Positions 1 through 64,000 of a stretch of 64,000 nt of DNA are shown here, one piece after another (within the stretch, counting starts at the first letter, position 1; the number at the start of each line of letters is the position of its first letter). Position numbers and translations under genes: made by a program. This DNA comes from Naegleria gruberi. Lineage: Eukaryota. Where the stretch lies: the NCBI GenBank assembly GCA_000004985.1, contig GG738910.1. One strand, given 5' to 3'. The notes beneath the pieces are model-generated. The model ran no database searches and was not told the origin of the DNA. It saw only the letters and a program-made list of their open reading frames with translations.

Positions 1-133
1 ATAGATTCGCTTCTAAAAAGGAAAATTTGAGAAATCATCCCATTTAACTCAATCTGATATTTAATAATTCCTACTATTTCCTTCATAAAAAAGTACAAAA
101 TATCATCACAAGCCTAATATTAATAATAACAAA

Positions 134-922
134 ATGAAACAAGAGTATCAACAAGTATTTAATCCTAGGAATGCATCTTCTAATAATAATAAATATAATA
201 CTAATAATAATAATAACAAAATGTCATTCATTGATGAAACTAATAATGTAACATTAAAAGTTAAAGTGAATCAACGAAATAATAATATGCATATTAAACA
301 ATCAAGATTGAGAAAACCATTACAAAATGATAAATTTCTATTAAATTATTTTGAATTTGATAAACAACAACATTCAAATGATTTAACTGTTTACAAAATT
401 GTTAATATTACAAATAGTAGTACATCATCAGCTCCACCATCAATAATTCCTAATGTTATTCAACAGTATCATCAAGGCTTGACTGCAATATCACCATCAT
501 CATTGGAATCTAATGATTTCATTTCTAATAATTATAGTAATTGTAAAATTAGTAAGAATCATGGTAGAAGAAGATTATCAGTTGATAGTATTGTTACAAC
601 TGAGAAAGTTAAAGTTAAATCACCACTCTCTCCTCAAATTGTAAATTATTCTAATAATAATGAATCTAATTCAAGCAATGCTACCACCACTAATAGTAGT
701 ACTAGTACTAGTTGTAGTAGTAATGATTGTAATATAACTGATAGTAATGATAATTATTATTGGGATTTACTTCTTTCAGAATTACAACAGGAAGAAACCA
801 AAGGCTTGGAATCATCATCCTCACATGATTCACTTTCTACCACAACAACATCACCAACAACATCAACAAGTGAAGTAGACGCGAACAACGTACCATGTGA
901 TTGTCTTGCTCAAATATTTTGA
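134..922 (+). CDS. Fam1 member a: small S/T/N-rich protein with N-terminal motif MSFIDETNNVT-KVKVNQRN-IKQSRLRKPLQNDKFLLNYFEFDKQQ-SNDLTVYKI and mid motif RRRLSVDSIVTTEKVKV. C-terminal motif divergent (PCDCLAQIF).
   Basis: Uninterrupted ATG ORF. The N-terminal ~60 aa are near-identical to 5 other ORFs in the window (8190, 17516, 19195, 22828, 24214). The shared mid motif G-RKP-ID-I-TTEKV is present. Confidence 0.55.
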   Translation: MKQEYQQVFNPRNASSNNNKYNTNNNNNKMSFIDETNNVTLKVKVNQRNNNMHIKQSRLRKPLQNDKFLLNYFEFDKQQHSNDLTVYKIVNITNSSTSSAPPSIIPNVIQQYHQGLTAISPSSLESNDFISNNYSNCKISKNHGRRRLSVDSIVTTEKVKVKSPLSPQIVNYSNNNESNSSNATTTNSSTSTSCSSNDCNITDSNDNYYWDLLLSELQQEETKGLESSSSHDSLSTTTTSPTTSTSEVDANNVPCDCLAQIF

Positions 923-1020
923 GTGTTATCCATGTACAAGTTCTGAAGTTTACATATTTGGTATAAAGTGATACCACTAACTAATAAAATTTCAAGCTTA
1001 AAAAAAAATAACGCACTTTC

Positions 1021-1760
1021 CCATTCTTCTGCATAAAATTGAATGGCCAAGAATAGCACCCAATCCGTTCTTCTAAAACAATCAGGTTACCTAAACACGA
1101 TGATCATCGTCAACTGCCACAAACAATCAACAACCACACCATCATCCCCATTATCAACATTATCAACAACACACAACAAACAACTATCATCAACATGATG
1201 GATAATACATACATCTAATAATTATTATTAATTTAATAATAATAATTAAAATCAACAAAAGACTAATGATCAACAGCCATTGTGCATGCATGCATTACAA
1301 CAACATCATGTTTAACAAACACATTTACATTTGATGTTATCACCACATACACATCTTGAATGTAAATGTACACAACTGAATGTAAATGTACACAACAACA
1401 ATATAATCGCATTAACAACCACACTACTATTAACATTTGAAATGATTATGATTAATTAATTTTACATCATGATGATGAACACATTTACATCTAGATGTTA
1501 TCCACATCATGTGATGCATGTGTAAAAAAACATAATACATCCTTTTTACAATCTAACATTTAATGCATGTAAAATGTGATGTGAATAATGTTGTACATGA
1601 TGTTGCCGTTATTGAAGTCATTAATGATGAGTNNNNNNNNNNNNNNNNNNNNNNNNNNNNNNNNNNNNNNNNNNNNNNNNNNTAAAGATAAATTTCTTAA
1701 TTTGTCCGTTCTCATTATTATCCTTTTACTGCTGTGATGTATTAGTTGAGTTGTAGTAAC
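1021..1760. repeat. Intergenic block rich in short inverted repeats (ACATTTACAT / ATGTAAATGT; 20-bp direct repeat TGAATGTAAATGTACACAAC x2 at ~1358-1397) and CATGCATG-type palindromes. Contains a 50-N gap.
   Basis: Direct reading of sequence: 'aacacatttacatttgatgttatcac' at ~1318 and 'aacacatttacatctagatgttatccac' at ~1478, plus 'gtgcatgcatgcatt'. No coding potential. Confidence 0.4.
1633..1682. other. Assembly gap (50 N)
   Basis: Run of n. Confidence 0.99.
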
Positions 1761-1789
1761 AGTCACACACTACTGATGGATTGAAAAAA

Positions 1790-2665
1790 ATGTTACCAAC
1801 ATTTAATTCCTCAAATCTTCACACTAGAAAGAGAGGAGATTTATCATCTTCATCGTCATCGTCATCTTCATCAAATCAACAACAACAACAACATTTTAAA
1901 TCAAACAAGTCTAATTGTTTGAGTAAAATAGTTTATTTAATAATAGGCTTGTTATTATTTATTATAGTATTATATTATTTATTATTTAATAGTAATAATA
2001 ATATTGATACTAATAGTAATAATATTGATACTAGTACTACAACAATTACAACTACTACCAATAATAATGATTTAACAATAACAACAAATAATGATGATAA
2101 ATTAGTATCAAATAATAATAATAATAATAATAATATTGAAAATGTACTAGTGGATAATAACATTAAATCATCATCATCATCATCCAATAATAATGAACCA
2201 CAACAACATCCACAACCAAATCCACAAGAACAAACACAACATGAACAAACACAACAATCGGATCAACAAGTACAAACTAATGAACCACAAGCACAACCAT
2301 CTCCTCAACCACAAGCACCTCAACAAGTACCACCAACACAACAACAAGAAGTAGAACATTCAGTAGTTGAAGAAGAAAAGAAAGAAACTCCATCAAATAT
2401 TCCACCACCACTATTAAAACGTGAAAAGACAGAAAAGGAGAAACAACAAGATTTAATATTTGAAGAAATTGCTAAATTATTAACTAATCCAGATCAAACA
2501 AGTGAAGGATCCTATGGATGGTATAGAAAACAATTAGATACCAATAATAGATTAGGTAATACTTTATTTGAAGATCCTATAATGACTAAATTAGGATTTC
2601 AAGATACAGTTACAACAAGTGAAGTATTATTTCACTATTTTAGAACATTTAATACAACACAAGAA
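1790..2665 (+). CDS. 5' part of a gene truncated by the 5.3-kb gap. Poly-Ser/Gln N-terminus, one TM segment (IVYLIIGLLLFIIVLYYLLF), Q/P-rich linker, then a globular region (GSYGWYRKQLDTNNRLGNTLFEDPIMTKLGFQDTV...).
   Basis: ORF from the first ATG (1790; the track start at 1781 is TTG) runs into the N-gap at 2666. Composition is typical of dictyostelid coding sequence. Function unknown. Confidence 0.45.
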
Positions 2666-5600
2666 NNNNNNNNNNNNNNNNNNNNNNNNNNNNNNNNNNN
2701 NNNNNNNNNNNNNNNNNNNNNNNNNNNNNNNNNNNNNNNNNNNNNNNNNNNNNNNNNNNNNNNNNNNNNNNNNNNNNNNNNNNNNNNNNNNNNNNNNNNN
2801 NNNNNNNNNNNNNNNNNNNNNNNNNNNNNNNNNNNNNNNNNNNNNNNNNNNNNNNNNNNNNNNNNNNNNNNNNNNNNNNNNNNNNNNNNNNNNNNNNNNN
2901 NNNNNNNNNNNNNNNNNNNNNNNNNNNNNNNNNNNNNNNNNNNNNNNNNNNNNNNNNNNNNNNNNNNNNNNNNNNNNNNNNNNNNNNNNNNNNNNNNNNN
3001 NNNNNNNNNNNNNNNNNNNNNNNNNNNNNNNNNNNNNNNNNNNNNNNNNNNNNNNNNNNNNNNNNNNNNNNNNNNNNNNNNNNNNNNNNNNNNNNNNNNN
3101 NNNNNNNNNNNNNNNNNNNNNNNNNNNNNNNNNNNNNNNNNNNNNNNNNNNNNNNNNNNNNNNNNNNNNNNNNNNNNNNNNNNNNNNNNNNNNNNNNNNN
3201 NNNNNNNNNNNNNNNNNNNNNNNNNNNNNNNNNNNNNNNNNNNNNNNNNNNNNNNNNNNNNNNNNNNNNNNNNNNNNNNNNNNNNNNNNNNNNNNNNNNN
3301 NNNNNNNNNNNNNNNNNNNNNNNNNNNNNNNNNNNNNNNNNNNNNNNNNNNNNNNNNNNNNNNNNNNNNNNNNNNNNNNNNNNNNNNNNNNNNNNNNNNN
3401 NNNNNNNNNNNNNNNNNNNNNNNNNNNNNNNNNNNNNNNNNNNNNNNNNNNNNNNNNNNNNNNNNNNNNNNNNNNNNNNNNNNNNNNNNNNNNNNNNNNN
3501 NNNNNNNNNNNNNNNNNNNNNNNNNNNNNNNNNNNNNNNNNNNNNNNNNNNNNNNNNNNNNNNNNNNNNNNNNNNNNNNNNNNNNNNNNNNNNNNNNNNN
3601 NNNNNNNNNNNNNNNNNNNNNNNNNNNNNNNNNNNNNNNNNNNNNNNNNNNNNNNNNNNNNNNNNNNNNNNNNNNNNNNNNNNNNNNNNNNNNNNNNNNN
3701 NNNNNNNNNNNNNNNNNNNNNNNNNNNNNNNNNNNNNNNNNNNNNNNNNNNNNNNNNNNNNNNNNNNNNNNNNNNNNNNNNNNNNNNNNNNNNNNNNNNN
3801 NNNNNNNNNNNNNNNNNNNNNNNNNNNNNNNNNNNNNNNNNNNNNNNNNNNNNNNNNNNNNNNNNNNNNNNNNNNNNNNNNNNNNNNNNNNNNNNNNNNN
3901 NNNNNNNNNNNNNNNNNNNNNNNNNNNNNNNNNNNNNNNNNNNNNNNNNNNNNNNNNNNNNNNNNNNNNNNNNNNNNNNNNNNNNNNNNNNNNNNNNNNN
4001 NNNNNNNNNNNNNNNNNNNNNNNNNNNNNNNNNNNNNNNNNNNNNNNNNNNNNNNNNNNNNNNNNNNNNNNNNNNNNNNNNNNNNNNNNNNNNNNNNNNN
4101 NNNNNNNNNNNNNNNNNNNNNNNNNNNNNNNNNNNNNNNNNNNNNNNNNNNNNNNNNNNNNNNNNNNNNNNNNNNNNNNNNNNNNNNNNNNNNNNNNNNN
4201 NNNNNNNNNNNNNNNNNNNNNNNNNNNNNNNNNNNNNNNNNNNNNNNNNNNNNNNNNNNNNNNNNNNNNNNNNNNNNNNNNNNNNNNNNNNNNNNNNNNN
4301 NNNNNNNNNNNNNNNNNNNNNNNNNNNNNNNNNNNNNNNNNNNNNNNNNNNNNNNNNNNNNNNNNNNNNNNNNNNNNNNNNNNNNNNNNNNNNNNNNNNN
4401 NNNNNNNNNNNNNNNNNNNNNNNNNNNNNNNNNNNNNNNNNNNNNNNNNNNNNNNNNNNNNNNNNNNNNNNNNNNNNNNNNNNNNNNNNNNNNNNNNNNN
4501 NNNNNNNNNNNNNNNNNNNNNNNNNNNNNNNNNNNNNNNNNNNNNNNNNNNNNNNNNNNNNNNNNNNNNNNNNNNNNNNNNNNNNNNNNNNNNNNNNNNN
4601 NNNNNNNNNNNNNNNNNNNNNNNNNNNNNNNNNNNNNNNNNNNNNNNNNNNNNNNNNNNNNNNNNNNNNNNNNNNNNNNNNNNNNNNNNNNNNNNNNNNN
4701 NNNNNNNNNNNNNNNNNNNNNNNNNNNNNNNNNNNNNNNNNNNNNNNNNNNNNNNNNNNNNNNNNNNNNNNNNNNNNNNNNNNNNNNNNNNNNNNNNNNN
4801 NNNNNNNNNNNNNNNNNNNNNNNNNNNNNNNNNNNNNNNNNNNNNNNNNNNNNNNNNNNNNNNNNNNNNNNNNNNNNNNNNNNNNNNNNNNNNNNNNNNN
4901 NNNNNNNNNNNNNNNNNNNNNNNNNNNNNNNNNNNNNNNNNNNNNNNNNNNNNNNNNNNNNNNNNNNNNNNNNNNNNNNNNNNNNNNNNNNNNNNNNNNN
5001 NNNNNNNNNNNNNNNNNNNNNNNNNNNNNNNNNNNNNNNNNNNNNNNNNNNNNNNNNNNNNNNNNNNNNNNNNNNNNNNNNNNNNNNNNNNNNNNNNNNN
5101 NNNNNNNNNNNNNNNNNNNNNNNNNNNNNNNNNNNNNNNNNNNNNNNNNNNNNNNNNNNNNNNNNNNNNNNNNNNNNNNNNNNNNNNNNNNNNNNNNNNN
5201 NNNNNNNNNNNNNNNNNNNNNNNNNNNNNNNNNNNNNNNNNNNNNNNNNNNNNNNNNNNNNNNNNNNNNNNNNNNNNNNNNNNNNNNNNNNNNNNNNNNN
5301 NNNNNNNNNNNNNNNNNNNNNNNNNNNNNNNNNNNNNNNNNNNNNNNNNNNNNNNNNNNNNNNNNNNNNNNNNNNNNNNNNNNNNNNNNNNNNNNNNNNN
5401 NNNNNNNNNNNNNNNNNNNNNNNNNNNNNNNNNNNNNNNNNNNNNNNNNNNNNNNNNNNNNNNNNNNNNNNNNNNNNNNNNNNNNNNNNNNNNNNNNNNN
5501 NNNNNNNNNNNNNNNNNNNNNNNNNNNNNNNNNNNNNNNNNNNNNNNNNNNNNNNNNNNNNNNNNNNNNNNNNNNNNNNNNNNNNNNNNNNNNNNNNNNN

Positions 5601-7981
5601 NNNNNNNNNNNNNNNNNNNNNNNNNNNNNNNNNNNNNNNNNNNNNNNNNNNNNNNNNNNNNNNNNNNNNNNNNNNNNNNNNNNNNNNNNNNNNNNNNNNN
5701 NNNNNNNNNNNNNNNNNNNNNNNNNNNNNNNNNNNNNNNNNNNNNNNNNNNNNNNNNNNNNNNNNNNNNNNNNNNNNNNNNNNNNNNNNNNNNNNNNNNN
5801 NNNNNNNNNNNNNNNNNNNNNNNNNNNNNNNNNNNNNNNNNNNNNNNNNNNNNNNNNNNNNNNNNNNNNNNNNNNNNNNNNNNNNNNNNNNNNNNNNNNN
5901 NNNNNNNNNNNNNNNNNNNNNNNNNNNNNNNNNNNNNNNNNNNNNNNNNNNNNNNNNNNNNNNNNNNNNNNNNNNNNNNNNNNNNNNNNNNNNNNNNNNN
6001 NNNNNNNNNNNNNNNNNNNNNNNNNNNNNNNNNNNNNNNNNNNNNNNNNNNNNNNNNNNNNNNNNNNNNNNNNNNNNNNNNNNNNNNNNNNNNNNNNNNN
6101 NNNNNNNNNNNNNNNNNNNNNNNNNNNNNNNNNNNNNNNNNNNNNNNNNNNNNNNNNNNNNNNNNNNNNNNNNNNNNNNNNNNNNNNNNNNNNNNNNNNN
6201 NNNNNNNNNNNNNNNNNNNNNNNNNNNNNNNNNNNNNNNNNNNNNNNNNNNNNNNNNNNNNNNNNNNNNNNNNNNNNNNNNNNNNNNNNNNNNNNNNNNN
6301 NNNNNNNNNNNNNNNNNNNNNNNNNNNNNNNNNNNNNNNNNNNNNNNNNNNNNNNNNNNNNNNNNNNNNNNNNNNNNNNNNNNNNNNNNNNNNNNNNNNN
6401 NNNNNNNNNNNNNNNNNNNNNNNNNNNNNNNNNNNNNNNNNNNNNNNNNNNNNNNNNNNNNNNNNNNNNNNNNNNNNNNNNNNNNNNNNNNNNNNNNNNN
6501 NNNNNNNNNNNNNNNNNNNNNNNNNNNNNNNNNNNNNNNNNNNNNNNNNNNNNNNNNNNNNNNNNNNNNNNNNNNNNNNNNNNNNNNNNNNNNNNNNNNN
6601 NNNNNNNNNNNNNNNNNNNNNNNNNNNNNNNNNNNNNNNNNNNNNNNNNNNNNNNNNNNNNNNNNNNNNNNNNNNNNNNNNNNNNNNNNNNNNNNNNNNN
6701 NNNNNNNNNNNNNNNNNNNNNNNNNNNNNNNNNNNNNNNNNNNNNNNNNNNNNNNNNNNNNNNNNNNNNNNNNNNNNNNNNNNNNNNNNNNNNNNNNNNN
6801 NNNNNNNNNNNNNNNNNNNNNNNNNNNNNNNNNNNNNNNNNNNNNNNNNNNNNNNNNNNNNNNNNNNNNNNNNNNNNNNNNNNNNNNNNNNNNNNNNNNN
6901 NNNNNNNNNNNNNNNNNNNNNNNNNNNNNNNNNNNNNNNNNNNNNNNNNNNNNNNNNNNNNNNNNNNNNNNNNNNNNNNNNNNNNNNNNNNNNNNNNNNN
7001 NNNNNNNNNNNNNNNNNNNNNNNNNNNNNNNNNNNNNNNNNNNNNNNNNNNNNNNNNNNNNNNNNNNNNNNNNNNNNNNNNNNNNNNNNNNNNNNNNNNN
7101 NNNNNNNNNNNNNNNNNNNNNNNNNNNNNNNNNNNNNNNNNNNNNNNNNNNNNNNNNNNNNNNNNNNNNNNNNNNNNNNNNNNNNNNNNNNNNNNNNNNN
7201 NNNNNNNNNNNNNNNNNNNNNNNNNNNNNNNNNNNNNNNNNNNNNNNNNNNNNNNNNNNNNNNNNNNNNNNNNNNNNNNNNNNNNNNNNNNNNNNNNNNN
7301 NNNNNNNNNNNNNNNNNNNNNNNNNNNNNNNNNNNNNNNNNNNNNNNNNNNNNNNNNNNNNNNNNNNNNNNNNNNNNNNNNNNNNNNNNNNNNNNNNNNN
7401 NNNNNNNNNNNNNNNNNNNNNNNNNNNNNNNNNNNNNNNNNNNNNNNNNNNNNNNNNNNNNNNNNNNNNNNNNNNNNNNNNNNNNNNNNNNNNNNNNNNN
7501 NNNNNNNNNNNNNNNNNNNNNNNNNNNNNNNNNNNNNNNNNNNNNNNNNNNNNNNNNNNNNNNNNNNNNNNNNNNNNNNNNNNNNNNNNNNNNNNNNNNN
7601 NNNNNNNNNNNNNNNNNNNNNNNNNNNNNNNNNNNNNNNNNNNNNNNNNNNNNNNNNNNNNNNNNNNNNNNNNNNNNNNNNNNNNNNNNNNNNNNNNNNN
7701 NNNNNNNNNNNNNNNNNNNNNNNNNNNNNNNNNNNNNNNNNNNNNNNNNNNNNNNNNNNNNNNNNNNNNNNNNNNNNNNNNNNNNNNNNNNNNNNNNNNN
7801 NNNNNNNNNNNNNNNNNNNNNNNNNNNNNNNNNNNNNNNNNNNNNNNNNNNNNNNNNNNNNNNNNNNNNNNNNNNNNNNNNNNNNNNNNNNNNNNNNNNN
7901 NNNNNNNNNNNNNNNNNNNNNNNNNNNNNNNNNNNNNNNNNNNNNNNNNNNNNNNNNNNNNNNNNNNNNNNNNNNNNNNNN
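2666..7981. other. Assembly gap (5316 N). The three long 'ORFs' spanning it (1781..8020, 2619..8921, complement 2635..8016) are artefacts.
   Basis: Run of n. Probably collapsed repeat or family copies, given the flanking family genes. Confidence 0.99.
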
Positions 7982-8189
7982 AAATTTATTAGGATCATCA
8001 ACATTACCAACAACAAATAATGATCAAATTATTGGTGCATATAAATTATTGAATAATTTATTATTATTAGAATCTAATCATTCAGAGCCTTCTCATCATC
8101 CACAACAACAACAACAACAAGTAAATGATAGTACTAGTACTTTTATTACTAATAATAGTAATTTACATAATTATGATCTTCCTTCTAAT

Positions 8190-8921
8190 ATGAATAAATC
8201 AGAATCTCAAGATTCAAAACATCAATTAACTAGTAATACTAACAATAATAATAAGAAAAGAAAGAATGATCACATTCAAACTAGTAATTCTAATAATAAT
8301 TCTAATAGTAATGTTAATAATAATTCTAATAGTAATGGTAATAATTCTAATAATTCTAATTCTAATTCTAATTATAATAATGGTAATAATACTAATAATG
8401 GTAACATGTCATTTATAGATGAAACTAATAATGTAACATTAAAAGCTAAAGTGAATCAACGAAATAATAATTTAAATATTAAACAATCAAGATTGAGAAA
8501 ACCATTACAAAATGATAAATTATTAAAAAATTATTTTGAATTTGATAAACAACAACAATCAAATGATTTAATTAAATTTAAATTAATTGATACTACTATT
8601 AATAATATAAATGGTAATATTAAAGATAATTATGTAAATACATTTAATAATAGAATTGGGTGTAGAAAACCATCTATTGATCAAATTATTACAAGTGAAA
8701 AAGTTACATTTAATAATATTATAAATAATAATTTAATTAATAATATTGTAGTATATGATAATAATGATCAACAAGATAATTATTCATTACCTAAAGAAGA
8801 AGAAGAAGCAGATAATTTATTAAATATTGAAGATGAATCAATTTTCAATAATATTGAATTAAATAATGAAAGTGATGGTAATAGTTTTATCAGTTCATTT
8901 TCATTTCTATTTAAAGAATAA
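8190..8921 (+). CDS. Fam1 member b: MSFIDETNNVTLKAKVNQRNNNLNIKQSRLRKPLQNDKLLKNYFEFDKQQQSNDL..., IGCRKPSIDQIITSEKVTF..., ending EEEEADNLLNIEDESIFNNIELNNESDGNSFISSFSFLFKE.
   Basis: The frame is open from the gap. The first ATG after the gap is at 8190 (MNKSES...) and the MSFIDE Met is at 8406. All three family motifs are present, so the 5' end is uncertain. Confidence 0.5.
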   Translation: MNKSESQDSKHQLTSNTNNNNKKRKNDHIQTSNSNNNSNSNVNNNSNSNGNNSNNSNSNSNYNNGNNTNNGNMSFIDETNNVTLKAKVNQRNNNLNIKQSRLRKPLQNDKLLKNYFEFDKQQQSNDLIKFKLIDTTINNINGNIKDNYVNTFNNRIGCRKPSIDQIITSEKVTFNNIINNNLINNIVVYDNNDQQDNYSLPKEEEEADNLLNIEDESIFNNIELNNESDGNSFISSFSFLFKE

Positions 8922-9230
8922 TAAATTTATATTTAAACTTATTATAATCACCAAGGGATTCTATCAAATTTGTTAATAATCGTTTTACGCTAATGATTAG
9001 CAAGTAATATTGAGCCTACATGTTGAGATTCATATGTGAGAATCCCTCAAGAATTTGGAATCCATGGAGAGAGCATGAACTTTGGTTCCTTAATTTAAAC
9101 ATTAAGAAGGAGTGCCAACAGTGGTTGGTGACATGAAAGTCAAAACGACTGATTTATTCACAATCACAGTTCTGACATGTAATTGCTGAATTGTGTTTTA
9201 GAGATTATGTTTTTATTTTCATGCCATGTT

Positions 9231-9320
9231 CGCACAATACAGCAATAGTACTATCGTCCGAATTCGTCATGAAATCTGGAATTGTCAATTATTTCTTTCT
9301 ATTGTAGTGTATTGCTTCCG
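9231..9320 (+). promoter_or_regulatory. Conserved upstream module of Fam2 genes (...ACTATCGTCCGAATTCGTCATGAAATCTGGAATTGT...TTATTTCTTTCTATTGT...TATTGCTTC). Repeated at 10756-10850 and absent from the third copy.
   Basis: ~90-bp near-identical block located ~120-200 bp upstream of the ATGs of Fam2 copies a and b. The track ORF 9226..9420 over it is rejected as coding. Confidence 0.3.
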
Positions 9321-9442
9321 AGTTTCGTTCAATACAATTCAATACAAGGAAAGTATTATTGGAAATATGAGAGTGGATGAAATAGAGGATGCAAGTTTCT
9401 TTTGCTTGATGCTCAGTTGAATATTCACAAAAAAACAACATT

Positions 9443-10429
9443 ATGATGAATAATAACTCGACTTCAAGTTGGATAAATGAATTTTCCTCTACTGCTCATA
9501 CCTGTTCAGTTGATGTTTTTTGTGGAATGGTCTCTCCATCATTCTCCAACAACAAGCCTTCAATAACAATGAACAATACAATTACAGATGATGAATGTAT
9601 TGAACCAAGTCTAAATCTTGATGTTATTGATTTTATTCAGAGTTGGGAATTATTAAAGATGATGACAACTCCAAAGCAACAATTATTTAATAGAAAGCCT
9701 TTTGACAAGCCTTCTATTCACCAAATGTCAGCCTTCAATAATATCCAATGTACTAAAATCACCTCAACTGTTATGAATTCTATTGATGCTGATATTAAGT
9801 GCACTCCATCACACTCATCCACATGCCATATTGTATTACCATCACCAACTGAGACATTATCTCTACTGACACTTAACACCTCACCTCCTCATCAGCAACC
9901 CTTCAATGCTAATACTATTGAAAATAGCCTGACCAATACCATTTCTAATACTGACATTGCTGATAAGGTACTTTTAACCAATTTAGAATCATATCAATTT
10001 CCCAAGAATCCTTATCATGAACATTATGATCAATCACCACCACCATCAAATGATATATCCATGATGCCACTCCAACAACAAACTAATGTAAACAATACAT
10101 TCAACAAGAAGGATGATAATCGTATTCTAAAGAGAAAGAGAAAGATTTCTAATGTATCTTCATTCGAATCAGAAAAGAGAAAAACCTCAATTTCATCCAC
10201 CACACCACCTACAACATGTTCAAGTAATTCATCCTCAATTGGTAATAATAGTTCATTATCAACAAATGTGCACTCACAACAATCATTCAATAATTGTATT
10301 ATAATTTCAAATCCAAAACATTTGAAAAGAAGAAGAAAATATCAAAAGAGAAAGAATTCAGCCAATACAAATCCTGCTCAAACTCAAATGGAATTTCACT
10401 TTCCAGTTTGGACTTTTCATTTAGAATAA
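9443..10429 (+). CDS. Fam2 member a (328 aa): N-terminal MMNNNSTSSWINE...CIEPSLNLDVIDFIQSWELLKMMTTPKQQLFNRKP, S/T/P-rich middle with KRKRKISNVSSFESEKRKTS, C-terminal basic block NPKHLKRRRKYQKRKNSANTNPAQTQMEFHFPVWTFHLE.
   Basis: ATG ORF. Paralogous to 11002, 11657, 15288, 16323 and complement 26260. No recognisable Pfam-type domain. The basic block is NLS-like. Confidence 0.6.
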   Translation: MMNNNSTSSWINEFSSTAHTCSVDVFCGMVSPSFSNNKPSITMNNTITDDECIEPSLNLDVIDFIQSWELLKMMTTPKQQLFNRKPFDKPSIHQMSAFNNIQCTKITSTVMNSIDADIKCTPSHSSTCHIVLPSPTETLSLLTLNTSPPHQQPFNANTIENSLTNTISNTDIADKVLLTNLESYQFPKNPYHEHYDQSPPPSNDISMMPLQQQTNVNNTFNKKDDNRILKRKRKISNVSSFESEKRKTSISSTTPPTTCSSNSSSIGNNSSLSTNVHSQQSFNNCIIISNPKHLKRRRKYQKRKNSANTNPAQTQMEFHFPVWTFHLE

Positions 10430-10486
10430 ATTGTTTTTTTAATAATATTTGTTTTATATTCTCTGTGTGTCCGAATAATTTAATAT

Positions 10487-10592
10487 TCAACAAGATAATT
10501 ATTCATTACCACTTGAAGAAGCAGATAATTTATTAAATATTGAAGATGAACCAATTTTCAATTTTATTGAATTAAATAATGAAAGTGAAAAT
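10487..10592 (+). pseudogene. Orphan 3'-end fragment of a Fam1 gene (copy of 8765-8880, ~90% identity) lacking the terminal SFLF motif. Marks a duplication breakpoint.
   Basis: 'caacaagataattattcattacc...gcagataatttattaaatattgaagatgaa(t/c)caattttcaat...attgaattaaataatgaaagtga' is shared between 8760-8880 and 10487-10592. The same downstream spacer reappears at 11368-11487, immediately after the gap. Confidence 0.55.
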
Positions 10593-11001
10593 AAACTTCT
10601 GTAAAGAATATACAATTTATGATCAAGTAATAGTGAGATTGTATAATTTCGAAATACGATGAACCAGAATTTACCCTAACACTTACTGACATTCTATTAA
10701 GAAGGAGTGCCACAGCTGACGACATGAAAGAACTGTAATTGTTTAAGAGATTTTATTCGCACTGTACAACAATAGAACTATCGTCCGAATTAGTCATGAA
10801 ATCTAGGAATTGTAGATTATTTCTTTCTATTGTTGGGTATTGCTTCAGGATTTTGTATTTTTAAGGACCTCAATTACTAACATTATTCTTCAAGTACATC
10901 AAGTATTGGAAATATGAGAGAATAAATTGGGCGAGATGCAATTCTCTTTGGAGTTTATGCAGAAGAAATATTCAATGAATATTCTCAAAAAAACAAACAT
11001 T

Positions 11002-11317
11002 ATGATGAGCAATAACTTGACTTCAAGTTGGATAAATGAATATTCCTCTCCTGCTCATACCTGTACAGTTGATGTTCTTTGTGGAATGGTCACTCAATTT
11101 TCATCATCATTCTCAAACTACTCAATTAACAATCAATGTATTGAACCAAGTCTAAATCTTGATGTTATTGAGTTTATGCAGAGTTGGGAATTATTAAAGA
11201 TGATGACAACTCCAAAGCAACAATTATTTAATAGACAGCCTGTTGACAAGCCTTCTATTCAACAAATGTCAGCCTTCAATAATATCCAATGTACTAACAT
11301 CAGCTCAACAGTTATGA
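11002..11317 (+). CDS. Fam2 member b, 5' part only (MMSNNLTSSWINEYSSPAHTCTVDVLCGMV...EPSLNLDVIEFMQSWELLKMMTTPKQQLFNRQP...), truncated by a 50-N gap at 11318-11367.
   Basis: Same N-terminal motifs as 9443 and 11657. An upstream in-frame ATG at 10936 (MQFSLEFMQKKYSMNILKK) is also possible. Confidence 0.5.
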
Positions 11318-11367
11318 NNNNNNNNNNNNNNNNNNNNNNNNNNNNNNNNNNNNNNNNNNNNNNNNNN
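11318..11367. other. Assembly gap (50 N)
   Basis: Run of n. Confidence 0.99.
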
Positions 11368-11656
11368 AACTTCTGTAAAGAATATACAATTTATGATCAA
11401 GTAATAGTGAGATTGTATAATTTCGAAATACGATGAACCAGAATTTACCCTAACACTTACTGACATTCTATTAAGAAGGAGTGCCACAGCATAGTTGTTT
11501 AAGGATTTTGTATTTTTAAGGACCTCAATTACTAACATTATTCTTCAAGTACATCAAGTATTGGAAATATGAGAGAATAAATTGGGCGAGATGCAATTCT
11601 CTTTGGAGTTTATGCAGAAGAAATATTCAATGAATATTCTCAAAAAAACAAACATT

Positions 11657-12640
11657 ATGATGAACAATAACTCGACTTCAAGTTGGATAAATGAATATTC
11701 CTCTCCTGCTCATACCTGTACAGTTGATGTTCTTTGTGGAATGGTCACTCAATTTTCATCATCATTCTCAAACTACTCAATTAACAATCAATGTGTTGAA
11801 CCAAGTCTGAATCTTGATGTTATTGATTTTATGCAGAGTTGGGAATTATTAAAGATGATGACAAATCCAAAGCAACAATTATTTAATAGAAAGCCTAATG
11901 ACAAGCCTTCTATTCAACAAATGTCAGCCTTCAATAATATCCAATGTACTAACATCAGCTCAACTGTTATGAATCCTATTGATGATCATGATGATGATAT
12001 GAAGGACACTCCACCACACTTATCCAAATCCCATATTGTATTTCCATCACCTCAACCATCAACTCAACTGTTCCTATCACCAACAGAAACATTATCTCTG
12101 ACTCTTAACACCTCACCTCCTCAACCATTCAATAACCATAACGAAAATAGCCTGACCAATACCATTTCTAATACTGACACTGCTGATAAGGTACTTTTAC
12201 CCAATTTAGAATCATATCAATTTCTGATGAGCATTAAGAATCCTTATCAACAATATGTGGATCAATCACCACCATCATCATCAATTGAAACATCCATGAT
12301 GCCACTCCAACAACAAACTAATGTAAACAATACATTCAATGATAATCGTATTCTAAAGAGAAAGAGAAAGATTTCTAATGTATCTTCATTCGAATCAGAA
12401 AAGAGAAAAACCTCAAGTTCATCCTCCTCATCATCTACAAGTAATGTATCCTCAATTGGTAATAACAGTTCATTATCAACAACATTCAAAACTCCACTCA
12501 ATAATTGTATTGTAATTTCAAATCCAAAACATTTGAAAAGAAGAAGAAAATATCAAAAGAGAAAGAATTCAGCCAATACAAATCCAGCTCAAACTCAAAT
12601 GGAATTTCATTTTCCAGTATGGACATTTCATTTAGAATAA
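11657..12640 (+). CDS. Fam2 member c (~328 aa from ATG 11657; 352 aa if the upstream ATG 11591 is used): same architecture as a, ending NPKHLKRRRKYQKRKNSANTNPAQTQMEFHFPVWTFHLE.
   Basis: ATG ORF, ~85-90% identical to copy a at both the N- and C-termini. The proximal promoter is identical to copy b (10851-11001 vs 11505-11656). Confidence 0.6.
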   Translation: MMNNNSTSSWINEYSSPAHTCTVDVLCGMVTQFSSSFSNYSINNQCVEPSLNLDVIDFMQSWELLKMMTNPKQQLFNRKPNDKPSIQQMSAFNNIQCTNISSTVMNPIDDHDDDMKDTPPHLSKSHIVFPSPQPSTQLFLSPTETLSLTLNTSPPQPFNNHNENSLTNTISNTDTADKVLLPNLESYQFLMSIKNPYQQYVDQSPPSSSIETSMMPLQQQTNVNNTFNDNRILKRKRKISNVSSFESEKRKTSSSSSSSSTSNVSSIGNNSSLSTTFKTPLNNCIVISNPKHLKRRRKYQKRKNSANTNPAQTQMEFHFPVWTFHLE

Positions 12641-13170
12641 ATTGTTTTTTTAATCATATTTGTATGCAATATTCTCAAGACATGTAGTTTTCGGTTGTGT
12701 GTGAGCATCAAGTTGTGGATCCACAACACAGCCTAGCAGCAATGGAACCTCGGCACGGATACCCATAAGTAAATAAACCATGGAATCTCAAAGTTACATT
12801 GTTCACTTTAATACTCACATTTCAGAAAAGAGACCATTCTATAATTTGCAAAAGATCATTTCAAGATTCCAGATAACAATCAGAAAGAATATTCTCGTTA
12901 TCTAGTTACATTTTAACATAGAGATTGGAAGTTTCAAATTTCTTAATTGTACGGAATGGAAACGCATCTTCAAACTGAGTTTTTTATTCATGAAGTTTTG
13001 CATGATAAATGGTTAGATATCCTTAATATTTTTGTTAAATTTCCATTTTTAGTTTATAGATTCAAATTCTTCACTGAAATCTCCATGTTATAAACAGCAA
13101 CAATTTCACGAAAGTAAACTATACTAAACACCATATAGAAAGAAAACACACAACTAGAATATTCTATCCA

Positions 13171-13677
13171 ATGAATCCAAACAAACAATCGAATAGAAGA
13201 AAGTCTAAAGCACTCAAATTAACTGTTGTCGATTTTTGTTCTTCCAATCCAACATCAACTAGAAGATCTAACAATGATGATGTTGTCGATGATAATTGTA
13301 AAGTAATGACAAGTAAATATACAGAATACTTTTCAAATAATTCAAAGCCTTTCCAAGTCATTTCATTTCCATTCAAGCCTTCGAATACTTGCTCATCTGG
13401 AATTCAAAAACAACCAAAGAAAAAGAGAATTGAATCGCATCATGATGATCAATTTGGTAAAATACAATTTGGTAATAATAATACAGTTTGTAGTGGTGGC
13501 GGAGGTGATGATTCAGTAGTGGCAAGCCTTCATCAAGATCGAATTGAAGAATCGTCTTCTAATGATCAGCAGCAGCCTTCAACACCAACTTTAATTCAAT
13601 CATTACCATCAATGGATAAAAAAAGACAAAGAAGAACCTCAATTACTATTAGAGAATTATTAAATTATGATGATTAA
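13171..13677 (+). CDS. Fam3 member a (168 aa): MNPNKQSNRRKSKALKLTVVDFCSSNPTS...CKVMTSKYTEYFSNNSKPFQVISFP...MDKKRQRRTSITIRELLNYDD.
   Basis: ATG ORF. ~85% identical to complement(26909..27415). Shares the C-terminal R-R-T-[SA]-I-T-x-x-E-L-L-N motif with complement(20797..21369). Confidence 0.55.
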   Translation: MNPNKQSNRRKSKALKLTVVDFCSSNPTSTRRSNNDDVVDDNCKVMTSKYTEYFSNNSKPFQVISFPFKPSNTCSSGIQKQPKKKRIESHHDDQFGKIQFGNNNTVCSGGGGDDSVVASLHQDRIEESSSNDQQQPSTPTLIQSLPSMDKKRQRRTSITIRELLNYDD

Positions 13678-14518
13678 TGCCAGATCGTGAGATGAAAATT
13701 TTAAGGATTTGGCAATTATTGAATAAAGACTTGATGTTATTTGAAAAGATTTCAAAGTTGGTTCAATCCTCAATCTCCAGACGTGGCCTACCAACCTTAT
13801 TAAAAGATGAAATACATTGAGGATTCGAATATTTTCTTCTAATTTTTGTTGCTGTAAAATGAAGAGCGGGAAAATTATTCTCAACACACTTTCTATTTTA
13901 AATCCATTCAAAAGTCCATAATGCTCCTTTAAAGATATTCCACTCTTTGATTGCAGGTTTTAATCTTTGATGACTTTCAATATTAATTATAACACACGAG
14001 TTCAGTTCATCAATTAATTGTTAAATATTGGCGCATGTGGAGCTCCATGTATAGCATGTATTTCATTGTTATCCGACATGAGTACTTTCACTGATGAAAC
14101 AAGTCTTTACATAACCAGTTAACACATGCACACATGCACATGCAACAAATTGAATGCGTTGAGTATTATGAGTTACATGCATGCATATGTGAACATTGTT
14201 TTCTGTTGTGTGAAGGGTAATGATGTGTTTAATGACTGACGAAGACAATTTTGAATCTCAAAATAGGAAATAAGTGTACCCTTACATGGAGATTAAATCT
14301 CTCTTTTTTATGCTCCAATCGTTCACCTGTTGATTGGTTGAGTTTCTTTAATTGTATTGTTTGCATTGATTCGTGTTAATGTTTGTACTGACTCGTTCAC
14401 AAAAGGAACATTTGAGAGAGATTGTAAGCCATGCTTTGTGCTCAAGATAGTAAGTCATAGTATCGAATAAAGTATCCCACAGAAAATCCAACACAAGGCT
14501 CAGAAAAAAAACGAACAA

Positions 14519-15064
14519 ATGCCAAGTGGGTTGAGCAGGAAAATCCCTTCAAAATTGAGAAAACAAATCGACCACGATAAATTCAAACAATTTTACTTTG
14601 TTATGGTGCCAAATAGTAAACTAAACAAAACTAAATGTAGAGATGAAATTAGTAGGAATGAAGAATATACAGTAATGGATTTTAATACAATTCAGAGGTC
14701 AAATAGTGAAATGATGTCAAGTAAAATTATTGAATCTTTGTTTCATTTTCATGTTTCAGAGAAAACTGATACAGAAAATGAAACGAATGGAATGAAGGTT
14801 TCTAATAGCGAAGGTAGTGTTTTGAATACCATTGTTCATCCAAAGGAAAGTACGGACAGTAATAATGGTTGTAGATATAATTTCCAATCAATGTGTTTCC
14901 CACATTCAATTTTGACTAATCAACAATCTGAAAAAAGATCAGAATCATCATCATTACTAAATTCAAAATTAATGCTCTCCTTAGATTATGAAGGAATTGT
15001 TGAACTATTAACTGATGAACAATCTCCATATTATCAAATGTTGAAAAAACCAATATTTTGGTAA
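14519..15064 (+). CDS. Hypothetical protein (181 aa), no recognisable domain
   Basis: ATG ORF of moderate length between family genes. No paralog in the window. Confidence 0.3.
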   Translation: MPSGLSRKIPSKLRKQIDHDKFKQFYFVMVPNSKLNKTKCRDEISRNEEYTVMDFNTIQRSNSEMMSSKIIESLFHFHVSEKTDTENETNGMKVSNSEGSVLNTIVHPKESTDSNNGCRYNFQSMCFPHSILTNQQSEKRSESSSLLNSKLMLSLDYEGIVELLTDEQSPYYQMLKKPIFW

Positions 15065-15287
15065 TGTTTAACCGAAATGTACAAAATAGAATTTCTTAAT
15101 AACGTTTGTTGGCCAACAGTTGAAAGTTGTGAAATCTCTTTCCATAACACTATGGTATCTCAAGCCTAAATAGACCTGCCAAGTAATCATTTATTTCATG
15201 ATTTTCGTAAAGATACCTCTTGGCAATTTGAGAAGAACTTGATATACAATCATGATTGCTCTCTTTTGTTGAGGAGATAATAATGCC

Positions 15288-15937
15288 TTGTTCAGTATCC
15301 ANNNNNNNNNNNNNNNNNNNNNNNNNNNNNNNNNNNNNNNNNNNNNNNNNNATGTTGATGTACCCTCTCCATTTAATATTCATTGTGGAATAGTCTCTCC
15401 ATCATCAATGTCATCCTCCTCCTCTTCTATCAATACCAGTAACAATGAATTGCCAAGTTTAAATCTTGATATTGTTGATTTTATGCAGAGTTGGAAAATA
15501 TTACAGACAATCAAACAAGTTCATCACCAACAAGATGACAACGCTTTGTTTTTCATTCAGATGAACTAGTGAAAGATCAACAATTAATTAGTTCCTCATT
15601 AGTAGTATTAAACAATTCTGATCACAATGAGGCACTAGAAACGTTTCAACTTCCAACAATATTCACCACCACCAAGAATGAAAATACTACCATGCCCAAT
15701 ATCTCATCAATCTCAAAGAAGAGAAAGATTTCCTCTTCTTCATTCAAATATTATACAAGTCCAAATACAGAAAAGAAAATCTCAATTTCATCCACTACTT
15801 CTTGTATTGATAATTCAAATTCAAAACATTTGAAAAGAAGACGAAAATGTCAAAAGAGAAAGAATTCAGCCTATTCCAATCCAGCACAAACTCAAATGGA
15901 GTTTAATTTTCCAATATGGACTTTTCATATGGAATAA
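15288..15937 (+). pseudogene. Fam2 member d, disrupted: 49-N gap at 15302-15351 and a 2-bp indel relative to copy e around 15555-15565 that splits the reading frame (track ORFs 15288..15569 and 15569..15937). Retains SLNLDIVDFMQSWKIL and ...NSKHLKRRRKCQKRKNSAYSNPAQTQMEFNFPIWTFHME.
   Basis: Alignment by eye with copy e (16323..16928): d has 'gatgacaacgctttgtttttcattcag' where e has 'gatgacatctgctattttcattcaa' (+2 nt in d, in a T-run). Confidence 0.45.
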
Positions 15938-16322
15938 ATTGTAAATTATTAAAATAATTCAAAATTCAATATTTTGCAAAATACTCATCAACTTGATATC
16001 TATTATTTGAATGTATCTATTATTATTAACATATTGTATGTGTTTTGAAAGTTGTAAAATCTCACGATCAATCAATTTATATTGGAGAATATTCAAGAAT
16101 ATTTGATTTACGATGATGTTGTGAACGAAGTCATTTCTCTCTCTTTAAAAATTCGCTTTGATTTGATTCATCGCACAAACCAAAAAAGCTACTCTATCCA
16201 AAAACGAATTGGAAAAATTGGACTTGGAACGGATATTATTCAAGTAGTGCAGAATATACAAAATTACCGCACCACTAACACATCTTAGATATTATTCAAA
16301 AAAAACAAATCACTAGTTCATC

Positions 16323-16928
16323 ATGCTGATAACCTCTTCTTCCACCTGTACATTCAATAGCAATTTCAGCAATACAATACAATATCAAGATAATGAGCCA
16401 ATTCTAAATCTTGATATTGTTGATTTCATGCAGAGTTGGGAATTATTCAAAATGACAACAACAAATCAACAAGATGACATCTGCTATTTTCATTCAAATG
16501 AACCATTGAAAGATCAACAATTAATTACTTCCTCATTAGTATTAAACAATTCTAACTACAATGAGGCATTAGAAACCTTTCCAATAACAATACCTCTGCC
16601 CACAACCAATAATGAAAATACTACCACGCTCAATACCATACCAATAATCAATAATCAGAAGAAGAGAAAGATTTCCTCTTCCTTCAAATATTATACAAGT
16701 CCAAATACAGAAAAGAAGAAGAAAATCTCAATTTCATCCACTTCTATTACTACTTCATCTTGTCATTGTTCAAATAATGTATATTGTAAATTATCTTGTA
16801 ATTGTATTGTAAATTCAAATCCAAAACATTTGAAAAGAAGAGAATATCAAAAGAGAAAGACCTATTCAAATTCAGCACAAGCTCAAATGGAATTTAATTT
16901 TCCAATATGGACTTTTCATTTGGAATAA
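16323..16928 (+). CDS. Fam2 member e (201 aa, short form): ...EPILNLDIVDFMQSWELFKMTTT...NPKHLKRREYQKRKTYSNSAQAQMEFNFPIWTFHLE.
   Basis: ATG ORF carrying both family motifs. The Cys-containing stretch SSCHCSNNVYCKLSCNC is unique to this copy. Confidence 0.55.
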   Translation: MLITSSSTCTFNSNFSNTIQYQDNEPILNLDIVDFMQSWELFKMTTTNQQDDICYFHSNEPLKDQQLITSSLVLNNSNYNEALETFPITIPLPTTNNENTTTLNTIPIINNQKKRKISSSFKYYTSPNTEKKKKISISSTSITTSSCHCSNNVYCKLSCNCIVNSNPKHLKRREYQKRKTYSNSAQAQMEFNFPIWTFHLE

Positions 16929-17515
16929 ATTGGTTAATAATTGTAAAATTATTCAAAGCCTTCCATAATTCAATTCTCAATATTCATCAATTCGTTTGAT
17001 TATTAAATAGTTGGCTGATGAGAAATTAGGTACATTCAAGCCTTTGATTAATATTCAGGTAGGAAATCCGTATAATCATAGATGATTTCCTATGCCTTGC
17101 AGCGGAATACAAATTAGCAACAAACAATATACTACTATAGTAAGTACCATTATTGCTAGCAGCACAAATAATATTCGGATTGTACACAATTAAAAATCGT
17201 GGCACCTGTGTTTTCCCATTTTTTATAAATATTTTTATTAATTACAAGTAATAAATACATGTGTCAATTAATTGTGTTGTTTGTTGTTGTTGTTGATGGT
17301 GAGTGTGCAACGATAACGAATTCAATTTTCAACTCTGCAAGTTCGGGAATAAAAGAAAACAAATCAAATAAAAAGTTGAATGGATGACGTGAGCTAATTT
17401 AATCTATTTGGAAGTTTTACATGTTTAATAATGGTCTTAATTCAGTGACTGACTTCATAAATAGAAATGTAATGATGCTACTCTATTGACTTTTTCATTC
17501 GAATAAGAGATTCTT

Positions 17516-18061
17516 TTAATTGTAAAGGAATGAAATTGAACTGAGAAAGCTTTCACAATCATCAAATTCTACTGCTTCTTCTTCTTCTTCTTTTGAAGTA
17601 TTATCACTGCTTCCACTACTACTGCTTCCACCACTACTATTGTTGATTGTTAGTGATGATGATGAATATTCAATATTACTAGATGCATGTTGATTCAAAT
17701 TATTAGTATTATTCATAGTTTTGCATTTAACCTTTGTAATAATTGTATCCTTTACATTTTCACTAGTACCTGATGATAATGATGATGCATTCGAGCAAGT
17801 TGTAATATTTTCTGAAAAAGTATTGTCAGTAGATGCATTTGGTGGATTAATAATTTTGTAAATAGTTAAATCACTTTCTGTTAATTGTTGCTTATCAAAT
17901 TCAAAGTAATTTTTCAGTAAATTATCATTTTGTAATGGTTTTCTCAATCTCGATTGTTTAATTTTCAATTCCTTATTTCTCTTTTTCACTTTTGCTTTCT
18001 TTGTAACATTACTAGTTTCATCAATGAATGACATGTTGTTGGCATTCTGGTTCTTCTTCAT
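17516..18061 (-). CDS. Fam1 member c (181 aa): MKKNQNANNMSFIDETSNVTKKAKVKKRNKELKIKQSRLRKPLQNDNLLKNYFEFDKQQLTESDLTIYKI...EEEEEAVEFDDCESFLSSISFLYN.
   Basis: ATG ORF. Complete set of family motifs. Near-identical tandem paralog at 19195..19758. Confidence 0.6.
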   Translation of the reverse strand: MKKNQNANNMSFIDETSNVTKKAKVKKRNKELKIKQSRLRKPLQNDNLLKNYFEFDKQQLTESDLTIYKIINPPNASTDNTFSENITTCSNASSLSSGTSENVKDTIITKVKCKTMNNTNNLNQHASSNIEYSSSSLTINNSSGGSSSSGSSDNTSKEEEEEAVEFDDCESFLSSISFLYN

Positions 18062-19194
18062 TGGATATGTGTTCTTGATTATTTTTTAATAATATTAATC
18101 ACTCTTGTTGTGGTATTTTTGTTGTACTAACTTGTTGTTGCTGTTATTTGACTTTCTTTTATAAGACAGCATTCCATATATAGAACATGCCAAATGTATA
18201 TTCATTCCAATAGATACAGTGCTGGTGTTTTCAATCAACATACCTATATTATTTGAGATTGATAGGTCAATGTTATATTCTCTTGAACTGGATTGAATGT
18301 AGATGAGAGCTTGTTGATGATTTTTTTGTTGTAAACTAAAGTCATGTCATGAAGCCTTGGCGAGAGTTGTTATGTAATCAAATGATTAAATTAGAAAGTC
18401 TATAAGTGGTTATTAGTATTAAATAAGTGGAATTATTCTCAATAATAGTTCTCTAATTTCCCATTGCCCGACTATTAGCCATTCGAATACAAATGATAGA
18501 CATGCATGTTTAACCATGATGATTCGGCATGTGAAGGTTGAATGGATGTGTTATTAGATGCATGCAATGGAGTACAAGTTTGATACATGCATCAAACAAA
18601 CAATTAGATCATCATCATGATGCTTCACCACATGCATGCAATAAATACATGTGATTCTAAAAAGCCATCAACAACACTTTAAGGCTCACAAAACCTTTCG
18701 CGAAATAAATTGTTGTTGAAACATTTTCAAAAAATACAACACACATCTACCAAGTGTTGAGATAGTAAAAGCATGTGTGGTTTTCTAGCTTTGTCATCAT
18801 GATTCAATTTTTTTTAAAGTTGTAATTGCTTTCTAGACCCCAAATGTGTTCTCAGGATTGAATAAGGAAGGTAGAACTCGTTCCTGCGATATTCATAAAA
18901 AGTAAGTTGGACAACTAGATTAATGTTTATTCGTATCTCTCTCTTGCAACACATGCACGCAAGAAATGAATAGTGCTCACCTGTTTGATGAAGAACCTAT
19001 ATTACAAAAGTTAGCATGCATTCAATAATTGTTTAAAAAAATCTTAAAAGTAATACAACTTTTGGAAACGATGATTGTGTGAGCTAATTTAATGTTTTTA
19101 GTAATTTTACATGTTTATTGATTGAACTTAATTTGAATAGATCATAAATAGACATGCGTAAATACTACTCGTAAAACTGTTTCAAAGAGAGAAC

Positions 19195-19758
19195 TTAATT
19201 ATATAGAAACGAAATTGAACTGAGAAAGCTTTCACAATCATCAAATTCTACTGCTTCTTCTTCTTTTAAAGTATTATCACTGCATGCACTACTGCTGCTT
19301 CCACTAGTACTGCTTCCACCACTACTGCTGTTGATTGAGTTGATTGTTAGTGATGATGATGAATATTCAATATTACTAGATGCATGTTGATTCAAATTAT
19401 TATTATTCATAGTTTTGCATTTAACCTTCTGACATGTAATAATTGTATCAACTGTTGATGTTTCTATTGGACATGTTGTATTATTTTCAATACTACTAGA
19501 AGTATTAGAATTATCAATGATGGTGGTTGATGCATTTGGTGGATTAATAATTTTGTAAATAGTTAAATCACTTTCTGTTAATTGTTGCTTATCAAATTCA
19601 AAATAATTTTTCAGTAAATTATCATTTTGTAATGGTTTTCTCAATCTCGATTGTTTAATTTTCAATTCCTTATTTCTCTTTTTCACTTTTGCTTTCTTTG
19701 TAACATTGCTAGTTTCATCAATGAATGACATGTTGTTGGAATTCTGGTTCTTCTTCAT
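19195..19758 (-). CDS. Fam1 member d (187 aa), tandem duplicate of c
   Basis: ATG ORF. The N-terminal 75 aa and the C-terminal 25 aa are identical to c. The middle S/T-rich region differs slightly. Confidence 0.6.
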   Translation of the reverse strand: MKKNQNSNNMSFIDETSNVTKKAKVKKRNKELKIKQSRLRKPLQNDNLLKNYFEFDKQQLTESDLTIYKIINPPNASTTIIDNSNTSSSIENNTTCPIETSTVDTIITCQKVKCKTMNNNNLNQHASSNIEYSSSSLTINSINSSSGGSSTSGSSSSACSDNTLKEEEAVEFDDCESFLSSISFLYN

Positions 19759-20796
19759 GTGTGATGATTATTTTTTAATAAAATTAATCACTCTTGTTGT
19801 TGTGGTCTTTTTGTTGTACTAAATTGTTGTTACTTGTGGCTTTCTTTAATAAGTTTGACTACCAATTATAGAACATGCCAAATGAACATTCATTCCAATA
19901 GATACAGTGCTGTTGTTTTCTATCAACATACCTATATTATTTGAGATTGATAATTCAATGCTACTTGTTGTTGTTTTTTTGTTGGACAATCAGTTGTAAC
20001 AATGAATAGACCACATAGCAAGCACTATTGTACTATTGTACTCTTGTCATGAGAGATGAAATCTCAATATTAAATTAGAAAGTCTAAAACTGGTTAGTAT
20101 TAAATATGTATTGTGTTCTCAATAATAGTTCTCTAATATTCCAATTGTCCAACAATTATCAACTATCCAAATCAATCTGTTTCCATTATCACAACACATT
20201 TGAACATGCACATCATCTTCATTTGGCTAGAAGAGGAATCCAGTAAGTTGTGGCCAGTTAGACTAATTGAAAGGTCAGATGTAACCAACACAATATATTG
20301 TGGATTACAAGTTGTTGCTGTTTACAGTCAGATCAGGCACACACATCTTGTTTTTACCATCACCTACATTATGATCATGTAGCACATGTATCTAATAACA
20401 CTCTAAGGCTAATATGAATTAACATTTGTAATTGTTCTTCCGAGACACATGTATCTATATTATGGATGTTGTTGAAGAAATAGTTGTTGAAGAAATACAA
20501 CATGAAAAGCATCAGATGATGGAACGAGGTTGTGTGCTGAAGGTTTTGTCCAGCGCTTCGCGGGTTGACTCAATTTTTTTTAAAAGTACCAACCTATCGG
20601 TGTCTAAAACTCCAAATTGATATTCTAAGTATCAAAGTTGAATATGGCAGGTTTCGAGTATATCACATATTCAAGCATGTGTTTCTATTTCCATTCATTA
20701 AATAACATTTTACAAGCCTGTTTTATTTAACTTTTCAATTCGAAATACATTGTAACACGTGGATACAAGCCTTGTTGTCATCTTTGAGCAAAAAAA

Positions 20797-21369
20797 TTAA
20801 TTTAATAATTCTTGGAAGGTTATTGCAGTTCTATGCTTACGTTCACTTGTTGTTGTAGCAATATTGGTCGTTGTTATAGTGGTGGTCTTCCTAGGAATAA
20901 TATTATTGAATAATGGTGATGATAATGGTTGAATAATAATATTATCTTCACTGGTACATGTACTTTTGTGCTCCGAAGGTCTTCTCACTCTAATATAAGC
21001 ATCATCATTATGATTATTAGCTAAAGATGAGCAAGTAGTAATAGGCTCTGTTGAATCAATGGTCATTTGAATGGCTCCAACTTGTAATATTTTCCTCTTT
21101 GGTCGCCCACGAACCTTTGGTGCTGCTTTGTTAATACCACCAATACTACTAGTATTATTAATATTTGAATTAGACTTCTTCTGTTGTTGTTGACCCACAC
21201 GACCGAATGTAACAACTGAGAATTTTACATAATCTACCTTTTCAATTATTCTATTTGGAGGTGGATGTGGAGGTGGTGGTGATCTAATGGTTTGACTTAA
21301 TTGAGGTTCTGATGGCTTGGATTTTTGTTGGTGATTCAATGTTAAGGAATAATTTTCACAACTTTTCAT
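20797..21369 (-). CDS. Fam3-related protein (190 aa) with a Pro-rich stretch (PPPPHPPPN), an AT-hook-like motif (KVRGRPKRK) and the C-terminal ...SERKHRTAITFQELLN.
   Basis: ATG ORF. The C-terminal motif matches Fam3 (KKRQRRTSITIRELLN). The GRP core within a basic context is read as an AT-hook. Confidence 0.45.
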   Translation of the reverse strand: MKSCENYSLTLNHQQKSKPSEPQLSQTIRSPPPPHPPPNRIIEKVDYVKFSVVTFGRVGQQQQKKSNSNINNTSSIGGINKAAPKVRGRPKRKILQVGAIQMTIDSTEPITTCSSLANNHNDDAYIRVRRPSEHKSTCTSEDNIIIQPLSSPLFNNIIPRKTTTITTTNIATTTSERKHRTAITFQELLN

Positions 21370-22827
21370 TCTTGTAATAGTAGTAGTAGTGTTGAGTATT
21401 GTTAATGGTTAATAATAATAATATATTGGTATTTGTTTTTTATTTTCATCCTTAATATGAATTTATTCAGAGAACAAAGCCATTTATTTTAAATGTTAAG
21501 GAAACCACTGCGCCCTATTAATATAAAAAAGACAGTTTCCTTCTTTGATTCATTGATGCTTAAGAAGATCTATGGATAACTCTATAATTTGTGAAATGAT
21601 TGCCTTTTAAACATTAAGAGACAGTAATATATCTCTATCAATTCTTGGAAATCTTATTCAAATAGATGAGTGTGTGATTTAATCTCCATAAATTGTGGGG
21701 TATAAACTATTGAGTTTCATCATAAAACACAGTTAAACCCAAATAGGATTGATATTGAATCAATTGGATGATGATTCTGTCAATATAGATGATCAATGAA
21801 TGGAATATAAATTGTATGAATTATTGCAATTATTATTGCTGAGAATTAATCAGCACAATGTGAGGTATCTGTTTGGAAACCTCCCAAATATGAAATCCAT
21901 CTTGAAAACTCACAAAAAAAACAAACAAAAAAATGTCTTTTCACCCTCTATTCCACAAGAGACAATTTTTTAATATGATTATTAGCTCACTGGTTGCGTG
22001 TTGGTAATAATAACACATGTAATACATGTAATATAATATTTACATCATATGATGATGGAAGATAAAAATGCATCACATGTATCATCAAGTAGTAGGCACG
22101 GGTAACCAACACATGCATTGATTTGATCCGAACAGATATAAGAGAAATAACAAATGTCAAACAAATCACTCCATCATTGTTCATCACATCATTTTTATGA
22201 GTTGTAAAGGTCCTTTCGTAATTAATAGTACTAATAATGAGATTATTTCACAATTTAAGCCTATCCGTTTGTAGACTCTTTCAATTTAGTATAGAACGAA
22301 GTGACAGACCTACCTGCAGGTGCATTGTTTTTCACCAACCACGCAACCACACATCATCAATTTCCTTGTTTTCTGCAGAAACTCAACACTACTGTCAACA
22401 AATCAACATTGGATGTGATCACATGAAAATGATGAGTGAAAAAAATCATTTCAAATCAATTTCTCTTATTAGCTAGTAAACCCTACACAGTGAGTACTCT
22501 CTGTGTGTCCATTGAACAGTCAAGATATAATCAAGAGTTGGCCAATAATTGAGTAGTATCAATAGTCAAGCACATTTTGAGAGCGTTTCAAATCATTTTA
22601 TATTAGGTAAATATATGAAACTATTATGAAAGGCTTACAATAGAATTAGTTTAATTTACAAAAACTTTGATATATTTCAAACTTGAGTTTACATTTGGCA
22701 TGTTCTAAATATGGTATGAGTATATAACTTCAATACTTCTCAACAACCACAACAATAACCACAGCAGCAAGACAAAAACAATACAACAATCAAAAATTGA
22801 AGAATAATTACAACAATCAACATTACA

Positions 22828-23883
22828 ATGAAGAATAATACTAATAGAGTTACTTATAATAGTAATAATAATACTACTACTACTACTACTAATACTAATA
22901 CTTGTACTAATAATAATAATCATGGGATTAGACGGAGTGATTCAAGCAGTAGTAATAGCAACATGTCATTCATTGATGAAACTAGTAATGTTACAATGAA
23001 AGTTAAAGTAAAAAAGAGAAATCATCAATTGAATATTAAACAATCGAGATTGAGAAAACCATTACAAAATGATAATTTACTGAAAAATTACTTTGAATTT
23101 GATAAAAAGCAACAATCAAACGATTTGACTGTTTACAAAATTATTAATACTACTACTACAAATGCTACTAATTCTACCACCAACAACACCAACACCACCA
23201 GTTGTAGTTCTAATAATATTAAAGAGGAAGAAGAAGAAAAGGAAAATTTCATTACAATGAATAACACTATTAATACTATTAATAATAATAATAATGGAAT
23301 TGATAAGAAGATGCATCGATTTGGATGTAGAAAACCAACAATTGATAAAGTTGTTACAACAGAGAAAGTGCAAGTGAGCAAGAATTACAAATCAACAAGT
23401 TTGAATAGTATTGCAACAACAAGTAATACTATTACAAATAATTATTTAAATAATCACAACAATTATATTGGAAATAATCCATTGAAAAGTAATGAAAGAG
23501 TTGAAGAATATCAACAACAATTAGAATATAATAATCGAGTTTATAATGAATTTACTATTAATCATTACAATGATGTAAATAATATGAATCAATTATTTAT
23601 TAATAGTAATAATAATAATACTATTTCATATCCTCTCACTACTACCACAACTACAACTGCTGCTAATTTACCAATTCAACAAGTTTACAATCAACAATTT
23701 AATAATCAATTTAATAATCAATTATCATATTTATGGAATTCTCGAGTCAATTATTCAATTAATAATAGTGATAGTAATAGTAATAATAGTCAAACTAATA
23801 ATTCAAAAGAGGAAGAAGAAGAATTTGATGATTGTAAAAGTTTTCTCAGTTCCATTTCATTTCTATATGATTATCAAAAATAA
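22828..23883 (+). CDS. Fam1 member e (351 aa, long form): N/T-rich leader, then MSFIDETSNVTMKVKVKKRNHQLNIKQSRLRKPLQNDNLLKNYFEFDKKQQSNDLTVYKI, ...FGCRKPTIDKVVTTEKVQV..., ...SKEEEEEFDDCKSFLSSISFLYDYQK.
   Basis: ATG ORF with all three family motifs. The leader may be 5'UTR if translation starts at the MSFIDE Met (~22963). Confidence 0.55.
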   Translation: MKNNTNRVTYNSNNNTTTTTTNTNTCTNNNNHGIRRSDSSSSNSNMSFIDETSNVTMKVKVKKRNHQLNIKQSRLRKPLQNDNLLKNYFEFDKKQQSNDLTVYKIINTTTTNATNSTTNNTNTTSCSSNNIKEEEEEKENFITMNNTINTINNNNNGIDKKMHRFGCRKPTIDKVVTTEKVQVSKNYKSTSLNSIATTSNTITNNYLNNHNNYIGNNPLKSNERVEEYQQQLEYNNRVYNEFTINHYNDVNNMNQLFINSNNNNTISYPLTTTTTTTAANLPIQQVYNQQFNNQFNNQLSYLWNSRVNYSINNSDSNSNNSQTNNSKEEEEEFDDCKSFLSSISFLYDYQK

Positions 23884-24213
23884 TACAACAAATATATTTA
23901 ATAAACTTGATAATTTGCTAATTTAATTATGCACATGATATGAAACGCAACTTGATCACCATTTAAATAGAATGGATATGAGTGAACAAATCATTTCAAT
24001 TCATTCAATGACATTTCACTTACTAATTTGAAGTGAAGAAATAGTATTGAACGCATCGTGACTTTTGAAGAAATCTACCATTACTGCTAATTAGATAGTT
24101 TTTAGATTGTTGTTTGAGATTCACACAGACACGCACACACATTCCCTCACTCTTAGTAAGTCAACAATCTGAATTTTTGCTTGGAAGAAAAAAATTAAAT
24201 CACCATCATCAAC

Positions 24214-24673
24214 ATGAAGAAGAATATCAACTCATCACAACATTTTACTGATGAAACTAAAAAGATTGTCAATAATTGTAGGAAGAGGGATGAGAATTTG
24301 AAAAGTCATCGACAACCCAGATTTAAAAAATCATTGAGAAATTCCAACTTTTTAAAGAATTATTTCGAGTTTGAAAGTGGTGATCATTCGAGAGATCAAT
24401 TAACAGTATACAAAATGAGGAATCAAAGTAATAGGCACCAATCAATTGAACATTGTAAGAAAAAAGATTGTTAATATTTCCAAAAATAGTAATTCCATTC
24501 CTGAAGCCTCCAATAATGACTCTTCTGCTTCAATACGAGACTTGCCAATGAATGTTTTCAATTATGAAAATAATATAATGATGATATTCAGCAATTTATT
24601 TAATTCTTCGTCACAGTTACCAAATGTGGAAGACGATGATTGCCAAAGTTTTCTAAGCTCTTTATCATTCTAA
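24214..24673 (+). pseudogene. Divergent Fam1 member f with a reading-frame break near 24445-24475: N-terminal ...FTDETKKIVNN...RQPRFKKSLRNSNFLKNYFEFESGDHSRDQLTVYKM, and a C-terminal part in another frame ending ...EDDDCQSFLSSLSF.
   Basis: Two adjacent track ORFs (24214..24474, 24446..24673) in different frames carry the N- and C-terminal family motifs. I could not find a GT..AG intron with compatible phase (GTAAGA at 24455 with AG at 24488 gives the wrong phase). Confidence 0.4.
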
Positions 24674-24809
24674 TATTGTATGTATAAATTTTATAAAAAA
24701 ACAATTTATTCTAAATGAAAACTCCATATTGGAAAGTGAAATTCCATTTGAGTTTGTGCTGGATTTGTATTGGTTGACTTCTTTTTCTTTTGATATTTTC
24801 GTCTTTTTT

Positions 24810-25370
24810 TCAAATGTTTTGGATTTGANNNNNNNNNNNNNNNNNNNNNNNNNNNNNNNNNNNNNNNNNNNNNNNNNNAAATGATAAATTCATTGGATAT
24901 ATTTCTTTAAATATTGGTAAATGTCTAATACTTTGATAATTTTGGGGCCATGCGTCCAAGCCTAATGAATGTTTCGTCTTGTTAAATCTTCTCTTTAATG
25001 TTGACAAGTGACAGTCCAATATTTTGGCAGCTTGTATTTGAGAGAGGTGTAAAACTCGAATCATTTCTTCATTGGAGATTGCTCTTGCTCTCTTGTATGA
25101 ATTAACAGGAGCTGCACTGAAAAAAGTTCCATATTTAGTTTCTCGTTTCTTCCAATTAAATAGAGAAACAGCTAATGGGCTATTATTATAATTTTCAATA
25201 TTATTATTATGAATGTTATTATTGGTGTTATTGGTAATGGATGTGGTAGTGGAAGATTTGGCAAAAGATATCAAAGTTATTGAAGATAGAGAGCTAGAGT
25301 TGCTATTCGAAAGTTTGCTCGAGTTTAGTTTAGTTGAAGGCTTGGAAATTTTAGATGAGTTTCTATTCAT
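24810..25370 (-). CDS. Small RWP-RK-like protein a (186 aa; Fam4). S/T/N-rich N-terminus. C-terminal ...AISNEEMIRVLHLSQIQAAKILDCHLSTLKRRFNKTKHSLGLDAWPQNYQSIRHLPIF... A 50-N gap at 24829-24878 lies inside the 3' end.
   Basis: ATG ORF. Spacing of L-x-AAK-L-x5-TLKR-x9-G-x3-WP fits the RWP-RK domain (PF02042) consensus, though it reads AWP not RWP. Paralog at 27707..28216. Confidence 0.5.
   Translation of the reverse strand: MNRNSSKISKPSTKLNSSKLSNSNSSSLSSITLISFAKSSTTTSITNNTNNNIHNNNIENYNNSPLAVSLFNWKKRETKYGTFFSAAPVNSYKRARAISNEEMIRVLHLSQIQAAKILDCHLSTLKRRFNKTKHSLGLDAWPQNYQSIRHLPIFKEIYPMNLSFXXXXXXXXXXXXXXXXXQIQNI
24829..24878. other. Assembly gap (50 N)
   Basis: Run of n. Confidence 0.99.
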
Positions 25371-25819
25371 GTTGTTTAGTTGTTTTTTTAAATTGTGTTC
25401 AATCTATTATAAATGGAATTAAGAGTCATGTAATTAGTTCATCAAATCTCTTGTCATACATTGTCAACTGACATTTGGAAGTAAAGTTAGCTATTTCAGA
25501 AACTCGTAGTACAACAAGATTGTAAGAGATCGATTTTTCGTAATGCCAGATTCAAACTGTTTGGTCCATTAAAATTACTTTTTTTGAAGCAGAGACAGTT
25601 TATGGAATTACTCAAAACATTTTGCTCGCTAAAATTTTCCAATACGAGTGAATCATTTCAAAATTGCCTTATTAATACAAAATTGAAAAGTTTAAGAGAA
25701 TATCAATTCAAGTTGATTGTGTCAACAATCTCATTTGTCCGCGTGTAATCGAATCTTTGTTGAATGGAGAGGTTTAGGATGTCTGTTAATTCGAAACAAA
25801 TTTAGTATTCCAATAAAAT

Positions 25820-26260
25820 TTATTCTAAACAATGTGGTGCAAAGTTCTTTAGAAATGTAGAANNNNNNNNNNNNNNNNNNNNNNNNNNNNNNNNNNNNNN
25901 NNNNNNNNNNNNACTGTTATTATCGATTGAAGAAACATCATTACTTGTAGATGATGTAGTGGATGAAATTGAGGTTTTTCTCTTCTTTAATGGTTGAGTG
26001 TTCGATAGCCGTGATGTGTATGAACTATTGTATTGAAAACTTTCTATATTATTAGTTAATAGAGTTGAATTATATTGATTACTACCACTAGCTGCACTCT
26101 CCTCCATCTGGTTGATGCTCATCTCTTGATTAAATATATTATTAATATAATTCATTGTAATATCAGCAGTATTAGTAATTATCTTTAAACATTCCCAACT
26201 TTTCATAAAATCATTAACATCAAGTTGTAATTTAATAGTATTATCATCACACTGATTCAT
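25820..26260 (-). CDS. Fam2 member f (minus strand; ATG at 26260, since the track start at 26332 is TTG): MNQCDDNTIKLQLDVNDFMKSWECLKIITN...KKRKTSISSTTSS... C-terminal region interrupted by the gap at 25862-25912.
   Basis: Retains a degenerate LDV-DFM-SWE-LK motif and a KKRKTS block. Divergent from copies a-e. Confidence 0.4.
   Translation of the reverse strand: MNQCDDNTIKLQLDVNDFMKSWECLKIITNTADITMNYINNIFNQEMSINQMEESAASGSNQYNSTLLTNNIESFQYNSSYTSRLSNTQPLKKRKTSISSTTSSTSNDVSSIDNNSXXXXXXXXXXXXXXXXXSTFLKNFAPHCLE
25862..25912. other. Assembly gap (~51 N)
   Basis: Run of n. Confidence 0.99.
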
Positions 26261-26908
26261 GGTTGATTGATTGTTTTTTTTATAAGTGAGATTTCGTATA
26301 TTCTGTAACTTGATTGGAACTATTTGATACAACTCTGATACAGATTTGTCAAGTTTGGAATCAAATGTGGAATGAATATTAAGGAGTTGCGCTTATGAAC
26401 ACTACAGGAGTGCATTGTTATTGCTCATATCATTGTTATGAATATTTAGTGCGTGCTACAATTATTTATCTCTTCATTGTAAGATGGTGATTATATCACT
26501 TATCATTAATAATATTACGTTCACATTTTAAAAAGTAAATTGGTGATTCTCTAAAGGAAACTAATATATTATTCGATAAAAGAGTCACTGAAGAGAGAAA
26601 GGAGGTTTCACGGAATTATTGAATTACAGTAACTGTAGATTCTGAATACTTTTCCTTACTTACCATTAACTGTGATTAAGGATCTTTAAACCACTCTCTA
26701 TATTATTTACAATCCCAAACTTTATAAAATAAATCACCAAAACATTAAAGATGAATTGTTCATAATGGTTCGAATAGGTTGAACAACACTCAATGTGCAG
26801 TTGTTCCTAGTAGTTCCGAAATCAATGCTCATCATCTCTTTGTTTTCTTTTATCATTATTAGTGAAACTAACTATTAATAATTGTTGTACAGTTTATTAA
26901 GGTTAATG

Positions 26909-27415
26909 TTAATCATCATAATTTAATAATTCTCTTATAGTAATTGATGTTCTTCGTTGTCTCTTTTTATCAATTGGTGATGATTGAATTGAAGTTGGTG
27001 TTGAAGGCTGTTGGTGCTGATCATTAGATTCTTCAATTCTATCTTGATGAAGGCTTGCCACCGAATCATCACCTCCGCCACTACTGACCATTGTATTATT
27101 ATTACCATATTGATCATTTTGCTGATGCAGTGCCATTCTCTTATTCTTTCTAATTCTTGTTGAGTCATCTTTCTGAAGCGTTTTGAATTGTGTTGGTTTG
27201 CATGGAAATGAAATGACTTGGAAAGGCTTTGAATTATTTGAAAAGTATTCTGTATATTTACTTGTCATTACTTTACAATTATCATCAACAACATCAGCAT
27301 GATCATTGTTAGATCTTCTTCTAGTTGATGATGTTGGATTGGAAGAACAAAAATCGACAACAGTTAATTTGAGTGCTTTTGCCTTTCTTCTATTCGATTG
27401 TTTGTTTGGATTCAT
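26909..27415 (-). CDS. Fam3 member b (168 aa), paralog of 13171..13677, ending IDKKRQRRTSITIRELLNYDD
   Basis: ATG ORF. ~85% aa identity with copy a across the full length. Confidence 0.55.
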   Translation of the reverse strand: MNPNKQSNRRKAKALKLTVVDFCSSNPTSSTRRRSNNDHADVVDDNCKVMTSKYTEYFSNNSKPFQVISFPCKPTQFKTLQKDDSTRIRKNKRMALHQQNDQYGNNNTMVSSGGGDDSVASLHQDRIEESNDQHQQPSTPTSIQSSPIDKKRQRRTSITIRELLNYDD

Positions 27416-27706
27416 TGGTTATAATATTCTAGTTGTGTGTTGTCTTTGGGTGATACGTGTTGTTTCGTTTCGTTTTGTGAAATTGTTACTGATAAAGATT
27501 GCAGATTTCATCGAAATATTTTGCTCTTTTTTCCCAAAACGGCAATTTTTCAAAAAAGAACCCTTGTTGATATATATAAATCTCCACTAAAAGTATAAGC
27601 AAAACAGCGTATGTGTTGATAATGTTGAATAGATAATTTATTCCCCTCATGGGGTAGTTTACTTCAATTTGATAAGAACTGCAATTATTATTCAGAATAT
27701 TGTAAA

Positions 27707-28216
27707 CTATTTGGAATCTTTATTTAAAATAAATGATAAATTCATTGGATATATTTCTTTAAATATTGGTAAATGTCTAATACTTTGATAATTTTGAGGC
27801 CATGCGTCCAAGCCTAATGAATGTTTCGTCTTGTTAAATCTTCTCTTTAATGTTGACAAGTGACAGTCCAATATTTTGGCAGCTTGTATTTGAGAGAGGT
27901 GTAAAACTCGAATCATTTCTTCATTGGAGATTGCTCTCTTGTATGAATTAACAGGAGCTGCACTGAAAAAAGTTCCATATTTAGTTTCACGTTTCTTCCA
28001 ATTAAATAGAGAAACAGCTAATGGGCTATTATTATAATTTTCAATATTCGTATTGTTATTATTTTTATGGGTATTATTGGGAATGGATGTGGTGGTGGAA
28101 GATTTGGCAAAAGATATCAAAGTTATTGAAGATAGCGAGCTAGAGCTTCTATTCGAAAGTTTGTTGGAGTTTAGTTTAGTTGAAGGCTTGGAAATTTTAG
28201 ATGGTTTTCTATTCAT
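27707..28216 (-). CDS. Small RWP-RK-like protein b (169 aa; Fam4), intact copy
   Basis: ATG ORF. C-terminal 110 aa essentially identical to 24810..25370. The ~170-bp 5' flank (28300-28470) is also duplicated at 25440-25610. Confidence 0.55.
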   Translation of the reverse strand: MNRKPSKISKPSTKLNSNKLSNRSSSSLSSITLISFAKSSTTTSIPNNTHKNNNNTNIENYNNSPLAVSLFNWKKRETKYGTFFSAAPVNSYKRAISNEEMIRVLHLSQIQAAKILDCHLSTLKRRFNKTKHSLGLDAWPQNYQSIRHLPIFKEIYPMNLSFILNKDSK

Positions 28217-28852
28217 GTTGTTTAGCTATTTTTTTAAATTGTGTTCAGTACATTTGCAGCATCTCTTATAAATGTAATGAAAGTGGCTTTCAATAGTTCA
28301 TCAAATCTCTTGTCATACATTGTCAAGTGACATTTGGAAATATGGTTAGCTATTTCAGAAACTCGTAGTACAACAAGATTGTAAGAGATCAATTTTTTGG
28401 TAATGCCAGATTTAACTGTTTGGTTCATTACAATTACTATTTTTGAAGCAGACAAGTTTATGGAAAGAAATCACATAATTGCCTTATTAATACTAAATGA
28501 AGAAGAATATCAATGCATGTTGAATGTGTCAACAATCATTTGTCCGCGTATATTCGAATCTTTAGGACCGTCATTAAGGATGATTGAATATTCAATGTAT
28601 GCTGTTGCCAAAACTTAAAAATTTTACAAGTCGTCAACAACCTTACTCAGTAGAAACAAGTTCAAATCTGAAAGAAATCGATTGTCCAGGATACAATTTC
28701 AAATAGCTATCCTCTACAGAAATATTCAACAAACAAGCAAGAACTTCCTATATTTATTCGAAACTGAAAGTCTTCTAAGGAAGATTTCATTGTAAAGTTT
28801 TAAGAGAGAATGACTTTGAATCTTCAATAATCTAAAGAAAACTTTGAACAAA

Positions 28853-29560
28853 ATGCCCAAACACAATCCACCTCTCTTCATTAAAGATAATTCTCAACTT
28901 GCCGCACACAAGTACATTGCCAAGGAACATGATCCGAACTATTCTTATGACAATTATTACGATTATTATGATTATTATGATTATTATGATGATGATTGGT
29001 ATTATGATGATTATGAAGACGACAATGATGAAATTGTCAAAAATATTTATAATTGGCGATGTTTAAATAAGAAATGTAATGATTTTCAAGTGGAGGAAGA
29101 AAATTATCCATTTTATCATTCACAATTGAATAAGATGTATTCTCAAAATAGAAATATTTCAATGCTGAATACTCAATTGAGTGATACGAGAAGTTTGTTG
29201 GCTATTTTCCCAAAGAGAATTTGTTCAAAGGCTAAAACATTTCAATACTTGTTCATGTATGAGATTAAGTGGATGTTAATTGATTGGGAGAGGAAGAAAA
29301 TGAGAATTATTTCACCATTGACTTATCCCATATATAGAGATGAATTGGAAGTTTCACTTTCATTCAAACTTTGTAGAAGAACGAGTTGGAATTCTCAATT
29401 AGTTTTCCCTTTTGAAATGAATGGAGGATTCAGTGATGGAGTTTTATTTAATTGTGGACAACAGACACAGCTTACTAATGAGGAAATTAATAATTATTCA
29501 CCATCTGCAATTTATCTGGGTTCGATCAAATGGAGAAATTATTGTTTCAGAAACAGGTAG
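28853..29560 (+). CDS. Hypothetical protein with an acidic Tyr/Asp repeat (DNYYDYYDYYDYYDDDWYYDDYEDDNDE). May be the 5' part of the downstream NHL-repeat gene.
   Basis: ORF from ATG 28853 (track start 28844 is TTG). No domain recognised. Its 3' end overlaps the NHL-repeat reading frame. Confidence 0.3.
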   Translation: MPKHNPPLFIKDNSQLAAHKYIAKEHDPNYSYDNYYDYYDYYDYYDDDWYYDDYEDDNDEIVKNIYNWRCLNKKCNDFQVEEENYPFYHSQLNKMYSQNRNISMLNTQLSDTRSLLAIFPKRICSKAKTFQYLFMYEIKWMLIDWERKKMRIISPLTYPIYRDELEVSLSFKLCRRTSWNSQLVFPFEMNGGFSDGVLFNCGQQTQLTNEEINNYSPSAIYLGSIKWRNYCFRNR

Positions 29561-30060
29561 ACACATGATTCGTGTTAGAATTGATAGAATTTCAAATATA
29601 CTGGAATGATTGATTCAATTACTGGTAAAAATGGTAATGGCGGTGATGGTTTATTGGCTACAAACACACAATTATCAAACCCTTTTGCAGTTGCACTGGA
29701 TTTAGAAGGTCAAGTTCTTGTTTCAGATTCTAGTAATGGAACGATGGTTATCATCGCAGGAATTGGTTTAGCAGGTTATTATGGAGATGGTATTGATGCT
29801 AGGAGTGCTAAATATAATTAAATAATCCAGCAGGCATTTTGGTTGATTCCAAAACTGGTGAACTATATATTGCTGACAATGGCAATTATAGAATTAGAAA
29901 GGTCTTAACCTTGGGAGTTAACGAATGGTACAATTATAACAGTTGTAGGAACTGGTTCAGAACCCTAAAGCAAGATATTTCAATGTTGTTCTACCATCAT
30001 ATGAAATTAATTTGTAAACATTTGAGTGATATGTGTGATATGAATGGTCAATATAATTTC
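29490..30060 (+). pseudogene. NHL-repeat (six-bladed beta-propeller type) coding region, split over three reading frames (29421..29609, 29606..29821, 29839..30075).
   Basis: Repeated units of the NHL type: FIWVRSNGEIIVSETGRHMIRV; ITGKNGNGGDGLLATNTQLSNPFAVALDLEGQVLVSD; NPAGILVDSKTGELYIADNGNYRIRKV. Two frame changes lack convincing GT..AG introns, so this is either a pseudogene or indel errors in the draft. Confidence 0.4.
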
Positions 30061-30240
30061 AAATCTGGATATTGAGTGTAATTTTGATCTGAATTTATTG
30101 GTAAATTGAAACAATTAACAATTCTTAATAATACCTAAATTACCATTTCCTCCACCATTCTTGAAGTATGACATGATTACTTGTTGGACAATTACTTCCT
30201 TAACAAGCCACAATTACAAGTAATGAGATGCTTTATTATT

Positions 30241-32551
30241 TTATAATTGGTTTGTGATATTATTTGTTGAATTCAATTTGACAGAGGATTCAATTTTGTT
30301 GAGTTCTTTGATAAGTTCAGTTGCATCTTTGATTCTTTCTTTTGGATTGGTTTTCAACATTTTTTCAAGGAGTGATTTAACGACTTGATCTTCTAAATAA
30401 TCAACCAATTTTGCAAGGTTGTTTCTTTTTACATTAATATCAATTTTTAGACTTGTTGCCGTGTTTTCAGAATCGTCCATCTCGGCATTCTTATCAATCT
30501 CAGCATCTTTGCTTTCCATATCAACTCGATCACTTTCAACTTGTTCTTTCTTCTCTTCAATAGTTGAATCAGAATTATCAGCTTTCTCATAGTCTTCTCT
30601 CCATGAAGAGTATAACAAATACAATCCTGATAATGCTACTGAATAAATTTCAGCAGAAGTTGATGCCGGAGGACGAGTGTTTGGGAAATCATCATATTCT
30701 GGAGGATGGAAACCTTTTGTGCATCCATTAATTGGGTCTTCCTTATTAACAGAGAACTCAAAATCAATTAAACAAATCCGGTCATCTTTCATCAAAATAT
30801 GTTGTGGCTTAATATCACCATGAACACGATTGGCTTTGTGTATTGGTTCTAAAGCTAATGCTGTTGATTGTAACCAGGTTAATAGATCTGTTTTGTCTTT
30901 TATATTGCATGAATGAGCAATAGACATGACTAAAGTATGGGTATTGGTATAAAAGTCAATTGACCTGTTTTTGACAAGAGTGTTCCATTTTAGCTCCATT
31001 ATGTAGGCATAATTTTCTCTGTATTGCTTAATAAATTCATGATTAATCCACCCTTCATCTGTTTTGATTTGAGCCAGGTAAACACTAGATCTTTCATTTT
31101 TTGACAGTTGTTTGAATCTATAATTGAACCAATTCATTTCTGGCAGTGAAACTTCTTGAAGCTCATCTATAGGACAAGAGAAAGAAAGTTGCAATTCTTC
31201 TTTCATCATTTCAACCATTTTCAAAATATATTTGCAAGTAACCAAACAATAATATATTAGTGTCTTCATACCACTTGAGGATTCCACTGGAAAGTACATT
31301 AAATTGTTTTCATGAACAAACTCGCCTTGTTCTCCCACACAAAAAGCTGAATTTTCTATTGAAACAGATTCATCTCTTAAGAATTGTGGAAAGAATGTTT
31401 CAAGGTAACTTATCTTGTTTGTAACAGTCTCTAAATCATTCTCATCTTTTGTTCTTTCTTCAATTCCTTTCAATTCTTTGTTTTCTTCATCTTGCAACTT
31501 GTCTATCAATTGTTTTTCTTCGGTATTTTTCAACTTCTTCTGTAAAATTGTCTTTCTATCATTCTTTGAAGAACAGAGATCTGAAATTTTGATACTGTTC
31601 AACTCCATGCATTCCAGATTCTCCTTATACTTCAAATAGTAAAGTAATGATGAAGGAAGGACACAGGTAAGGGATAATCTATATAAATTTCCTGCATTGG
31701 CTAAACTTGGTGCTCGGATTGGATAGATAAATCCTGTTTTTTCAAACAAGATTTGCATCATTTGAAAGCATTCTCTCATTGCAAGCATGATAATTTTAAG
31801 GCTAATGTAATTGTTGAATTAAAAACAATTTCATTACAACTTACAAATCTTTTGAAAAATCATCAGCTGATTCTTTAGCTTCAGTTCTAAACAGCTCAAT
31901 GAAACCAAATCCAAACTGTTTCAAATCTTTAGTGGAAAATAAATTAGTAAGGTCTTGTTCTAAAAAGAGATCTGGTTTTAACTTGTTCCCTAAAATTTGT
32001 GAAATGTAGTACAAGACTAAATTGAAACTCTTTTCTTCATCCTCCAACACAAGTTCACTTTTTGAAACTTGCTTATCTTTTGAATGCAAAACATCACCCT
32101 TTTGAAATATTAATCGTTCGTTTGTGGAGGTTACAACTTGAGAAAAATAATCATTAAGGAATAGGAGATGATTAATTGGAGAACATGATATTCTTTCTTC
32201 AACTTTTACCCTTGATAGATCTTTAACAAAAAAGTGTTCTATTAGTTTCTGATTTCTAAAAACGCTTTTTGAAACAACTGACTCAATGATGTTCTCATCA
32301 CAAACAATTTTGGTTTTAAATTTATCAAGATTAATTCCAAAAGCCTTAAGCATTTCTGAATTTACTTTACTAGTTAACAGTCCAGCATTAGATGATGAAG
32401 TTATTTTTCCAGTTGAATTACAAAGAGTGAGGAATCGCAATTTTGTTGATTCTTCAATCAAGAAATCAAAATTTAATAAGGCATCATCTACTTTTTTCTT
32501 CTTTGTGTTTTGTTGAATGGAGGAACGTGAAACCAACTCTTTTCGTTTCAT
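30241..32551 (-). CDS. Protein-kinase-like protein, 2 exons: complement(31845..32551) + complement(30241..31801), 43-nt intron GTAAGTTGTAATGAAATTGTTTTTAATTCAACAATTACATTAG (31802-31844). Kinase-like C-terminal domain with variant motifs HGDIKPQHIL (HRD>HGD) and DFE (DFG>DFE).
   Basis: Exon 1 ends ...GAT TT | GTAAGT. Exon 2 begins C CTT AAA..., giving an in-frame junction ...FSKDF-LKIIMLAMRE. Catalytic-loop, beta3-Lys-like (VYLAQIK) and APE-like (HPPEY) motifs read directly. Confidence 0.55.
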
Positions 32552-33437
32552 TTTTTTGTTGTGTATTTGTTGAAAGGTATCTTCGACTTGAAAGGAGCTG
32601 GACTTTCCATGAGGAAAGGAAATTGTAAAATTAATAATATTTAATAAAATTGCAAAATATCCATATATTTAGTCAAGTGAAGCTGATGAAGAAATATCTT
32701 GTAAGCTAACGAATAAACGGAACTTTTTTGACACATCAGCTTGTTCAATGGGACTAAATCAAGTCCTAACCACAGAGATGAAGCATCTCTTTGTGAATTC
32801 CGTGTCAAAGGCACAATTGTAATATCTACTGTAGAACACAAACAAGAAAAAAATAAGGCCAAACCTACTTGCTTTGCTTGTTGGGTTTTGTAGGAGAATT
32901 CCAACTTCATAGATCATAATAAGAAGACGAATATGGCCTTGGACAACAATGCTTGGATAGAAGAACTTGTGAGTTTTTATTAAGAAAATCATTACAACAC
33001 ATGTCTTCAAATCACGCATGCTGTCAATCTTCTAACACTCACGAATGGGATCATTATCATCATCAACAATAGATATGGATTTAAAAGCAAGGCTTTGTTC
33101 AGTAACCTTAATGAAATCCCTTAGTAGTCTAAACACGTGCATTCCATGCATCTTGTTATCACATTCATACATGACCAAAATCGAACATGACCAATATATG
33201 GGTAGGTCTTTTTGAGTGGAGTTCTCCTCAAATATTGTTTTGACAATGGTTTAAGGAAAATTAGCGAGCAGTCCAAACCTTGTTGCACCACCACACATGA
33301 ACATGTATGGGAATATTAATTTCAACACTCTTTTTAAGAAATCTACATCGAAACCAAAGACTCCACTACATCCATATCGCCACTCAACAAAGATACAGCT
33401 CTGAGAGGACAAAATGTTGTTTGGTGACAAATCATTG

Positions 33438-33965
33438 TTAACTTCCCTTTATTTCTGCCTCAAAATGCACAGCCTGGCACCAAGGTCTAACACTTGAACA
33501 GTGAGTAACTATTATTCTGGTATGATTGATGAGTGTACTCATGGCATCTTTGAAATCAATGAAAATGTTTTTGAAAGAATAACAATCTTTGGATCCATCA
33601 CATGGACATCTGAATAATTCCCTAGAGCTGTAATCATCACGACATTGAAGACTAAAGATGAAATATGTGCATTCTCCTTCAAATTTTGGTAAATTATCAA
33701 TTCTGACCGATAGCTTGTTGCCATATCTCAACAAATCATCAATATTCACGTCTGGTCCAATTTCTCTATCATTTGAAAAATCAACAAAATCATAATTGAT
33801 GGAAATTCTCACTCTTGTTCTAGCATACAAATGAACCAACGAGCTCGTAGTTTGTTTGATAATTTGTTCATTTTCGTGCATGTCTACATCATCTTCAAAA
33901 CATGCCACATCATCAAAAGGGTCATTGTTATTGAGCATTTCTGTAGAGTGATAGGAGGATTGCAT
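33438..33965 (-). CDS. Uncharacterised protein, tandem paralog A (175 aa)
   Basis: ATG ORF. Shares -EIGPDVNIDDLL[KR]YGNK-...-NLP-F[KE]GE-T[FY]F[VI]F-...-F[RK]C..GDGSK-...-FIDF[TK]DAM..LI...RI[VI].[VT]H.S..RP-...-FEA...G with 34397..34954. Confidence 0.45.
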   Translation of the reverse strand: MQSSYHSTEMLNNNDPFDDVACFEDDVDMHENEQIIKQTTSSLVHLYARTRVRISINYDFVDFSNDREIGPDVNIDDLLRYGNKLSVRIDNLPKFEGECTYFIFSLQCRDDYSSRELFRCPCDGSKDCYSFKNIFIDFKDAMSTLINHTRIIVTHCSSVRPWCQAVHFEAEIKGS

Positions 33966-34396
33966 TGTTTTGGTGAATTGATTGTTGTTTGTTTGTTTTT
34001 TGAGTTTTTACTTTCTTGGATCAACAAACCAACCACACAACAACGCGTACCTTAAGCACGCATACTACTAGTAATTTACTAGTAAACCACAGAACTTGCG
34101 TCCTAAAAGGGGTTAGACCCTCATCATCAAGAGGATTACTCCCAAGGATTACTATAATTGGGCATGTTATGTTTGCATGCTTAAGCATGTTGTGGACGCA
34201 TGTGTGAAAAACTCTAAAGAGCATGCTGCCAAGATATTTCTTCACATACCACCATCAAAAAGTGGTACCCAACACTAACACTGATTACTTTACCTAGTTT
34301 GGTCTATGTTGTAAACCTTCCCTCCTCTCTTTGAAGTTATCAACGTTTGGTAAAAATGTTTCCTTTATTTATCAACTAGCCCACTTGTTATTTTGA

Positions 34397-34954
34397 TTAT
34401 TTTCCACTTACTTTAGCTTCAAATAGAACTGAGTGATACAGTGGTCTATGAATTGATCCATGTACCATGACAATTCTACTTTGTTTGATGAGTACATTCA
34501 TAGCATCTGTGAAATCAATGAAAAATCTCTTGATTGTCATCTTACTCTTTGATCCGTCACCATTGCAATATCTGAATATTTCCCTGAATTGCCAATCTTC
34601 AAAGTTTTGAACGTAGAAAACGAAGAAAGTTTTCTCTCCTTTGAATATTGGCAAGTTTCTGATGGAGGCAGATGACTTATTGCCGTACTTTAACAAATCG
34701 TCAATGTTCACATCTGGTCCAATTTCATTCTCATTGCTCAAGCTTACTGGATCAAAATTAATTCCCAATTCAACCGTAGTTTGGTTGTACTTGTCAAGGA
34801 ATGGACAGTGGGATGGCAAGATAATTTGGCTATTGATTGGAGTGCTTGGGTTCTCTTGTGTTCTATCATCAAACAACTCGCAATTTCCTTCACTTTCATG
34901 TTGATGATAGGGAATTAAGGGATGATTCAAATCCTCTTGTTCTTCTAATTCCAT
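34397..34954 (-). CDS. Uncharacterised protein, tandem paralog B (~186 aa from ATG 34954; the track start at 34981 is GTG)
   Basis: As above: ~45% identity to paralog A over the C-terminal 130 aa. Confidence 0.45.
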   Translation of the reverse strand: MELEEQEDLNHPLIPYHQHESEGNCELFDDRTQENPSTPINSQIILPSHCPFLDKYNQTTVELGINFDPVSLSNENEIGPDVNIDDLLKYGNKSSASIRNLPIFKGEKTFFVFYVQNFEDWQFREIFRYCNGDGSKSKMTIKRFFIDFTDAMNVLIKQSRIVMVHGSIHRPLYHSVLFEAKVSGK

Positions 34955-35868
34955 TAATGTTTTGTTTTTTTTCAAGTTCACTGTTTGATTGATGTAACTT
35001 AATTAAGGAAGGAAAATTGTTGGCTTTGGAGCCGTTGTTGAGAATCTAAACTATAAAAGGTCAATAAAATTTTGTTAAACTGTTTTAGGGATTGAATTTG
35101 AAGATGCATTTCTTATCTCTGTAAAGTAGAGACGAATTGTGAACATACATCACATGACCAATGTTCACAACGCTCCATTACCCTAGTACTTTATTGATCA
35201 GTTTGAATTACATAACAGATATACAATTTCTGTTTTTTTCATCACCATTTTAAAAATTACAAAAAGGTCCTCTCCTAGAATTTGCTTACATGGGTATCTT
35301 GTTTGCTGCAAGAAATTACATAATATTCAAGAAGAGTATTATCTTTCGCCATGAATTCAAGTCAATCAAACTCAATTGTTGCAATGTTGTAGGCAGAATT
35401 TGATGTATTGGCTCAAAATTGGTTGTGCGGTAATTACCAGATCAGTTCATTAATGATTACAAACTTTAAATAGATGTTTATCCATTTTGCAAGCTTTACT
35501 TTCTATTTCAATTTTGGAAGTTTCCAACTCTCTTTCAATCATTGTGTTGGGTAACTTCTTTGCGCTTGTTAAGAAATTCAACAAACCAATTTTAAAAAAT
35601 AATCTTACAAGGGGATGCTGTTCATTAAATCATCATGAATTTATTATTTATTAATTGTTGTTAAATAGAGCCGATATTTCATGATTTATCATACCATAAG
35701 GATCATGATCAAAATGTCATGGTAATTTGCCCAACTGGATGACATACCAAACTGGAACCTCCAGTTCATCTGCTTACAGAATCAAGAAATTCAAACTGGA
35801 AACATCGATTAGATTACCAAACGGAAATCATGTTGATGATAACCAATTGATTTTAAAAACAAATTGTG

Positions 35869-37553
35869 ATGAAATCAAGAAAGCAAAAGGAAGCTGAATT
35901 TTGTGATGATTATGACAAGGCTGCAAAATACATTGATAACAGTGTAAAGAACATCCGAAGCTATTGTCAGAAGGCTAATTTAACAACAGACTTGCAGAAT
36001 GAATTTGGTGATTATTTGAAAGACTTAGGCTTGGAGAATGAAGATGAATGTAAGTAATATATCAACAATTATATTTACGTTTGATAGTAGGAGAAACTCT
36101 CATCAAATTAGGAGATTGTTTAAAGTCCATGGCTACATTGAATCATGTCATGCTGTGTAATATTGAAGACAATTATCTTCAACCAATTTCAGAGTTTAGG
36201 AAGGATCTTGTTGGAAACAATGACCTTTCATCTGCTGAACAATACGCCAAAAAGTGTCTAAAACAAGAAGAACACATGAAACAATTATTGCAATACTTTA
36301 TGTGTTTCTACCACTATTATTCAGAGGGTTACACTCTCACATTTCACTTGAAAGAACCTTTAGAGAAGATCAAGGATCGTTCTGTGAAGAATGTCATTGC
36401 AATGAGAGATCAAGTGATGGAGGAATTAAAACCAAAGAAGAAGCCACTTCCATCACCACCTTCAGCAAGTAGTTCTACTTCACCAAACAGTTTCTCCTCA
36501 TCCAGCACATCTCTTAAAAGACAGGATTCTACATTGAGTGGAACATCCCAATTTAAAAAAGCACCACCAATTCCAAAACATGCCTCTAGTTTGAGTTTAA
36601 ATTCCACTTCATCAGATAATAATAAGGTTAACAATGGACATGTTCATCAATATAGTGATAGCACTGTTTCAACAATTTCAAACAGAAGTTCCTCCTCGTC
36701 ATCATCCGAGGAATATGTTGAGCAAATGGTTACACCAAGAAGTGTCCCAGTTGTCACTCCTCGAGTCATTCCACCAAAACCAATATCAAAACCTCCTGTA
36801 AAGACTCAATCACCTCCATCTAATGACAACTCACCTGTTGTTGAGCCAAAAGTTATTGAAACGACAGCTTCAAATTCTATTAGTACTTGGAAGAAACCAG
36901 TTGCTCCAACCATCAAGAGAAATGATAGCTCTACCCTTTCTCAACCAGCTCAACCCGAATCTTCACCCTCAGTAGATGTGAGCAGTCCCACTACCAGTAA
37001 CAACTCTTGGAAGAAACCAACAGCTCCAACTGTTAAAAAACAGGAAGAAACCACAAGTCCATCATTGGAATCTCAAAGAAAGCTCAACACCCAACAAACT
37101 AATTCGGATACCTCATCAACAAAACCACAAAACAAAGTGATTACAAATAGTAGTGAGGAATTATCTTCAAGTGTTTCATCATTTAAAAAGAATTTGGAAC
37201 AAAGTATTCAATTTAGATTACCTGGTATGGCAAATGATAGTACTCACTCAGGAACTTCTCCATCTCATGAGACTGCAACTAGCCCAGCTAGCCCAGTAGT
37301 AAATAGACCTAACACAAAACCTCCTGTTCCACAATCCAGAAGACCTGTTCAACCATCTATTCCACCCCACGTTGCAAAATGTAAAGCCATCTATCCCTAC
37401 AATGCACAGAGCTCGGAGGAGATTACTTTCAAACCAGGGGATATTATTCTTATTTTTGAAAAAGAACAAGACTATGGTTGGTGGAAAGGAACTGTTGAAT
37501 CTGATTTGGAGAGAAAAGGAATGTTTCCCTCTAACTATGTTCAAATTATTTAA
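35869..37553 (+). CDS. SH3-domain protein with a BAR-like helical N-terminus and a long S/T/P-rich linker (amphiphysin/Rvs167-like layout). Exons 35869..36049 and 36088..37553, intron 36050..36087 (GTAAGTAATATATCAACAATTATATTTACGTTTGATAG). More 5' exons possible.
   Basis: C-terminal 58 aa are a canonical SH3 (AIYPYNAQSSEEITFKPGDIILIFEKEQDYGWWKGTVESDLERKGMFPSNYVQII). The exon 1/2 phase was checked: ...NEDE-L-GETLIKLG. BAR assignment rests on helical amphipathic character only. Confidence 0.55.
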
Positions 37554-37847
37554 TGTTTGTATAATTTCACAATAGCTCAATAGCTCGATAATAAATATTT
37601 GTATTATGTCTGAATGACCATTGTTGATTTATCTCAGAAACATGGCCATTAAAAAATCCCTGTTTGGAAAAATCGGGACCCAACAAACTTTCGAAAAAAT
37701 TGCAACAATATTCGTCAAGTCAAGCCCTTTGGGTTACGTGATTTATCTTATTAGAGATAGATTCGGCAATTGTAGTTTCATTTAGTAGTATATTTTGTAG
37801 TTTTCATCAAGAAAAACAACAAGTCATCATTCATCAATTTTATTAAC

Positions 37848-39432
37848 ATGGAGGAATGCAACCAATCCATACTAGTTACTCAAGAAGACAACATACTAGT
37901 TTGTGGTTCAACAGGACATGGTCAGCTAGCCCTATTTCCTCATCAGATGACCCAAATCAAAGAGGAAGGAATTATTGACCAACAGACTGGAGGTTTATTT
38001 GATTACATTCCGATTAAATTAGAAAAACTTTTAATTTCCTACAATGAAGGAGAACAAATAGTAGATATTGTTGTGGGAGCAACATTTACTCTATATTTAT
38101 CATGTAGGTTGTTGTTTGGTAAATAATTTATTCATCATCATGTGTGACATTTTCAAAGCCTTCTCCCGAGTTTATTACTGTGGGAAAGTTTTATTGTTTG
38201 ATGATGATTGTTCTAAAATTGTAAATGGTGAAATGCCATGCTTTAGATGGGTATTCTTTTTCGATCCTGTTCGGATATCAGGGCTAGAAGGTGTGAATGG
38301 TTTAATATTTGTTAGACAGATAACTTGTGGAGCTAAACATTGTGCCTTTTTACTTTCTAATAACTGTGTTTATGTGGTAGGAAGTAATGAAATGGGTCAA
38401 ATTGGCATGGGAACTAGCAACCCATTTATGTCATTTCCACAAAAACTTGAGATTGGAGGTTCTTCACAACCAGAAAAGCATCAATCATCATCCAGTGAAG
38501 AAGATAGTGAAGACGAGTTGGAGGTTCCTGAACCAATGCAAAAAAAGAGGAAATTTCAAGATATCTCAACTCAAATAACTAAAATCAAATGCTCCTATGA
38601 CAATACTGTTCTTCAAACAGCAGATGGGTTTGTCTATGCTTCAGGAGATAATGAGTATCAACAGATATCCAATTCAAAAGAAGAAGGGAAGATATACGAA
38701 TTTAGAAGATTATTTTTCAAAGAATTATCGTTGGATCAATATAAGAATATTGAGGAGATTATTGTAATGGATAGTTTTATGCTTGCCTTAACTAATGAAG
38801 GACGGTTATTCATAAGTGAAGGAAACAGAACTTTTGAAAAGATGGGATTGGATATTGATTATTTTAACACAACAGATTTTCCTCGAAACTCAATCATTCA
38901 AATATTCAAAACCTCCTATGCTTTCTTTGTTAGAACTAGGACTGGGGAAATATTTTATCTACAACAAGGTATAGCCAAGATGGTCAAGTCTGCTCTATTA
39001 TCTTACAAAAGGTTTATAATAGGAAGTGGCAGGTATCATGTGGTATCTATCTCTACTGATTTAGTTGATGAGGGTTTATACGAGGCTATTGGTTACAACA
39101 AGTTTGGAAATTTAGGATTCAAATCTAATGAAGAAACAGTGAAAGCGCCTCAAGCAATACCAAAAGTAACTGATTGGATCAGGTCAAAGTGTTTGCATTC
39201 TTACCACTACAAGTTGGCTGCTGATTTTTTCAACACTGTTGTTTATAGAGTTAGAGATTTAAAAAGAGATGCTTCACAAAGAATAGCAGCCAACTTAATT
39301 TCAAAGGCTCGAATTAGAAATTATGTGGATGTAACAATTTCTTGCATTTTTGAGTCTTATTCTGAAATTGAGGATTTAGATATTGTAAAGAAAGAAAAAA
39401 GAGTATTAGCTATCGTAAGTACATTTCATTAA
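37848..39432 (+). CDS. RCC1-repeat-containing protein. Proposed intron 38104..38158 (GTAGGT...TTTCAAAG) joining ...GATFTLYLS to SFSRVYYCGKV...
   Basis: RCC1-type repeat signatures: ILVCGSTGHGQLAL, RVYYCGKVLLF, VYVVGSNEMGQIGMGT, FVYASGDNEYQQIS. Two track ORFs in different frames (37848..38126, 38068..39432) are reconciled by a phase-1 intron. Confidence 0.5.
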
Positions 39433-39696
39433 TTGAAATTTTACAATTTGCTTAGGAAAAGAAAGGATCATTCGATGAAGGAACTTCAAATGAACAACTA
39501 AATCACATTATGAATTTGATGACACCTGGAGGAAATAACGACACAAAGAAGTAATTAAGAGCTATGTTCATAATATTGTTGTGGTAATCGTTATATTGGA
39601 GGAAATGATAAGTTTGTTTGGGTGGTCATCTTTGTATCAATTGACTTTGGTTTGTAAATCTTGTCTGCTAATAATTTGTTATTTTTATTTACAGAG

Positions 39697-41103
39697 TTAA
39701 GTTTGAGTAATGTTGCTTGGAATTTCTGGAACAGGAGAAGTGTATTCACCCACACACGGTTTGATATCTTTATACTCCATACAATTCCTGGATTCTTCCT
39801 TCATTCTAAACTTGTTTCCAACGTGCCATTGATGCTCCCCCAAATTTTCTTTGCACTTCACGTCTCTCCCTCCAAACACTTTCTTGTCATTTCTTTCCTT
39901 CCAATTACTTTCGTGGCCAATGTGCTGCAGATAACTTAATGATGTAGAATAGTGTGTTAATCCATCATCAACACAAGTTTTGTATCCTTCTCCTCTCTTG
40001 AATGAAATAAAGTGAATAAGAATATCGATTGGTTCTAATTCAATATTATTTTTTGCATAGTCAAGGAATAAGGTGGCATAATGTCTTGATACAATAAATC
40101 CTCCAAGACCTGTTGATATTCTCATCGAACAAAAACCCTTTTCAAATTGGAATCTTTTTTCTTTGTGATACTTTTCAATTCGATCTAAACTTTTTAATGT
40201 TCCCACAAGCATGTCCTCACAGGGAAGAAAATCATCCTCAGTATAAAGAAGGTACTTGAATTTAAAGTTGTCCATAATAAATTTGGTCATAGATAACATG
40301 TCACAACTTTGCTGTCTTGCCATCTTCCCAGGGTAAGCATTGGTTGGTGAAGAATATTTAACTCCTGGGATATCTGAGTAAGGATCTTTGAATCTAAAAG
40401 GAGGTATGAAGAAAACAAATTCTACCACATTTTCGAACTTTTTGGCTGCTTTCTGGAAAATAGTATGTGTCTTTTCATTGATAAATGCATGTATAATAAA
40501 TAAAATAGATTTTCCAGTTAAATATTGCTTATTGGACGAGCTTGTTAACTGTTTCTTATATTCTTCTAAAACCTTAATTAAATAATCGGCATGCATTCCT
40601 GTGTCTGAATTAATTCTTGCCAGAGTTGGTATGAGAACTATCATATCAAATACTTTTGTTGGTGAGACCAGTCGGTTGTTGAGTGAAATACTAACATTAA
40701 CACCATCTGTTATTTTTAAAGGACTAAATGTTGGCACATCCAAAATCAAAGGGTTTGAAGCAGCCCTAACTTTCCTCTCTCTACTTTGCTTTAAGATTTC
40801 GTCATTACCAACATTTCCAAACTTTGGTTTTGGTTTCCTTGAGATTTTAGAAAGTTGCATGGTGATATTTTGTTTGGGTTGTTGAGAAGGAGAAGGAAGG
40901 GGAGAAGGAGAAGAAAAGGGGATTATTGGTGAAGGAATTTCATCAGTCTTGTTGGAACAAAATACATTTTCTTGTTCAACAGTTGATTTTGTATTACTTT
41001 CATTCTGAGGTCCCACAAAATTATTTCGTAAAATTAAAAAGTTTAAGAACAAGGAAAGGCATAGAAGGAAAAGCAACACCTTAACAGCAAGGGTGTTAGT
41101 CAT
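39697..41103 (-). CDS. Type II membrane glycosyltransferase-like protein (468 aa): N-terminal signal-anchor (VKVLLFLLCLSLFLNFLIL), S/P-rich stem, globular domain with DxD-like motif (YTEDDFLPCEDM).
   Basis: Uninterrupted ATG ORF. Topology and acidic motif read directly. Family not assignable from sequence alone (GlcNAc-transferase-like is a guess). Confidence 0.45.
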   Translation of the reverse strand: MTNTLAVKVLLFLLCLSLFLNFLILRNNFVGPQNESNTKSTVEQENVFCSNKTDEIPSPIIPFSSPSPLPSPSQQPKQNITMQLSKISRKPKPKFGNVGNDEILKQSRERKVRAASNPLILDVPTFSPLKITDGVNVSISLNNRLVSPTKVFDMIVLIPTLARINSDTGMHADYLIKVLEEYKKQLTSSSNKQYLTGKSILFIIHAFINEKTHTIFQKAAKKFENVVEFVFFIPPFRFKDPYSDIPGVKYSSPTNAYPGKMARQQSCDMLSMTKFIMDNFKFKYLLYTEDDFLPCEDMLVGTLKSLDRIEKYHKEKRFQFEKGFCSMRISTGLGGFIVSRHYATLFLDYAKNNIELEPIDILIHFISFKRGEGYKTCVDDGLTHYSTSLSYLQHIGHESNWKERNDKKVFGGRDVKCKENLGEHQWHVGNKFRMKEESRNCMEYKDIKPCVGEYTSPVPEIPSNITQT

Positions 41104-41202
41104 TTTTTAATCTTAATTAAAAATGTGATCGGATGTGATTCAGGGTGCAGCGCGCTAAGTTGAGACTTGATATAAGGAGATCTTTATTCTTAATGCACCC
41201 AA

Positions 41203-44200
41203 TCATTGTTCTTCCAATTCAATAATGATAGGAGAGTCAGTTGGCTTGAACTTTTCAATATCTTCCAATTTGAAACAAGATTCACGAATATTCTTTTGAG
41301 CAATACATGTGGCATCAGCTTTGTACCAATTGGTAACTTTGAATTTTGTCTTAGTGTCAAAGACAATCTTTTGACCAACTCTAACTCCACTCTTTGATTT
41401 GATGAGGAAAAGTGTTCCTTGCTTTGGAATATTCCAATTCAAACCAGCAACTTGGAATTTGTTCCAACCAACAGTTGACCCAGGCACAAATTTGGATCTG
41501 TCTACCTTCTTGTCAACTTTTTGTTCAACAATGAAACATTCGCCATCAAACTTTGGAACATCACCCATTTGAATAGATTGAGGATGCTCGTTAAAAATTT
41601 GTCTAGCTGATGTTTCACCTGCAATCAAATAAAGAATGGCCCATGTTCTTGGTGAGAGATTTGATCCACTAGCTATCTTTCCAATGACTTGCCTCTTGAC
41701 ATTGAACATTTCCTTGAGGAAAACATTCTTTCCACCAATCCAATTTGGATGATCAGCAAGCTTCATTGGTTCTATGATTAATTCTTGTGTGACAGGTTCA
41801 TCCAAATCATTAATGCTTGGTAAGTTAACGGTAACATTTCCTGCAGAAGGTGGTTTACCGACCATGGTAATTAATTGCTTATCCTTTCCAAGAATAGAGT
41901 TGAGCTTGTTGATTAATTCAGGATTTGGTGTTCCTGGAATATTTGTCTTCATCATTCCACCAACAATTTCAGCCCAATCTCTAGAATTCATTCCACATTG
42001 ATCTTGAATGGAAGCATCAGCACCTAGTTCAATAAATGCCTTGGCAGCATTTAGATTTCCATAAACTACAGCCTCAATCAAAGCGCAGCCTGCTACAAGT
42101 CCACGGACATTGGTGATTTCTCTTGGATCTAAATAGCCAGCAAGATGAGAATTATTCTTCAAGACTTCAATAAACTTATTTTCAAGCAAACCATATTCTC
42201 CACGAGCAATTTTTACGAGGTATGGATACAAAGGATCAACAAGAAGATCTGGATTGATACCATGACAGTACGCTCCTGGCATATTTCCTGCTTTGTCAAG
42301 AGCAAACATGTTGGCATTTCTTGAAATGAGTACCTTAATTACATCAAAGTTTCCACGTAACATTGCAATATGCAATGGTGTCATTCCAGCAAGGTCTTCT
42401 GCATTAATATCAGCTCCCAAGTCAAGTAAAACTTTAGCAGCTGCTGCGCAATTGTAAAGAGCAGTCAAGTGAAGTGGTGTTGCATATTGAATTATTTGAT
42501 TGTCTGGTCTAGTTCTACATTTGACAGAAGCTCCAAAACGATGTAATGTAAGGATACAATCAGCACGATCCTGTTCAGCAGCACTGAACACAGCATTGAA
42601 GCCATCAATCTTTGCACAGTATTGTAAATCTTCTTCAGTAGCTTTAGAAAGGAATATTTCAAGAATTTCAGCTTGACCTGTTCTACAGGCAATGATAAGA
42701 GGATTATCACCATTCTTATTTGGTGTATTTACCTCAGCTCCGTAGCTAATTAAAATTTCTGCAATTTCAACACTTCCTCTCTGAGCACATGAAATAAGTG
42801 GAACAACACCATCATCATTTCTAGTATTAGGATCAGATCCAGATTCAAGCAGAGTTTCAACAACATCAATACGAGCATTACAACAAGCAATCCACAAAGG
42901 TGTGTTTCCCTTATCATTTCTCCATTCCTTATCGGCTCCATTCTCCAACAATACCTTAACATAATCCAATTTACCAGTACCAGAAGCAACAAAAAGAAGG
43001 GATTCATATGCTCCTTCATATCCTACAATACTATTTACATCTATTGTTTTAGCAAGGGCCTTGAAGATTGGTAAACTTCCATAGTCCATAGCTAGATACA
43101 AGTGGTATTCGAATGGCTTGAAACCAGACTTGATACATTTTTCAAAAAGTTCGAGATTATTCTTCTTGATAGCCAAATCTAACATTTCTTCTGAGGCAGC
43201 ACATGTTTCACGATCCTCAATCCACTTGTAACATGTTCCATCGACAAAGTTACGTACTTCATTACTGATGTGGCAAATCTTTCTCTCTAATAAAATAGAG
43301 GCAGTTCTAAAGAAGTGTCTATCAAAAATGTAATTCATCAAATAGTCATTATGAGAGGCAATTTTAGCACCATTGTCAAGAAGGAATGTAACTGTACGAT
43401 CGAATCCAAAAAGAATGGCAAGATCGAGAGCTGACAAGCCGCTACTATTAATAATTGTCAAGGAGGCACCCAATTTAACCAATAACTTTACAGCAACCAA
43501 GTTACCTTTCATGCATGCAAGGTGTAGAGCAGTATTTCCATCTCTATCTGTGGAATCCAACAGATTCAAACACTTTTGATTAATGTGATCTTCCAATTCA
43601 CTGTTCTTCAATTGAACAACTGCTGTGTGGAGATCTGTAAATTCTTTCTTTCCATGAGTGTAATGAACCTTTGTCATGTTGTATTTGCTTGTTCCACCAC
43701 TACCTCCAGAGGTAAGACTCTTAAATTTAGGTGGTTGAATGTTTCTAGTACGAGTTTTCTTTGATTTGTTTTCGGTTTGTTCGGCCTCTTTCTTTGGAGC
43801 AAACATACTGGAGAATTTCAAATCATTGAGTACATTCTTATTTACACCTTCTCCATTCTTAAGCTTGGTAATCTCAGCTGAAATGACCATAATCTTGTCA
43901 TTCAAATAGGATTCAACTCCATTGAATGCTTTACAACTTCTCAATAATAATTCGCAATGGAATACAAATAATTCTTCACCATATTGCTTTCGATCAATAT
44001 TTGATAATTGCAATGTTTGAGAGGCCAATTGATCAACATGGTGAGAGGCCAATCTTTGGAGAGATTTGAGTCTAAGTCTTTGAGGGCAACGAGTTTGCTT
44101 GACTTCCAAAACCAATGGTTCCTTTCCTGTCATTCTCAATTCTGTCCTCAAACTCTTTTCAGATTCAGGCTCACATGATACATATCTTGTAATCAAACCC

Positions 44201-45285
44201 TTTCCTGAACTATTCACCGGCACATTGATACGGTAAATGTTTGAATCAACTGAAGGATTTGATCCACTAGCTGACAACATTTTCATACCTTCAGGCAGAA
44301 CAATATCTGCAGAAACAGTACTGGAAGAACTAACAGAATCAAAAATAGAGGTCAACTTTCCACAAATTACATCATTATTGTCATCATAGTTGGCATATCT
44401 ATAAGCTCCCTCAATAGTACCAACTTTTCTAATGTTATCTAATAATTCTAAATTGTGGTGAGACCCAAATCCAACTGTGTGAATAGTAATATCACCTCTG
44501 TAAACTCTATTAATTTCTTCTGATAAGTATTGTAAACCTCCTGGTTTTCCTACCTTTGAGAAATCTTCTCCATCAGTCAAGAAGGTAATAACAACATTTC
44601 CAAATGGCAAATTTTCTCTATCTTGACCACTTTCTCTGGTAATAATAGTGCAGGCCAGTTGGAAAGCAGATGCAAAATCAGTACCACCACCAGTAAATGC
44701 AGTTTCAATGTTTCTAATAATACTTTGCAGGGTTCCTTTCATATCAATTTCCTTAGCAGAACTTTCATAAGCAACCATTCTGCAAATGATTGCAGGATTA
44801 TTGAAGGATTGCTGAGCGAAATGTTTCAAAGAAGTGCAAACTTGTTCCCATGGTCTTCCCTGCATAGATCCACTTACATCAGCTAGGGCAATAAATAATG
44901 TGGGTTTAGGATTCAAGGAGGGATCATTGACATGTATTGTCAGCTCAGCAACACCAATATCATGATCATCTAAATCAATTAAATGTTCAACTTCAATTCT
45001 GAAAAGGCTCTTTTCTTCAACTTGTTCAACTTTTTGATTAGAATTGTTTGGGTTTAAAACTTGATCTATCAAGGAGGCTAAATTAACATTCTTCGGAGCA
45101 GATTCAACATCAAATTCATCCAAATTTCCTCTACAACATGGACATGTACGGTATTCGATAGTAGAAAAATAATTAGCAAGTGATTGTCTGGAAAATGCTC
45201 TTCCACAACATGGGACTACAATAGGATCTTCGAGTAATTCTCTTGAAATTGGGCAGAGTAAATCGTCGTGTTCTTCAGTTAGCAT
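41203..45285 (-). CDS. Large multidomain protein (1360 aa): N-terminal U-box/RING-like (LLCPISRELLEDPIVVPCCGRAFSRQSL...RTCPCCRGNL), a vWA domain with MIDAS (LFIALADVSGSMQG...ITFLTDGED), >=10 ankyrin repeats, C-terminal beta-rich domain.
   Basis: Single uninterrupted ORF. Motifs read directly, e.g. ANK: DGNTALHLACMKGNLVAVKLLVKLGASL, GNTPLWIACCNARIDVVETLLESGSDPN, GMTPLHIAMLRGNFDVIKVLISRNANM. Confidence 0.7.
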   Translation of the reverse strand: MLTEEHDDLLCPISRELLEDPIVVPCCGRAFSRQSLANYFSTIEYRTCPCCRGNLDEFDVESAPKNVNLASLIDQVLNPNNSNQKVEQVEEKSLFRIEVEHLIDLDDHDIGVAELTIHVNDPSLNPKPTLFIALADVSGSMQGRPWEQVCTSLKHFAQQSFNNPAIICRMVAYESSAKEIDMKGTLQSIIRNIETAFTGGGTDFASAFQLACTIITRESGQDRENLPFGNVVITFLTDGEDFSKVGKPGGLQYLSEEINRVYRGDITIHTVGFGSHHNLELLDNIRKVGTIEGAYRYANYDDNNDVICGKLTSIFDSVSSSSTVSADIVLPEGMKMLSASGSNPSVDSNIYRINVPVNSSGKGLITRYVSCEPESEKSLRTELRMTGKEPLVLEVKQTRCPQRLRLKSLQRLASHHVDQLASQTLQLSNIDRKQYGEELFVFHCELLLRSCKAFNGVESYLNDKIMVISAEITKLKNGEGVNKNVLNDLKFSSMFAPKKEAEQTENKSKKTRTRNIQPPKFKSLTSGGSGGTSKYNMTKVHYTHGKKEFTDLHTAVVQLKNSELEDHINQKCLNLLDSTDRDGNTALHLACMKGNLVAVKLLVKLGASLTIINSSGLSALDLAILFGFDRTVTFLLDNGAKIASHNDYLMNYIFDRHFFRTASILLERKICHISNEVRNFVDGTCYKWIEDRETCAASEEMLDLAIKKNNLELFEKCIKSGFKPFEYHLYLAMDYGSLPIFKALAKTIDVNSIVGYEGAYESLLFVASGTGKLDYVKVLLENGADKEWRNDKGNTPLWIACCNARIDVVETLLESGSDPNTRNDDGVVPLISCAQRGSVEIAEILISYGAEVNTPNKNGDNPLIIACRTGQAEILEIFLSKATEEDLQYCAKIDGFNAVFSAAEQDRADCILTLHRFGASVKCRTRPDNQIIQYATPLHLTALYNCAAAAKVLLDLGADINAEDLAGMTPLHIAMLRGNFDVIKVLISRNANMFALDKAGNMPGAYCHGINPDLLVDPLYPYLVKIARGEYGLLENKFIEVLKNNSHLAGYLDPREITNVRGLVAGCALIEAVVYGNLNAAKAFIELGADASIQDQCGMNSRDWAEIVGGMMKTNIPGTPNPELINKLNSILGKDKQLITMVGKPPSAGNVTVNLPSINDLDEPVTQELIIEPMKLADHPNWIGGKNVFLKEMFNVKRQVIGKIASGSNLSPRTWAILYLIAGETSARQIFNEHPQSIQMGDVPKFDGECFIVEQKVDKKVDRSKFVPGSTVGWNKFQVAGLNWNIPKQGTLFLIKSKSGVRVGQKIVFDTKTKFKVTNWYKADATCIAQKNIRESCFKLEDIEKFKPTDSPIIIELEEQ

Positions 45286-45429
45286 TTTTATTTTAATAAT
45301 TTAATCAATGTGAACTTTGGTGTAAAGTATTTAAAGATCGAGATTGAAGGTGGAATGCAAAAATGAAAATGAAAATACGGAACCTTCGGAAAGGTAGGTT
45401 GAATGTACAGAGTTCTAACTAAGGTTTTG

Positions 45430-48400
45430 TTAAATGTTGGAAATTATTGCCTCACTCTTCTGATTTTCCTCATTTACATCCTCAAGAGATTCGAATTCTA
45501 TTATTGGATTTTCGTGGTGAATAGGTTGAATGAGATAGGTCTGACATTCTCCTTTTCCTTTCACCTGAACAATTCTCTCTTCGTAGGTGTACATATCATG
45601 TACTCTTTCATAGGTTGCTCTAGAAATTTGAATTCTTCCTGCTATTGAGGTTGATTCCATTCTTGAGGCAGTATTCACTGTATCACCCCACAAATCAAAT
45701 GCAAACTTTCTCTTTCCAATAACACCAGATGTAGCTGGTCCAGTATTGATACCAACACGGATATTAATTTGATGAGGAGGTATTAATTGTTGTTGATTAT
45801 TTTCAAATCTCTCTCTAATAAACTTCTCTATTGTTTTGGTATTGTAATTTTTGATAACTCCAAATGATTCACAAGCAAATTTACACATTCTTTCAGCATG
45901 ATCTGAATCTGGAAGTTCGTTGAGACCGGAAACTGCAAAATAAGCATCTCCAATAGTCTTGATTTTTTCAATATTATATTTCAATGTCAAATCATCAAAA
46001 CCATTAACAATTTCATTTAACAATCCTACCAATTCGTGGGAGGCCATGTTGGAAGACATTTGTGTGAATCCAACCATATCTGAGAAGAAACATGTAATGC
46101 AATTCAATTTCTCTGAAATAAAACTCTCTCCGGTAGAATTTTTCAACTTGTTAGCAACTGAGAAAGGTAGAATGTTTAGTAACAATTCTTCAGAGTGTTT
46201 CTTCTCATCCTGTAATAGGGCATTCTTTTTCTTCTCAGAGGTTTGATCAGCAATGAAACAAACAACCAACTCCTTTCCCTTATGCAGCACAACAAATATG
46301 CTAATCTTGCTTGGAAATTTCGTCTTGTTCTTTCTAATACATTCTCCTTCAAAAGTCTCTCCTGTGGAAACATCCTCGTTAGATTGATTGCTTCGTATAG
46401 ATTGCACTATTGCCTCTACGGATTTTTTTACCTTATCCTTAATAGCGTCCTCAAACAAATCGAATATTGATGTTCCTATGATTTCAGTCTTGTTGTATCC
46501 AAACATGGTTTGGGCAACTGGATTAAAGGCATCAATATCACCTTTTGAATTCCAACACATAGCTACTCCATCTATTGAGGCATTCAAAACAGATTGAATG
46601 ATAGAGGTATTGTTATCATTGAGAGCATATACCTTGTTAGATTTTGAGAAAGTCCTTTTTAAAGTAGCTGTGGCACCTGTGGATCTTGCCTTTGGATCTA
46701 CTTGATGGAATAAAATATAGTTTCTCAAGTCCTCAGAGCTTTCTATGGCATCTGTATTCAAATAGTTTAGAATCATTCTCAAAGAGTTAACTCCATCAGA
46801 ATAACTACTGAATTGCTTGTAAATAAAGAAGAATAATATTGTTATGAATGGAACAGTCACAATTCCAAAACCTGTGTCAAGTGAGAATAAGGGAACTGCC
46901 GCATAAATAGCAAATATACCTGAGAATTCTATCAATGTAGAGGACACATGTGTCATGTACAGTAAAACTTGGGCATACAGCTCGTGAACATCACTGGATT
47001 TTGATGAAACTTTTTGAGATAGCAAAACTGTCAAATCCAACATTGTAGCTACAACGGTGTCCATGCTTATTGTGCAATTGCTACCATATTTTTTCACTTC
47101 TTGAAAAGTACAGTTATCGTCTCCTCTAATTATCATATCGATTTCAGGGTACATGCCTATCACTAAAGTTTCGTCCTTCTTTGTTGAAGATCCATACATA
47201 CATAAATTCCAAAAATATCTTACTTTGGCCACCAATGGCTCTATTTCCGAATACAGGGCATAAACTTCTGAACTGGTTCTCAGTGGAGGGTTGATTATTG
47301 GCAAAGAGCTTGGAAGAGAGGTATGCATATACAGCTCTGTTACTGCAAAAATTAAATGTTGAAGATAATAGGCAGCGTCATTTGAATCTTTCATAGTAAC
47401 ATAGGATTGACGAGCATACACGCCGTTTCCAGTCATTTCCTCTACAAAAAGACCACAACTTAACGAAGTGAACACCAAAATACCAACAGCCGTGAATATT
47501 ACCAACATTCTTGGATTGAATACCTTACTGTATTCTATTTTAAGAGAAACATCTCTTCTACCATTTCTTGCATTCAACGAGTGATAAATTTTTCCAATAA
47601 TGTTTTTAGAAATAGACTTCTCATAAAGTTTGAAAATACTATCCGTAAATTTCAAATCCTTATAGACATAGTAAATAAATAATATTCCTAGTAGTAGATA
47701 AATGAATAAGAGACTAAAATACACTCCAATTATAATATACTGATACATAGCTCCATTATCGATTGATCTGTCCATATACTGGTTACAAAATGAATTAAAG
47801 GCCTGAATTACAGTGTCATTATTGTAGTATACCCACATAAATGCATAATCATCATATGTACTATTATGACCAGAATCTATAGAGCTGATCAGATCTGTGA
47901 CAGAGGATATGGCCATATTGGTAAAGTCAGCAATGGTGGCATTAATTTGAATGAAAGAAGTGAAAGATTGGTTATTACTACCGTACACAGTTTGAGGCTT
48001 GTAGAGAGGATAATACACTTCATGGAAATCAGAATATAAAGCAAGTGAAAACTTTCCATGACTGGCCATGTTTTTGATAGTTTGATAAGTATTAATGATG
48101 TCGTTAAGAGCGGCTCTATGACTCTGTTTATATTCGAGCACTGTTTCATATCCATAATCTTTCATCATCTGTGACCAATCAGATTCATTCTTATAGAGAT
48201 AGGAAAAGGCTTGGAAAGTTCTGACCTCAGATATTGTGTGAGTATTTGTAGAAATGGTGGAACATGAAGTAAATACAAGCATAACCTCAGAAGTTACCAT
48301 ATAGGAAAAGTAAATTGACATCGAAAGACAAACAGCAAAAAATAATAATGAAAATAAAACAAAAGCTACAAAAAGTGAACATCTGAAACTTGTAGAATGA

Positions 48401-50661
48401 GGAATAGCCAAATTGTTTCTGAACACGTCATTTCTGTTCTCAATCCCATCAAATGATTCCCCAACTACATTCATACTAGGATCTGATGCGTTATCATCTT
48501 CTGTTGCAGACATATTGAAGGCCTTGTTCTTTCTGTACATTGAATCTGAGCCACTAAATCTATATTTGGCCTTATTAGATACTGATCGCCTAACCTTTGC
48601 CTTCATTGCATTCTTTTCCTCTGCCTCTAACTTGATTGCCTCTGTGAATAATTCAGTTGCTTCTTCCTTGTTAAACATGAACGACTCTAAAAATTTTCCA
48701 TACGAAATAACTAAGTCCTTATCAGAAGGATATGCAGACAACAGATTATTGTAGGTAGTGTCAGAACTTTCAATAATTGAACCAATTTTAAGAACTGTAG
48801 CCTCTAGAATATTATAATTTACAATCTCATTCATTAATTCTTTCCATACATCTCTGTGCAGAGATCTCAAGATATCTTGTTGTAATTCCAGGTCTTCCAA
48901 ACTATTTTGAAGTTCATACCTTGTGGTTCCAGTTTCATTCTTGGCAATTTCTTTCAATTTTACATTAATTTGATATTTGTAGTAAAGGCCAGGTTTTCTT
49001 CTCTTAATTTTAGATAGTACTGATTTGGAAAAAGTTTGTGCGTTGGAATCGGCAATATTGACATTGGATATAATGGATGCAAAGAGAATGAGTAAACTGT
49101 AATCTGTGAATGAACTTTGAGTAGTAATTCCCTTGATAAATGCAATAGTTGCATCAACATCATAAACACTAACATTTCCACCAATTGATCTTATATAGGA
49201 GTTACTAAGAAAGGAAAATTTGAGAAAAAGGGCAAGAGATTTCTGGTATCCACTCTCCATAATACCTTGATAAAAGTAAAATGATCCAGACTCTAGTACC
49301 TTTAAGAAACTAAGGTCAGCTGCATTCTCATTACCATCTGTGGCTTCTTGGTTTGTAGTATTTTCGTCAGTGCTAGTACTGGCAAACTCTGAAATATTGT
49401 TCCTAATTAATTTCAAGTGACGTCTTACAACAAACTCAACAAACACACAATACGTAATACCAAATAAAACAGCTAGAACCAGAACAAAACAAGCAAGCCC
49501 TATCCCCAATCCATTATAGTCAAACGACGACTTTGGAACTGTGGTAAATAATATGTTTGAAACAAGTGCTGCCAAGGCTGCTCCAACTCTAGCTCCTAAA
49601 CCTATTCCGAACAATGAGTTATCAATTTTTTTGTAAAAAGGCATAGTTTTAAAATGAAGTATTGCCAATCCAATACTACATATCAAGTGTATAGCACTTC
49701 TTACGTATGAGTATTGAAAAGGTACCAACATTTGAACGCATAATTGTATCAAGGTTGTGGACTGCAAGCAGGCAATAATAATTGGACTCTCTGAAATGAA
49801 TGGGGTTGAATTGAGCATGTGACAATTTGTAGTAATAAAGAGGCAAACTCCATTCAAAATGATCAATAATATGGATGCCAATGAGAACACTATCGTAAAC
49901 AATATTTGTGTTTGCGACATTGACGAATAGCATGAAATTTTCTCATTTGGAAAACTAGTGAGTACACCTTGATCCAAATCACAATTGAAAATAGTATTCA
50001 TCATTACAAATAAGAATACGCTTGAACCAAGCAAAAATACTCTACATGAAATGGAAAAAACCTGTCTCAAATATGGCAGAAATTTCGAAGTAATCTTAAA
50101 GGCATACATTGATGCTCCTACAACACAACATAATATAAATACAAAACCAACTCCTACAAAGGAAATAACAACCGAGCCAATATAAGGAAGTCTATCCAAT
50201 GACAAACTTAATGGCCAGTTTAAAACGTTAGCCAACCATACTCCCCATTCTCCATATGTTGAGCTGGTCAAGCTTTCTCCTAAAACAGGCAAAAATATTC
50301 CAATATACAAAAAGTAAATATTCAAAACTAGGAAGAATATGTAATTCTTGTATCCTTTCTTCAATCCACCATCTTGAAAATAGAACAAATAGGAAAAAAA
50401 AGAGGAAAGTATTTTCTTTGCGTTGTACTGATTTGTTTGTAAACTAGTAGAGGTTGAAGCAACTGTACTAGTTTCGTTTGGATTACTCGTCTCGGCTGCT
50501 GGCGAAATTACACTACCAATAGCTATGGATGACATGGAAGAGTTCATATTAATGTTTTTAGTGGAGGGAGTCCTGTCAAATGCTGCTTTTGACACACCTC
50601 TTTCTAAAGGATGATGGCGATCCATTGTTTTTTTAGCCTTTGTTCTTTTGCCAACCATCAT
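45430..50661 (-). CDS. Multi-pass membrane class III adenylate cyclase (1743 aa): ~10 TM N-terminal block, additional TM segments with two large loops, a PAS domain, and a single C-terminal cyclase catalytic domain.
   Basis: Catalytic motifs: FFSDMVGFT (metal Asp), KIKTIGDAYFAVSGL (second metal Asp, substrate Lys), FAFDLWGDTVNTASRMES (substrate Asp, transition-state N/R). PAS: IDGVAMCWNSKGDIDAFNPVAQTMFGYNKTEIIGTSIFDLF. Single uninterrupted ORF from ATG. Confidence 0.75.
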   Translation of the reverse strand: MMVGKRTKAKKTMDRHHPLERGVSKAAFDRTPSTKNINMNSSMSSIAIGSVISPAAETSNPNETSTVASTSTSLQTNQYNAKKILSSFFSYLFYFQDGGLKKGYKNYIFFLVLNIYFLYIGIFLPVLGESLTSSTYGEWGVWLANVLNWPLSLSLDRLPYIGSVVISFVGVGFVFILCCVVGASMYAFKITSKFLPYLRQVFSISCRVFLLGSSVFLFVMMNTIFNCDLDQGVLTSFPNEKISCYSSMSQTQILFTIVFSLASILLIILNGVCLFITTNCHMLNSTPFISESPIIIACLQSTTLIQLCVQMLVPFQYSYVRSAIHLICSIGLAILHFKTMPFYKKIDNSLFGIGLGARVGAALAALVSNILFTTVPKSSFDYNGLGIGLACFVLVLAVLFGITYCVFVEFVVRRHLKLIRNNISEFASTSTDENTTNQEATDGNENAADLSFLKVLESGSFYFYQGIMESGYQKSLALFLKFSFLSNSYIRSIGGNVSVYDVDATIAFIKGITTQSSFTDYSLLILFASIISNVNIADSNAQTFSKSVLSKIKRRKPGLYYKYQINVKLKEIAKNETGTTRYELQNSLEDLELQQDILRSLHRDVWKELMNEIVNYNILEATVLKIGSIIESSDTTYNNLLSAYPSDKDLVISYGKFLESFMFNKEEATELFTEAIKLEAEEKNAMKAKVRRSVSNKAKYRFSGSDSMYRKNKAFNMSATEDDNASDPSMNVVGESFDGIENRNDVFRNNLAIPHSTSFRCSLFVAFVLFSLLFFAVCLSMSIYFSYMVTSEVMLVFTSCSTISTNTHTISEVRTFQAFSYLYKNESDWSQMMKDYGYETVLEYKQSHRAALNDIINTYQTIKNMASHGKFSLALYSDFHEVYYPLYKPQTVYGSNNQSFTSFIQINATIADFTNMAISSVTDLISSIDSGHNSTYDDYAFMWVYYNNDTVIQAFNSFCNQYMDRSIDNGAMYQYIIIGVYFSLLFIYLLLGILFIYYVYKDLKFTDSIFKLYEKSISKNIIGKIYHSLNARNGRRDVSLKIEYSKVFNPRMLVIFTAVGILVFTSLSCGLFVEEMTGNGVYARQSYVTMKDSNDAAYYLQHLIFAVTELYMHTSLPSSLPIINPPLRTSSEVYALYSEIEPLVAKVRYFWNLCMYGSSTKKDETLVIGMYPEIDMIIRGDDNCTFQEVKKYGSNCTISMDTVVATMLDLTVLLSQKVSSKSSDVHELYAQVLLYMTHVSSTLIEFSGIFAIYAAVPLFSLDTGFGIVTVPFITILFFFIYKQFSSYSDGVNSLRMILNYLNTDAIESSEDLRNYILFHQVDPKARSTGATATLKRTFSKSNKVYALNDNNTSIIQSVLNASIDGVAMCWNSKGDIDAFNPVAQTMFGYNKTEIIGTSIFDLFEDAIKDKVKKSVEAIVQSIRSNQSNEDVSTGETFEGECIRKNKTKFPSKISIFVVLHKGKELVVCFIADQTSEKKKNALLQDEKKHSEELLLNILPFSVANKLKNSTGESFISEKLNCITCFFSDMVGFTQMSSNMASHELVGLLNEIVNGFDDLTLKYNIEKIKTIGDAYFAVSGLNELPDSDHAERMCKFACESFGVIKNYNTKTIEKFIRERFENNQQQLIPPHQINIRVGINTGPATSGVIGKRKFAFDLWGDTVNTASRMESTSIAGRIQISRATYERVHDMYTYEERIVQVKGKGECQTYLIQPIHHENPIIEFESLEDVNEENQKSEAIISNI

Positions 50662-51611
50662 TTCCTTTTACTAAACTACAACATTGTTTATCATCACATC
50701 ACAGCCCATTAAATATTATTACTGCAAGAGATAAACAGCTAACACTTGAGATAATTCCATCAACGGTTAATTTCATTTTACCAAATTCCATAAAATTATG
50801 ATGATAAATTAACTACATCTGCTTTAACAGTATTAATTTCATTTTTTTAAGGTAGTCACCAAAATTTTATTCACAATCACTGCCACACAACACACGAGCT
50901 GATTATATACAAGGACAACTTTTGCAGTACATGAGCATGATTTCTTATTCTTTCTTTTTCGGAAATTAATTACTGTTGAATGTGTATGTAGATCAATATT
51001 CTCTTTTGCATGCTACAGAAACAGTCTAGGGACTTCATTGCAATTTCATTTAAAATTTGTAGAAAAATCCGAAAATAAAATTAATTGGTTTTGAATACGG
51101 AAACACAATAAGTAAAGTTGGAGCTGCAGTTTGCAGCCTATCAAGCTGCTCGTGGTTCTGTATTTAGTGTCCGCCAACTTCAAATATAAAAAAATGGTTT
51201 GTTGTGGCGCACAATGCTTGGTTGTTTTTGCAAACTACGGAATGACATAGTATTTTAATTAATTTCAAGAGGAGAACATGATAAATTAATTTTTCCAGAC
51301 ATCTTGCAATTCTATCGAATTCTGAACATTTTGATAGTTTTTGTTTGTTTTTATGTGAAGGTCTGTTATTGTGATGGTGGTGAAACTGTTAGCATAAACT
51401 ACAGACACTTTGGGTACATCATATCCCTTCTGCTTGATCGCACTCAATCAAACCATTGAAAAAAGTACGGTCTCGGTCCACGATGCGTACCAAAAATGTT
51501 CTCCGATTACCGATTTGCACTTTGTAGTGAGAGATAAAAATGACCATTAAATTCTCAGTTTAAAAAAAACATTCAAAGATTCAATAAATAATAATATTCA
51601 ATTTATTAATA

Positions 51612-52025
51612 ATGGAGCTTTCAATACCATCAGCAATAGGAGTACCAATAGAGTGTATTTCTTCACCACATACAATTGCTTCATCAATACGGCCTTTTAC
51701 TGCAGTGTCATCTTCTCAATTAAAAAGTACTACAACAACAATAGATAAGAAGAGAAGACTCAGCAATCCCCCAAAGCCAGTAGTAAACTTTAATGGCTTT
51801 AAACATTTTGTGAGACATGTTAGAAATAACTCTCGTATTTTGGATGAAGAAGTTGTGCCAGAAGAACCAACAGAAGCAGTCCCAGTTACAACAGTCAAGA
51901 AAGTTGTTACTGTGCGCTCCAATAGCAAGATCTTTTCTTTCACGCATTCAATACTGGTGCTGTATGGAGTTTTATTAGCATTGGCTCTGTTTACCATCAT
52001 CAGTGCTTTAATTATTTTAGATTAA
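51612..52025 (+). CDS. Small hypothetical protein (137 aa) with a C-terminal TM segment (tail-anchored type)
   Basis: ATG ORF. Hydrophobic C-terminus ILVLYGVLLALALFTIISALIIL. No homolog recognised. Confidence 0.25.
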   Translation: MELSIPSAIGVPIECISSPHTIASSIRPFTAVSSSQLKSTTTTIDKKRRLSNPPKPVVNFNGFKHFVRHVRNNSRILDEEVVPEEPTEAVPVTTVKKVVTVRSNSKIFSFTHSILVLYGVLLALALFTIISALIILD

Positions 52026-52136
52026 CAAACCATACACCCGAGAATCTCTCTAATGTACATAATACTAACAGAAATCTAATTTACAATGTAAATAATGTAA
52101 ATAAACTGCATCCTAATAGGGACATCACTAAAAAAA

Positions 52137-53528
52137 ATGCAAAGACTTGTCACATGGATTCTTGTTTGTCTGTGCTTGGTGACTTGTAATGCAAATATGG
52201 CTAGTGGTGTTGAGCAGAACAGGAATGTGAGAAAATATCATAATAATATCAAAGCTGGGAGCACTTCATCATATGTTCAGCCTGGCATTAATAATTCTTT
52301 ACAACCTCTGTTTGGACATAATATTGGATTAATTACTAACCCGTCTGGACAAAATTATCAATTATCACAATCAACAATTGATTTACTGATGGAGTTGACA
52401 AAACAGGGCTATTTGAATTTGGTTGCACTTTTTGCTCCCGAACATGGAATTTATGGTGACAAGCCTCCAGGGCAATTCTTTAATGATTATATTGACCCAT
52501 ACACTAAATTACCTGTTTATAGTTTATATAGTGAAACTAATCCGACTCATGAACCACTTCCTTACATGTTGAAAAATGTTACAATGCTAGTTTCGGATAT
52601 TCAAGATGTTGGAATGAGACCTTTCACGTTCATTAGTACAATGTGTGAAGGATTAATTGGAGCAAAGAAAAATTCAATCAAGTTCACAGTTTTGGATAGA
52701 ATTAATTATTTGAATGGAAACATTATAGCTGGTCCAATTTTGAATATGAAATACAAAAGTTTTATTGGAATTTATAAATTACCAATTGTAACTGGTATGA
52801 CTATGGGCGAATTGGCTCTATTGTTTGACAAGGAAATGTATATTAATTTAGACAATGATCTAACAATTATTCCAATAGTAGATGATAGTTCTCAAACCTA
52901 CGGGAAATACAGACCTTCATTCAGAGAAATAAGACAAGTATTCAGACAACCAATATTATATCTACCACCAAGTCCAAATTTGCCAACAATAGAAAGTGTA
53001 GAGTTGTACTCTGGAATGGTCTTGTTTGAAAGTCTGTTCAACATATCTATTGGAAGAGGAACAACAAATCCATTCCAAGTCATTGGTTCTCCATTCATTG
53101 ATTCAAGAAAATGGATGAGCTTTTTGCAACAAGAATTTGCTACAGAACTATCTCTCTATTTCAAATACGTTCAGCTTTCATATCCCACTTATTTTATTCC
53201 ATCTCTTGATATCCACCAGAATGCTCCATGTGAGGGAATTCGTTTAGTGTTAAAACCACTCGATTACAACAATATTACAAACATTGAAGAGTACTATAGA
53301 AGCTTTTTACCCCTCTCTCTTACCCTCATGAAATCTTTACTCAAACTTTACGGAAAGGAATTGCTAATTTGGAGAACTGATTTTGCTCATATTCTCATTG
53401 GATCTGAAGAAACAATATCACAAATATTGGACAATTCTGTGACAGTGGGAGAGATTGTCAATTCATGGAATAAGGATCTTGTCAAGTTCGACAAGAATGT
53501 CAGGCAAAAGTATTTAATTTACAAATGA
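52137..53528 (+). CDS. Secreted DUF1343 / NamZ-like protein (463 aa) with N-terminal signal peptide. Bacterial-type exo-beta-N-acetylmuramidase family.
   Basis: Family motifs: IGLITNPSGQN, LVALFAPEHGIYGD, LPVYSLYSETNPTHEPLPYML, MLVSDIQDVGMRPFTFISTM, FTVLDRINYLNG, IYKLPIVTGMTMGELALLFDKE. Signal peptide MQRLVTWILVCLCLVTCNA. Confidence 0.6.
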   Translation: MQRLVTWILVCLCLVTCNANMASGVEQNRNVRKYHNNIKAGSTSSYVQPGINNSLQPLFGHNIGLITNPSGQNYQLSQSTIDLLMELTKQGYLNLVALFAPEHGIYGDKPPGQFFNDYIDPYTKLPVYSLYSETNPTHEPLPYMLKNVTMLVSDIQDVGMRPFTFISTMCEGLIGAKKNSIKFTVLDRINYLNGNIIAGPILNMKYKSFIGIYKLPIVTGMTMGELALLFDKEMYINLDNDLTIIPIVDDSSQTYGKYRPSFREIRQVFRQPILYLPPSPNLPTIESVELYSGMVLFESLFNISIGRGTTNPFQVIGSPFIDSRKWMSFLQQEFATELSLYFKYVQLSYPTYFIPSLDIHQNAPCEGIRLVLKPLDYNNITNIEEYYRSFLPLSLTLMKSLLKLYGKELLIWRTDFAHILIGSEETISQILDNSVTVGEIVNSWNKDLVKFDKNVRQKYLIYK

Positions 53529-54969
53529 AGTTAATGACAGAACAACAGAAACCACCACCTCACAATATTCGATCGTTCATCAAATCCAAATAAAACAATA
53601 TTCAAATTTTTTTCCTTTAATTTAGATGTGCAATATTCTACTTCTAATCCCTATTCCAGTTCTTGAAAAAATCGTTCCAATTACTAATGTTATTGTGCCC
53701 TTGACATTCTTCCATCAGCCCTATCATAGATATCCCACAAAACTTCAAGACACTTAGACTCCAACTTGTCATATTCCATTAATTTAATGAATATCTCAAA
53801 TTCTCCCTTCCCAACTTTGGAAAGTTGTGGTTTGAGTCTAATTTAAATAATAGATATCTTGACAATTTCATTTCACCAATAGCTGCAAAGTTTACATGGC
53901 GATATGATAGAAGTCCCCAAATATAGATCCTACTCAAGTCAAATCTTTAACCACCATATAAAATATTACTTTTGGCTACAACATCTTTGGAAAAGTAGAA
54001 TGATATTGTAGTTTTCGAGAAATGATGATGGAAAATGATCGATTGAATGGATGAAACATAGAATTTTATCAATTCCATATCAAGCTGGGAAGAAATTTAC
54101 AATGAATTAGACATTTTAGAGAAATGCTGTTCCAAATTAGACAGATTTGTTTCTTACTGAATTACTAGTGGATCTTCCACATCAAACGAAGAACTTGACA
54201 TGGTAAAATACAACACTTGAAAACAGGTTTCCAGTATTGGGTGCCTTAATTAATGACAAAGGGCGAGAATGAAAGAAAACTTGATAATGTGTTCTTTGAA
54301 CAAAACCGCATGTTCAGGAGCAACGTCCAAACTTGTGTAAGCAATCATTTAATCAAGAACCAACACTCTTACTTTGGGGAGTTCAATATTTACTCAAACA
54401 TTTATGTAATATTTCAATACCAACATCCCAAATTTCAAAATCAAGAGTGAGCACTTGGCATCTTCTTGGAATAGGGTTGGGAGCAATCATCTGTCATTGA
54501 GCTCAGAAAGTATTATAAGAAATTCATATTTATTTTCAAATGCCACATCTAAGGAGATTGGGTTCGCACATGATTTTAAGCAATTTGGAAAAACAAGTTT
54601 TTGTGTTTTAAAGTGCTTTATTTTGAAACAGCACAAGAAATTAAACAACAATCTTTTGATAATTAGCTGAAGATTGAGCTTTTTCAAATAATATCATAGC
54701 CACAGTAATTGTCCTCTGTTGTATGTGGACAATAATTCAAAGAATGAGTACCATTCAAAGTTGATAAAAGTTACAGAAGCAAATCTTTGGGTGTTCTGAT
54801 TTCAATAAAAATTCAATTGTATTCAAATTTTTTTCAGCGTCGATATAATTGCCTGGAATCTCTCCTTATCCATTCATTGTTTGTGAATGTTTGTTATGCT
54901 TCTATGTTTGTCTACCGTACCACCAATACAGCCTGCTGTTATTCATAATAATTTTTATTTATTAAAAAA

Positions 54970-56107
54970 ATGACTGAACCAACACCAGTCGATATCACAC
55001 AAATCCCACCACTATCTCATTCCACCAAGGTTGCCTTAATATCTGGTGTTACTGGACAAGATGGATCCTATCTTGCTGAATTACTTTTAGATAAAGGATA
55101 TACTGTATATGGCATGATTAGACGTTCATCATCTTTTAATACAGGAAGAGTTGAACACCTCTATAAGGATGTTCATATTGTTGATGCGAGTAAGTTTAAC
55201 ATTTTATTATTGCTTAGTTTAATTAGAGTTTAAACTTGTGTACGGTGATTTAACTGATACTGGTAACATTATATCTATCATTTCAAAGATAAGACCTGAT
55301 GAAATATACAACCTGGGAGCTCAATCTCATGTTAAAATAAGCTTTGAAATGCCTGAATACACAGCAAATGTTGATGGTATTGGTACCTTACGATTTCTTG
55401 AAGCAATCCGAGCATGTGGTTTGGAAACGAAGACAAGATTTTATCAAGCAAGCACATCAGAGTTGTATGGCTTGGTACAAGAAATTCCTCAAAAAGAAAC
55501 TACTCCATTTTATCCTCGATCTCCTTATGCTTGCGCTAAGTTGTACAGTTACTGGATTGTTATTAACTATAGAGAAGCTTATAACATGTTCGCCTTGAAT
55601 GGTATTCTTTTCAATCATGAAAGTATCCGTAGAGGTCCAACCTTTGTAACAAGAAAAATCACAATGGCAGTAGCTCGTATTCATCTAGGTCTTCAAGAGT
55701 GCTTGTATTTGGGTAATTTGGATGCTGAAAGAGATTGGGGCCACGCAAAGGATTACGTTGAGGCTATGTGGTTGATGCTCCAACAAGAGAAGCCATCAGA
55801 CTATTGTGTTGCCACTGGAGAAAAGCACAAAGTTAGAGAATTTGTTGAAAAATCGTTTGCTGTTCTTGGTAAGAAGGTTGAATGGAAAGGAAAGTCAGGA
55901 ACTGTTGATGAATATGGTGAAGTTGATGGTGCTGTTAGAATTAGAGTTGACCCTCGTTATTTCAGACCAACCGAAGTTGAATTATTAATTGGAGACCCAA
56001 CAAAGGCCGAAACTGAATTAGGATGGAAGAGAAAAGTCAGCTTTGAGGAACTAGTAAAAGGAATGGTAAAAGGAGACGTGGAGTTATTGGGTAGCCAATG
56101 TAACTAG
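54970..56107 (+). CDS. gmd: GDP-mannose 4,6-dehydratase, 2 exons (54970..55189, 55227..56107). Intron 55190..55226 (GTAAGTTTAACATTTTATTATTGCTTAGTTTAATTAG).
   Basis: Motifs: [24 protein letters not shown] (NADP-binding GxxGxxG), [40 protein letters not shown] (Yxxx K), FNHESIRRG. The junction ...[14 protein letters not shown] restores the conserved sequence. Confidence 0.85.
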
Positions 56108-56282
56108 ATTAGATTTATGAATAAAATTTCAATAAAGAATAGTTGCAAACGAACACACCAAAGTTTCTTTGTAATCTACCACCAGCCTTTGGATTTATAG
56201 CGGCAGGGTATTAAACATTGGCAACTTCCTTAAAGTTAACAAGCCAAAGCCAATCTCCACCTGGCGATGTTCTCCATCGATC

Positions 56283-57377
56283 ATGAACTCGATAAAAAAT
56301 TACCCCATTTTACCCCACAAAATATTAGGGTTACAACGAACACTCCTAAAAAAAATGCAAAAAAGACTAATATTTGTTGTAGTTTCAATCTTAATAATAG
56401 GAGTAATTTTTCTCTATTATTCTAATCTTTCTCGGAATGATAACCAAGCCAATAATGTTGTCATCTCAACTAAGGTCAGAGAACAAACATCTTCACAAGA
56501 ACCAAAAGTCATTGAAAAGATAATTGAAAAGACAATAGAAATACCTTTAGAAAAGATTGTTGAAAAGATAATTGAAAAACCGTGTGCCACAAGTCAAACC
56601 AACGATGATAACTTGTCCAAATTTTCACAATTGTTAAAAAATGATCAATTAAAATCAATTGAACTGACTAAACAAATCTTAAGTGGAAATGTTAAAAATC
56701 CAGCAGTTCATTTAGTAACTCAATTATTTGGAGGTATGCAAAACGATCATTATGTGGATATGTTGGCAGCAATTCAATTAAATCTTTTCAATCCATTTGT
56801 TGAAAAAGTTCACCTCCTTCAAGAGAATGATGCAAACGATAAAGATTTAAAGAAGTTAATTGGACAAGAAAAACTTGTCATTCACATGCTAGGTCATCGT
56901 ATTACAGTTGGTGATTTTATGAGATATTGTAATGACAAATTACCACAAAAAATTGTAGGACTCATTAATACTGATGTTTATTTTGATAATACCCTAGTTG
57001 AGTTCCATAGAATGCCATATCAAACTGCATATGTTATTTCAAGAAAGGAAACTCTAGTTGGTAATAAGCCAGATCCAATTAATAATAGAGATCAATGTGG
57101 TGGATATCAAGGTTCACATGATGCATTCATTTTCAGGAATACGGATAAATTTGGAGATTCAATCATCGACAAGTTAAATAATACTAATTTGGGATATATG
57201 GGCAGTGAAAATGTTATTTTATATTATTTGAAACGTGATTCTAATAGATATAGAATTTCAAATCCATGTTATGCTGTTAATTTATTCCACTTGCATAGAA
57301 ATAGATCAGAGAAGGAGGTTAAAAGATTTAATGGTGGAGGTATTTCTGATACACAGAACCCATCTGGAGATTTTTAG
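56283..57377 (+). CDS. Type II membrane protein (signal-anchor VVVSILIIGVIFLYY). Lumenal domain of unknown family, possibly a Golgi glycosyltransferase. Likely start at ATG 56355.
   Basis: Uninterrupted ORF. A-rich context before ATG 56355. No diagnostic GT motif recognised. Confidence 0.4.
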   Translation: MNSIKNYPILPHKILGLQRTLLKKMQKRLIFVVVSILIIGVIFLYYSNLSRNDNQANNVVISTKVREQTSSQEPKVIEKIIEKTIEIPLEKIVEKIIEKPCATSQTNDDNLSKFSQLLKNDQLKSIELTKQILSGNVKNPAVHLVTQLFGGMQNDHYVDMLAAIQLNLFNPFVEKVHLLQENDANDKDLKKLIGQEKLVIHMLGHRITVGDFMRYCNDKLPQKIVGLINTDVYFDNTLVEFHRMPYQTAYVISRKETLVGNKPDPINNRDQCGGYQGSHDAFIFRNTDKFGDSIIDKLNNTNLGYMGSENVILYYLKRDSNRYRISNPCYAVNLFHLHRNRSEKEVKRFNGGGISDTQNPSGDF

Positions 57378-57502
57378 ATTGTGCAATCAATTATTAAATT
57401 TTAACTTTATTTCACTGCCCTTTCCGTATATTATGGACAACCAACAGATAAGGAAATAAAACATGGTTTTATCTAGATTAATATCCTGATTAAAAGAAGA
57501 GT

Positions 57503-60500
57503 TTATTGTTGTGGTTGTCTTGGCTCTAATTCTAAAGACCTATCCCACAATGTATCTTCATCAACAAGTTGAATGTTTCCAAGAGAAAGTAAGGATTGGA
57601 TAGAAGGATTGGTTGAAACTCCACTAGTGTAAAGTTTGTAATCCTCCAAAGTTACTGTTTGGATTTGATTGATAATTCTCTTGATGAAATCAACAGTTTC
57701 GAAATAGTAAGGTTGCATTTGATATTGTCTAATTTCTAAAATAATTTTAGAAACTTGTCTTCGTTTGAATACGTTGATTAGGCCATCACGAATATAGTCT
57801 GGATTACCATCGTTGATGAATGTTAAATCTTTCAGATACATGCTTAATGGAGGAATGCATGGAGGGAGGCAAAGTTGAAGAGCTTGTCTCATGTTCTTGT
57901 TTGCTTGCTCTTGAGAGCACAATTTCTTCAAATCCTCATACAATGTCAAGTACTCTGTTGGAACTGTTGCCCAAGTCTTTTTCAATCTGTAAACAGAAAC
58001 ATTGGATAAACCGCTGAGTATTTCTGAAAGACCATGGAAATTATTGATATCTCTTAATGCATTTGCCAACTCTATAAATTTGATAATGTATCTTCTTCTA
58101 ATTTTGAGATCATTTTGTGAAAGAATAGAACATGCAACAAATTGAGTCATCTTATTCCATCGATCAGTCAAGTGGGCAATATTTGGAGCTTCGTCATATT
58201 TTGAAGATTTTGTCCAGGCACCACTAAGGCATTCCTTTGGTTCAATCTTTTGGAAATATTCGTATTCAATGAGTGTGATTTGTCTTGCGATTTCAATTGG
58301 GCTCCATTCGAGAATATTAAAGGCAACATGTTCACTAAAGTTTTCTGGAATAATAGGGTCAGGAACATCAGTTTGTTTAGCATGTTTAACAGCCTTATCG
58401 TTATCTTTGATCAGCTTGTTACTGAGCGTTTTTCTGAGAGCATTGCAGAAGGAAGAAAATTCTTTGATATTTGCAACTGAATCCAAAAATTGAATCAAAC
58501 GAACAAGCAATAAATTATCAAAATCATGGAAATACTTTTCGACCCACATTTTAACAGCATTGATAACTCTGAGGAGTACTTTAGTGTTGGCTTCTGGTTG
58601 AATATCTTGCTTTTTCTGTTCTTCAGCAATATTGAATCTGTCAATTAACTTATCCATTAGGACATGGCTAGAACAGAAGGAACGATAGGTGAGGAAGAAG
58701 ACATCTCTGAACTTTGGGTCCGTTTCCTTGTCGCTGGTGATTTTTTCAATAAGCTTGTCAAGAGTAGCTGCTTTGATTTGATTATTCTCCACTACATAGT
58801 TCTTCTCAGAGTCTTCAGTAAGGATAAGCTTCTCGTGATTTTTCTCAATGTTCTCTAATTTGGCTTGGTGAGATATCAAGAGGCAGTCAATACTTTCAAG
58901 GATATATGATTCATTTTCTGATTGTGATAGTGGGAAGCAACAAACAGACAATAGAGTACCTAAAGCCCATTTCCATCTGTCGTCATGAATATCAATGCTG
59001 AAAACAGGAATAAGCTTTTGTACAATTGTAACGAATAAAGGAGTTAACATGGTATTTGTCAACATTGGATCCATTCTCTTTCTTACATTTTCAGCATCTT
59101 GTGAAGATTGGTTGAATTGCTCAATATATTTCATAATTAAAAGCAATACCTCCTCGATAACAGGAGAATATTTTTCGTTTTCCATAATCATCAATTCCCA
59201 TTTTTGTTCAATGAAACAGACCAAAATTTCAATAACAATTGTTTTGATCATTCTTCTAGTAACCCTGACAGGATATGCAATGTGCTTGTTAATGGCAATC
59301 GAAAGAAGTTTTACAAAACTAACGAGCACATCTGGAGACTTGTGGTTCCAAATCTCAGGCCATTCTTCTTTCTTTCTATTTCTCAAACAGTGAACAAACG
59401 AAACAGCAAAGTGAGACTGAAGATCATTGTCCATATTTCTTAATAATTTTTCTACATGGGCAATCTCAAAGAAAAGTGGCATTACTAGTTTGCAAATTTC
59501 ATTTCTAGAATCAGCAGAGCTAAACTTTGTTAATGAGTCTAGCTTTACAATTAATCTATTAATTATTCTCAGAGTTATTGTTCTTAAATCTGGTTTGTTG
59601 GCCTTTTGTAAGATACCAATAACAAACTTTAGAAGAAATGGTGTTTCACTACACATGTTAACTTCTACAAATATGCTTGAGTCAATTATAATTTCAGCAA
59701 AATCAAACTTTAGACCCACCACAACAGGAGAAGATTTGAATTGTGTTGTAAGTACATAATCATTGAGGGCTGTCTTGACAAATTTTCTAAATCTAACATC
59801 ATCTTTCATTTCTTTCATTAGTGAAATTTCCAATAAATCACACATGAACAAGGCCAAGTGCCTATTGACAACCTTAACAAAATGTAACTTGATAGGGTCG
59901 CCTGAGGCTGTGAGTAGTCTTTCCATCAATTTTGTTTGTAAGCTTCTCATCTTGGTGTAGAAAACTTCTGTAAATACGTCTTGTTTCTTTCCCTCCAAAA
60001 TGTAGAGTTTCATTGATTTGACAAGTGTATCAAACAAAAACCAAGAAAGTTTCAATGAGTCCAAAGCATTAATTTCTTCAACAGTGCTTTCTTGGCTTTC
60101 TGATGATTGGTTAGAGCGTGGTTTAGAGAAGTAGGTTGCTCTTCTTGGTCTATTGGCTACGCTATCGTTTGTAGAAGAAGAAGCTCCTGAACTTTCTGTA
60201 GTATTCGAGTTTGATTCTTTGGTTCTACTCTCTGTTTCTTTGGTATGACATGATTTGAAGAATTCTTCCCATCTTTCTGCCAACAGTAAACAAAAGCTTG
60301 TATTATCTGGCGTTGGAGGATTTTTGAACATGTAATAAATATATCCATTCAAAAATTGATCTCTCTCATAATAATCTAATCTGGAATTACTTCTCATACC
60401 TCTCAACATGTGGAGAAGAGTTTCAAAGACTAGCAATGAAAGGGAGGTTGTGGTTGTTGATGTTGATGTTGTTGTCTCTTTCACAGATTCAACATTTTTA

Positions 60501-63500
60501 GTTCTGGAGGTGAGAGTGGCTGTTCTCTTTTTTACAAATCCAGCAATACCTAGAGTTTTCTCAGATACAGAGTTATTGTTTTGAATTTCTGAACTTGTAG
60601 AATTCTGCAAAGAGGCTGTTTTAACATTAGCAATAATGTACATTACACAATTCAAAAATACAGGGAAATGATAAAGCATTTGAGACCAATGAGCTTTCTG
60701 GAAGTTTTTCAAAATACTTTCAGCATCAGAAAGTGACATGGCATCATTCAATTGACTCAAAAAGGAACCCTTTGGTAAATTATTGTTCTTTGAATTAATG
60801 AAAAGCCCAGAGTTTGTTAATAAAGATACAGCATTCTTGTCTGATGGGAAAATTGATGATTTGGCAATAACATTAAATCTAAAAATGGATTTTCCATTAG
60901 CATACTTTTGTAAAGACTTATCAGAAAGATAATTGTTTGGTAAAGTTGTGCACTTATATATTGGTAATTTTTTCATACCATTCTTAAATCCTTCATCTTG
61001 GACCAGTTTCAGAATAGAGAAGCCAATCACTGTAGTATCAGCTTTTCCAACTACACCTGATACTGGTTGACCTCTCTTGGAGGAAACATGTCTAAATTCA
61101 AAAACTAAATGATGGTTATCATGAATAGGGAATGGAAGTTGAATTTTGATTTGGTCAAAGAACAGAGGATACTTTTCGTGATAAGTAATACTGGATATGG
61201 CTTGTTGCTTAATATCCATACCTCCAATATAGTTTCTACTTCCTTCAGAGAAAATTCTACTAGCTCCAACAAGAACGCCTCCACTCATTTCATCATTTTC
61301 TCTTAACAAAACTCTAACGGCAACTGATTTGTAAGAATTTGGAAGTGATGTCATATTGATGTTATCAAGTAAAATATACAAAACATGATTGAATGTTAAA
61401 TCTAACTTTGGTGCTGTTGTGAAGAGAGTTGTGGATTTTGAAGAATGAGAAAAAGTATTGAAAGACATGGTTATGGTTTCATCATCATCAAATGTGAAGG
61501 AATCAGCATTGTCTTCTGAGACAGAAACAGCTTTAACTTCATGCACTCCAGTATCATAGAGTGGCCTAACTTGATGATATTTAGAAATATTATCAGGATT
61601 ACTATCAATAAGCATTGTAAATTTTGCAGAAATATTTTTGAAAGTAATATTGTCAACTTTTAAAGTTCCTTTCTGTTTGGAGTAGTCTCTTTGGTGTTCA
61701 ATGAGACTAGAAACATTGCACCTTTGTTTCTTTCCATCTAAGTGAGGGACAACAAATAGCTTGTCAAAGATAATTGCTCCTTTTCTCACTTCATATGTTG
61801 GTGGCTCTTCAATGCTTACTTTGAGTTCATTAGATGTGACAGATTCTCGTTTTTCCTCAAAGAGAGGCTCGACGGCACAGATCAGAGGGGATTTAAATTG
61901 ATCCAAGAACGAGTAAGCTGTTTTAAGTTTTTCCAAGTATGATTTTTTAGATGATTCATCAATCTTTTTCTTTGCTAGATAGGTATTATCAACATATGAG
62001 TTATCTGAGAATATTCTCTTAACCCAGAGAACTAGATAAATGTTTGGATTCTTATCCTTCACAGAAAATATAGCCTTCATCTTGGCCTCTGTACTAAGTA
62101 AATCTTTAGGGAAAGATTTTTCAATTCCCAATTGGGTAAGAGTTCCCATACCAGTGTTCAAAGTAAAATTGAACTCTTCTGAAATTCTTGATTCTGTCTT
62201 TTTATCATACAGATACAGTGTCGCATAGAGTGGTTCCAGATTAATATCAGTATTTTCAAATATTAAACCTTTGGCATTGATGAGAATTTTGAGAGATTGA
62301 TCGACTTGGAAAGGATTTGAAGGTATTCCTCTCTTGCAAACATCCTCTTCCAAATTTGACAGTCTATAAAAAGGGTTATAGATTGAGGCAACTCTATTTG
62401 AAGTTTCTTCATACATCTTTTCGGATACTTCTCGGAAGTTTAACTCTGTGTTAACAATTTCTTCTTCTTCCTCTTCTTCTACATCAACTTCTAATGTTTC
62501 AAGATCGACATCACTTCTTCTTGGGTCAACTAAACTACTACCACTATTGGTCAAAATCATTCCCAAACCAGTATTGGAAGCAGATGAATACTTGCCTCCT
62601 AAATATTCTTGTGAGTTGACAGAAAGATAATTCGTTGAAATTGGAGAAAATGATGAACTGGCAGGAGGAGCAACATTCACAGTTGGGTTGGAAAGTACAT
62701 TATTGGTAGTGTTACTTCTAGCTTTAAGTCTTTTTGGAGTAAGAGGTAGAGAGGCACTTGGAGTAAGAGATGGTTTGTAAGGTGAATCATCAATTCTAAT
62801 CTGATTGGCTGATAGTGGAGCAGAAATTGGTACAATTGTACTTCCGATTTGTGAGCTAATAAGTAAATTACAAGTGGTTGATGTAGAATCAGACAATTGC
62901 TTTCCTGTAATTGGATTCAATCCAGCCTTTGCGCTCATCTCCAAATCCCAATCCAATTGATTTTTAATTTTCGAACCATCTAAATTATTATTATTAATTC
63001 TAACAATTTGTTTTTCATCTAGAATTAATCGTGTTGCAAATTGAAGAGCAGGATGATCGGAAAGTGAATTATTAAGAATTTGTCTAATAGATTCATCATT
63101 ATTTGATGTTAGTACATCATTAAAGTGGATTGGTAAATTCTCATGAACCATCTCTATGAAATTATCTGGTGGTGAAAAGAGAGGATGTTCCACAAAATCA
63201 TCAGATTGTTTTGGTCGACTTGTAACTGGTACATTTGTTGTTGCTGTTGTTAGACCATTAGTATTATTACCTGTTGTACTAGTGGTTGTTGATGAATTAT
63301 TGTTTCTACATTCTGTATTTTCCTTCTGTGGTGATACTTGTTGTTGATCAACTTCATTTTCTTGTGAGAAGACTTTAACTCCAACAGCCGATGATGCTGC
63401 AAGAGGAGAAGAATTCTTGAAGGAAGATGATTTGCTGTTGGTGTTGGTGGAGGAGGCAGACGATGGGGTATTAGAAGGTCTGGGGGATCTAGGAGTCAAA

Positions 63501-63940
63501 TTTGCTGATTCAAACCTGAGAGCACTTGGTAATCTCTTCAGATTGGAGTTTGATGCTGCTGCCAAGTGATTGCCTCTTGGAGAGGAATAGGAAGATGGTT
63601 GTCCATTTGGTGAATGATCGTTTTCCACAACTTTTGGCAAATTGTGTAATTGTAACTTGTGTTGGAGCATGATTTGAGAAAGGGACTGTTGTTTCACTTC
63701 CACTGGTACCAAATTATCCATTGTTTGATTTGTTGTTGTTGTTGTTTGATTATTGTTATTTGGAGATGGAGTATTTTCCTCATCATCACTTTCAATAGAT
63801 TGAATATCATTTAAACTTTCATCGTCAACATAATCGTCATGTGATGGATAAAATTCCTCTTGTTCCTTCTTTTGTTGTTCTGTTTTGTGAAAGAAATTAT
63901 CTAATAGAAATCTTTGGAAAATACAAACCTGCAATTTCAT
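57503..63940 (-). CDS. Large RasGEF (2145 aa): S/T/N-rich N-terminus, C2/DOCK DHR-1-like region, armadillo-like helical region, RasGEF N-terminal (REM) domain and a C-terminal Cdc25-homology RasGEF catalytic domain.
   Basis: Cdc25 domain: FNILEWSPIEIARQITLIEYEYFQKIEPKECL...PNIAHLTDRWNKMTQFVACSIL...NNFHGLSEILSGLSNVSVYRLKKTW...LPPCIPPLSMYLKDLTFINDGNP. REM: LDKLIEKITSDKETDPKFRDVFFLTYRSFCS. DHR-1-like: ...YPLFFDQIKIQLPFPIHDNHHLVFEFRHVSS...VIGFSILKLVQDEG (coding at ~61080-61140). Single ORF from ATG. Confidence 0.75.
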   Translation of the reverse strand: MKLQVCIFQRFLLDNFFHKTEQQKKEQEEFYPSHDDYVDDESLNDIQSIESDDEENTPSPNNNNQTTTTTNQTMDNLVPVEVKQQSLSQIMLQHKLQLHNLPKVVENDHSPNGQPSSYSSPRGNHLAAASNSNLKRLPSALRFESANLTPRSPRPSNTPSSASSTNTNSKSSSFKNSSPLAASSAVGVKVFSQENEVDQQQVSPQKENTECRNNNSSTTTSTTGNNTNGLTTATTNVPVTSRPKQSDDFVEHPLFSPPDNFIEMVHENLPIHFNDVLTSNNDESIRQILNNSLSDHPALQFATRLILDEKQIVRINNNNLDGSKIKNQLDWDLEMSAKAGLNPITGKQLSDSTSTTCNLLISSQIGSTIVPISAPLSANQIRIDDSPYKPSLTPSASLPLTPKRLKARSNTTNNVLSNPTVNVAPPASSSFSPISTNYLSVNSQEYLGGKYSSASNTGLGMILTNSGSSLVDPRRSDVDLETLEVDVEEEEEEEIVNTELNFREVSEKMYEETSNRVASIYNPFYRLSNLEEDVCKRGIPSNPFQVDQSLKILINAKGLIFENTDINLEPLYATLYLYDKKTESRISEEFNFTLNTGMGTLTQLGIEKSFPKDLLSTEAKMKAIFSVKDKNPNIYLVLWVKRIFSDNSYVDNTYLAKKKIDESSKKSYLEKLKTAYSFLDQFKSPLICAVEPLFEEKRESVTSNELKVSIEEPPTYEVRKGAIIFDKLFVVPHLDGKKQRCNVSSLIEHQRDYSKQKGTLKVDNITFKNISAKFTMLIDSNPDNISKYHQVRPLYDTGVHEVKAVSVSEDNADSFTFDDDETITMSFNTFSHSSKSTTLFTTAPKLDLTFNHVLYILLDNINMTSLPNSYKSVAVRVLLRENDEMSGGVLVGASRIFSEGSRNYIGGMDIKQQAISSITYHEKYPLFFDQIKIQLPFPIHDNHHLVFEFRHVSSKRGQPVSGVVGKADTTVIGFSILKLVQDEGFKNGMKKLPIYKCTTLPNNYLSDKSLQKYANGKSIFRFNVIAKSSIFPSDKNAVSLLTNSGLFINSKNNNLPKGSFLSQLNDAMSLSDAESILKNFQKAHWSQMLYHFPVFLNCVMYIIANVKTASLQNSTSSEIQNNNSVSEKTLGIAGFVKKRTATLTSRTKNVESVKETTTSTSTTTTSLSLLVFETLLHMLRGMRSNSRLDYYERDQFLNGYIYYMFKNPPTPDNTSFCLLLAERWEEFFKSCHTKETESRTKESNSNTTESSGASSSTNDSVANRPRRATYFSKPRSNQSSESQESTVEEINALDSLKLSWFLFDTLVKSMKLYILEGKKQDVFTEVFYTKMRSLQTKLMERLLTASGDPIKLHFVKVVNRHLALFMCDLLEISLMKEMKDDVRFRKFVKTALNDYVLTTQFKSSPVVVGLKFDFAEIIIDSSIFVEVNMCSETPFLLKFVIGILQKANKPDLRTITLRIINRLIVKLDSLTKFSSADSRNEICKLVMPLFFEIAHVEKLLRNMDNDLQSHFAVSFVHCLRNRKKEEWPEIWNHKSPDVLVSFVKLLSIAINKHIAYPVRVTRRMIKTIVIEILVCFIEQKWELMIMENEKYSPVIEEVLLLIMKYIEQFNQSSQDAENVRKRMDPMLTNTMLTPLFVTIVQKLIPVFSIDIHDDRWKWALGTLLSVCCFPLSQSENESYILESIDCLLISHQAKLENIEKNHEKLILTEDSEKNYVVENNQIKAATLDKLIEKITSDKETDPKFRDVFFLTYRSFCSSHVLMDKLIDRFNIAEEQKKQDIQPEANTKVLLRVINAVKMWVEKYFHDFDNLLLVRLIQFLDSVANIKEFSSFCNALRKTLSNKLIKDNDKAVKHAKQTDVPDPIIPENFSEHVAFNILEWSPIEIARQITLIEYEYFQKIEPKECLSGAWTKSSKYDEAPNIAHLTDRWNKMTQFVACSILSQNDLKIRRRYIIKFIELANALRDINNFHGLSEILSGLSNVSVYRLKKTWATVPTEYLTLYEDLKKLCSQEQANKNMRQALQLCLPPCIPPLSMYLKDLTFINDGNPDYIRDGLINVFKRRQVSKIILEIRQYQMQPYYFETVDFIKRIINQIQTVTLEDYKLYTSGVSTNPSIQSLLSLGNIQLVDEDTLWDRSLELEPRQPQQ

Positions 63941-64000
63941 TGACAGTTTTTAATAATACAACTGGAAATTGTCGTAAATTATCAAGAAGTTGGTCTAAAT

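What the first reader, a model, noticed from the sequence alone, without database searches (positions are those of the whole stretch)
134..28470. 28-kb block of four co-amplified, lineage-specific small-protein gene families
At least 17 genes, gene fragments or pseudogenes in this block belong to just four families with no recognisable catalytic domains. The copies are Fam1 x6 plus a fragment, Fam2 x6, Fam3 x3 and RWP-RK-like x2. The layout is roughly mirror-symmetric: + strand genes at 8-17 kb, then - strand copies at 17.5-21.4 kb, + strand copies at 22.8-24.7 kb, and a - strand Fam4/Fam2/Fam3/Fam4 set at 24.8-28.2 kb. The proteins are small (170-350 aa), basic, S/T/N-rich and carry NLS-like K/R blocks. 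One family is RWP-RK-like and one has an AT-hook. The block reads as a rapidly evolving cluster of putative nuclear or regulatory proteins, not housekeeping genes. In a draft genome such a cluster is easily mis-annotated or collapsed.
Basis: seen in the sequence. Interest (0 to 1): 0.7.

Follow-up and report, generated by a model that had tools for sequence, protein, structure and literature searches.

The report
Naegleria-specific orphan gene cluster, partly artefact
The block is a real cluster of repeatedly duplicated small genes found only in the amoeba Naegleria gruberi (not a slime mould), probably encoding disordered nuclear proteins. Its copy count is inflated by a fragmented, haplotype-split draft assembly, and nothing beyond that points to unusual biology.

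Summary
The window comes from a 243,952-bp Naegleria gruberi NEG-M scaffold, not from a dictyostelid. Four paralogous families are real (blastp E down to 1e-40). Several copies lie inside one gap-free contig, so the cluster is not an assembly illusion.

My counts:
- Fam1: 5 intact copies plus 1 frameshifted.
- Fam2: 5 loci. One is frameshifted and one is split by gaps.
- Fam3: 2 copies. The proposed third member shares only a 15-residue tail.
- Fam4: 2 copies. One sits on a 984-bp contig apparently mis-scaffolded inside a Fam2 gene.

Duplications are gene-sized and of very different ages (dS 0.03 to above 1; dN/dS 0.23-0.94). They are not co-amplified units and not a palindrome.

All families are restricted to N. 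gruberi and one environmental relative. Fam4 is a degenerate RWP-RK relative (AWPQNY motif; Pfam score below cut-off, linked through a paralogue that passes). The proteins are hydrophilic, S/T/N-rich and predicted mostly disordered, with NLS-like blocks. A nuclear or regulatory role is plausible but untested.

Near-identical twins of the block's genes lie on other scaffolds (second haplotype or recent duplication). The official annotation contains a 798-aa chimeric model. Interest is modest.

The parts
134..922 (+). Fam1a, intact 262-aa ORF
   Evidence: It is in the Fam1 blastp cluster. It forms the N-terminal part of the chimeric NCBI model EFC38149. A 97.7% twin, EFC38099, lies on a 261-kb scaffold.
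2666..7981 (.). 5,316-N scaffold gap. Five further 50-N gaps lie at 1633-1682, 11318-11367, 15302-15351, 24829-24878 and 25863-25912.
   Evidence: All six gaps lie inside the block, which is therefore made of 7 contigs.
8286..8921 (+). Fam1b. The ORF is open back to the gap edge at 7983, and the conserved MSFIDET module starts at 8409.
9443..10429 (+). Fam2a, intact 328 aa
   Evidence: Twin EFC38100 matches at 286/287 residues on a 261-kb scaffold. A 97% copy lies on a 13.4-kb contig.
10594..11317 (+). Contig end that duplicates 11368-11972. It carries the 5' part of a Fam2 ORF (10999-11316). Probably an unmerged overlap of two haplotypes, not a separate gene.
   Evidence: The segments are 100% identical over 123 nt and 97.5% over 478 nt, with a 119-nt indel. 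The alignment starts at the first base after the gap and ends at the last base before it. dS is 0.034.
11591..12640 (+). Fam2c, intact 349 aa (NCBI P0007)
13171..13677 (+). Fam3a, 168 aa (EFC38151, NAEGRDRAFT_74016)
   Evidence: Twin EFC38102 is 99.4% identical and lies on the 261-kb scaffold.
14519..15064 (+). Single-copy orphan ORF, 181 aa (EFC38152)
   Evidence: No paralogue in the window. A twin at 90% identity or more lies on the 8,928-bp contig. An orthologue with a different N-terminus is in L001.
15354..15937 (+). Fam2d, read in two frames (1-nt deletion near 15545). The N-terminus is cut by a gap. Either a pseudogene or a sequencing error.
   Evidence: Alignment to the intact 197-200-aa orthologue in L001 and to Fam2e.
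16323..16928 (+). Fam2e, intact short form, 201 aa
17516..18061 (-). Fam1c, 181 aa (EFC38201, NAEGRDRAFT_53198)
   Evidence: 100% match to the NCBI N. gruberi protein.
19195..19758 (-). Fam1d, 187 aa, a young tandem duplicate of Fam1c (dS 0.165)
   Evidence: A 97% twin, EFC35724, lies on the 8,928-bp contig.
20797..21369 (-). Single-copy basic protein, 190 aa (EFC38203), with the AT-hook core KVRGRPKRK. It is not a Fam3 member.
   Evidence: Only a 15-aa C-terminal motif is shared with Fam3. RGRP lies at residue 87. pI is 10.1.
22828..23883 (+). Fam1e, 351 aa long form
   Evidence: A partial twin at 96% identity lies at the end of the 8,928-bp contig.
24214..24673 (+). Fam1f, a full-length copy split into two frames at an A-run near 24460. 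Either frameshifted or a sequencing error.
   Evidence: The N-terminal module is in ORF 24214-24474. The C-terminal DDDCQSFLSSLSF motif is in ORF 24446-24673.
24709..26332 (-). Fam2f, one gene whose 5' part (26332-25913) and 3' end (24828-24709) are separated by gap + 984-bp contig + gap
   Evidence: The orthologous environmental contig L002 is continuous, with only about 66 nt unaccounted for. P0010 gives the intact 162-aa product.
24879..25862 (-). 984-bp contig carrying Fam4a (24879-25370, its C-terminus cut by the contig end). Its placement inside Fam2f is probably a scaffolding artefact.
   Evidence: It is flanked by 50-N gaps. It is 85.8% identical in DNA and 93% in protein to the Fam4b region, with dS 0.088. 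See for the continuity of the host gene.
26909..27415 (-). Fam3b, 168 aa (EFC38204)
   Evidence: 84% aa identity to Fam3a. dN/dS is 0.45..
27707..28216 (-). Fam4b, 169 aa (EFC38205, NAEGRDRAFT_74024), with a C-terminal degenerate RWP-RK/HTH domain at residues 96-141
   Evidence: Pfam RWP-RK scores 17.7 bits against a cut-off of 29.3. It matches paralogue P0006 at E=1e-23, and P0006 passes at 29.6 bits. AF2 predicts three helices at residues 98-130 with pLDDT 70-80.

Best explanation
The block lies at a scaffold break in the heterozygous diploid Naegleria gruberi NEG-M. Individual small genes of Naegleria-specific families have been duplicated here again and again, in tandem or inverted, one gene at a time and over a long period. 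The copies have then diverged under relaxed purifying selection.

The products are hydrophilic, S/T/N-rich, largely disordered proteins. They keep only short conserved modules:
- Fam1: a 62-residue basic N-terminal module and an acidic-hydrophobic C-terminal tail.
- Fam2: an amphipathic DFMQSWELL helix, a KRKRK block and a basic, aromatic C-terminal tail.
- Fam3: conserved N- and C-terminal basic motifs.
- Fam4: a degenerate RWP-RK helix-turn-helix domain.

The most likely role is nuclear DNA or chromatin binding, or transcription-regulatory adaptor proteins. This is inferred, not shown.

Because the two haplotypes differ by a few percent here, the Sanger-era assembler broke the region into seven contigs. 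It left one contig overlap unmerged, probably dropped a small contig into the wrong gap, and placed the second haplotype on other scaffolds. The apparent copy number is therefore inflated.
For: **Organism and lineage restriction**
- Searches found only N. gruberi proteins plus two ENA metagenome proteins.
- The Fam3 profile hit only itself among 1.84 billion representatives.
- Two JGI metagenome scans found nothing.

**Real paralogy**
-.
- Seven family members lie in the single gap-free contig 15352-24828.

**Gene-by-gene duplication at different ages**
- The self-blast matches are gene-sized, at 69-100% identity (97.5-100% only for the artefactual contig overlap).
- dS ranges from 0.03 to 1.25 and dN/dS from 0.23 to 0.94.
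- The Fam1 N-terminal module has dN 0.09-0.17, against 0.4-1.0 for the rest of the protein.

**The genes are functional**
- Intact orthologues exist in an environmental relative: P0009, P0010 and P0020.

**Protein properties**
- pI and S/T/N content.
- no signal peptide or TM segment (maximum KD19 below 0.9).
- AF2 predicts disorder apart from an HTH in Fam4 and one helix in Fam2.
- the RWP-RK link.

**Assembly effects**
- the contig overlap.
- the misplaced contig.
- twins at 96-99.7% identity on the 261-kb, 13.4-kb and 8.9-kb scaffolds.
- the chimeric model.
Against: - There are no expression or localisation data. None of the locus tags appears in the searchable literature.
- Fam4 fails the Pfam cut-off and lacks the R and the RK of the RWP-RK motif.
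- The fold search gave only non-significant HTH hits (E above 0.6).
- No upstream motif is shared across families, so co-regulation is unsupported.
- Two copies are frameshifted, and one recent pair (Fam2a/Fam2c) has dN/dS 0.90. Some copies may be decaying.
- Twins versus haplotypes: three versions of Fam2a exist (window, 99.7% and 97%). That is one more than a simple diploid predicts.
- The haplotype reading was not tested with reads.
Confidence: 0.6

Rival explanations
1. A largely non-functional, decaying array. The ORFs are young orphan or pseudogenic sequences drifting neutrally, and they have no cellular role.
For: - Two frameshifted copies.
- dN/dS is 0.90 for Fam2a/Fam2c and 0.7-0.8 for some Fam1 pairs.
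- The variable linkers have about 30% aa identity.
- There is no Pfam domain and no literature or expression record.
Against: - Most pairs have dN/dS 0.23-0.5.
- Terminal modules are strongly conserved. For example, the Fam2 C-terminal 40 residues are nearly invariant even in the distant paralogue P0011, and the Fam1 N-terminal module has dN 0.09-0.17.
- Intact orthologues exist in an environmental relative.
Confidence: 0.15
2. The repeats are mainly assembly artefacts: collapsed or chimeric duplications and haplotype redundancy. The true locus has one copy per family.
For: - Six gaps in 26 kb.
- One clear contig-overlap duplicate.
- One probably misplaced contig.
- Twin copies on other scaffolds.
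Against: - Fam2d, Fam2e, Fam1c, Fam1d, Fam1e and Fam1f all lie within one uninterrupted contig (15352-24828).
- Those copies differ by 8-55% in protein sequence, far beyond allelic or error-level divergence.
- Fam2a and Fam2c differ by 18% within neighbouring contigs.
Confidence: 0.05
3. A mating-type-like or sex-determining regulatory locus. It would carry small MID-like RWP-RK proteins plus fast-evolving partners, kept as two diverged haplotypes in a heterozygous diploid.
For: - Fam4 is a 169-aa protein with a C-terminal RWP-RK-like domain. This is the architecture of Chlamydomonas MID (from my own knowledge).
- The region shows haplotype-level divergence large enough to split the assembly.
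Against: - The twins carry the same genes at 96-99.7% identity. That is allelic variation, not idiomorphs with different gene content.
- Both Fam4 copies appear to be on the same haplotype scaffold.
- Mating has never been observed in Naegleria.
- There is no expression evidence.
- The RWP-RK motif is degenerate.
Confidence: 0.04
4. Cargo of a mobile element or an endogenised virus, with the families being viral or TE accessory genes.
For: - The genes are orphan and AT-rich, and sit in a poorly assembled region.
- A 5.3-kb gap could hide an element core.
- A relative shows a different arrangement, with a 54.2-54.7 kb-like sequence joined to a 14.65 kb-like sequence.
Against: - No transposase, integrase, RT or capsid domain in any ORF.
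- No terminal direct or inverted repeats beyond gene segments.
- GC content (27-32%) is a little below the flank (31-37%), which is not a strong compositional break.
- Fam2 and Fam4 have conserved paralogues at ordinary loci elsewhere.
Confidence: 0.04

Closest known systems
RWP-RK transcription factor family (Pfam PF02042; plant NLP/RKD, Chlamydomonas MID/NIT2; reported in Naegleria by PMC8296547)
   Same: - The Fam4 C-terminus aligns to the RWP-RK model over residues 96-141.
- It keeps the AAK...STLKRR...GL..WP core.
- A three-helix HTH is predicted.
- It is clearly homologous (E=1e-23) to the N. gruberi paralogue P0006, which passes the Pfam cut-off.
   Different: - The score of 17.7 bits is below the 29.3-bit cut-off.
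- The motif is GLDAWPQNY rather than RWPxRK.
- There is a 4-residue insertion before the motif.
- The protein has no PB1 or GAF domain, and DNA binding is untested.
- Only 2 of the roughly 17 ORFs belong to this family.
Lineage-specific tandem arrays of orphan or taxonomically restricted genes in protist genomes
   Same: - Local gene-by-gene duplication.
- Elevated dN/dS.
- Low-complexity, disordered products.
- No homologues outside the genus.
- A tendency to break draft assemblies and gene models.
   Different: Here four unrelated families are interleaved in one 28-kb stretch. At least two of them (Fam2, Fam4) have slower-evolving 'founder' paralogues elsewhere in the genome (P0011, P0006). 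The function is unknown.
AT-hook (HMGA-type) DNA-binding motif
   Same: The 20797-21369 product contains KVRGRPKRK, an RGRP core flanked by basic residues.
   Different: There is a single copy of the motif in an otherwise orphan protein. Pfam reported no hit at E of 1 or below.
Acidic activation-domain helices (e.g. p53 TAD1 FSDLWKLL; resemblance recalled from memory only)
   Same: The only confidently helical segment of Fam2 is ..LDVIDFMQSWELLK.., an F-x3-W-x-L-L amphipathic acidic helix. Fam1 ends in EEEEEFDDCESFLSSISFLY.
   Different: There is no homology. It is a pattern-level resemblance that was not tested here.

Membership tests
RWP-RK (PF02042) | Pfam model score at or above the gathering cut-off (29.3 bits) | tested here: not met
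   Fam4b scores 17.7 bits, E=0.0035. The out-of-block paralogue P0006 scores 29.6 bits and just passes.
RWP-RK (PF02042) | Invariant R-W-P-x-R-K motif | tested here: not met
   Fam4a and Fam4b have A-W-P-Q-N-Y. P0006 has R-W-P-Q-Y-F. Only the W-P is retained.
RWP-RK (PF02042) | Significant sequence homology to a bona fide family member | tested here: met
   Fam4b against P0006: E=1e-23, 62% identity over the C-terminal 46%.
RWP-RK (PF02042) | Helix-turn-helix fold and sequence-specific DNA binding | tested here: inconclusive
   AF2 predicts three helices at residues 98-130 with pLDDT 70-80, but the overall pLDDT is 52. The top Foldseek PDB hits are all HTH DNA-binding domains, but E is 0.6 or above. 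DNA binding cannot be tested here.
AT-hook proteins | R-G-R-P core flanked by K/R | tested here: met
   AAPKVRGRPKRKIL at residue 87 of the 20797-21369 product. Pfam reported no hit, which is usual for so short a motif.
   Only 15 C-terminal residues align (E=0.002 pairwise). tblastn finds no other match. The Fam3 profile search returned a single representative.
Co-amplified / mirror-symmetric segmental duplication | Multi-gene duplicated units or long inverted arms with the same gene order | tested here: not met
   All self-matches are about 1.2 kb or less and gene-sized. The inverted repeats are 67-154-nt conserved coding segments. The order is Fam2 then Fam3 on the + strand but Fam3 then Fam2 on the - strand.
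Mating-type locus (idiomorphic) | Haplotypes with different gene content that determine compatibility | not testable with these tools
   The twin genes found are the same genes at 96-99.7% identity. The DNA of the twin scaffolds could not be retrieved.
Transposable element or viral insertion | Hallmark genes (transposase, RT, integrase, capsid) and terminal repeats | tested here: not met
   There are no such Pfam domains and no terminal repeats. The 5.3-kb gap remains unexamined.

The most novel reading that the evidence does not exclude
The block is a hypervariable, heterozygous regulatory locus. It would carry small MID-like RWP-RK proteins plus rapidly diverging disordered partners, maintained as diverged haplotypes. 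That would make it a candidate mating-type or self-recognition region in Naegleria, an organism with meiotic genes and population-genetic signs of sex but no known mating system.
Probability: 0.04. Interest if true: 0.85.

Novelty: new member of a known kind. Interest (0 to 1): 0.3.

Why it matters
Mainly as a curation result:
- It identifies the organism correctly.
- It shows that one NCBI/JGI model (EFC38149) is a four-gene chimera.
- It shows that one Fam2 'copy' is an unmerged contig overlap.
- It shows that a 984-bp contig is probably misplaced.
- It shows that the end of a 261-kb scaffold and two small contigs duplicate this block.

Biologically, the block defines three Naegleria-restricted families of disordered, probably nuclear proteins and a degenerate RWP-RK subfamily. 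These expanded locally from slower-evolving founder genes elsewhere. That is a tidy example of how orphan regulator-like families grow, but it is not a new kind of system.

If the haplotype divergence proved to reflect a compatibility locus it would matter much more. Nothing here demonstrates that.

Tried and rejected
- **Fam3 as a truncated RWP-RK (Fam4) derivative.** hhalign gives probability 2%. No downstream exon continues the domain after the Fam3 stop codon. Rejected.
- **Relationships between families.** Fam1 against Fam2 and Fam1 against Fam3 show none. Fam2 against Fam3 shows only a 15-column match at E=0.074.
- **Shared promoter motif across families.** No cross-family 8-mer stands out beyond A-rich words.
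- **Long palindrome or terminal repeats.** None found.
- **Sequence matches to solved structures for Fam1, Fam2 and Fam4.** None is significant.
- **Foldseek PDB search with the Fam4 model.** No hit at E of 0.001 or below. The afdb50 library was unavailable.
- **tRNA and Rfam scans of the window.** Nothing found.
- **Twin scaffolds and window genes via the look-up of encoding contigs.** This genome is not held.
- **JGI metagenome scans with the Fam2 and Fam1 profiles.** No relatives found.
- **Literature search for six locus tags.** No hits.
- **The N. gruberi genome paper.** Not held.
- **Pfam on all family representatives.** Nothing above cut-off.

Full report
**Source.** The 181-aa ORF at 17516-18061(-) is 100% identical to an NCBI 'predicted protein [Naegleria gruberi]' on a 243,952-bp scaffold. 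Five other block ORFs map exactly to NCBI accessions EFC38151, EFC38152, EFC38203, EFC38204 and EFC38205 of N. gruberi, TaxID 5762. Window GC is 27-37%. The right-hand 35 kb carries ordinary domain-bearing genes: protein kinase, SH3, RCC1, ankyrin/VWA/U-box, adenylate cyclase with PAS, NamZ-like, GDP-mannose dehydratase and DOCK-C2/RasGEF. The block at 0-28.5 kb has no Pfam domain above cut-off.

**The observation.** All-vs-all blastp of stop-to-stop ORFs, tblastn with family representatives and self-blastn confirm four families.
- Fam1: 134-922(+), 8286-8921(+), 17516-18061(-), 19195-19758(-) and 22828-23883(+). A sixth copy, 24214-24673(+), has its N-terminal module and its C-terminal DDDCQSFLSSLSF motif in different frames, switching at an A-run.
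- Fam2: 9443-10429, 11591-12640, 15354-15937 and 16323-16928, all on the + strand. The 15354-15937 copy has a 1-nt deletion relative to an intact environmental orthologue. A - strand gene is split into 26332-25913 and 24828-24709.
- Fam3: 13171-13677(+) and 26909-27415(-), 84% identical.
- Fam4: 24879-25370(-) and 27707-28216(-), 93% identical.
- Two genes are single-copy: 14519-15064, and the AT-hook protein 20797-21369. The latter shares only a 15-residue C-terminal motif with Fam3.

**Assembly effects.** All six N gaps of the window lie in the block.
- *Unmerged overlap.* The contig ending at 11317 and the contig starting at 11368 overlap. 10594-10716 equals 11368-11490 at 100%, and 10840-11317 matches 11495-11972 at 97.5%, with a 119-nt indel. 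The alignment starts at the first base of the second contig and ends at the last base of the first. This is the signature of an unmerged overlap, most simply of two haplotypes.
- *Misplaced contig.* An ENA metagenome contig from a close relative (L002, 934 bp) carries the orthologue of Fam2f as one continuous 162-aa gene. It matches 26258-25913 and 24828-24634, with only about 66 nt between them. In the window those points are separated by 50 N + a 984-bp contig carrying Fam4a + 50 N. The small contig is therefore probably mis-scaffolded. It may still be a true paralogue from nearby, since its dS to Fam4b is 0.088.
- *Chimeric gene model.* NCBI model EFC38149 (798 aa) fuses Fam1a, the unrelated 1781-2665 gene, the tail of Fam1b and Fam2a across two gaps.
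- *Second copy of the block.* The block is represented a second time in the assembly.
  - A 261,328-bp scaffold carries EFC38099 (97.7% to Fam1a), EFC38100 (286/287 to Fam2a) and EFC38102 (99.4% to Fam3a).
  - An 8,928-bp contig carries twins of the 14519 singleton (90% or more), Fam1d (97%) and the first 103 residues of Fam1e (96%).
  - A 13,371-bp contig has a 97% Fam2a copy.
  - The span 14.2-23.1 kb of the window equals the length of the 8.9-kb contig.
  - The accession order suggests that the end of the 261-kb scaffold is colinear with the start of this scaffold. That is an inference only.
  - Naegleria is described as a mainly heterozygous diploid (PMC9928731). A second haplotype is the simplest reading, but I could not fetch the twin DNA.

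**How the cluster arose.** Self-matches are gene-sized, at most about 1.2 kb, and 69-100% identical; the 97.5-100% matches are the contig overlap described above. dS between paralogues runs from 0.03-0.17 for the youngest pairs to above 1. Inverted matches are only conserved coding segments of 67-154 nt. Fam2 precedes Fam3 on the + strand, but Fam3 precedes Fam2 on the - strand. This is repeated single-gene duplication over a long time. It is neither co-amplification of a multi-gene unit nor a palindrome.

dN/dS is 0.23-0.94. In Fam1 the 62-codon N-terminal module is constrained (dN 0.09-0.17), while the linker is nearly unconstrained at about 30-48% aa identity. Intact orthologues in the environmental relative argue that the genes are functional: P0009 is 87% identical to Fam2d, P0010 is 84% to Fam2f, and P0020 is 97.6% to Fam4b.

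**Lineage restriction.** Word-seeded searches of 5.8 billion proteins returned only N. gruberi, plus two ENA proteins for Fam2. These searches covered Fam1, Fam4 and Fam2 (as a profile). A full HMMER search of 1.84 billion representatives with the Fam3 profile returned only Fam3 itself. Two JGI metagenome scans were empty. Fam2 and Fam4 are not confined to the block. P0011 (Fam2-like, 342-kb scaffold) and P0006 (RWP-RK, 337-kb scaffold) are paralogues elsewhere. Each also has an ENA counterpart grouped in the same 90%-identity cluster (P0018 and P0016). I read these as slower-evolving 'founder' genes, and that reading is an inference.

**What the proteins are.**
- They are hydrophilic (GRAVY -0.64 to -1.25), with no signal peptide or TM segment.
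- They are S/T/N-rich.
- Fam2, Fam3, Fam4 and the AT-hook protein are basic (pI 8.4-10.3). Fam1 is not (pI 4.8-8.7).
- AlphaFold2 on the small family alignments predicts disorder (mean pLDDT 49-52). The exceptions are a three-helix unit at Fam4 residues 98-130 and one amphipathic helix in Fam2, DFMQSWELL.
- Fam4 matches Pfam RWP-RK at 17.7 bits, below the 29.3-bit cut-off. Its motif is AWPQNY. It is nonetheless homologous at E=1e-23 to P0006, which passes at 29.6 bits with RWPQYF. RWP-RK factors are already reported in Naegleria (PMC8296547).
- Foldseek hits to the PDB were all HTH DNA-binding domains, but none was significant.
- No sequence match to solved structures was found, and no relation between families.
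- A nuclear or regulatory role is the best guess. It remains an inference from NLS-like K/R blocks, the HTH remnant, the AT-hook core and the activation-domain-like acidic helices.

**Rivals.**
- A wholly artefactual origin is excluded, because divergent copies lie inside one gap-free contig.
- A decaying or junk array is possible for some copies (frameshifts, dN/dS near 0.9) but not for the conserved modules.
- A mobile-element or viral origin has no hallmark support.
- A mating-type-like locus is an attractive speculation, given the small MID-like RWP-RK protein and the haplotype-split region. However, the twins carry the same genes at 96-99.7% identity, not idiomorphs.

**Verdict.** This is a real but ordinary kind of feature: a lineage-specific tandem expansion of orphan, regulator-like genes. 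It is useful for curation and of modest biological interest.

Noticed in passing
window 33438-33965 (-) and 34397-34981 (-): This is another tandem pair of paralogous orphan ORFs (175 and 194 aa, 69% nt identity) just outside the block. Neither has a Pfam domain.
   Followed up: partly
window 52137-53528 (+): This 463-aa ORF has both NamZ exo-beta-N-acetylmuramidase domains (Pfam E=1e-58 and 3e-28). It is a bacterial-type peptidoglycan-recycling enzyme with an N-terminal hydrophobic leader in a eukaryotic scaffold. It may be a lateral gene transfer.
   Followed up: no
L001 1-2617 against window 54042-54696, 13717-13748 and 14650-15966: In an ENA metagenome contig from a close relative, sequence 83% identical to the non-coding window segment 54189-54696 is joined directly to the orthologue of the 14519 singleton and Fam2d. 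The junction shares 32 nt with window 13748-13717 on the opposite strand. Either the gene order differs in the relative or the metagenome contig is chimeric.
   Followed up: partly
window 134-10429 (+): NCBI/JGI gene model EFC38149 (NAEGRDRAFT_53196, 798 aa) is a chimera. It joins Fam1a, the 1781-2665 gene, the Fam1b tail and Fam2a across the 50-N and 5.3-kb gaps.
   Followed up: yes
Fam2 proteins, e.g. window 16323-16928 residues 32-47: The only predicted helix in Fam2 carries the motif D-F-M-Q-S-W-E-L-L (F-x3-W-x-L-L). It resembles acidic activation-domain helices such as p53 TAD1 (recalled from memory). Fam1 ends in an acidic-hydrophobic tail, EEEEEFDDCESFLSSISFLY.
   Followed up: no
Fam1 genes, N-terminal 62 codons (e.g. 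17885-18038 against 22959-23112): In several pairs the conserved N-terminal module has a lower dS (0.19-0.36) than the rest of the gene (0.86-1.85), and reaches 93% nt identity. This could reflect gene conversion between copies, or misalignment of the low-complexity remainder.
   Followed up: partly
window 13171-13250 and Fam2 N-termini (e.g. 11800-11850): There is a weak shared motif, L-x-L-x-V-[IV]-D-F, between Fam2 (LNLDVIDFMQSW) and Fam3 (LKLTVVDFCSS). hhalign gives E=0.074 over 15 columns. Similar hydrophobic strings occur near the N-termini of Fam4 and the AT-hook protein.
   Followed up: no
window 28844-29560 (+): This is a 238-aa ORF (TTG start in the mechanical list) with a DYY/DDW repeat stretch and no Pfam hit. 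It lies immediately right of the block. Whether it is a gene is unknown.
   Followed up: no

What the first reader, a model, noticed from the sequence alone, without database searches (positions are those of the whole stretch)
8190..8921. Fam1: novel tripartite-motif protein family (6 copies in the window)
All members share three motifs. The N-terminal motif is M-S-F-I-D-E-T-[SN]-N-V-T-x-K-x-K-V-x-x-R-N-x(2-3)-I-K-Q-S-R-L-R-K-P-L-Q-N-D-[NK]-[LF]-L-[KL]-N-Y-F-E-F-D-K-Q-Q-x(2-3)-[SD]-D-L-T-[VI]-Y-K-I. The central motif is [GR]-[CR]-R-K-[PL]-[ST]-[IV]-D-x-[IV]-[IV]-T-[ST]-E-K-V-x-V. The C-terminal motif is acidic E(4-5)-x(0-3)-F-D-D-C-[EK]-S-F-L-S-S-I-S-F-L-Y, or FISSFSFLF in the degenerate form. 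Intervening S/T/N-rich linkers are hypervariable, 60-250 aa. Copies are at 134, 8190, complement 17516, complement 19195, 22828 and 24214 (the last frameshifted). I cannot match the motifs to any family I know. The constant termini with variable linkers suggest an adaptor or regulator whose two ends engage conserved partners.
Basis: seen in the sequence. Interest (0 to 1): 0.6.

Follow-up and report, generated by a model that had tools for sequence, protein, structure and literature searches.

The report
Orphan disordered-protein gene family in Naegleria
The six repeated genes are real members of an undescribed protein family found only in the amoeboflagellates Naegleria and Willaertia; the proteins are mostly disordered, with a basic head and an acidic, hydrophobic tail, are probably nuclear regulators, and nothing about them points to an unusual mechanism.

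Summary
The window carries six paralogs at the stated coordinates, plus one extra gene relic at 10481-10588. They share a 60-residue N-terminal motif that is 75-100% identical among c1-c5. The literal motif patterns contain errors: c1 lacks the C-terminal motif, c3 and c4 have a degenerate central motif, and c6 is frameshifted.

The window is Naegleria gruberi (Heterolobosea), not Amoebozoa. An exhaustive profile search of 1.84 billion proteins found 27 cluster representatives. All come from N. gruberi (at least 10 annotated loci), N. lovaniensis, Willaertia magna (at least 10) or unnamed environmental contigs, and all are annotated as hypothetical.

AlphaFold2 with a 20-sequence alignment suggests that the N-terminal and central motifs form one small helix-plus-three-strand module, split by a linker of about 6 to 200 residues. 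The rest is disordered.

Across the family the head is basic (+3 to +9 net charge). The tail is acidic (29 of 31) and rich in hydrophobic residues, like an activation or docking peptide. The genes lie among RWP-RK transcription-factor genes and other orphan families.

Best guess, by inference only: lineage-specific nuclear regulators. Interest is modest.

The parts
8190..8921 (+). Fam1 copy c2, the finding itself: 243 aa counted from the first ATG. The 5' end is uncertain because the frame is open upstream into the N gap at 2666-7981.
   Evidence: ORF and sequence. It is not annotated as a protein in the databases searched.
8406..8585 (+). c2 N-terminal motif (MSFIDET...RLRKPLQNDKLLKNYFEFDKQQQSNDLIKFKL). 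In the model it forms a helix and strands beta1 and beta2.
   Evidence: Coordinates. AlphaFold2 run on alignment A5 gives helix 9-24 and strands 45-48 and 57-64, with pLDDT 71-88 at the start and 64-76 over the strands.
8658..8711 (+). c2 central motif GCRKPSIDQIITSEKVTF. It is predicted to be strand beta3, pairing with the end of the N-motif.
   Evidence: Coordinates. Strand 95-102 in the model. The [IV][IV]TxEK[IV] core is conserved in most Naegleria homologs.
8793..8912 (+). c2 acidic stretch plus the degenerate C-terminal motif (KEEEEADN...FISSFSFLF).
134..922 (+). Fam1 copy c1, 262 aa. N-motif at 221-400 and central motif at 563-616. The C-terminal motif is absent (it ends CDCLAQIF), so the copy is possibly decaying.
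17516..18061 (-). Fam1 copy c3, 181 aa, equal to NAEGRDRAFT_53198. N-motif at 17852-18034, degenerate central motif at 17723-17752, C-motif at 17522-17590.
   Evidence: 100% identical to P0001. Coordinates.
19195..19758 (-). Fam1 copy c4, 187 aa, equal to NAEGRDRAFT_53199. It is a recent tandem duplicate of c3. N-motif at 19549-19731, central motif at 19417-19452, C-motif at 19201-19263.
   Evidence: Equal to P0003. The locus alignment with c3 is a mosaic with one patch diverged by indels.
22828..23883 (+). Fam1 copy c5, 351 aa. It is the only copy with all three motifs in canonical form. N-motif at 22963-23142, central motif at 23323-23376, C-motif at 23809-23868.
   Evidence: A partial allelic or haplotig model, P0004, lies on an 8.9-kb contig.
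24214..24673 (+). Fam1 copy c6. It is frameshifted in this assembly (frames 24214-24474 and 24446-24673) and its motifs are degenerate.
   Evidence: An intact 152-aa counterpart, P0005, exists on a 974-bp ENA/Logan contig.
10481..10588 (+). Relic of the 3' part of a Fam1 gene, 88% DNA identity to c2 8762-8875. There is no N-motif nearby.

Best explanation
Fam1 is a genuine, undescribed protein family restricted to the Naegleria/Willaertia branch of Heterolobosea. It expanded by tandem duplication.

Each protein has three elements:
1. A basic head module of about 65 residues. Its signature is [FI][IV]DET, a lysine-rich helix, then [RK]LRKxLxNxxLLxNYF[EV][WFY] and LxxYK[IV].
2. One or two hypervariable, low-complexity disordered linkers. 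These tolerate large insertions and deletions.
3. A short C-terminal hydrophobic or amphipathic peptide, usually preceded by acidic residues.

Most likely mechanism (inferred, not shown): the proteins are nuclear regulators. The basic head binds a conserved partner, either nucleic acid or a DNA-bound factor. The acidic, hydrophobic tail recruits a second conserved partner, in the manner of an acidic activation or docking peptide. The linkers act only as flexible spacers.
For: **Shown.**
- Six paralogs lie in the window, and the N-motif is under purifying selection. pN/pS is 0.21-0.52 between the diverged copies, and c3/c4 differ by 2 synonymous changes only.
- The head is conserved across genera. 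There are 27 cluster representatives, all from N. gruberi, N. lovaniensis, Willaertia magna or environmental contigs, with D-E-T, L and Y invariant and LRKxL and NxF nearly so.
- Tandem pairs also occur in Willaertia, for example ABK040_004914/004915 and 006246/006247.
- In the AlphaFold2 model built on 20 sequences, helix 9-24 and strands 45-48, 57-64 and 95-102 are present. The central motif is the third strand. Mean pLDDT is 67, and 83-88 at the N-terminus. The same strand pairing appears in the independent full-length c4 model, where the linkers have pLDDT below 50.
- The natural head-to-central linker varies from about 6 residues (NAEGRDRAFT_72123 and 70228) to about 150 (N. lovaniensis).

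**Family-wide polarity.**
- The first 40 residues of the head carry a net charge of +3 to +9 in 31 of 31 members.
- The last 30 residues are net negative in 29 of 31 and contain 5-16 hydrophobic residues.
- A K[KR]x[KR] motif, like a classical nuclear localisation signal, is present in 18 of 31 heads.
- No transmembrane segment or signal peptide is evident by inspection.

**Context.**
- The copies lie within a roughly 30-kb cluster that also holds two RWP-RK transcription-factor paralogs.
- Those paralogs have domain sequences like the N. fowleri RWP-RK domains in PMC8296547 Table S3.
Against: - No expression, localisation or binding data could be obtained. No paper mentions these genes.
- The head resembles no known DNA-binding or protein-binding domain.
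- The model is only of medium confidence (pLDDT 67, pTM 0.34), and the alignment behind it is shallow.
- The nuclear-localisation-like motif is absent from c1, c2 and c5.
- Co-location with RWP-RK genes may mean little, because N. gruberi has 39 of them. The one Willaertia locus examined has no RWP-RK neighbour on record.
- Acidic, hydrophobic peptides also serve as export signals, SUMO-interaction motifs or other docking motifs.
- c1 (no tail motif) and c6 (frameshift) show that some copies are decaying.
Confidence: 0.35

Rival explanations
1. The proteins are cytoplasmic or shuttling adaptors built from short linear motifs. The conserved pieces are docking peptides that fold only on partners such as importins or exportin, SUMO, or cytoskeletal or trafficking machinery. 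The proteins have no role in transcription.
For: - Most of each protein is predicted to be disordered.
- No globular fold match exists.
- The leucine-rich tails (LLLALLYVLT, NLDLLQILMQF, LKLDLEDFIQSL) resemble export signals, and the Willaertia stretches ILISEE and IIVSD resemble SUMO-interaction motifs. Both resemblances are by inspection only.
- A similar L-x-L-D-x-x-D-F-I-x-S motif sits near the N-terminus of the unrelated neighbouring family FamB. A profile (HMM) of the Willaertia tail motif ranks a FamB reading frame first among 1177 window reading frames, at E=0.0024. This hints at a portable docking peptide.
Against: - The motif resemblances are by eye only. The FamB match is weak, and only one of its copies scores.
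- AlphaFold2 predicts intramolecular strand pairing, not free peptides.
- The strongly basic head present in every member is more typical of nuclear or nucleic-acid-binding proteins.
Confidence: 0.25
2. The conserved blocks are kept alike by gene conversion among clustered paralogs, or by a constraint at the nucleotide level such as an RNA or DNA element, rather than by protein function. The genes would then be largely dispensable or decaying.
For: - A 41-nt core is identical in five copies apart from one synonymous A/G.
- Between c3 and c4 the N-motif is 181/183 nt identical, while a patch just downstream is unalignable.
- c1 lacks the tail, c6 is frameshifted and one relic exists.
- Only c3 and c4 are annotated as complete genes on this scaffold.
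Against: - The same protein signature is conserved on other scaffolds and in N. lovaniensis and Willaertia. Gene conversion with this cluster cannot act there.
- Synonymous differences do accumulate elsewhere in the motif (pS 0.18-0.53), with pN/pS below 1.
- By my rough count, not a run test, the shortage of synonymous change in the core compared with the rest of the motif is at most marginal. The AT-biased codon usage also limits the choices.
- An intact c6 counterpart exists in another sample.
Confidence: 0.07
3. The genes are cargo of a mobile element or an integrated giant-virus fragment. This would explain the multi-copy orphan families and the lower GC content (27-31% in 8-30 kb against 31-37% in 30-64 kb).
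For: The GC content drops, and several orphan families are packed together in multiple copies on both strands.
Against: - Outside the c3/c4 duplicate, copies share no flanking DNA. Only the coding motifs align.
- No transposase or viral domain was found in the neighbouring reading frames scanned.
- No relative was found in 2.9 million viral contigs.
- Members are dispersed on many scaffolds in three species and diverge as paralogs do.
Confidence: 0.03
4. The head is a divergent Cip/Kip-KRP type CDK-inhibitor domain. NYFEF...LTVYKI superficially resembles WNFDF...GKYEWQEV of p27 and the plant KRP proteins.
For: Only the pattern of aromatic residues in a predicted beta-hairpin. The lead came from my recollection of the p27, p21, p57 and KRP1 sequences.
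Against: - hhalign of the family profile against a p27/p21/p57/KRP1 alignment gives probability 0.7% and E=0.087.
- No CDI (PF02234) hit appears even at E<=10.
- There is no RxLF cyclin-docking motif, and the spacing is wrong: about 8 residues instead of about 27, by inspection.
Confidence: 0.02

Closest known systems
Modular transcription activators and co-activators with an acidic, hydrophobic activation peptide (Gcn4, VP16 or CITED type). This is a functional class, not a homologous family.
   Same: A basic region at one end, a long disordered spacer, and a short acidic peptide with bulky hydrophobic residues at the other end. An example is EEEEEFDDCESFLSSISFLY. The Willaertia equivalent is EEFGLKLDLEDFIQSL.
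   Different: There is no recognisable DNA-binding domain, whether bZIP, Myb, HMG or another type. Activation has not been tested. The resemblance rests on composition and layout only.
RWP-RK transcription factors (Pfam PF02042), the third largest transcription-factor family in Naegleria (PMC8296547 Table S3).
   Same: Two RWP-RK paralogs (24810-25370 and 27707-28216, minus strand) lie in the same roughly 30-kb cluster as the Fam1 copies. Both families are expanded in Naegleria.
   Different: Fam1 has no RWP-RK domain. hhalign gives probability 0.1%, and there is no Pfam hit.
Cip/Kip and plant KRP CDK inhibitors (Pfam PF02234).
   Same: Both are small, largely disordered proteins that include an aromatic-rich beta-hairpin.
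   Different: The profile comparison is negative. The cyclin-docking motif and the correct spacing are absent.
Lineage-specific orphan families with low-complexity linkers in AT-rich protist genomes, such as the N-rich proteins of Dictyostelium or Plasmodium.
   Same: N/S/T-rich linkers that change by insertions and deletions, flanking short conserved blocks. Tandem expansion is also shared.
   Different: This is a general evolutionary pattern, not a family. Fam1 has its own well-defined head signature, conserved across two genera.

Membership tests
Fam1 as defined here (head signature [FI][IV]DET...[RK]LRKxLxNxxLLxNYF...LxxYK) | A significant match to the N-motif profile. | tested here: met
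   c1-c5 match a corrected pattern. c3/c4 (P0001-P0003) score E about 1e-41 in a local hmmsearch. In the library search, the c6 counterpart P0005 scores 5e-26 and the c5 allele P0004 scores 1e-27.
Fam1 as defined here | A central strand motif [IV][IV]TxEK[IV] downstream of the head. | tested here: met
   Canonical in c1, c2 and c5. Degenerate in c3 and c4. Doubtful in c6. Present in most Naegleria homologs and weaker in Willaertia.
Fam1 as defined here | A C-terminal acidic, hydrophobic motif. | tested here: inconclusive
   Present in c2-c6 and absent from c1. Across the family its sequence varies: DDCxSFLSS, LLLALLY or LKLDLEDFIQS. It is a shared character rather than an alignable motif.
Any Pfam-A family | A score at or above the curated gathering threshold. 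| tested here: not met
   No hit reaches its threshold for the six copies, the 20 head-plus-central segments or 10 full-length homologs. The one exception is a peptidase M20 part in Willaertia P0029, which is probably a merged gene model.
Any protein with a solved structure | Sequence-profile or fold similarity. | tested here: not met
Cip/Kip-KRP CDK inhibitors (PF02234) | A profile match to the kinase-inhibitory domain. | tested here: not met
   hhalign probability 0.7%. No CDI hit at E<=10.
RWP-RK (PF02042) | An RWPxRK-type helix-turn-helix domain. | tested here: not met
   hhalign probability 0.1% against Naegleria RWP-RK domains.
Transposable element or viral gene | Shared flanking repeats, element-type proteins, or viral homologs. 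| tested here: not met
   Self-BLAST aligns only the coding motifs between non-sister copies. No relative in IMG/VR. No element domains in the neighbouring reading frames scanned.
Acidic-activator type nuclear regulators (functional class) | Nuclear localisation and activation or recruitment by the tail peptide. | not testable with these tools
   Only composition is available: head +3 to +9, tail net negative in 29 of 31, nuclear-localisation-like motif in 18 of 31.

The most novel reading that the evidence does not exclude
The head (N-motif plus the distant central strand) is a previously unseen nucleic-acid-binding or transcription-factor-docking domain specific to Heterolobosea. It would be a split helix-plus-three-strand module that tolerates insertions of up to about 200 residues. 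Fam1 would then be a new class of transcription regulators working alongside the expanded RWP-RK factors in the same cluster.
Probability: 0.15. Interest if true: 0.55.

Novelty: new variant of a known kind. Interest (0 to 1): 0.3.

Why it matters
If the inference is right, Fam1 adds a Heterolobosea-specific set of regulators to a lineage whose gene regulation is almost unstudied. That lineage includes the pathogen Naegleria fowleri's genus. Fam1 would also define a new small domain worth a Pfam entry.

In practice, the result corrects the taxonomic assumption from Amoebozoa to Naegleria. It widens the family from 6 copies to dozens of members in two genera. It also reduces 'three motifs' to one split module plus one tail peptide, which tells an experimenter which constructs to make.

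Lineage-restricted families of unknown function are very common in protist genomes. Nothing here points to an unusual mechanism, so the finding is useful annotation rather than a surprise.

Tried and rejected
- **Known domains.** Pfam scans of the copies, the homologs and the neighbours found nothing for Fam1.
- **CDK-inhibitor idea.** Rejected by hhalign.
- **Relationship to RWP-RK or to the neighbouring family FamB.** Both rejected by hhalign, at probability 0.1% and 0.7%.
- **Shared tail motif with FamB.** Only weak support: one copy at E=0.0024 in a 1177-frame database.
- **Viral origin.** No relatives in IMG/VR.
- **More loci from JGI metagenomes.** None confirmed. The broad alignment A4 was too diverse for pattern design.
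- **Word-index homolog searches with profiles.** These recovered only 1-3 proteins and were far less useful than the exhaustive search.
- **Exact-sequence look-ups of c3, c5 and P0002.** They were meant to find transcript contigs or allelic context. None is on record.
- **Literature.** Searches for locus tags and motif strings found nothing. Supplements of two Naegleria omics papers do not list these genes.
- **Other checks.** Tandem-repeat and tRNA scans of the region showed nothing relevant.
- **Full-length AlphaFold2 on 6 sequences.** Too low in confidence to use for anything beyond disorder.

Full report
**1. What is in the sequence**

The left 30 kb of the window has lower GC than the right half (27-31% in 8-30 kb against 31-37%) and contains assembly gaps. 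It is packed with short reading frames that fall into a few repeated families.

- c1, 134-922 (+).
- c2, 8190-8921 (+).
- c3, 17516-18061 (-).
- c4, 19195-19758 (-).
- c5, 22828-23883 (+).
- c6, a frameshifted copy at 24214-24474 and 24446-24673 (+).

tblastn between c1-c5 gives E-values of 1e-30 to 1e-49. A seventh piece, 10481-10588, is an 88%-identical DNA relic of the 3' part of c2.

The N-terminal motif is 60-61 residues long, MSFIDET...YKI, and is 75-80% identical to c5 in c1-c4. Its 41-nt core occurs five times, against zero expected by chance.

- The written N-motif pattern has a spacer error and matches no copy. With a spacer of 4 residues it matches c1-c5.
- c1 has no C-terminal motif.
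- The central motif is degenerate in c3 and c4.
- Only c5 is canonical for all three motifs.
- The c2 frame is open upstream into a 5.3-kb N gap, so 8190 may not be its start.

**2. Whose genome it is, and how big the family is**

c3 is 100% identical to 'predicted protein NAEGRDRAFT_53198' of Naegleria gruberi, on a 243,952-bp scaffold. c4 is NAEGRDRAFT_53199. The guess of Amoebozoa and dictyBase is therefore wrong. The organism is a heterolobosean.

I searched a profile of the N-motif exhaustively against 1.84 billion representative proteins. It returned 27 proteins at E<=1e-3, 10 of them at E<=1e-10. Every named one is from one of three species:
- N. gruberi: NAEGRDRAFT_45892, 67553, 72123, 70228, 71658/76731, 76150 and 76322/71135.
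- N. lovaniensis: C9374_014028, 868 aa.
- Willaertia magna: at least 10 genes, including the tandem pairs 004914/004915 and 006246/006247.

The remainder are unnamed ENA, Logan or JGI contigs. All are annotated as predicted or hypothetical proteins. No N. fowleri protein was named among the representatives. Because clustering is at 50% identity, this does not show that the family is absent there.

**3. Anatomy across the family**

The alignment of 29 head sequences keeps D-E-T, one L and one Y invariant. L-R-K-x-L and N-x-F are nearly invariant. The family signature is:

[FI][IV]DET-x2-[VT]-x2-K-(basic, 8-18 residues)-[RK]LRKxLxNxx[LF]LxNYF[EV][WFYM]-x5-12-LxxYK[ILMV]

Its distance from the head ranges from about 6 residues (NAEGRDRAFT_72123 and 70228) to about 150 (N. 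lovaniensis).

The tail is conserved in character more than in sequence:
- DDCxSFLSSxS in the window's subfamily.
- Leucine-rich stretches such as LLLALLYVLT and NLDLLQILMQF in other N. gruberi members.
- [IV][LI][IV]S[ED]xFxLxLDxxDFIxS in Willaertia.

Quantitatively:
- The first 40 head residues carry a net charge of +3 to +9 in 31 of 31 members.
- The last 30 residues are net negative in 29 of 31.
- The last 30 residues hold 5-16 hydrophobic residues.
- 18 of 31 heads contain a K[KR]x[KR] motif.

**4. Structure prediction**

Full-length c4, run with the six-sequence alignment, gives pLDDT 46. The linkers are below 50, which indicates disorder.

The c2 head-to-central segment, run with a 20-sequence alignment, gives mean pLDDT 67, and 83-88 over the first 20 residues. 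The model contains a helix at 9-24 and strands at 45-48 (YFEF), 57-64 (DLIKFKLI) and 95-102 (the central motif).

Both runs pair the central motif with the LxxYKI strand. The 'tripartite' protein is therefore better described as one split helix-plus-sheet module plus a tail peptide. This is a prediction of medium confidence, not a demonstration.

**5. Evolution**

In the N-motif, pN/pS is 0.21-0.52 between the diverged copies, with pS of 0.18-0.53. The protein is therefore constrained.

c3 and c4 are a recent tandem duplicate. Their N-motifs are nearly identical and about 200 bp of upstream sequence is shared. One patch in the first linker is unalignable and was remodelled by insertions and deletions.

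Among non-sister copies, only the N-motif aligns as DNA, plus the C-motif among c3, c4 and c5. This argues against a mobile element.

The invariant 41-nt core could reflect gene conversion or codon bias. Conservation of the same protein signature on other scaffolds and in other genera shows that conversion cannot be the whole story.

c6 is frameshifted here, but an intact 152-aa counterpart exists in another sample.

**6. Comparison with what is known**

- No Pfam-A family reaches its threshold for any copy or homolog.
- The PDB profile search is negative.
- A resemblance I noticed to the p27/KRP CDK-inhibitor hairpin was tested and rejected (hhalign 0.7%).
- Fam1 is not related to the RWP-RK domain (0.1%).
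- Fam1 is not related to the neighbouring orphan family FamB (0.7%).
- No relatives exist in viral contigs.
- No paper mentions the genes or motifs.

The closest 'works like' comparison is with modular regulators that have a basic binding end and an acidic, hydrophobic activation or docking peptide. That is an analogy of layout only.

**7. Context**

The same cluster holds two RWP-RK transcription-factor paralogs (24810-25370 and 27707-28216, minus strand). Their domain closely resembles the N. fowleri RWP-RK domains tabulated in PMC8296547. In that paper's table, RWP-RK is the third largest transcription-factor family in Naegleria, with 39 genes in N. gruberi.

Two further orphan families, FamB and FamC, are interleaved with these genes.

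FamB carries a motif, LNLDVIDFIQSWELL, which resembles the Willaertia Fam1 tail. The statistical support is weak.

The 30-64 kb half of the window contains ordinary genes, judged from their translations.

**8. Verdict**

The family is real and undescribed, and it is restricted to the Naegleria/Willaertia lineage.

The most likely function is a nuclear regulatory or adaptor protein, in which a basic split head module and an acidic, hydrophobic tail each engage conserved partners. This is inference from composition, conservation and genomic context, and I put its confidence at about 0.35.

The main rival is a non-nuclear adaptor built from short linear motifs (about 0.25).

The sequence family is new. 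Its architecture is of a common type, and orphan families like this are frequent in protists. Interest is therefore modest (0.3).

Noticed in passing
window 24810-25370 (-) and 27707-28216 (-): Two paralogous RWP-RK transcription-factor genes, 98% identical over the domain region. The domain reads ...MIRVLHLSQIQAAKILDCHLSTLKRRFNKTKHSLGLDAWPQNY. The Pfam RWP-RK score is below threshold (E=0.0035), but the sequence closely matches the N. fowleri RWP-RK domains listed in PMC8296547 Table S3. The first copy is cut by a 50-N gap.
   Followed up: partly
window 9443-10429, 10927-11436, 11582-12640, 15569-15937, 16323-16928 (+); 25820-26332 and 24706-24813 (-): A second orphan family, FamB, with at least 7 copies or fragments. 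Its C-terminus is nearly invariant: KHLKRRRKYQKRK..NPAQTQMEFHFP[VI]WTFHLE. Near the N-terminus it has the motif EPxLNLDxxDFxQSWELxKM. There is no Pfam match and no profile relationship to Fam1. The N-proximal motif resembles the C-terminal motif of the Willaertia Fam1 homologs, with weak statistical support.
   Followed up: partly
window 13171-13677 (+), 26909-27415 (-), 20797-21369 (-): A third orphan family, FamC. It runs from MNPNKQSNRRK to RRTSITIRELLNYDD. Two copies are 67% identical and a third is more distant and assigned by eye. There is no Pfam match.
   Followed up: no
window 2666-7981, plus 50-N gaps at 1633, 11318, 15302, 24829 and 25863: The assembly is fragmentary exactly where the repeated families lie. 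Copy number, order and the c2 and c6 gene structures may therefore be misassembled. P0002 and P0004, on a separate 8.9-kb contig, look like allelic or haplotig versions of c4 and c5.
   Followed up: partly
window about 18090-18290 and about 19790-19990 (upstream of c3 and c4, minus strand): About 200 bp upstream of c3 and c4 is more than 90% identical. Sequence further upstream and part of the coding linker have diverged. This is probably a shared promoter retained after the tandem duplication.
   Followed up: no
window 293-333, 8478-8518, 17922-17962, 19619-19659, 23035-23075: A 41-nt stretch encoding IKQSRLRKPLQND is identical in five copies except for one synonymous A/G. The copies share the less obvious codons TTG, AGA and CCA. 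The cause could be codon bias, gene conversion or a nucleotide-level constraint, and this is unresolved.
   Followed up: partly
L001 9293-10303 (Willaertia magna JBEGDK010000120.1): Two Fam1 homologs (ABK040_004914 and 004915) sit in tandem next to RCC1-like repeat genes, with no RWP-RK gene on record in this 19-kb stretch. Tandem duplication of the family therefore recurs in Willaertia, but the RWP-RK neighbourhood does not.
   Followed up: partly
Willaertia proteins P0029 and P0034 (652-660 aa): A Fam1 homolog is fused to a peptidase M20 domain in the gene model. A stand-alone 156-aa version, P0035, lies on the same contig as P0029. The fusion is therefore probably an annotation merge of adjacent genes.
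   Followed up: no

What the first reader, a model, noticed from the sequence alone, without database searches (positions are those of the whole stretch)
9443..10429. Fam2: novel family with a hydrophobic-acidic N-motif and an invariant basic C-terminal block ending WTFHLE
Six copies are present (9443, 11002, 11657, 15288, 16323, complement 26260). All conserve [CI]-I-E-P-[SI]-L-N-L-D-[VI]-[IV]-[DE]-F-[MI]-Q-S-W-[EK]-[LI]-[LF]-K-M near the N-terminus. All also conserve a C-terminal N-[PS]-K-H-L-K-R-R-[RE]-[KY]-x-Q-K-R-K-[NT]-[SY]-[AS]-x-[TS]-N-[PS]-A-Q-[TA]-Q-M-E-F-[HN]-F-P-[VI]-W-T-F-H-[LM]-E-stop. A second K/R block (KRKRKISNVSSFESEKRKTS) lies mid-protein. This layout, an acidic-hydrophobic LxxLL-like/9aaTAD-like motif plus strong bipartite NLS-like basic regions, is what one expects of a transcriptional regulator or nuclear adaptor. 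The last ~40 aa are the most conserved part across all copies, which suggests a functional C-terminal peptide.
Basis: partly seen in the sequence, partly recalled or inferred. Interest (0 to 1): 0.6.

Follow-up and report, generated by a model that had tools for sequence, protein, structure and literature searches.

The report
Naegleria-only disordered protein family, two motifs
The repeated genes are real: they encode a small family of mostly unstructured proteins with two conserved short motifs, found only in the amoeba genus Naegleria (not a slime mould), with no described relatives and an untested, possibly nuclear, role.

Summary
The window is Naegleria gruberi, not a dictyostelid. Copy c3 (11657-12640) is 100% identical to the predicted protein NAEGRDRAFT_53197.

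The family is real and protein-coding.
- The N motif core is L-x-L-D-[VIL]-x-x-[FI]-x-x-x-[WY]. It occurs 6 times in the window.
- The C motif core is F-x-F-P-x-W-[TS]-F. It occurs 5 times.
- Shuffled sequence gives about 0 of either.

"Six copies" is overstated. There are three intact genes (c1, c3, c5). One copy (c4) is cut by a gap and has a 1-bp frameshift. One gene is split across scaffold gaps: c6 is its N half and the unlisted C end at 24706-24828(-) is the rest. c2 is a 97.5-100% partial duplicate of c3 next to a gap.

The C block is under purifying selection: dN/dS is 0.05 there and about 1.0 in the rest of c1 versus c3.

Exhaustive searches found relatives only in N. gruberi, N. fowleri, N. 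lovaniensis and three unnamed environmental contigs. N. fowleri and N. lovaniensis also carry tandem arrays. Nothing matched in Pfam, PDB sequences or viral contigs.

AlphaFold predicts disorder apart from one helix on the N motif.

A nuclear adaptor or transcription co-regulator role is plausible from the NLS-like K/R clusters and the F-x-x-x-W-x-x-L helix. It is untested. This is an ordinary orphan family of modest interest.

The parts
9443..10429 (+). Copy c1: intact single-exon gene, 328 aa. The public model NAEGRDRAFT_53196 (798 aa) fuses it to the upstream gene.
   Evidence: ORF; tblastn self-hit; the fused model P0008 ends with c1 residues from 'VDVFCGM' onward.
9611..9646 (+). N motif of c1 (LNLDVIDFIQSW). 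The equivalent segment of c5 is predicted helical.
   Evidence: Regex scan; AlphaFold helix at c5 residues 32-47 with pLDDT 74-80.
10130..10189 (+). Mid-protein basic/serine block of c1 (KRKRKISNVSSFESEKRKTS). It fits a bipartite-NLS-like pattern and contains [KR][KR]x[ST] sites.
   Evidence: Pattern scan.
10310..10426 (+). C block of c1 (NPKHLKRRRKYQKRKNSANTNPAQTQMEFHFPVWTFHLE), the most constrained segment.
   Evidence: DNA alignment shows conservation ending just after the stop codon; dN/dS 0.05.
11002..11317 (+). Copy c2: N-terminal fragment only, ending at the 50-N gap. Probably a haplotype or assembly duplicate of c3.
   Evidence: 10840-11317 is 97.5% identical to 11495-11972, and 10594-10716 is 100% identical to 11368-11490. 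The protein fragment reads the same as the N terminus of P0005 on another scaffold (by eye).
11657..12640 (+). Copy c3: intact gene, 327 aa from MMNNN. It corresponds to NAEGRDRAFT_53197 / XP_002670894, whose model starts 22 codons upstream.
   Evidence: 100% identity to P0001.
15352..15937 (+). Copy c4: starts behind the gap at 15302-15351. It has a 1-bp deletion near 15560, and the orthologue's start ATG reads GTA here. Pseudogene or sequence error.
   Evidence: Frame switch; alignment to the intact 197-aa environmental orthologue L001/P0003.
16323..16928 (+). Copy c5: intact gene, 201 aa. The public model NAEGRDRAFT_74018 covers only the last 158 aa and so omits the N motif.
25913..26260 (-). 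Copy c6: N-terminal half, ending at the gap at 25863-25912.
   Evidence: 86% nucleotide identity to L004 307-658.
24706..24828 (-). Most likely the missing C end of c6.
   Evidence: tblastn hit at 85%; translation; L004 725-934 matches 24828-24634 including the 3' flank.

Best explanation
**Shown**
- These are paralogues of a protein-coding gene family restricted, as far as the databases go, to the genus Naegleria.
- The family sits in tandem arrays in N. gruberi (this window), N. fowleri and N. lovaniensis.
- Each protein (about 160-385 aa) has two short conserved segments separated by a fast-evolving linker. About 46-50% of each whole intact window copy is S, T, N, Q or P.
- The first segment is an N-proximal motif, L-x-L-D-[VIL]-x-[DE]-[FI]-x-x-x-[WY]-x-x-[LM]. 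Its second half is predicted helical.
- The second segment is a C block with the core M-x-F-x-F-P-x-x-T-F-H (W at the first x after P in most members). It is usually preceded by a run of K/R.
- The C block is under purifying selection. Between the closest paralogues the rest evolves at a nearly neutral rate.

**Inferred**
- The proteins are intrinsically disordered adaptors that work through these two docking motifs.
- The K-[KR]-x-[KR] clusters (KRKRK, KHLKRRRKYQKRK) would take them into the nucleus through the classical importin-alpha route.
- The F/W(Y)/L triad at positions i, i+4, i+7 would insert one helical face into a hydrophobic groove of a partner, as acidic activation domains do.
- The aromatic C motif would bind a second partner, or nucleic acid together with the basic run.
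- The most likely role is therefore a Naegleria-specific nuclear co-regulator or bridge.
For: **Family and organism**
- Organism and gene identity.
- Motif counts against shuffles.

**Coding constraint**
- Conservation ends at the stop codon.
- dN/dS is 0.05 in the C block and 0.99 in the rest for c1 vs c3. It is 0.27 for the c4 C-terminal part vs its environmental orthologue.
- All indels but one between c4 and that orthologue are multiples of 3.

**Distribution**
- A profile search of 1.84 billion representative proteins gave 6 credible hits. The named ones are N. gruberi or N. fowleri (FDP41_011837, E = 9e-6); P0003 and P0012 come from one environmental metagenome assembly.
- Further hits: N. 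lovaniensis C9374_000885 and C9374_000886, N. fowleri FDP41_006211 and FDP41_003472, and one unnamed Logan contig.
- Tandem arrays of motif-bearing genes lie next to the N. fowleri and N. lovaniensis members.

**Structure and patterns**
- Two AlphaFold runs gave mean pLDDT 50-52 and pTM 0.17-0.18. The only substantial element was a helix at c5 residues 32-47 (pLDDT 74-80). The C end had pLDDT about 70 and no regular structure apart from a 4-residue helical turn at 184-187 in one run.
- K-[KR]-x-[KR] is present in 13 of 16 members. The D-[FI]-x-x-x-[WY]-x-x-hydrophobic triad is present in 14 of the 15 members that carry the N motif; the one miss (P0005) has E-F in place of D-F.
- The window copies have no N-terminal hydrophobic stretch that would suggest secretion (sequences, by inspection).
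Against: - No experiment or expression data bear on function. No paper mentions the locus tags.
- The NLS and docking-helix readings rest on short patterns that are common in low-complexity proteins.
- The basic run before the C motif is weak in P0019, P0020 and the related array genes. P0018, P0020 and one N. lovaniensis array gene have no K-[KR]-x-[KR] cluster at all.
- The Kyte-Doolittle helical hydrophobic moment of the N motif is low in the N. gruberi copies, 0.06-0.16. Amphipathicity is therefore not supported by that measure.
- AlphaFold confidence for both motifs is only moderate, from alignments of 8-12 sequences.
Confidence: 0.4

Rival explanations
1. RNA-binding or nucleolar protein. 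The run KHLKRRRKYQKRK would act as an arginine/lysine-rich RNA-binding or nucleolar-targeting peptide. The adjacent aromatic motif (F, F, W, F) would stack on bases. The N-motif helix would recruit a partner to that RNA.
For: The most basic 15-mer of each intact copy sits directly before the aromatic core. The whole block of about 45 aa is the most constrained segment. The block has only moderate pLDDT and almost no regular structure, so folding only on binding is possible.
Against: There is no similarity to any RNA-binding family. P0019 and P0020 keep the aromatic core but have at most a weak basic run nearby.
Confidence: 0.2
2. The C block as a whole is only a transport signal, for example a transportin-type basic signal followed by a proline-hydrophobic element. 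The protein's activity would then lie in the N motif and the linker.
For: The layout is a basic run, then 8-14 residues, then F-P-x-W, in the N. gruberi copies and in P0013 and P0017.
Against: The PY-NLS core pattern [RKH]-x(2-5)-P-Y does not occur at the motif in any of 16 members. The residue three positions before the P is H or N, so it is not conserved as basic. The strict conservation of M-x-F-x-F and T-F-H goes beyond what such a signal needs.
Confidence: 0.1
3. Mostly assembly redundancy and decaying pseudogenes. The apparent array would then be a few genes plus haplotype duplicates and fragments with no current function.
For: Four of seven pieces (c2, c4, c6, c7) abut 50-N gaps. c2 is a 97.5-100% duplicate of c3. 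c4 is frameshifted. A second scaffold carries near-identical models in the same gene order.
Against: c1, c3 and c5 are intact and differ from each other (c1-c3 73% aa; c1-c5 49% over the C-terminal ~100 aa). The C block shows purifying selection. Orthologous arrays exist in two other species. Intact environmental orthologues exist for c4 and for c6/c7.
Confidence: 0.1
4. The conserved C block is a non-coding or out-of-frame DNA element, or a fragment of a mobile or viral element, rather than a protein segment.
For: The DNA is A-rich and of low complexity. The cluster has slightly lower G+C (27-32%) than the rest of the window (31-37%).
Against: Four of the five differences between c1 and c3 in the block are synonymous. 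Conservation ends at the stop codon. The amino-acid core is kept across species. Scans of viral contigs and JGI metagenome contigs found nothing.
Confidence: 0.02

Closest known systems
Uncharacterised Naegleria proteins in public databases: N. gruberi NAEGRDRAFT_53197, _53310, _74200, _74018, _71657, _76730, _76456; N. fowleri FDP41_011837, _006211, _003472; N. lovaniensis C9374_000885, _000886
   Same: c3 is 100% identical to NAEGRDRAFT_53197. The intact members share the N motif and the C core M-x-F-x-F-P-x-x-T-F-H; the models _74018 and _76456 are N-terminally truncated and lack the N motif.
   Different: None has a name, a Pfam domain or a described function. Several public models are truncated (74018, 74200) or fused to a neighbour (53196).
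Acidic/hydrophobic transactivation helices such as p53 TAD1 (F19-x-x-x-W23-x-x-L26, 'FSDLWKLL'); comparison from my own knowledge
   Same: The N. gruberi copies read D-F-[MIV]-Q-S-W-[EK]-[LI]-[LF] (P0004 has D-I), which is the same F/W/L spacing. The N. fowleri and N. lovaniensis members read F-x-x-x-Y-x-x-[LM]. The segment is predicted helical within a disordered protein.
   Different: There is no sequence homology and no evidence of transcriptional activation or of an MDM2/SWIB-type partner. The motif is preceded by a conserved L-x-L-D that p53 lacks.
Classical monopartite and bipartite nuclear localisation signals (SV40 large T PKKKRKV; nucleoplasmin KR-x10-KKKK); from my own knowledge
   Same: K-[KR]-x-[KR] clusters occur in 13 of 16 members. 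c1 and c3 carry RK-x(10-12)-KRK.
   Different: This is a pattern match only. Three members have no such cluster. Import has not been tested.
EAR repression motif (L-x-L-x-L) and C-terminal WRPW/Eh1 co-repressor motifs; from my own knowledge
   Same: L-x-L-D-[VIL] begins the N motif. It is strictly L-x-L-x-L at that position in P0013 (LQLDL); P0019, P0020 and the related N. fowleri array gene have L-M-L-[NK]-L two residues upstream. In N. gruberi an aromatic F-P-x-W lies at the extreme C terminus.
   Different: In most members the fifth residue at the motif position is V or I. The F-P-x-W core is internal in N. fowleri and N. lovaniensis. No TOPLESS- or Groucho-type partner was examined.

Membership tests
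Any Pfam-A family | Score above the family's gathering threshold | tested here: not met
   Whole proteins gave only SR-25 at 9.8-15.8 bits (cutoff 40) and an apicomplexan microprotein at 15.6 bits (cutoff 27). Isolated N and C motifs gave nothing above cutoff.
Any protein with a solved structure (PDB sequences) | Significant profile-to-sequence match | tested here: not met
   The best hit had E = 1.4 and lay in a low-complexity region.
Acidic activation domain / p53-TAD-like docking helix | Hydrophobic triad at i, i+4, i+7 on a helix within a disordered, acidic context | tested here: met
   D-[FI]-x-x-x-[WY]-x-x-hydrophobic is present in 14 of the 15 members that carry the N motif; P0005 has E-F instead of D-F. 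AlphaFold predicts a helix at c5 residues 32-47. The Kyte-Doolittle hydrophobic moment is low in the N. gruberi copies.
Acidic activation domain / p53-TAD-like docking helix | Activates transcription when tethered, or binds a co-activator or an MDM2/SWIB groove | not testable with these tools
   Needs a reporter assay or a binding assay.
Classical NLS | K-[KR]-x-[KR] cluster, or bipartite (K/R)2-x10-12-(K/R)3of5 | tested here: met
   c1: KRKR at 230, KRRR at 295, and a bipartite-like pattern at 231-248. c3 is the same. c5: KKRK at 113 and KKKK at 131. Three of 16 members have none.
Classical NLS | Importin-alpha-dependent nuclear accumulation | not testable with these tools
   No localisation data are available.
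PY-NLS (transportin signal) | [RKH]-x(2-5)-P-Y following a basic or hydrophobic region | tested here: not met
   No match at the C motif in any member. The only match anywhere is an unrelated KAQKISPY near the end of one N. lovaniensis gene.
EAR motif | Strict L-x-L-x-L or DLNxxP | tested here: inconclusive
   At the N-motif position, strict L-x-L-x-L occurs only in P0013 (LQLDL). The N. gruberi copies have L-N-L-D-[VI] there.
Other small gene families of the same cluster (the 'MSFIDET...NYFEFD' family and the 'MNPNKQS...ITIRELLNYDD' family) | Detectable profile-profile similarity | tested here: not met
   hhalign probability was 0.04% and 0.44% (E = 0.87 and 0.13).

The most novel reading that the evidence does not exclude
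The two motifs could define a previously unknown pair of docking sites: the L-x-L-D-x-x-D-F-x-x-x-W/Y-x-x-L helix and the M-x-F-x-F-P-x-W-T-F-H aromatic core. The family would then be a heterolobosean-specific class of disordered nuclear co-regulators. It is expanded in N. gruberi inside a cluster of other fast-evolving small genes, including RWP-RK-like ones. That cluster appears to be assembled as two separate scaffolds. Under this reading the family would take part in a life-cycle decision such as amoeba-flagellate-cyst differentiation or a cryptic sexual cycle.
Probability: 0.08. Interest if true: 0.55.

Novelty: new member of a known kind. Interest (0 to 1): 0.27.

Why it matters
If the inference holds, this would be a genus-specific set of nuclear adaptors with two sharply conserved docking motifs. 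That would give a small, testable entry point into gene regulation in Naegleria, whose transcription machinery is poorly known and which includes the pathogen N. fowleri. As it stands, the result mainly does three things. It corrects the organism. It reduces the copy count to about five loci. It flags faulty public gene models (fused or truncated) and assembly problems in this region. Taxonomically restricted families of disordered proteins are common in protist genomes, so the existence of one more is not surprising.

Tried and rejected
1. **Common origin with the neighbouring small families.** I suspected a shared 'basic patch plus aromatic strand' module in the MSFIDET/NYFEFD family, the MNPNKQS/ITIRELLNYDD family and ORF 14519-15064. 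hhalign gave no support for the two families tested. tblastn found none of these in the N. fowleri or N. lovaniensis arrays.
2. **A folded domain formed by the N and C motifs together.** Two AlphaFold runs gave pTM 0.17-0.18 and no strands. I did not run a fold search because the models are too poor for matches to mean anything.
3. **Viral or mobile origin of the cluster.** Scans of IMG/VR and JGI metagenome contigs found no relatives.
4. **Pfam and PDB similarity, including isolated motifs at E up to 10.** Nothing.
5. **PY-NLS reading of the C block.** The consensus is not met.
6. **Amphipathicity by Kyte-Doolittle hydrophobic moment.** Values are low for the N. gruberi copies, so I make no claim from this measure.
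7. **Literature.** No paper contains the locus tags. Searches on Naegleria RWP-RK and on heterozygosity gave only general context.
8. **Fetching the second N. gruberi scaffold.** I wanted to compare haplotypes, but its gene products are not in the contig index.
9. **Conserved linkage with RWP-RK-like genes.** It is not conserved. The N. fowleri and N. lovaniensis arrays lie between an ECH/3HCDH gene and a kinesin gene.
Full report
**Organism and setting**

That is wrong. Copy c3 (11657-12640) is 100% identical to 'predicted protein [Naegleria gruberi]' XP_002670894 / NAEGRDRAFT_53197. The window is therefore part of an N. gruberi scaffold.

**Checking the observation**

c1 at 9443-10429 is an intact 328-aa ORF. 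A tblastn of c1 against the window finds these pieces:
- c3 at 11657-12637, 73% identical over the full length
- c2 at 11002-11316, residues 1-111 only
- c5 at 16395-16925
- c4 at 15453-15934
- c6 at 26248-26174, minus strand, N motif only

A regex scan of all six frames finds the N core L.LD[VIL]..[FI]...[WY] six times and the C core F.FP.W[TS]F five times. Fifty shuffles gave means of 0.08 and 0. The repeat is therefore far beyond chance.

The N pattern fits only c1 and c2, and the C pattern fits only c1, c3 and c4.

**State of the copies**

- c1, c3 and c5 are intact.
- c2 stops at the gap at 11318-11367. Its region duplicates the c3 region: 10594-10716 is 100% identical to 11368-11490, and 10840-11317 is 97.5% identical to 11495-11972. 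Its translated fragment reads the same as the N terminus of NAEGRDRAFT_53310, which lies on a different scaffold of 261 kb (by eye; scaffold). That scaffold carries the same gene order: EFC38099, EFC38100 and EFC38101 are the upstream-family gene, a c1-like gene and a c3-like gene. c2 is best read as a second haplotype placed in tandem at a gap, or as a very recent partial duplication.
- c4 begins behind the gap at 15302-15351 and changes frame near 15560. A 2.6-kb environmental contig (L001, 86% nucleotide identity) encodes an intact 197-aa orthologue, P0003. Against it, c4 has one 1-bp deletion, while every other indel is a multiple of three. The orthologue's ATG reads GTA in c4. c4 is a young pseudogene or a sequence error.
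- c6 stops at the gap at 25863-25912. What follows the gap is not the family's C terminus. The 984 bp between the two 50-N gaps (24879-25862) are 86% identical to 27731-28563, which is the neighbouring RWP-RK-like gene and its upstream region.
- A second environmental contig (L004) encodes one gene. It matches c6 at L004 307-658 and the orphan C end, including its 3' flank, at L004 725-934 (window 24828-24634). Only 66 bp are left unaccounted for. c6 and the orphan end are therefore most likely one gene interrupted by a misplaced contig.

The window thus holds about five loci rather than six full copies.

**Is the conserved C block translated?**

Yes. In a DNA alignment of the five C ends, conservation runs to the stop codon plus four bases (TAAATTG) and then collapses.

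Between c1 and c3 the last 42 codons differ by 4 synonymous changes and 1 non-synonymous change, giving dN/dS of 0.05. The remaining codons differ by 20 synonymous and 74 non-synonymous changes, giving dN/dS of 0.99.

For the c4 C-terminal part against its environmental orthologue, dN/dS is 0.27 overall and 0.14 in the C block.

**Distribution**

A word-seeded search of 5.8 billion proteins with c3 returned only N. gruberi proteins and one environmental protein.

An exhaustive HMMER profile search of 1.84 billion cluster representatives returned seven proteins at E ≤ 0.001:
- Five were N. gruberi models or close environmental relatives from a metagenome assembly.
- One was N. fowleri FDP41_011837 (P0013, E = 9.4e-6).
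- One was a spurious repeat protein.

Profile searches that included the N. fowleri member added the following:
- N. lovaniensis C9374_000885 and C9374_000886
- N. fowleri FDP41_006211 and FDP41_003472
- a 187-aa protein from a Logan run

Nothing was found in IMG/VR or in JGI metagenome contigs.

In N. fowleri (L002) and N. lovaniensis (L003) the member genes sit at the end of a tandem array of three to five small genes with no Pfam hit. Their translations show the same two motifs, for example LMLNLDVNDFMTCY ... ESMQFTFPSWTFHL and LLLKLDIDDFQKSY ... QQLMSFDFPIITFH. The flanks there are an ECH/3HCDH gene, a kinesin gene and a Zn_clus gene. They do not match this window, and the other small families of this window are absent from those arrays.

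The family therefore occurs in all three Naegleria species examined, lies in a tandem array in each, and includes about five loci in this N. gruberi window.

**Anatomy**

Across 12 diverse members, the invariant positions in c5 numbering are M189, F193, P194, T197, F198 and H199. Nearly invariant positions are L28, L30, D31, D34 and F191.

In all N. gruberi-type members exactly three residues (H-[LMV]-E) follow T-F. In N. fowleri and N. lovaniensis members 14-63 residues follow. A free C terminus is therefore not a requirement of the family.

The intact window copies as a whole are 46-50% S, T, N, Q or P.

Two AlphaFold2 runs on c5, with alignments of 8 and 12 sequences, agree:
- Mean pLDDT is 50-52 and pTM is 0.17-0.18.
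- Most of the stretch between the two motifs has pLDDT below 50.
- The only substantial element is a helix at residues 32-47 (DIVDFMQSWELFKMTT, block pLDDT 74-80).
- The last ~15 residues have pLDDT about 70 and no regular secondary structure apart from a 4-residue helical turn at 184-187 in the second run.

I did not run a fold search because the models are too poor for matches to mean anything.

Pfam and PDB-sequence searches gave nothing on whole proteins or on isolated motifs.

**How it most likely works**

What is shown is a disordered protein with two constrained short segments. The rest is inference.
- The K/R clusters fit the classical NLS pattern K-[KR]-x-[KR]. In c1 and c3 they also fit a bipartite pattern (RK-x10-12-KRK). 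Each is followed by serines in [KR][KR]x[ST] contexts.
- The N motif places F, W/Y and L/M at i, i+4 and i+7 on a predicted helix. From my own knowledge, this is the spacing seen in p53 TAD1 ('FSDLWKLL') and other activation helices that dock into hydrophobic grooves.
- The C core is aromatic and proline-containing and usually follows the most basic 15-mer of the protein. That suits either a second protein-docking site or nucleic-acid binding together with the basic run.

I commit to a nuclear adaptor or co-regulator that bridges two partners through these motifs, at about 0.4 confidence. The main rivals are an RNA-binding or nucleolar role (0.2), a transport-signal-only C block (0.1) and largely redundant or decaying copies (0.1).

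Counter-evidence:
- Three of 16 members have no K-[KR]-x-[KR] cluster.
- The aromatic core persists without an adjacent basic run in P0019 and P0020.
- The Kyte-Doolittle hydrophobic moment of the N. gruberi N motif is low.

**Comparison with what is known**

There is no homologue with a known function. The resemblances are all pattern-level leads, not memberships. They are to activation helices, classical NLSs, the EAR motif L-x-L-x-L (at the motif position strictly present only in P0013) and C-terminal WRPW-like motifs. The PY-NLS consensus was tested and is not met. No paper in the library mentions any of the locus tags.

**Verdict**

This is a real, conserved, Naegleria-restricted orphan family. 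It is already present in public databases as unnamed predicted proteins, and some of those models are faulty:
- NAEGRDRAFT_53196 fuses c1 to the upstream gene.
- NAEGRDRAFT_74018 lacks the N motif.

The copy count and the claim that all copies conserve both motifs are overstated because of assembly gaps. The organism is wrong. The nuclear-regulator reading is plausible but untested. Interest is modest.

Noticed in passing
window 17516-18061(-), 19195-19758(-), 22828-23883(+), 24214-24474(+), and about 8000-8921(+): A second tandem family of small proteins. It has a conserved N-terminal block 'MSFIDETSNVT.K.KV.KRN..L.IKQSRLRKPLQNDNLLKNYFEFDKQ' and, in most copies, an acidic-hydrophobic C end such as '(E)nFDDC.SFLSSISFLY'. 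Pfam gave no hit for the two copies scanned (19195, 22828). hhalign found no relation to the family under study.
   Followed up: partly
window 13171-13677(+), 26909-27415(-), 20797-21369(-): A third small family with N-terminal 'NRRKSKALKLTVVDF' and a C end 'KKRQRRTSITIRELLNYDD' / 'RKHRTAITFQELLN'. By eye the C end looks like the N-terminal arm and start of helix 1 of a homeodomain. The ORFs stop there, and I did not check for a downstream exon.
   Followed up: no
window 27707-28216(-) and 24879-25370(-): Two paralogous genes with a divergent RWP-RK-like segment ('...AAKILDCHLSTLKRRFNKTKHSLGLDAWPQNY'). The Pfam RWP-RK match has E = 0.0035 and 17.7 bits, below the cutoff of 29.3. The second copy sits on a 984-bp contig between two 50-N gaps and is 86% identical to the first.
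   Followed up: partly
window 10594-11317 versus 11368-11972: A near-identical (97.5-100%) duplication flanks the 50-N gap, with a 123-bp indel. It is probably a haplotype assembled in tandem. Near-identical gene models (NAEGRDRAFT_74199, 74200, 53310) lie in the same order on a separate 261-kb scaffold, so this region may be assembled twice.
   Followed up: partly
window about 1700-10429: The public model NAEGRDRAFT_53196 (798 aa) joins an 'MSFIDET' family gene, sequence spanning the 5.3-kb N gap (2666-7981), and c1 from residue 'VDVFCGM' onward. It looks like a chimeric gene model.
   Followed up: partly
L001 1-932 versus window 54042-54696 and 13717-13748: The environmental contig that carries the c4 orthologue matches, in its first 930 bp, window 54042-54696 at 83%. 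That is about 40 kb away from c4 in this window. It could be a rearrangement between strains, a chimeric metagenome contig or a dispersed element. The window segment has no long ORF and is not repeated within the window.
   Followed up: partly
window 33438-33965(-) and 34397-34981(-): Two adjacent paralogous ORFs (175 and 194 aa) share 'EIGPDVNIDDLL.YGNK' and a similar C-terminal half. This is another small tandem pair of unknown function.
   Followed up: no
L004 307-360: In the environmental orthologue of c6 the start Met of c6 (MNQCDDN) reads T (TNQYDDN). The N motif is still in frame, with no upstream ATG in that ORF. The called gene therefore starts inside the motif (MKSWECL). The true start codon, or a possible intron, is unresolved.
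   Followed up: no

What the first reader, a model, noticed from the sequence alone, without database searches (positions are those of the whole stretch)
10480..11487. Duplication breakpoint preserved: Fam1 3'-end fragment and spacer travel with each Fam2 repeat unit
Downstream of Fam2 copy a lies a ~105-bp copy of the 3' end of the upstream Fam1 gene. The fragment at 10487-10592 matches 8765-8880 but lacks the final SFLF codons. It is followed by a ~120-bp spacer (aacttctgtaaagaatatacaatttatgatcaagtaatagtgag...ttaagaaggagtgccacagc). The same spacer reappears at 11368-11487, directly after the 50-N gap, in front of copy c. The Fam2 tandem array therefore arose by unequal exchange with one breakpoint inside a Fam1 gene. 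The array unit runs from the Fam1 3' fragment through the spacer and promoter to the Fam2 gene. This is direct sequence evidence for the mechanism and relative order of the amplification: the Fam1-Fam2 junction existed before Fam2 was triplicated.
Basis: seen in the sequence. Interest (0 to 1): 0.5.

Follow-up and report, generated by a model that had tools for sequence, protein, structure and literature searches.

The report
Tandem duplication scar; third copy doubtful
In this Naegleria gruberi draft scaffold, a decayed piece of the upstream gene's 3' end really does mark an old 1.7-kb tandem duplication, but the supposed third gene copy is most likely the other haplotype of the second copy misplaced by the assembler, so the finding is ordinary.

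Summary
The window is Naegleria gruberi NEG-M draft sequence. Both observations hold. Positions 10481-10588 copy the Fam1 3' end at 8762-8875 (87.7% identity, E 7e-31). Positions 10594-10716 equal 11368-11490 exactly. Homology between unit a and unit b runs unbroken from inside Fam1, through its stop codon and the spacer, into Fam2. This shows a real, old (dS about 0.14) head-to-tail duplication of about 1.7 kb with its left breakpoint inside Fam1.

The "triplication" is not supported. Copy b is cut by the gap. Its 127 residues are identical to a full-length gene on another N. gruberi scaffold. That scaffold has only two annotated Fam2 genes between the Fam1-like gene and F3. The contig carrying a and b matches that scaffold at 412 of 413 residues, whereas the flanking contigs differ from it by 3-4%. 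NEG-M is described as tetraploid, and the genus as heterozygous. Copies b and c are therefore probably alleles placed in tandem by the scaffolder.

Nothing shows a second Fam1 fragment in the gap. Homologous "unequal exchange" is not shown either. This is an ordinary duplication scar plus a probable assembly artefact.

The parts
7982..8921 (+). 3' part of the Fam1 gene. Its 5' part is lost in the 5,316-N gap. It ends ...NNESDGNSFISSFSFLFKE*.
   Evidence: ORF list. A Fam1 domain is shared with 134-922, 17516-18061(-), 19195-19758(-) and 22828-23883.
8762..8875 (+). Source segment inside Fam1 that is copied in the relic. The left breakpoint of the duplicated unit lies at about 8744-8762.
   Evidence: BLASTN 87.7%, E 6.7e-31. 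Junction alignment.
8922..9442 (+). Fam1-Fam2a intergenic spacer of unit a. It holds the conserved 16-mer at 9102-9117 and an upstream block at 9229-9330.
9443..10429 (+). Fam2 copy a (328 aa). It is an N. gruberi predicted protein with no Pfam domain.
10430..10467 (+). 3' flank of copy a. It is homologous to the 3' flank of c (12641 to about 12690) up to ..ATATTCTC..TGTGTGT. The right breakpoint of the unit is at about 10467.
10468..10592 (+). Fam1 3'-end relic, a pseudogene fragment. In the Fam1 frame it reads QQDNYSLPLEEADNLLNIEDEPIFNFIELNNESENKLL*. It has no start codon and its C-terminal SF.SS.SFLF motif is deleted.
10593..11001 (+). Spacer of unit b. Positions 10594-10716 are identical to 11368-11490. 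Positions 10717-10839 are present in a and b but absent from c.
11002..11317 (+). Fam2 copy b, 5' third only (105 codons), cut by the contig end. With its upstream extension it is identical over 127 aa to EFC38101.1 (P0008) on another scaffold.
11318..11367 (.). 50-N scaffold gap between two contigs whose ends resemble each other (724 bp against 605 bp).
11368..11656 (+). Upstream region of copy c, starting at the contig start. It is identical to b's upstream region apart from two deletions totalling about 119 bp.
11657..12640 (+). Fam2 copy c (the JGI model EFC38150.1 starts at 11591). It is the positional equivalent of b on the other scaffold, since both lie directly upstream of F3.

Best explanation
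Two things are layered here.

(1) A genuine, fairly old tandem duplication. This part is shown. A segment of about 1.7 kb was duplicated head to tail. It ran from roughly 115-160 bp before the Fam1 stop codon, through the Fam1-Fam2 spacer and the Fam2 gene, to about 38 bp past the Fam2 stop. The duplication placed a start-less copy of the Fam1 3' end between the two Fam2 genes. That copy has since decayed: 8 substitutions, a 6-bp deletion and a 21-23-bp deletion that removes the conserved C-terminal motif. It has no function. The two breakpoints share no real homology. I therefore infer that the founding event was illegitimate (replication slippage, template switching or end joining) rather than homologous unequal crossing-over.

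(2) The apparent third copy is most likely an assembly artefact. This part is inferred. The strain is heterozygous and polyploid, and this cluster was assembled more than once. One haplotype reads a'-b-F3'. The other reads a''-c-F3. Scaffold X, which holds the window, is built mainly from the second haplotype. Its contig 7982-11317 (a plus the 5' end of b) is of the first haplotype's type. The scaffolder placed this contig in front of the contig that starts at 11368. The two contig ends overlap by about one Sanger read but differ by a 119-bp indel and 10-12 substitutions. They were not merged and were separated by a nominal 50-N gap. Each haplotype therefore carries two Fam2 genes and one Fam1 relic.
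For: Real duplication:
- Collinear homology runs from 8762 to 10452 in unit a and continues in units b and c.
- The relic hits only the adjacent Fam1 gene.
- dS between a and c is 0.136 and between a and b 0.142.

Artefact:
- The organism is N. gruberi. Naegleria is described as mainly heterozygous diploid (PMC9928731). NEG-M is described as tetraploid (bioRxiv 10.64898/2026.08.18.745565).
- Other scaffolds carry the same genes. The 261,328-bp scaffold holds consecutive entries D2VYQ0-Q3: Fam1-like P0005, a' P0001, b P0008 and F3' P0012. The 8,928-bp scaffold holds counterparts of window 14.5-23.1 kb. The 13,371-bp scaffold holds a'' P0006.
- Window b equals P0008 at 127/127 aa, whereas c matches P0008 at 95.7%.
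- Contig 7982-11317 differs from that scaffold by 1 event in 413 aa. The flanking contigs differ by 13 in 426 (p=0.0017).
- The a/a'' divergence (3.4%) and the b/c divergence (4%) match the divergence of the flanking gene pairs.
- The window's first 26 kb holds six gaps and the remaining 38 kb holds none.
- Only this gap has similar flanks.
- A true third unit would need at least about 830 bp inside a gap written as 50 N, while another gap on the same scaffold is sized at 5,316 N.
Against: - I could not obtain the DNA of the other scaffolds or the reads. The haplotype assignment therefore rests on protein identities and on the order of accession numbers.
- Three distinct a-type sequences exist. 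The window's a has a 1-codon deletion relative to both a' and a''. One haplotype must therefore have been assembled twice, or there are more than two haplotypes or loci.
- The meaning of a 50-N gap in this assembly (size floor or unknown size) is my assumption.
- A copy-number polymorphism (3 copies on this haplotype, 2 on the other) would give the same protein-level picture.
- A c-type gene on the other scaffold could simply be unannotated.
Confidence: 0.62

Rival explanations
1. One chromosome truly carries three units, a-b-c. Unit c arose recently from b by unequal crossing-over between units. The gap hides the 3' two-thirds of b plus a second Fam1 relic. The other scaffold is a two-copy allele, so the locus shows copy-number polymorphism.
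For: - b and c are far closer to each other than to a: dS 0.034 against 0.14, and the upstream DNA is identical apart from deletions.
- Once two units exist, homologous unequal exchange is easy.
- Contig order and orientation in the scaffold are those expected of a tandem array.
- The window's a differs from a' by one codon, so contig 7982-11317 is not simply the same sequence as the other scaffold.
Against: - Only two Fam2 genes are annotated between Fam1-like and F3' on the other scaffold, and b there occupies the position of c.
- b-specific substitutions are shared 100% between the window's b and the other scaffold's b. Copy c is as far from them (4%) as alleles of the flanking genes are from each other.
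- This model leaves the third a-type sequence (a'', on the 13-kb scaffold) without a locus.
- The gap is written as 50 N but would need at least about 830 bp.
Confidence: 0.25
2. The two large scaffolds are not haplotypes. They are paralogous segments, a recent segmental duplication of the whole cluster elsewhere in the genome, and the small scaffolds are their alleles. Copies b and c would then be paralogues at different loci or within one locus.
For: Three a-type sequences and several near-identical gene pairs exist on four scaffolds. The cluster has an evident history of duplication, including an old inverted one.
Against: The partner genes are collinear, each has a single partner, and the pairs are 95-99.4% identical over window positions 0-23 kb. 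Partners vanish beyond 26 kb. This is the pattern expected of unmerged haplotypes in a heterozygous, low-coverage stretch. Tetraploidy already explains more than two variants.
Confidence: 0.08
3. The relic does not mark a breakpoint inside Fam1. A whole Fam1+Fam2 pair was duplicated, and most of the second Fam1 copy was deleted later.
For: Deletions are frequent here: 6, 21-23, about 18 and about 101 bp within 2 kb. Fam1 and Fam2 genes recur together across the cluster.
Against: This model needs two events where one suffices. The 3' flank of a abuts the relic directly (10467/10468) with no other Fam1-upstream sequence. The two models cannot be told apart from one sequence.
Confidence: 0.1
4. 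The Fam1 piece was captured and moved by a transposable element, or by retroposition.
For: A 19-nt imperfect inverted repeat brackets each Fam2 coding sequence (9420-9438 and 10431-10449; 11633-11651 and 12642-12660).
Against: The relic lies outside those repeats. The segment occurs only once elsewhere in the window, at the adjacent gene. Collinear homology includes the intergenic DNA, which retroposition would not carry. No terminal repeats or target-site duplications flank the unit.
Confidence: 0.02

Closest known systems
Truncated-gene relics at the junctions of tandem segmental duplications. An example from my own recollection, not checked here, is the human X-linked opsin array, where each repeat unit carries a truncated TEX28 copy.
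   Same: The units lie head to tail. The unit boundary falls inside a neighbouring gene, so a start-less piece of that gene rides along with the duplicated gene and decays. The relic shows that the gene adjacency existed before the duplication.
   Different: Here only one relic is demonstrated. The relic comes from the 3' end of the upstream gene. The genes are lineage-specific orphans of unknown function, evolving almost neutrally (dN/dS about 0.8-1.0).
False duplications in draft assemblies of heterozygous or polyploid genomes. Unmerged haplotype contigs ('haplotigs') get placed in tandem across a scaffold gap. This is general knowledge of assembly artefacts and is not cited from a paper read here.
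   Same: Near-identical sequence lies on both sides of a nominal gap. The overlap is about one read long and is interrupted by an indel and SNPs. Alternative scaffolds carry the same genes at 95-99%. The region is gap-rich. The strain is polyploid and heterozygous.
   Different: Read depth and mate pairs, the usual proof, could not be examined. One haplotype seems to be represented twice: on the other scaffold and in contig 7982-11317.
Copy-number change of tandem arrays by homologous unequal crossing-over.
   Same: This mechanism would apply to a b-to-c step if that step is real, because the units share 1.6-1.7 kb of homology.
   Different: The founding a-to-b/c event has no homology at its breakpoints. 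The b-to-c step is not demonstrated.

Membership tests
Tandem segmental duplication with a junction relic | Two collinear units lie head to tail on the same strand | tested here: met
   8762-10452 is collinear with 10481-11317 plus 11973-12663.
Tandem segmental duplication with a junction relic | At the junction, the right end of the unit abuts the left end of the unit | tested here: met
   The 3' flank of a, homologous to the 3' flank of c as far as about 10467, is followed at once by Fam1-derived sequence.
Tandem segmental duplication with a junction relic | The relic derives from the adjacent gene, not from a dispersed paralogue | tested here: met
   There is a single BLASTN hit in the 64 kb. 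TBLASTN of five Fam1-like proteins gives only the 8-kb gene as a match to the relic. No other database protein carries that C-terminal segment.
Tandem segmental duplication with a junction relic | The relic is truncated and decaying | tested here: met
   It has no start codon, codes 38 codons then a stop, has deletions of 6 bp and 21-23 bp, and has lost the conserved SF.SS.SFLF end.
Homologous unequal crossing-over as the founding mechanism | A stretch of sequence homology shared by the two breakpoints | tested here: not met
   There is only a 17/20 AT-rich patch (8741-8759 versus 10441-10460). It lies 8-20 bp before the junction and is separated from it by TCTCTGTGTGTCC.
Three-copy (triplicated) Fam2 array | Three separate units on one DNA molecule | tested here: inconclusive
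   b is only 105 codons long and ends at a gap. b equals the other scaffold's second gene. That scaffold has two annotated Fam2 genes.
Three-copy (triplicated) Fam2 array | A second Fam1 relic upstream of c | not testable with these tools
   The contig starts at 11368, at the position equivalent to 10594, and everything upstream is N.
Assembly false duplication from unmerged haplotypes | The genome is heterozygous and of ploidy 2 or more | tested here: met
   Literature: PMC9928731 and bioRxiv 10.64898/2026.08.18.745565, which calls the strain tetraploid. Near-identical gene pairs on other scaffolds.
Assembly false duplication from unmerged haplotypes | The duplicated sequence sits at two contig ends facing one scaffold gap | tested here: met
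   10594-11317 versus 11368-11972. This is the only one of the six gaps with similar flanks.
Assembly false duplication from unmerged haplotypes | Haplotype identity switches between neighbouring contigs | tested here: met
   1 difference in 413 aa against 13 in 426 aa relative to the other scaffold, Fisher p=0.0017.
Assembly false duplication from unmerged haplotypes | Read depth of each copy is about half (or a fraction) of single-copy depth, and mate pairs imply a negative gap | not testable with these tools
   No reads and no DNA of the other scaffolds are available.
Transposon-mediated gene-fragment capture | The fragment is bounded by element termini and the unit is dispersed in many copies | tested here: not met
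   No flanking terminal repeats. There is only the adjacent source copy.

The most novel reading that the evidence does not exclude
The three-unit array is real on one haplotype, while another haplotype of the same tetraploid clone carries two units. This would be a copy-number polymorphism produced by recent homologous unequal crossing-over between units or alleles. It would be a locus-level trace of recombination in Naegleria gruberi, an organism whose sexual cycle has never been observed.
Probability: 0.22. Interest if true: 0.3.

Novelty: new member of a known kind. Interest (0 to 1): 0.12.

Why it matters
The finding matters little beyond bookkeeping. It documents how one lineage-specific, near-neutrally evolving gene pair in Naegleria gruberi grew by a 1.7-kb tandem duplication whose boundary fell inside the neighbouring gene.

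It also flags the first 23-26 kb of this scaffold as a mosaic of haplotypes. Gene counts there are inflated, and one JGI gene model (EFC38149.1) is chimeric. Anyone counting paralogues or inferring recent amplification in this genome should first collapse haplotype redundancy.

If the third copy were real, it would show ongoing unequal recombination, which would be of modest interest for the question of sex in Naegleria.

Tried and rejected
- Fetching DNA of the N. gruberi scaffolds that carry the partner genes. The look-up of encoding contigs found no record for Fam2a, a NamZ-like control gene, P0001, P0002, P0008 or P0006. The decisive scaffold-to-scaffold DNA alignment could therefore not be made.
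- The genome paper (Fritz-Laylin 2010) and the 2011 review are not held. Assembly conventions such as the meaning of 50-N gaps, and the measured heterozygosity, could not be checked.
- The third homology search, with the ORF at 1781-2665, gave no hits. It was meant to learn what else lies on the 13-kb scaffold.
- Testing whether all 50-N gaps hide overlapping contig ends. Only the gap at 11318 does, so there is no systematic pattern to lean on.
- Function of the families. There are no Pfam domains in Fam1, Fam2, F3 or F4. No Rfam family (one sub-threshold hit at E 0.95) and no tRNA lie in or near the units. No relatives exist in viral contigs.
- Transposon capture: rejected.
- The conserved 16-mer TTAAGAAGGAGTGCCA occurs exactly only in the three spacers. 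I treat it as inherited spacer sequence, not as a demonstrated regulatory element.
- The AT-rich 17/20 similarity near the two breakpoints was considered as the crossover site. It was rejected because unit-a flank sequence continues 8-20 bp beyond it.

Full report
WHAT THE WINDOW IS. The Fam2a ORF (9443-10429) matches 'predicted protein [Naegleria gruberi]' at 286 of 287 aligned residues. The copy-c ORF is 100% identical to EFC38150.1. The window is therefore a stretch of a 243,952-bp scaffold of the N. gruberi NEG-M draft assembly. I call this scaffold X. The window has six runs of N, all in the first 26 kb: five of exactly 50 N and one of 5,316 N. Downstream genes are ordinary eukaryotic signalling genes, including a kinase, SH3, RCC1, ankyrin/VWA, an adenylate cyclase and a RasGEF. 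Fam1, Fam2 and their neighbours F3 (13171-13677) and F4 (14519-15064) have no Pfam domain.

CHECK OF THE OBSERVATION. Self-BLASTN gives two clear matches.
- 8762-8875 matches 10481-10588 at 87.7% (E 6.7e-31). This is the only match to that segment in the window.
- 10594-10716 matches 11368-11490 at 100% over 123 bp (E 6e-61).

Both observations are real and far beyond chance.

The multiple alignment and the junction alignments add detail.
- Homology between unit a and unit b continues across the Fam1 stop codon into the spacer.
- The relic has a 6-bp deletion and a 21-23-bp deletion. The latter removes the C-terminal GNSFISSFSFLF.. motif, which other Fam1 paralogues also carry (for example P0022 ends ..SFLSSISFLFN).
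- In the Fam1 frame the relic reads QQDNYSLPLEEADNLLNIEDEPIFNFIELNNESENKLL* and has no start codon.
- The 'spacer' start at 10594 is simply where the post-gap contig begins.

THE REAL DUPLICATION. The 3' flank of unit a is homologous to that of c as far as about 10467 (..ATATTCTC..TGTGTGT). Fam1-derived sequence follows at once. The unit therefore runs from about 8760 to about 10467, roughly 1.7 kb. It comprises the last 115-160 bp of Fam1, the spacer, Fam2 and about 38 bp of 3' flank.

The source is the adjacent Fam1 gene. TBLASTN with five Fam1-like proteins finds the relic only with the gene ending at 8921. A database search with that gene's C-terminal half finds no other protein carrying the segment.

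Divergence is substantial. dS is 0.136 between a and c and 0.142 between a and b. dN/dS is about 0.8-1.0 over most of the protein and 0.32 over the last 55 codons.

The breakpoints share no usable homology. There is only a 17/20 AT-rich patch, displaced from the junction. 'Unequal exchange' in the homologous sense is therefore not shown. An illegitimate founding event is the more economical inference.

No terminal repeats or dispersed copies suggest a mobile element.

IS THERE A THIRD COPY? Copy b is only 105 codons long and ends at the contig end (11317). The next contig starts at 11368 with sequence identical to b's upstream region. It lacks about 119 bp that both a and b possess, through two deletions. 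The larger deletion lies between AG(A)GATTTT direct repeats. The contig then runs at 97.5% identity to b. The two contig ends facing this gap therefore overlap in content by 724 bp against 605 bp, about one Sanger read. None of the other five gaps shows this.

Cluster look-ups show that the assembly holds this region more than once.
- A 261,328-bp scaffold, Y, carries four consecutive entries (D2VYQ0-Q3, EFC38099-38102): P0005, P0001, P0008 and P0012.
  - P0005 is 95.5% identical to the window ORF at 134-922.
  - P0001 is a', identical to a except for one codon.
  - P0008 is a full-length 351-aa gene.
  - P0012 is F3', 97.1% identical to F3.
- An 8,928-bp scaffold carries counterparts of window 14.5-23.1 kb, at 96-99.4% identity.
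- A 13,371-bp scaffold carries a'' (P0006), 96.6% identical to a.
- Genes beyond 26 kb have no such partner.

P0008 is identical to window copy b over all 127 comparable residues. It is 95.7% identical to c. On Y, then, only two Fam2 genes are annotated between the Fam1-like gene and F3', and b sits exactly where c sits on X.

Counting differences from Y gives the key contrast.
- The contig carrying a+b shows 1 event in 413 residues.
- The flanking contigs of the same scaffold show 13 in 426 (Fisher p=0.0017).
- Copy c shows 14 in 349.
- The a/a'' pair differs by 8 in 234.

The simplest reading is two diverged haplotype classes, A (a/a'-b-F3') and B (a''-c-F3). Scaffold X would then be a mosaic of B-type contigs with one A-type contig (7982-11317) inserted. 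The literature describes Naegleria as mainly heterozygous diploid (PMC9928731) and strain NEG-M as tetraploid (bioRxiv 10.64898/2026.08.18.745565). This also accommodates the near-identical pair a/a'.

A real third unit would need at least about 830 bp in the gap: the rest of b, its flank and a relic. The gap is written as 50 N on a scaffold where another gap is sized at 5,316 N. I take 50 N to be a floor value, but I could not verify that convention.

WHAT REMAINS OPEN. I could not retrieve DNA of the other scaffolds or any reads. A true copy-number polymorphism (three units on this haplotype, two on the other) is therefore not excluded. I give it about 0.25. In either case, nothing in the data shows a second Fam1 fragment in the gap. 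If b and c are alleles, a relic very probably precedes c on its own haplotype, but it is the allele of the one at 10468-10592, not a second one.

An oddity applies under both readings. b and c show no substitution in 285 bp of shared upstream DNA but 10 in 316 bp of coding DNA, 8 of them non-synonymous (Fisher p=0.002). This suggests a recombination or gene-conversion boundary near the start codon, or diversifying change in the N-terminal part.

VERDICT. The feature is an ordinary tandem-duplication scar in a fast-evolving orphan-gene cluster. The 'triplication' is probably a haplotype-assembly artefact. Interest is low.

Noticed in passing
window 13171-28216: The cluster looks like an old inverted segmental duplication centred near 20.8 kb. 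F3 at 13171-13677(+) matches 26912-27415(-) at 75% aa. Fam2-like genes at 15288-16928(+) mirror those at 24709-26332(-). Fam1-like genes at 17516-19758(-) mirror those at 22828-24444(+).
   Followed up: partly
window 134-10429: The GenBank/JGI model EFC38149.1 (P0007, 798 aa) is chimeric. It fuses the ORF at 134-922, part of the ORF at 1781-2665, the Fam1 3' end (about 8753-8877) and Fam2a from residue 23, across the 5,316-N gap. It uses a putative 629-bp GT-AG intron from 8879 to 9507 (and my reading of the sequence).
   Followed up: partly
window 10265-10429, 12476-12640, 15803-15934, 16800-16925, 24709-24828(-): All Fam2-like genes share a conserved C-terminus, KHLKRRRKYQKRKN..NPAQTQMEFHFPVWTFHLE. 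Members on other scaffolds (P0004, P0009) share it too. dN/dS is 0.32 there against about 0.95 for the rest of the protein. No known domain matches.
   Followed up: partly
window 10594-11317 vs 11368-11972: b and c have zero substitutions in 285 bp of shared upstream DNA but 10 in 316 bp of coding DNA, 8 of them non-synonymous (Fisher p=0.002). The changes are split between both lineages when polarised with a. This suggests a gene-conversion or recombination boundary at the start codon, or diversifying selection.
   Followed up: partly
window 9420-9438/10431-10449, 10978-10996, 11633-11651/12642-12660: A 19-nt imperfect inverted repeat brackets each Fam2 a/b/c coding sequence. AATATTC[AT]CAAAAAAACAA lies just before the ATG, and its complement lies just after the stop. 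There are 5 matches against 0.72 expected. It is absent from the other Fam2-like genes. It may be only A-rich and T-rich UTR composition.
   Followed up: partly
L001 1-2617 (ENA metagenome contig ERZ929261) vs window 54042-54696 and 14650-15949: A contig from a related Naegleria, about 85% identical, joins the homologue of window 54.0-54.7 kb directly to the homologues of F4 and the Fam2-like gene at 15352-15949. Either gene order differs in that organism or the metagenome contig is chimeric.
   Followed up: no
window 24709-25370 and 27707-28216 (- strand): 24879-25370(-) is 92% aa-identical to the gene at 27707-28216(-). It abuts the 50-N gap at 24829-24878, and a Fam2 C-terminus (24709-24828) lies on the other side of that gap. 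This could be another recent duplicate or another misjoined contig.
   Followed up: no
window 8001-9000: The Fam1 coding region is only 19% G+C, with long Asn-codon (AAT) runs, against 29-38% for most of the rest of the window.
   Followed up: no
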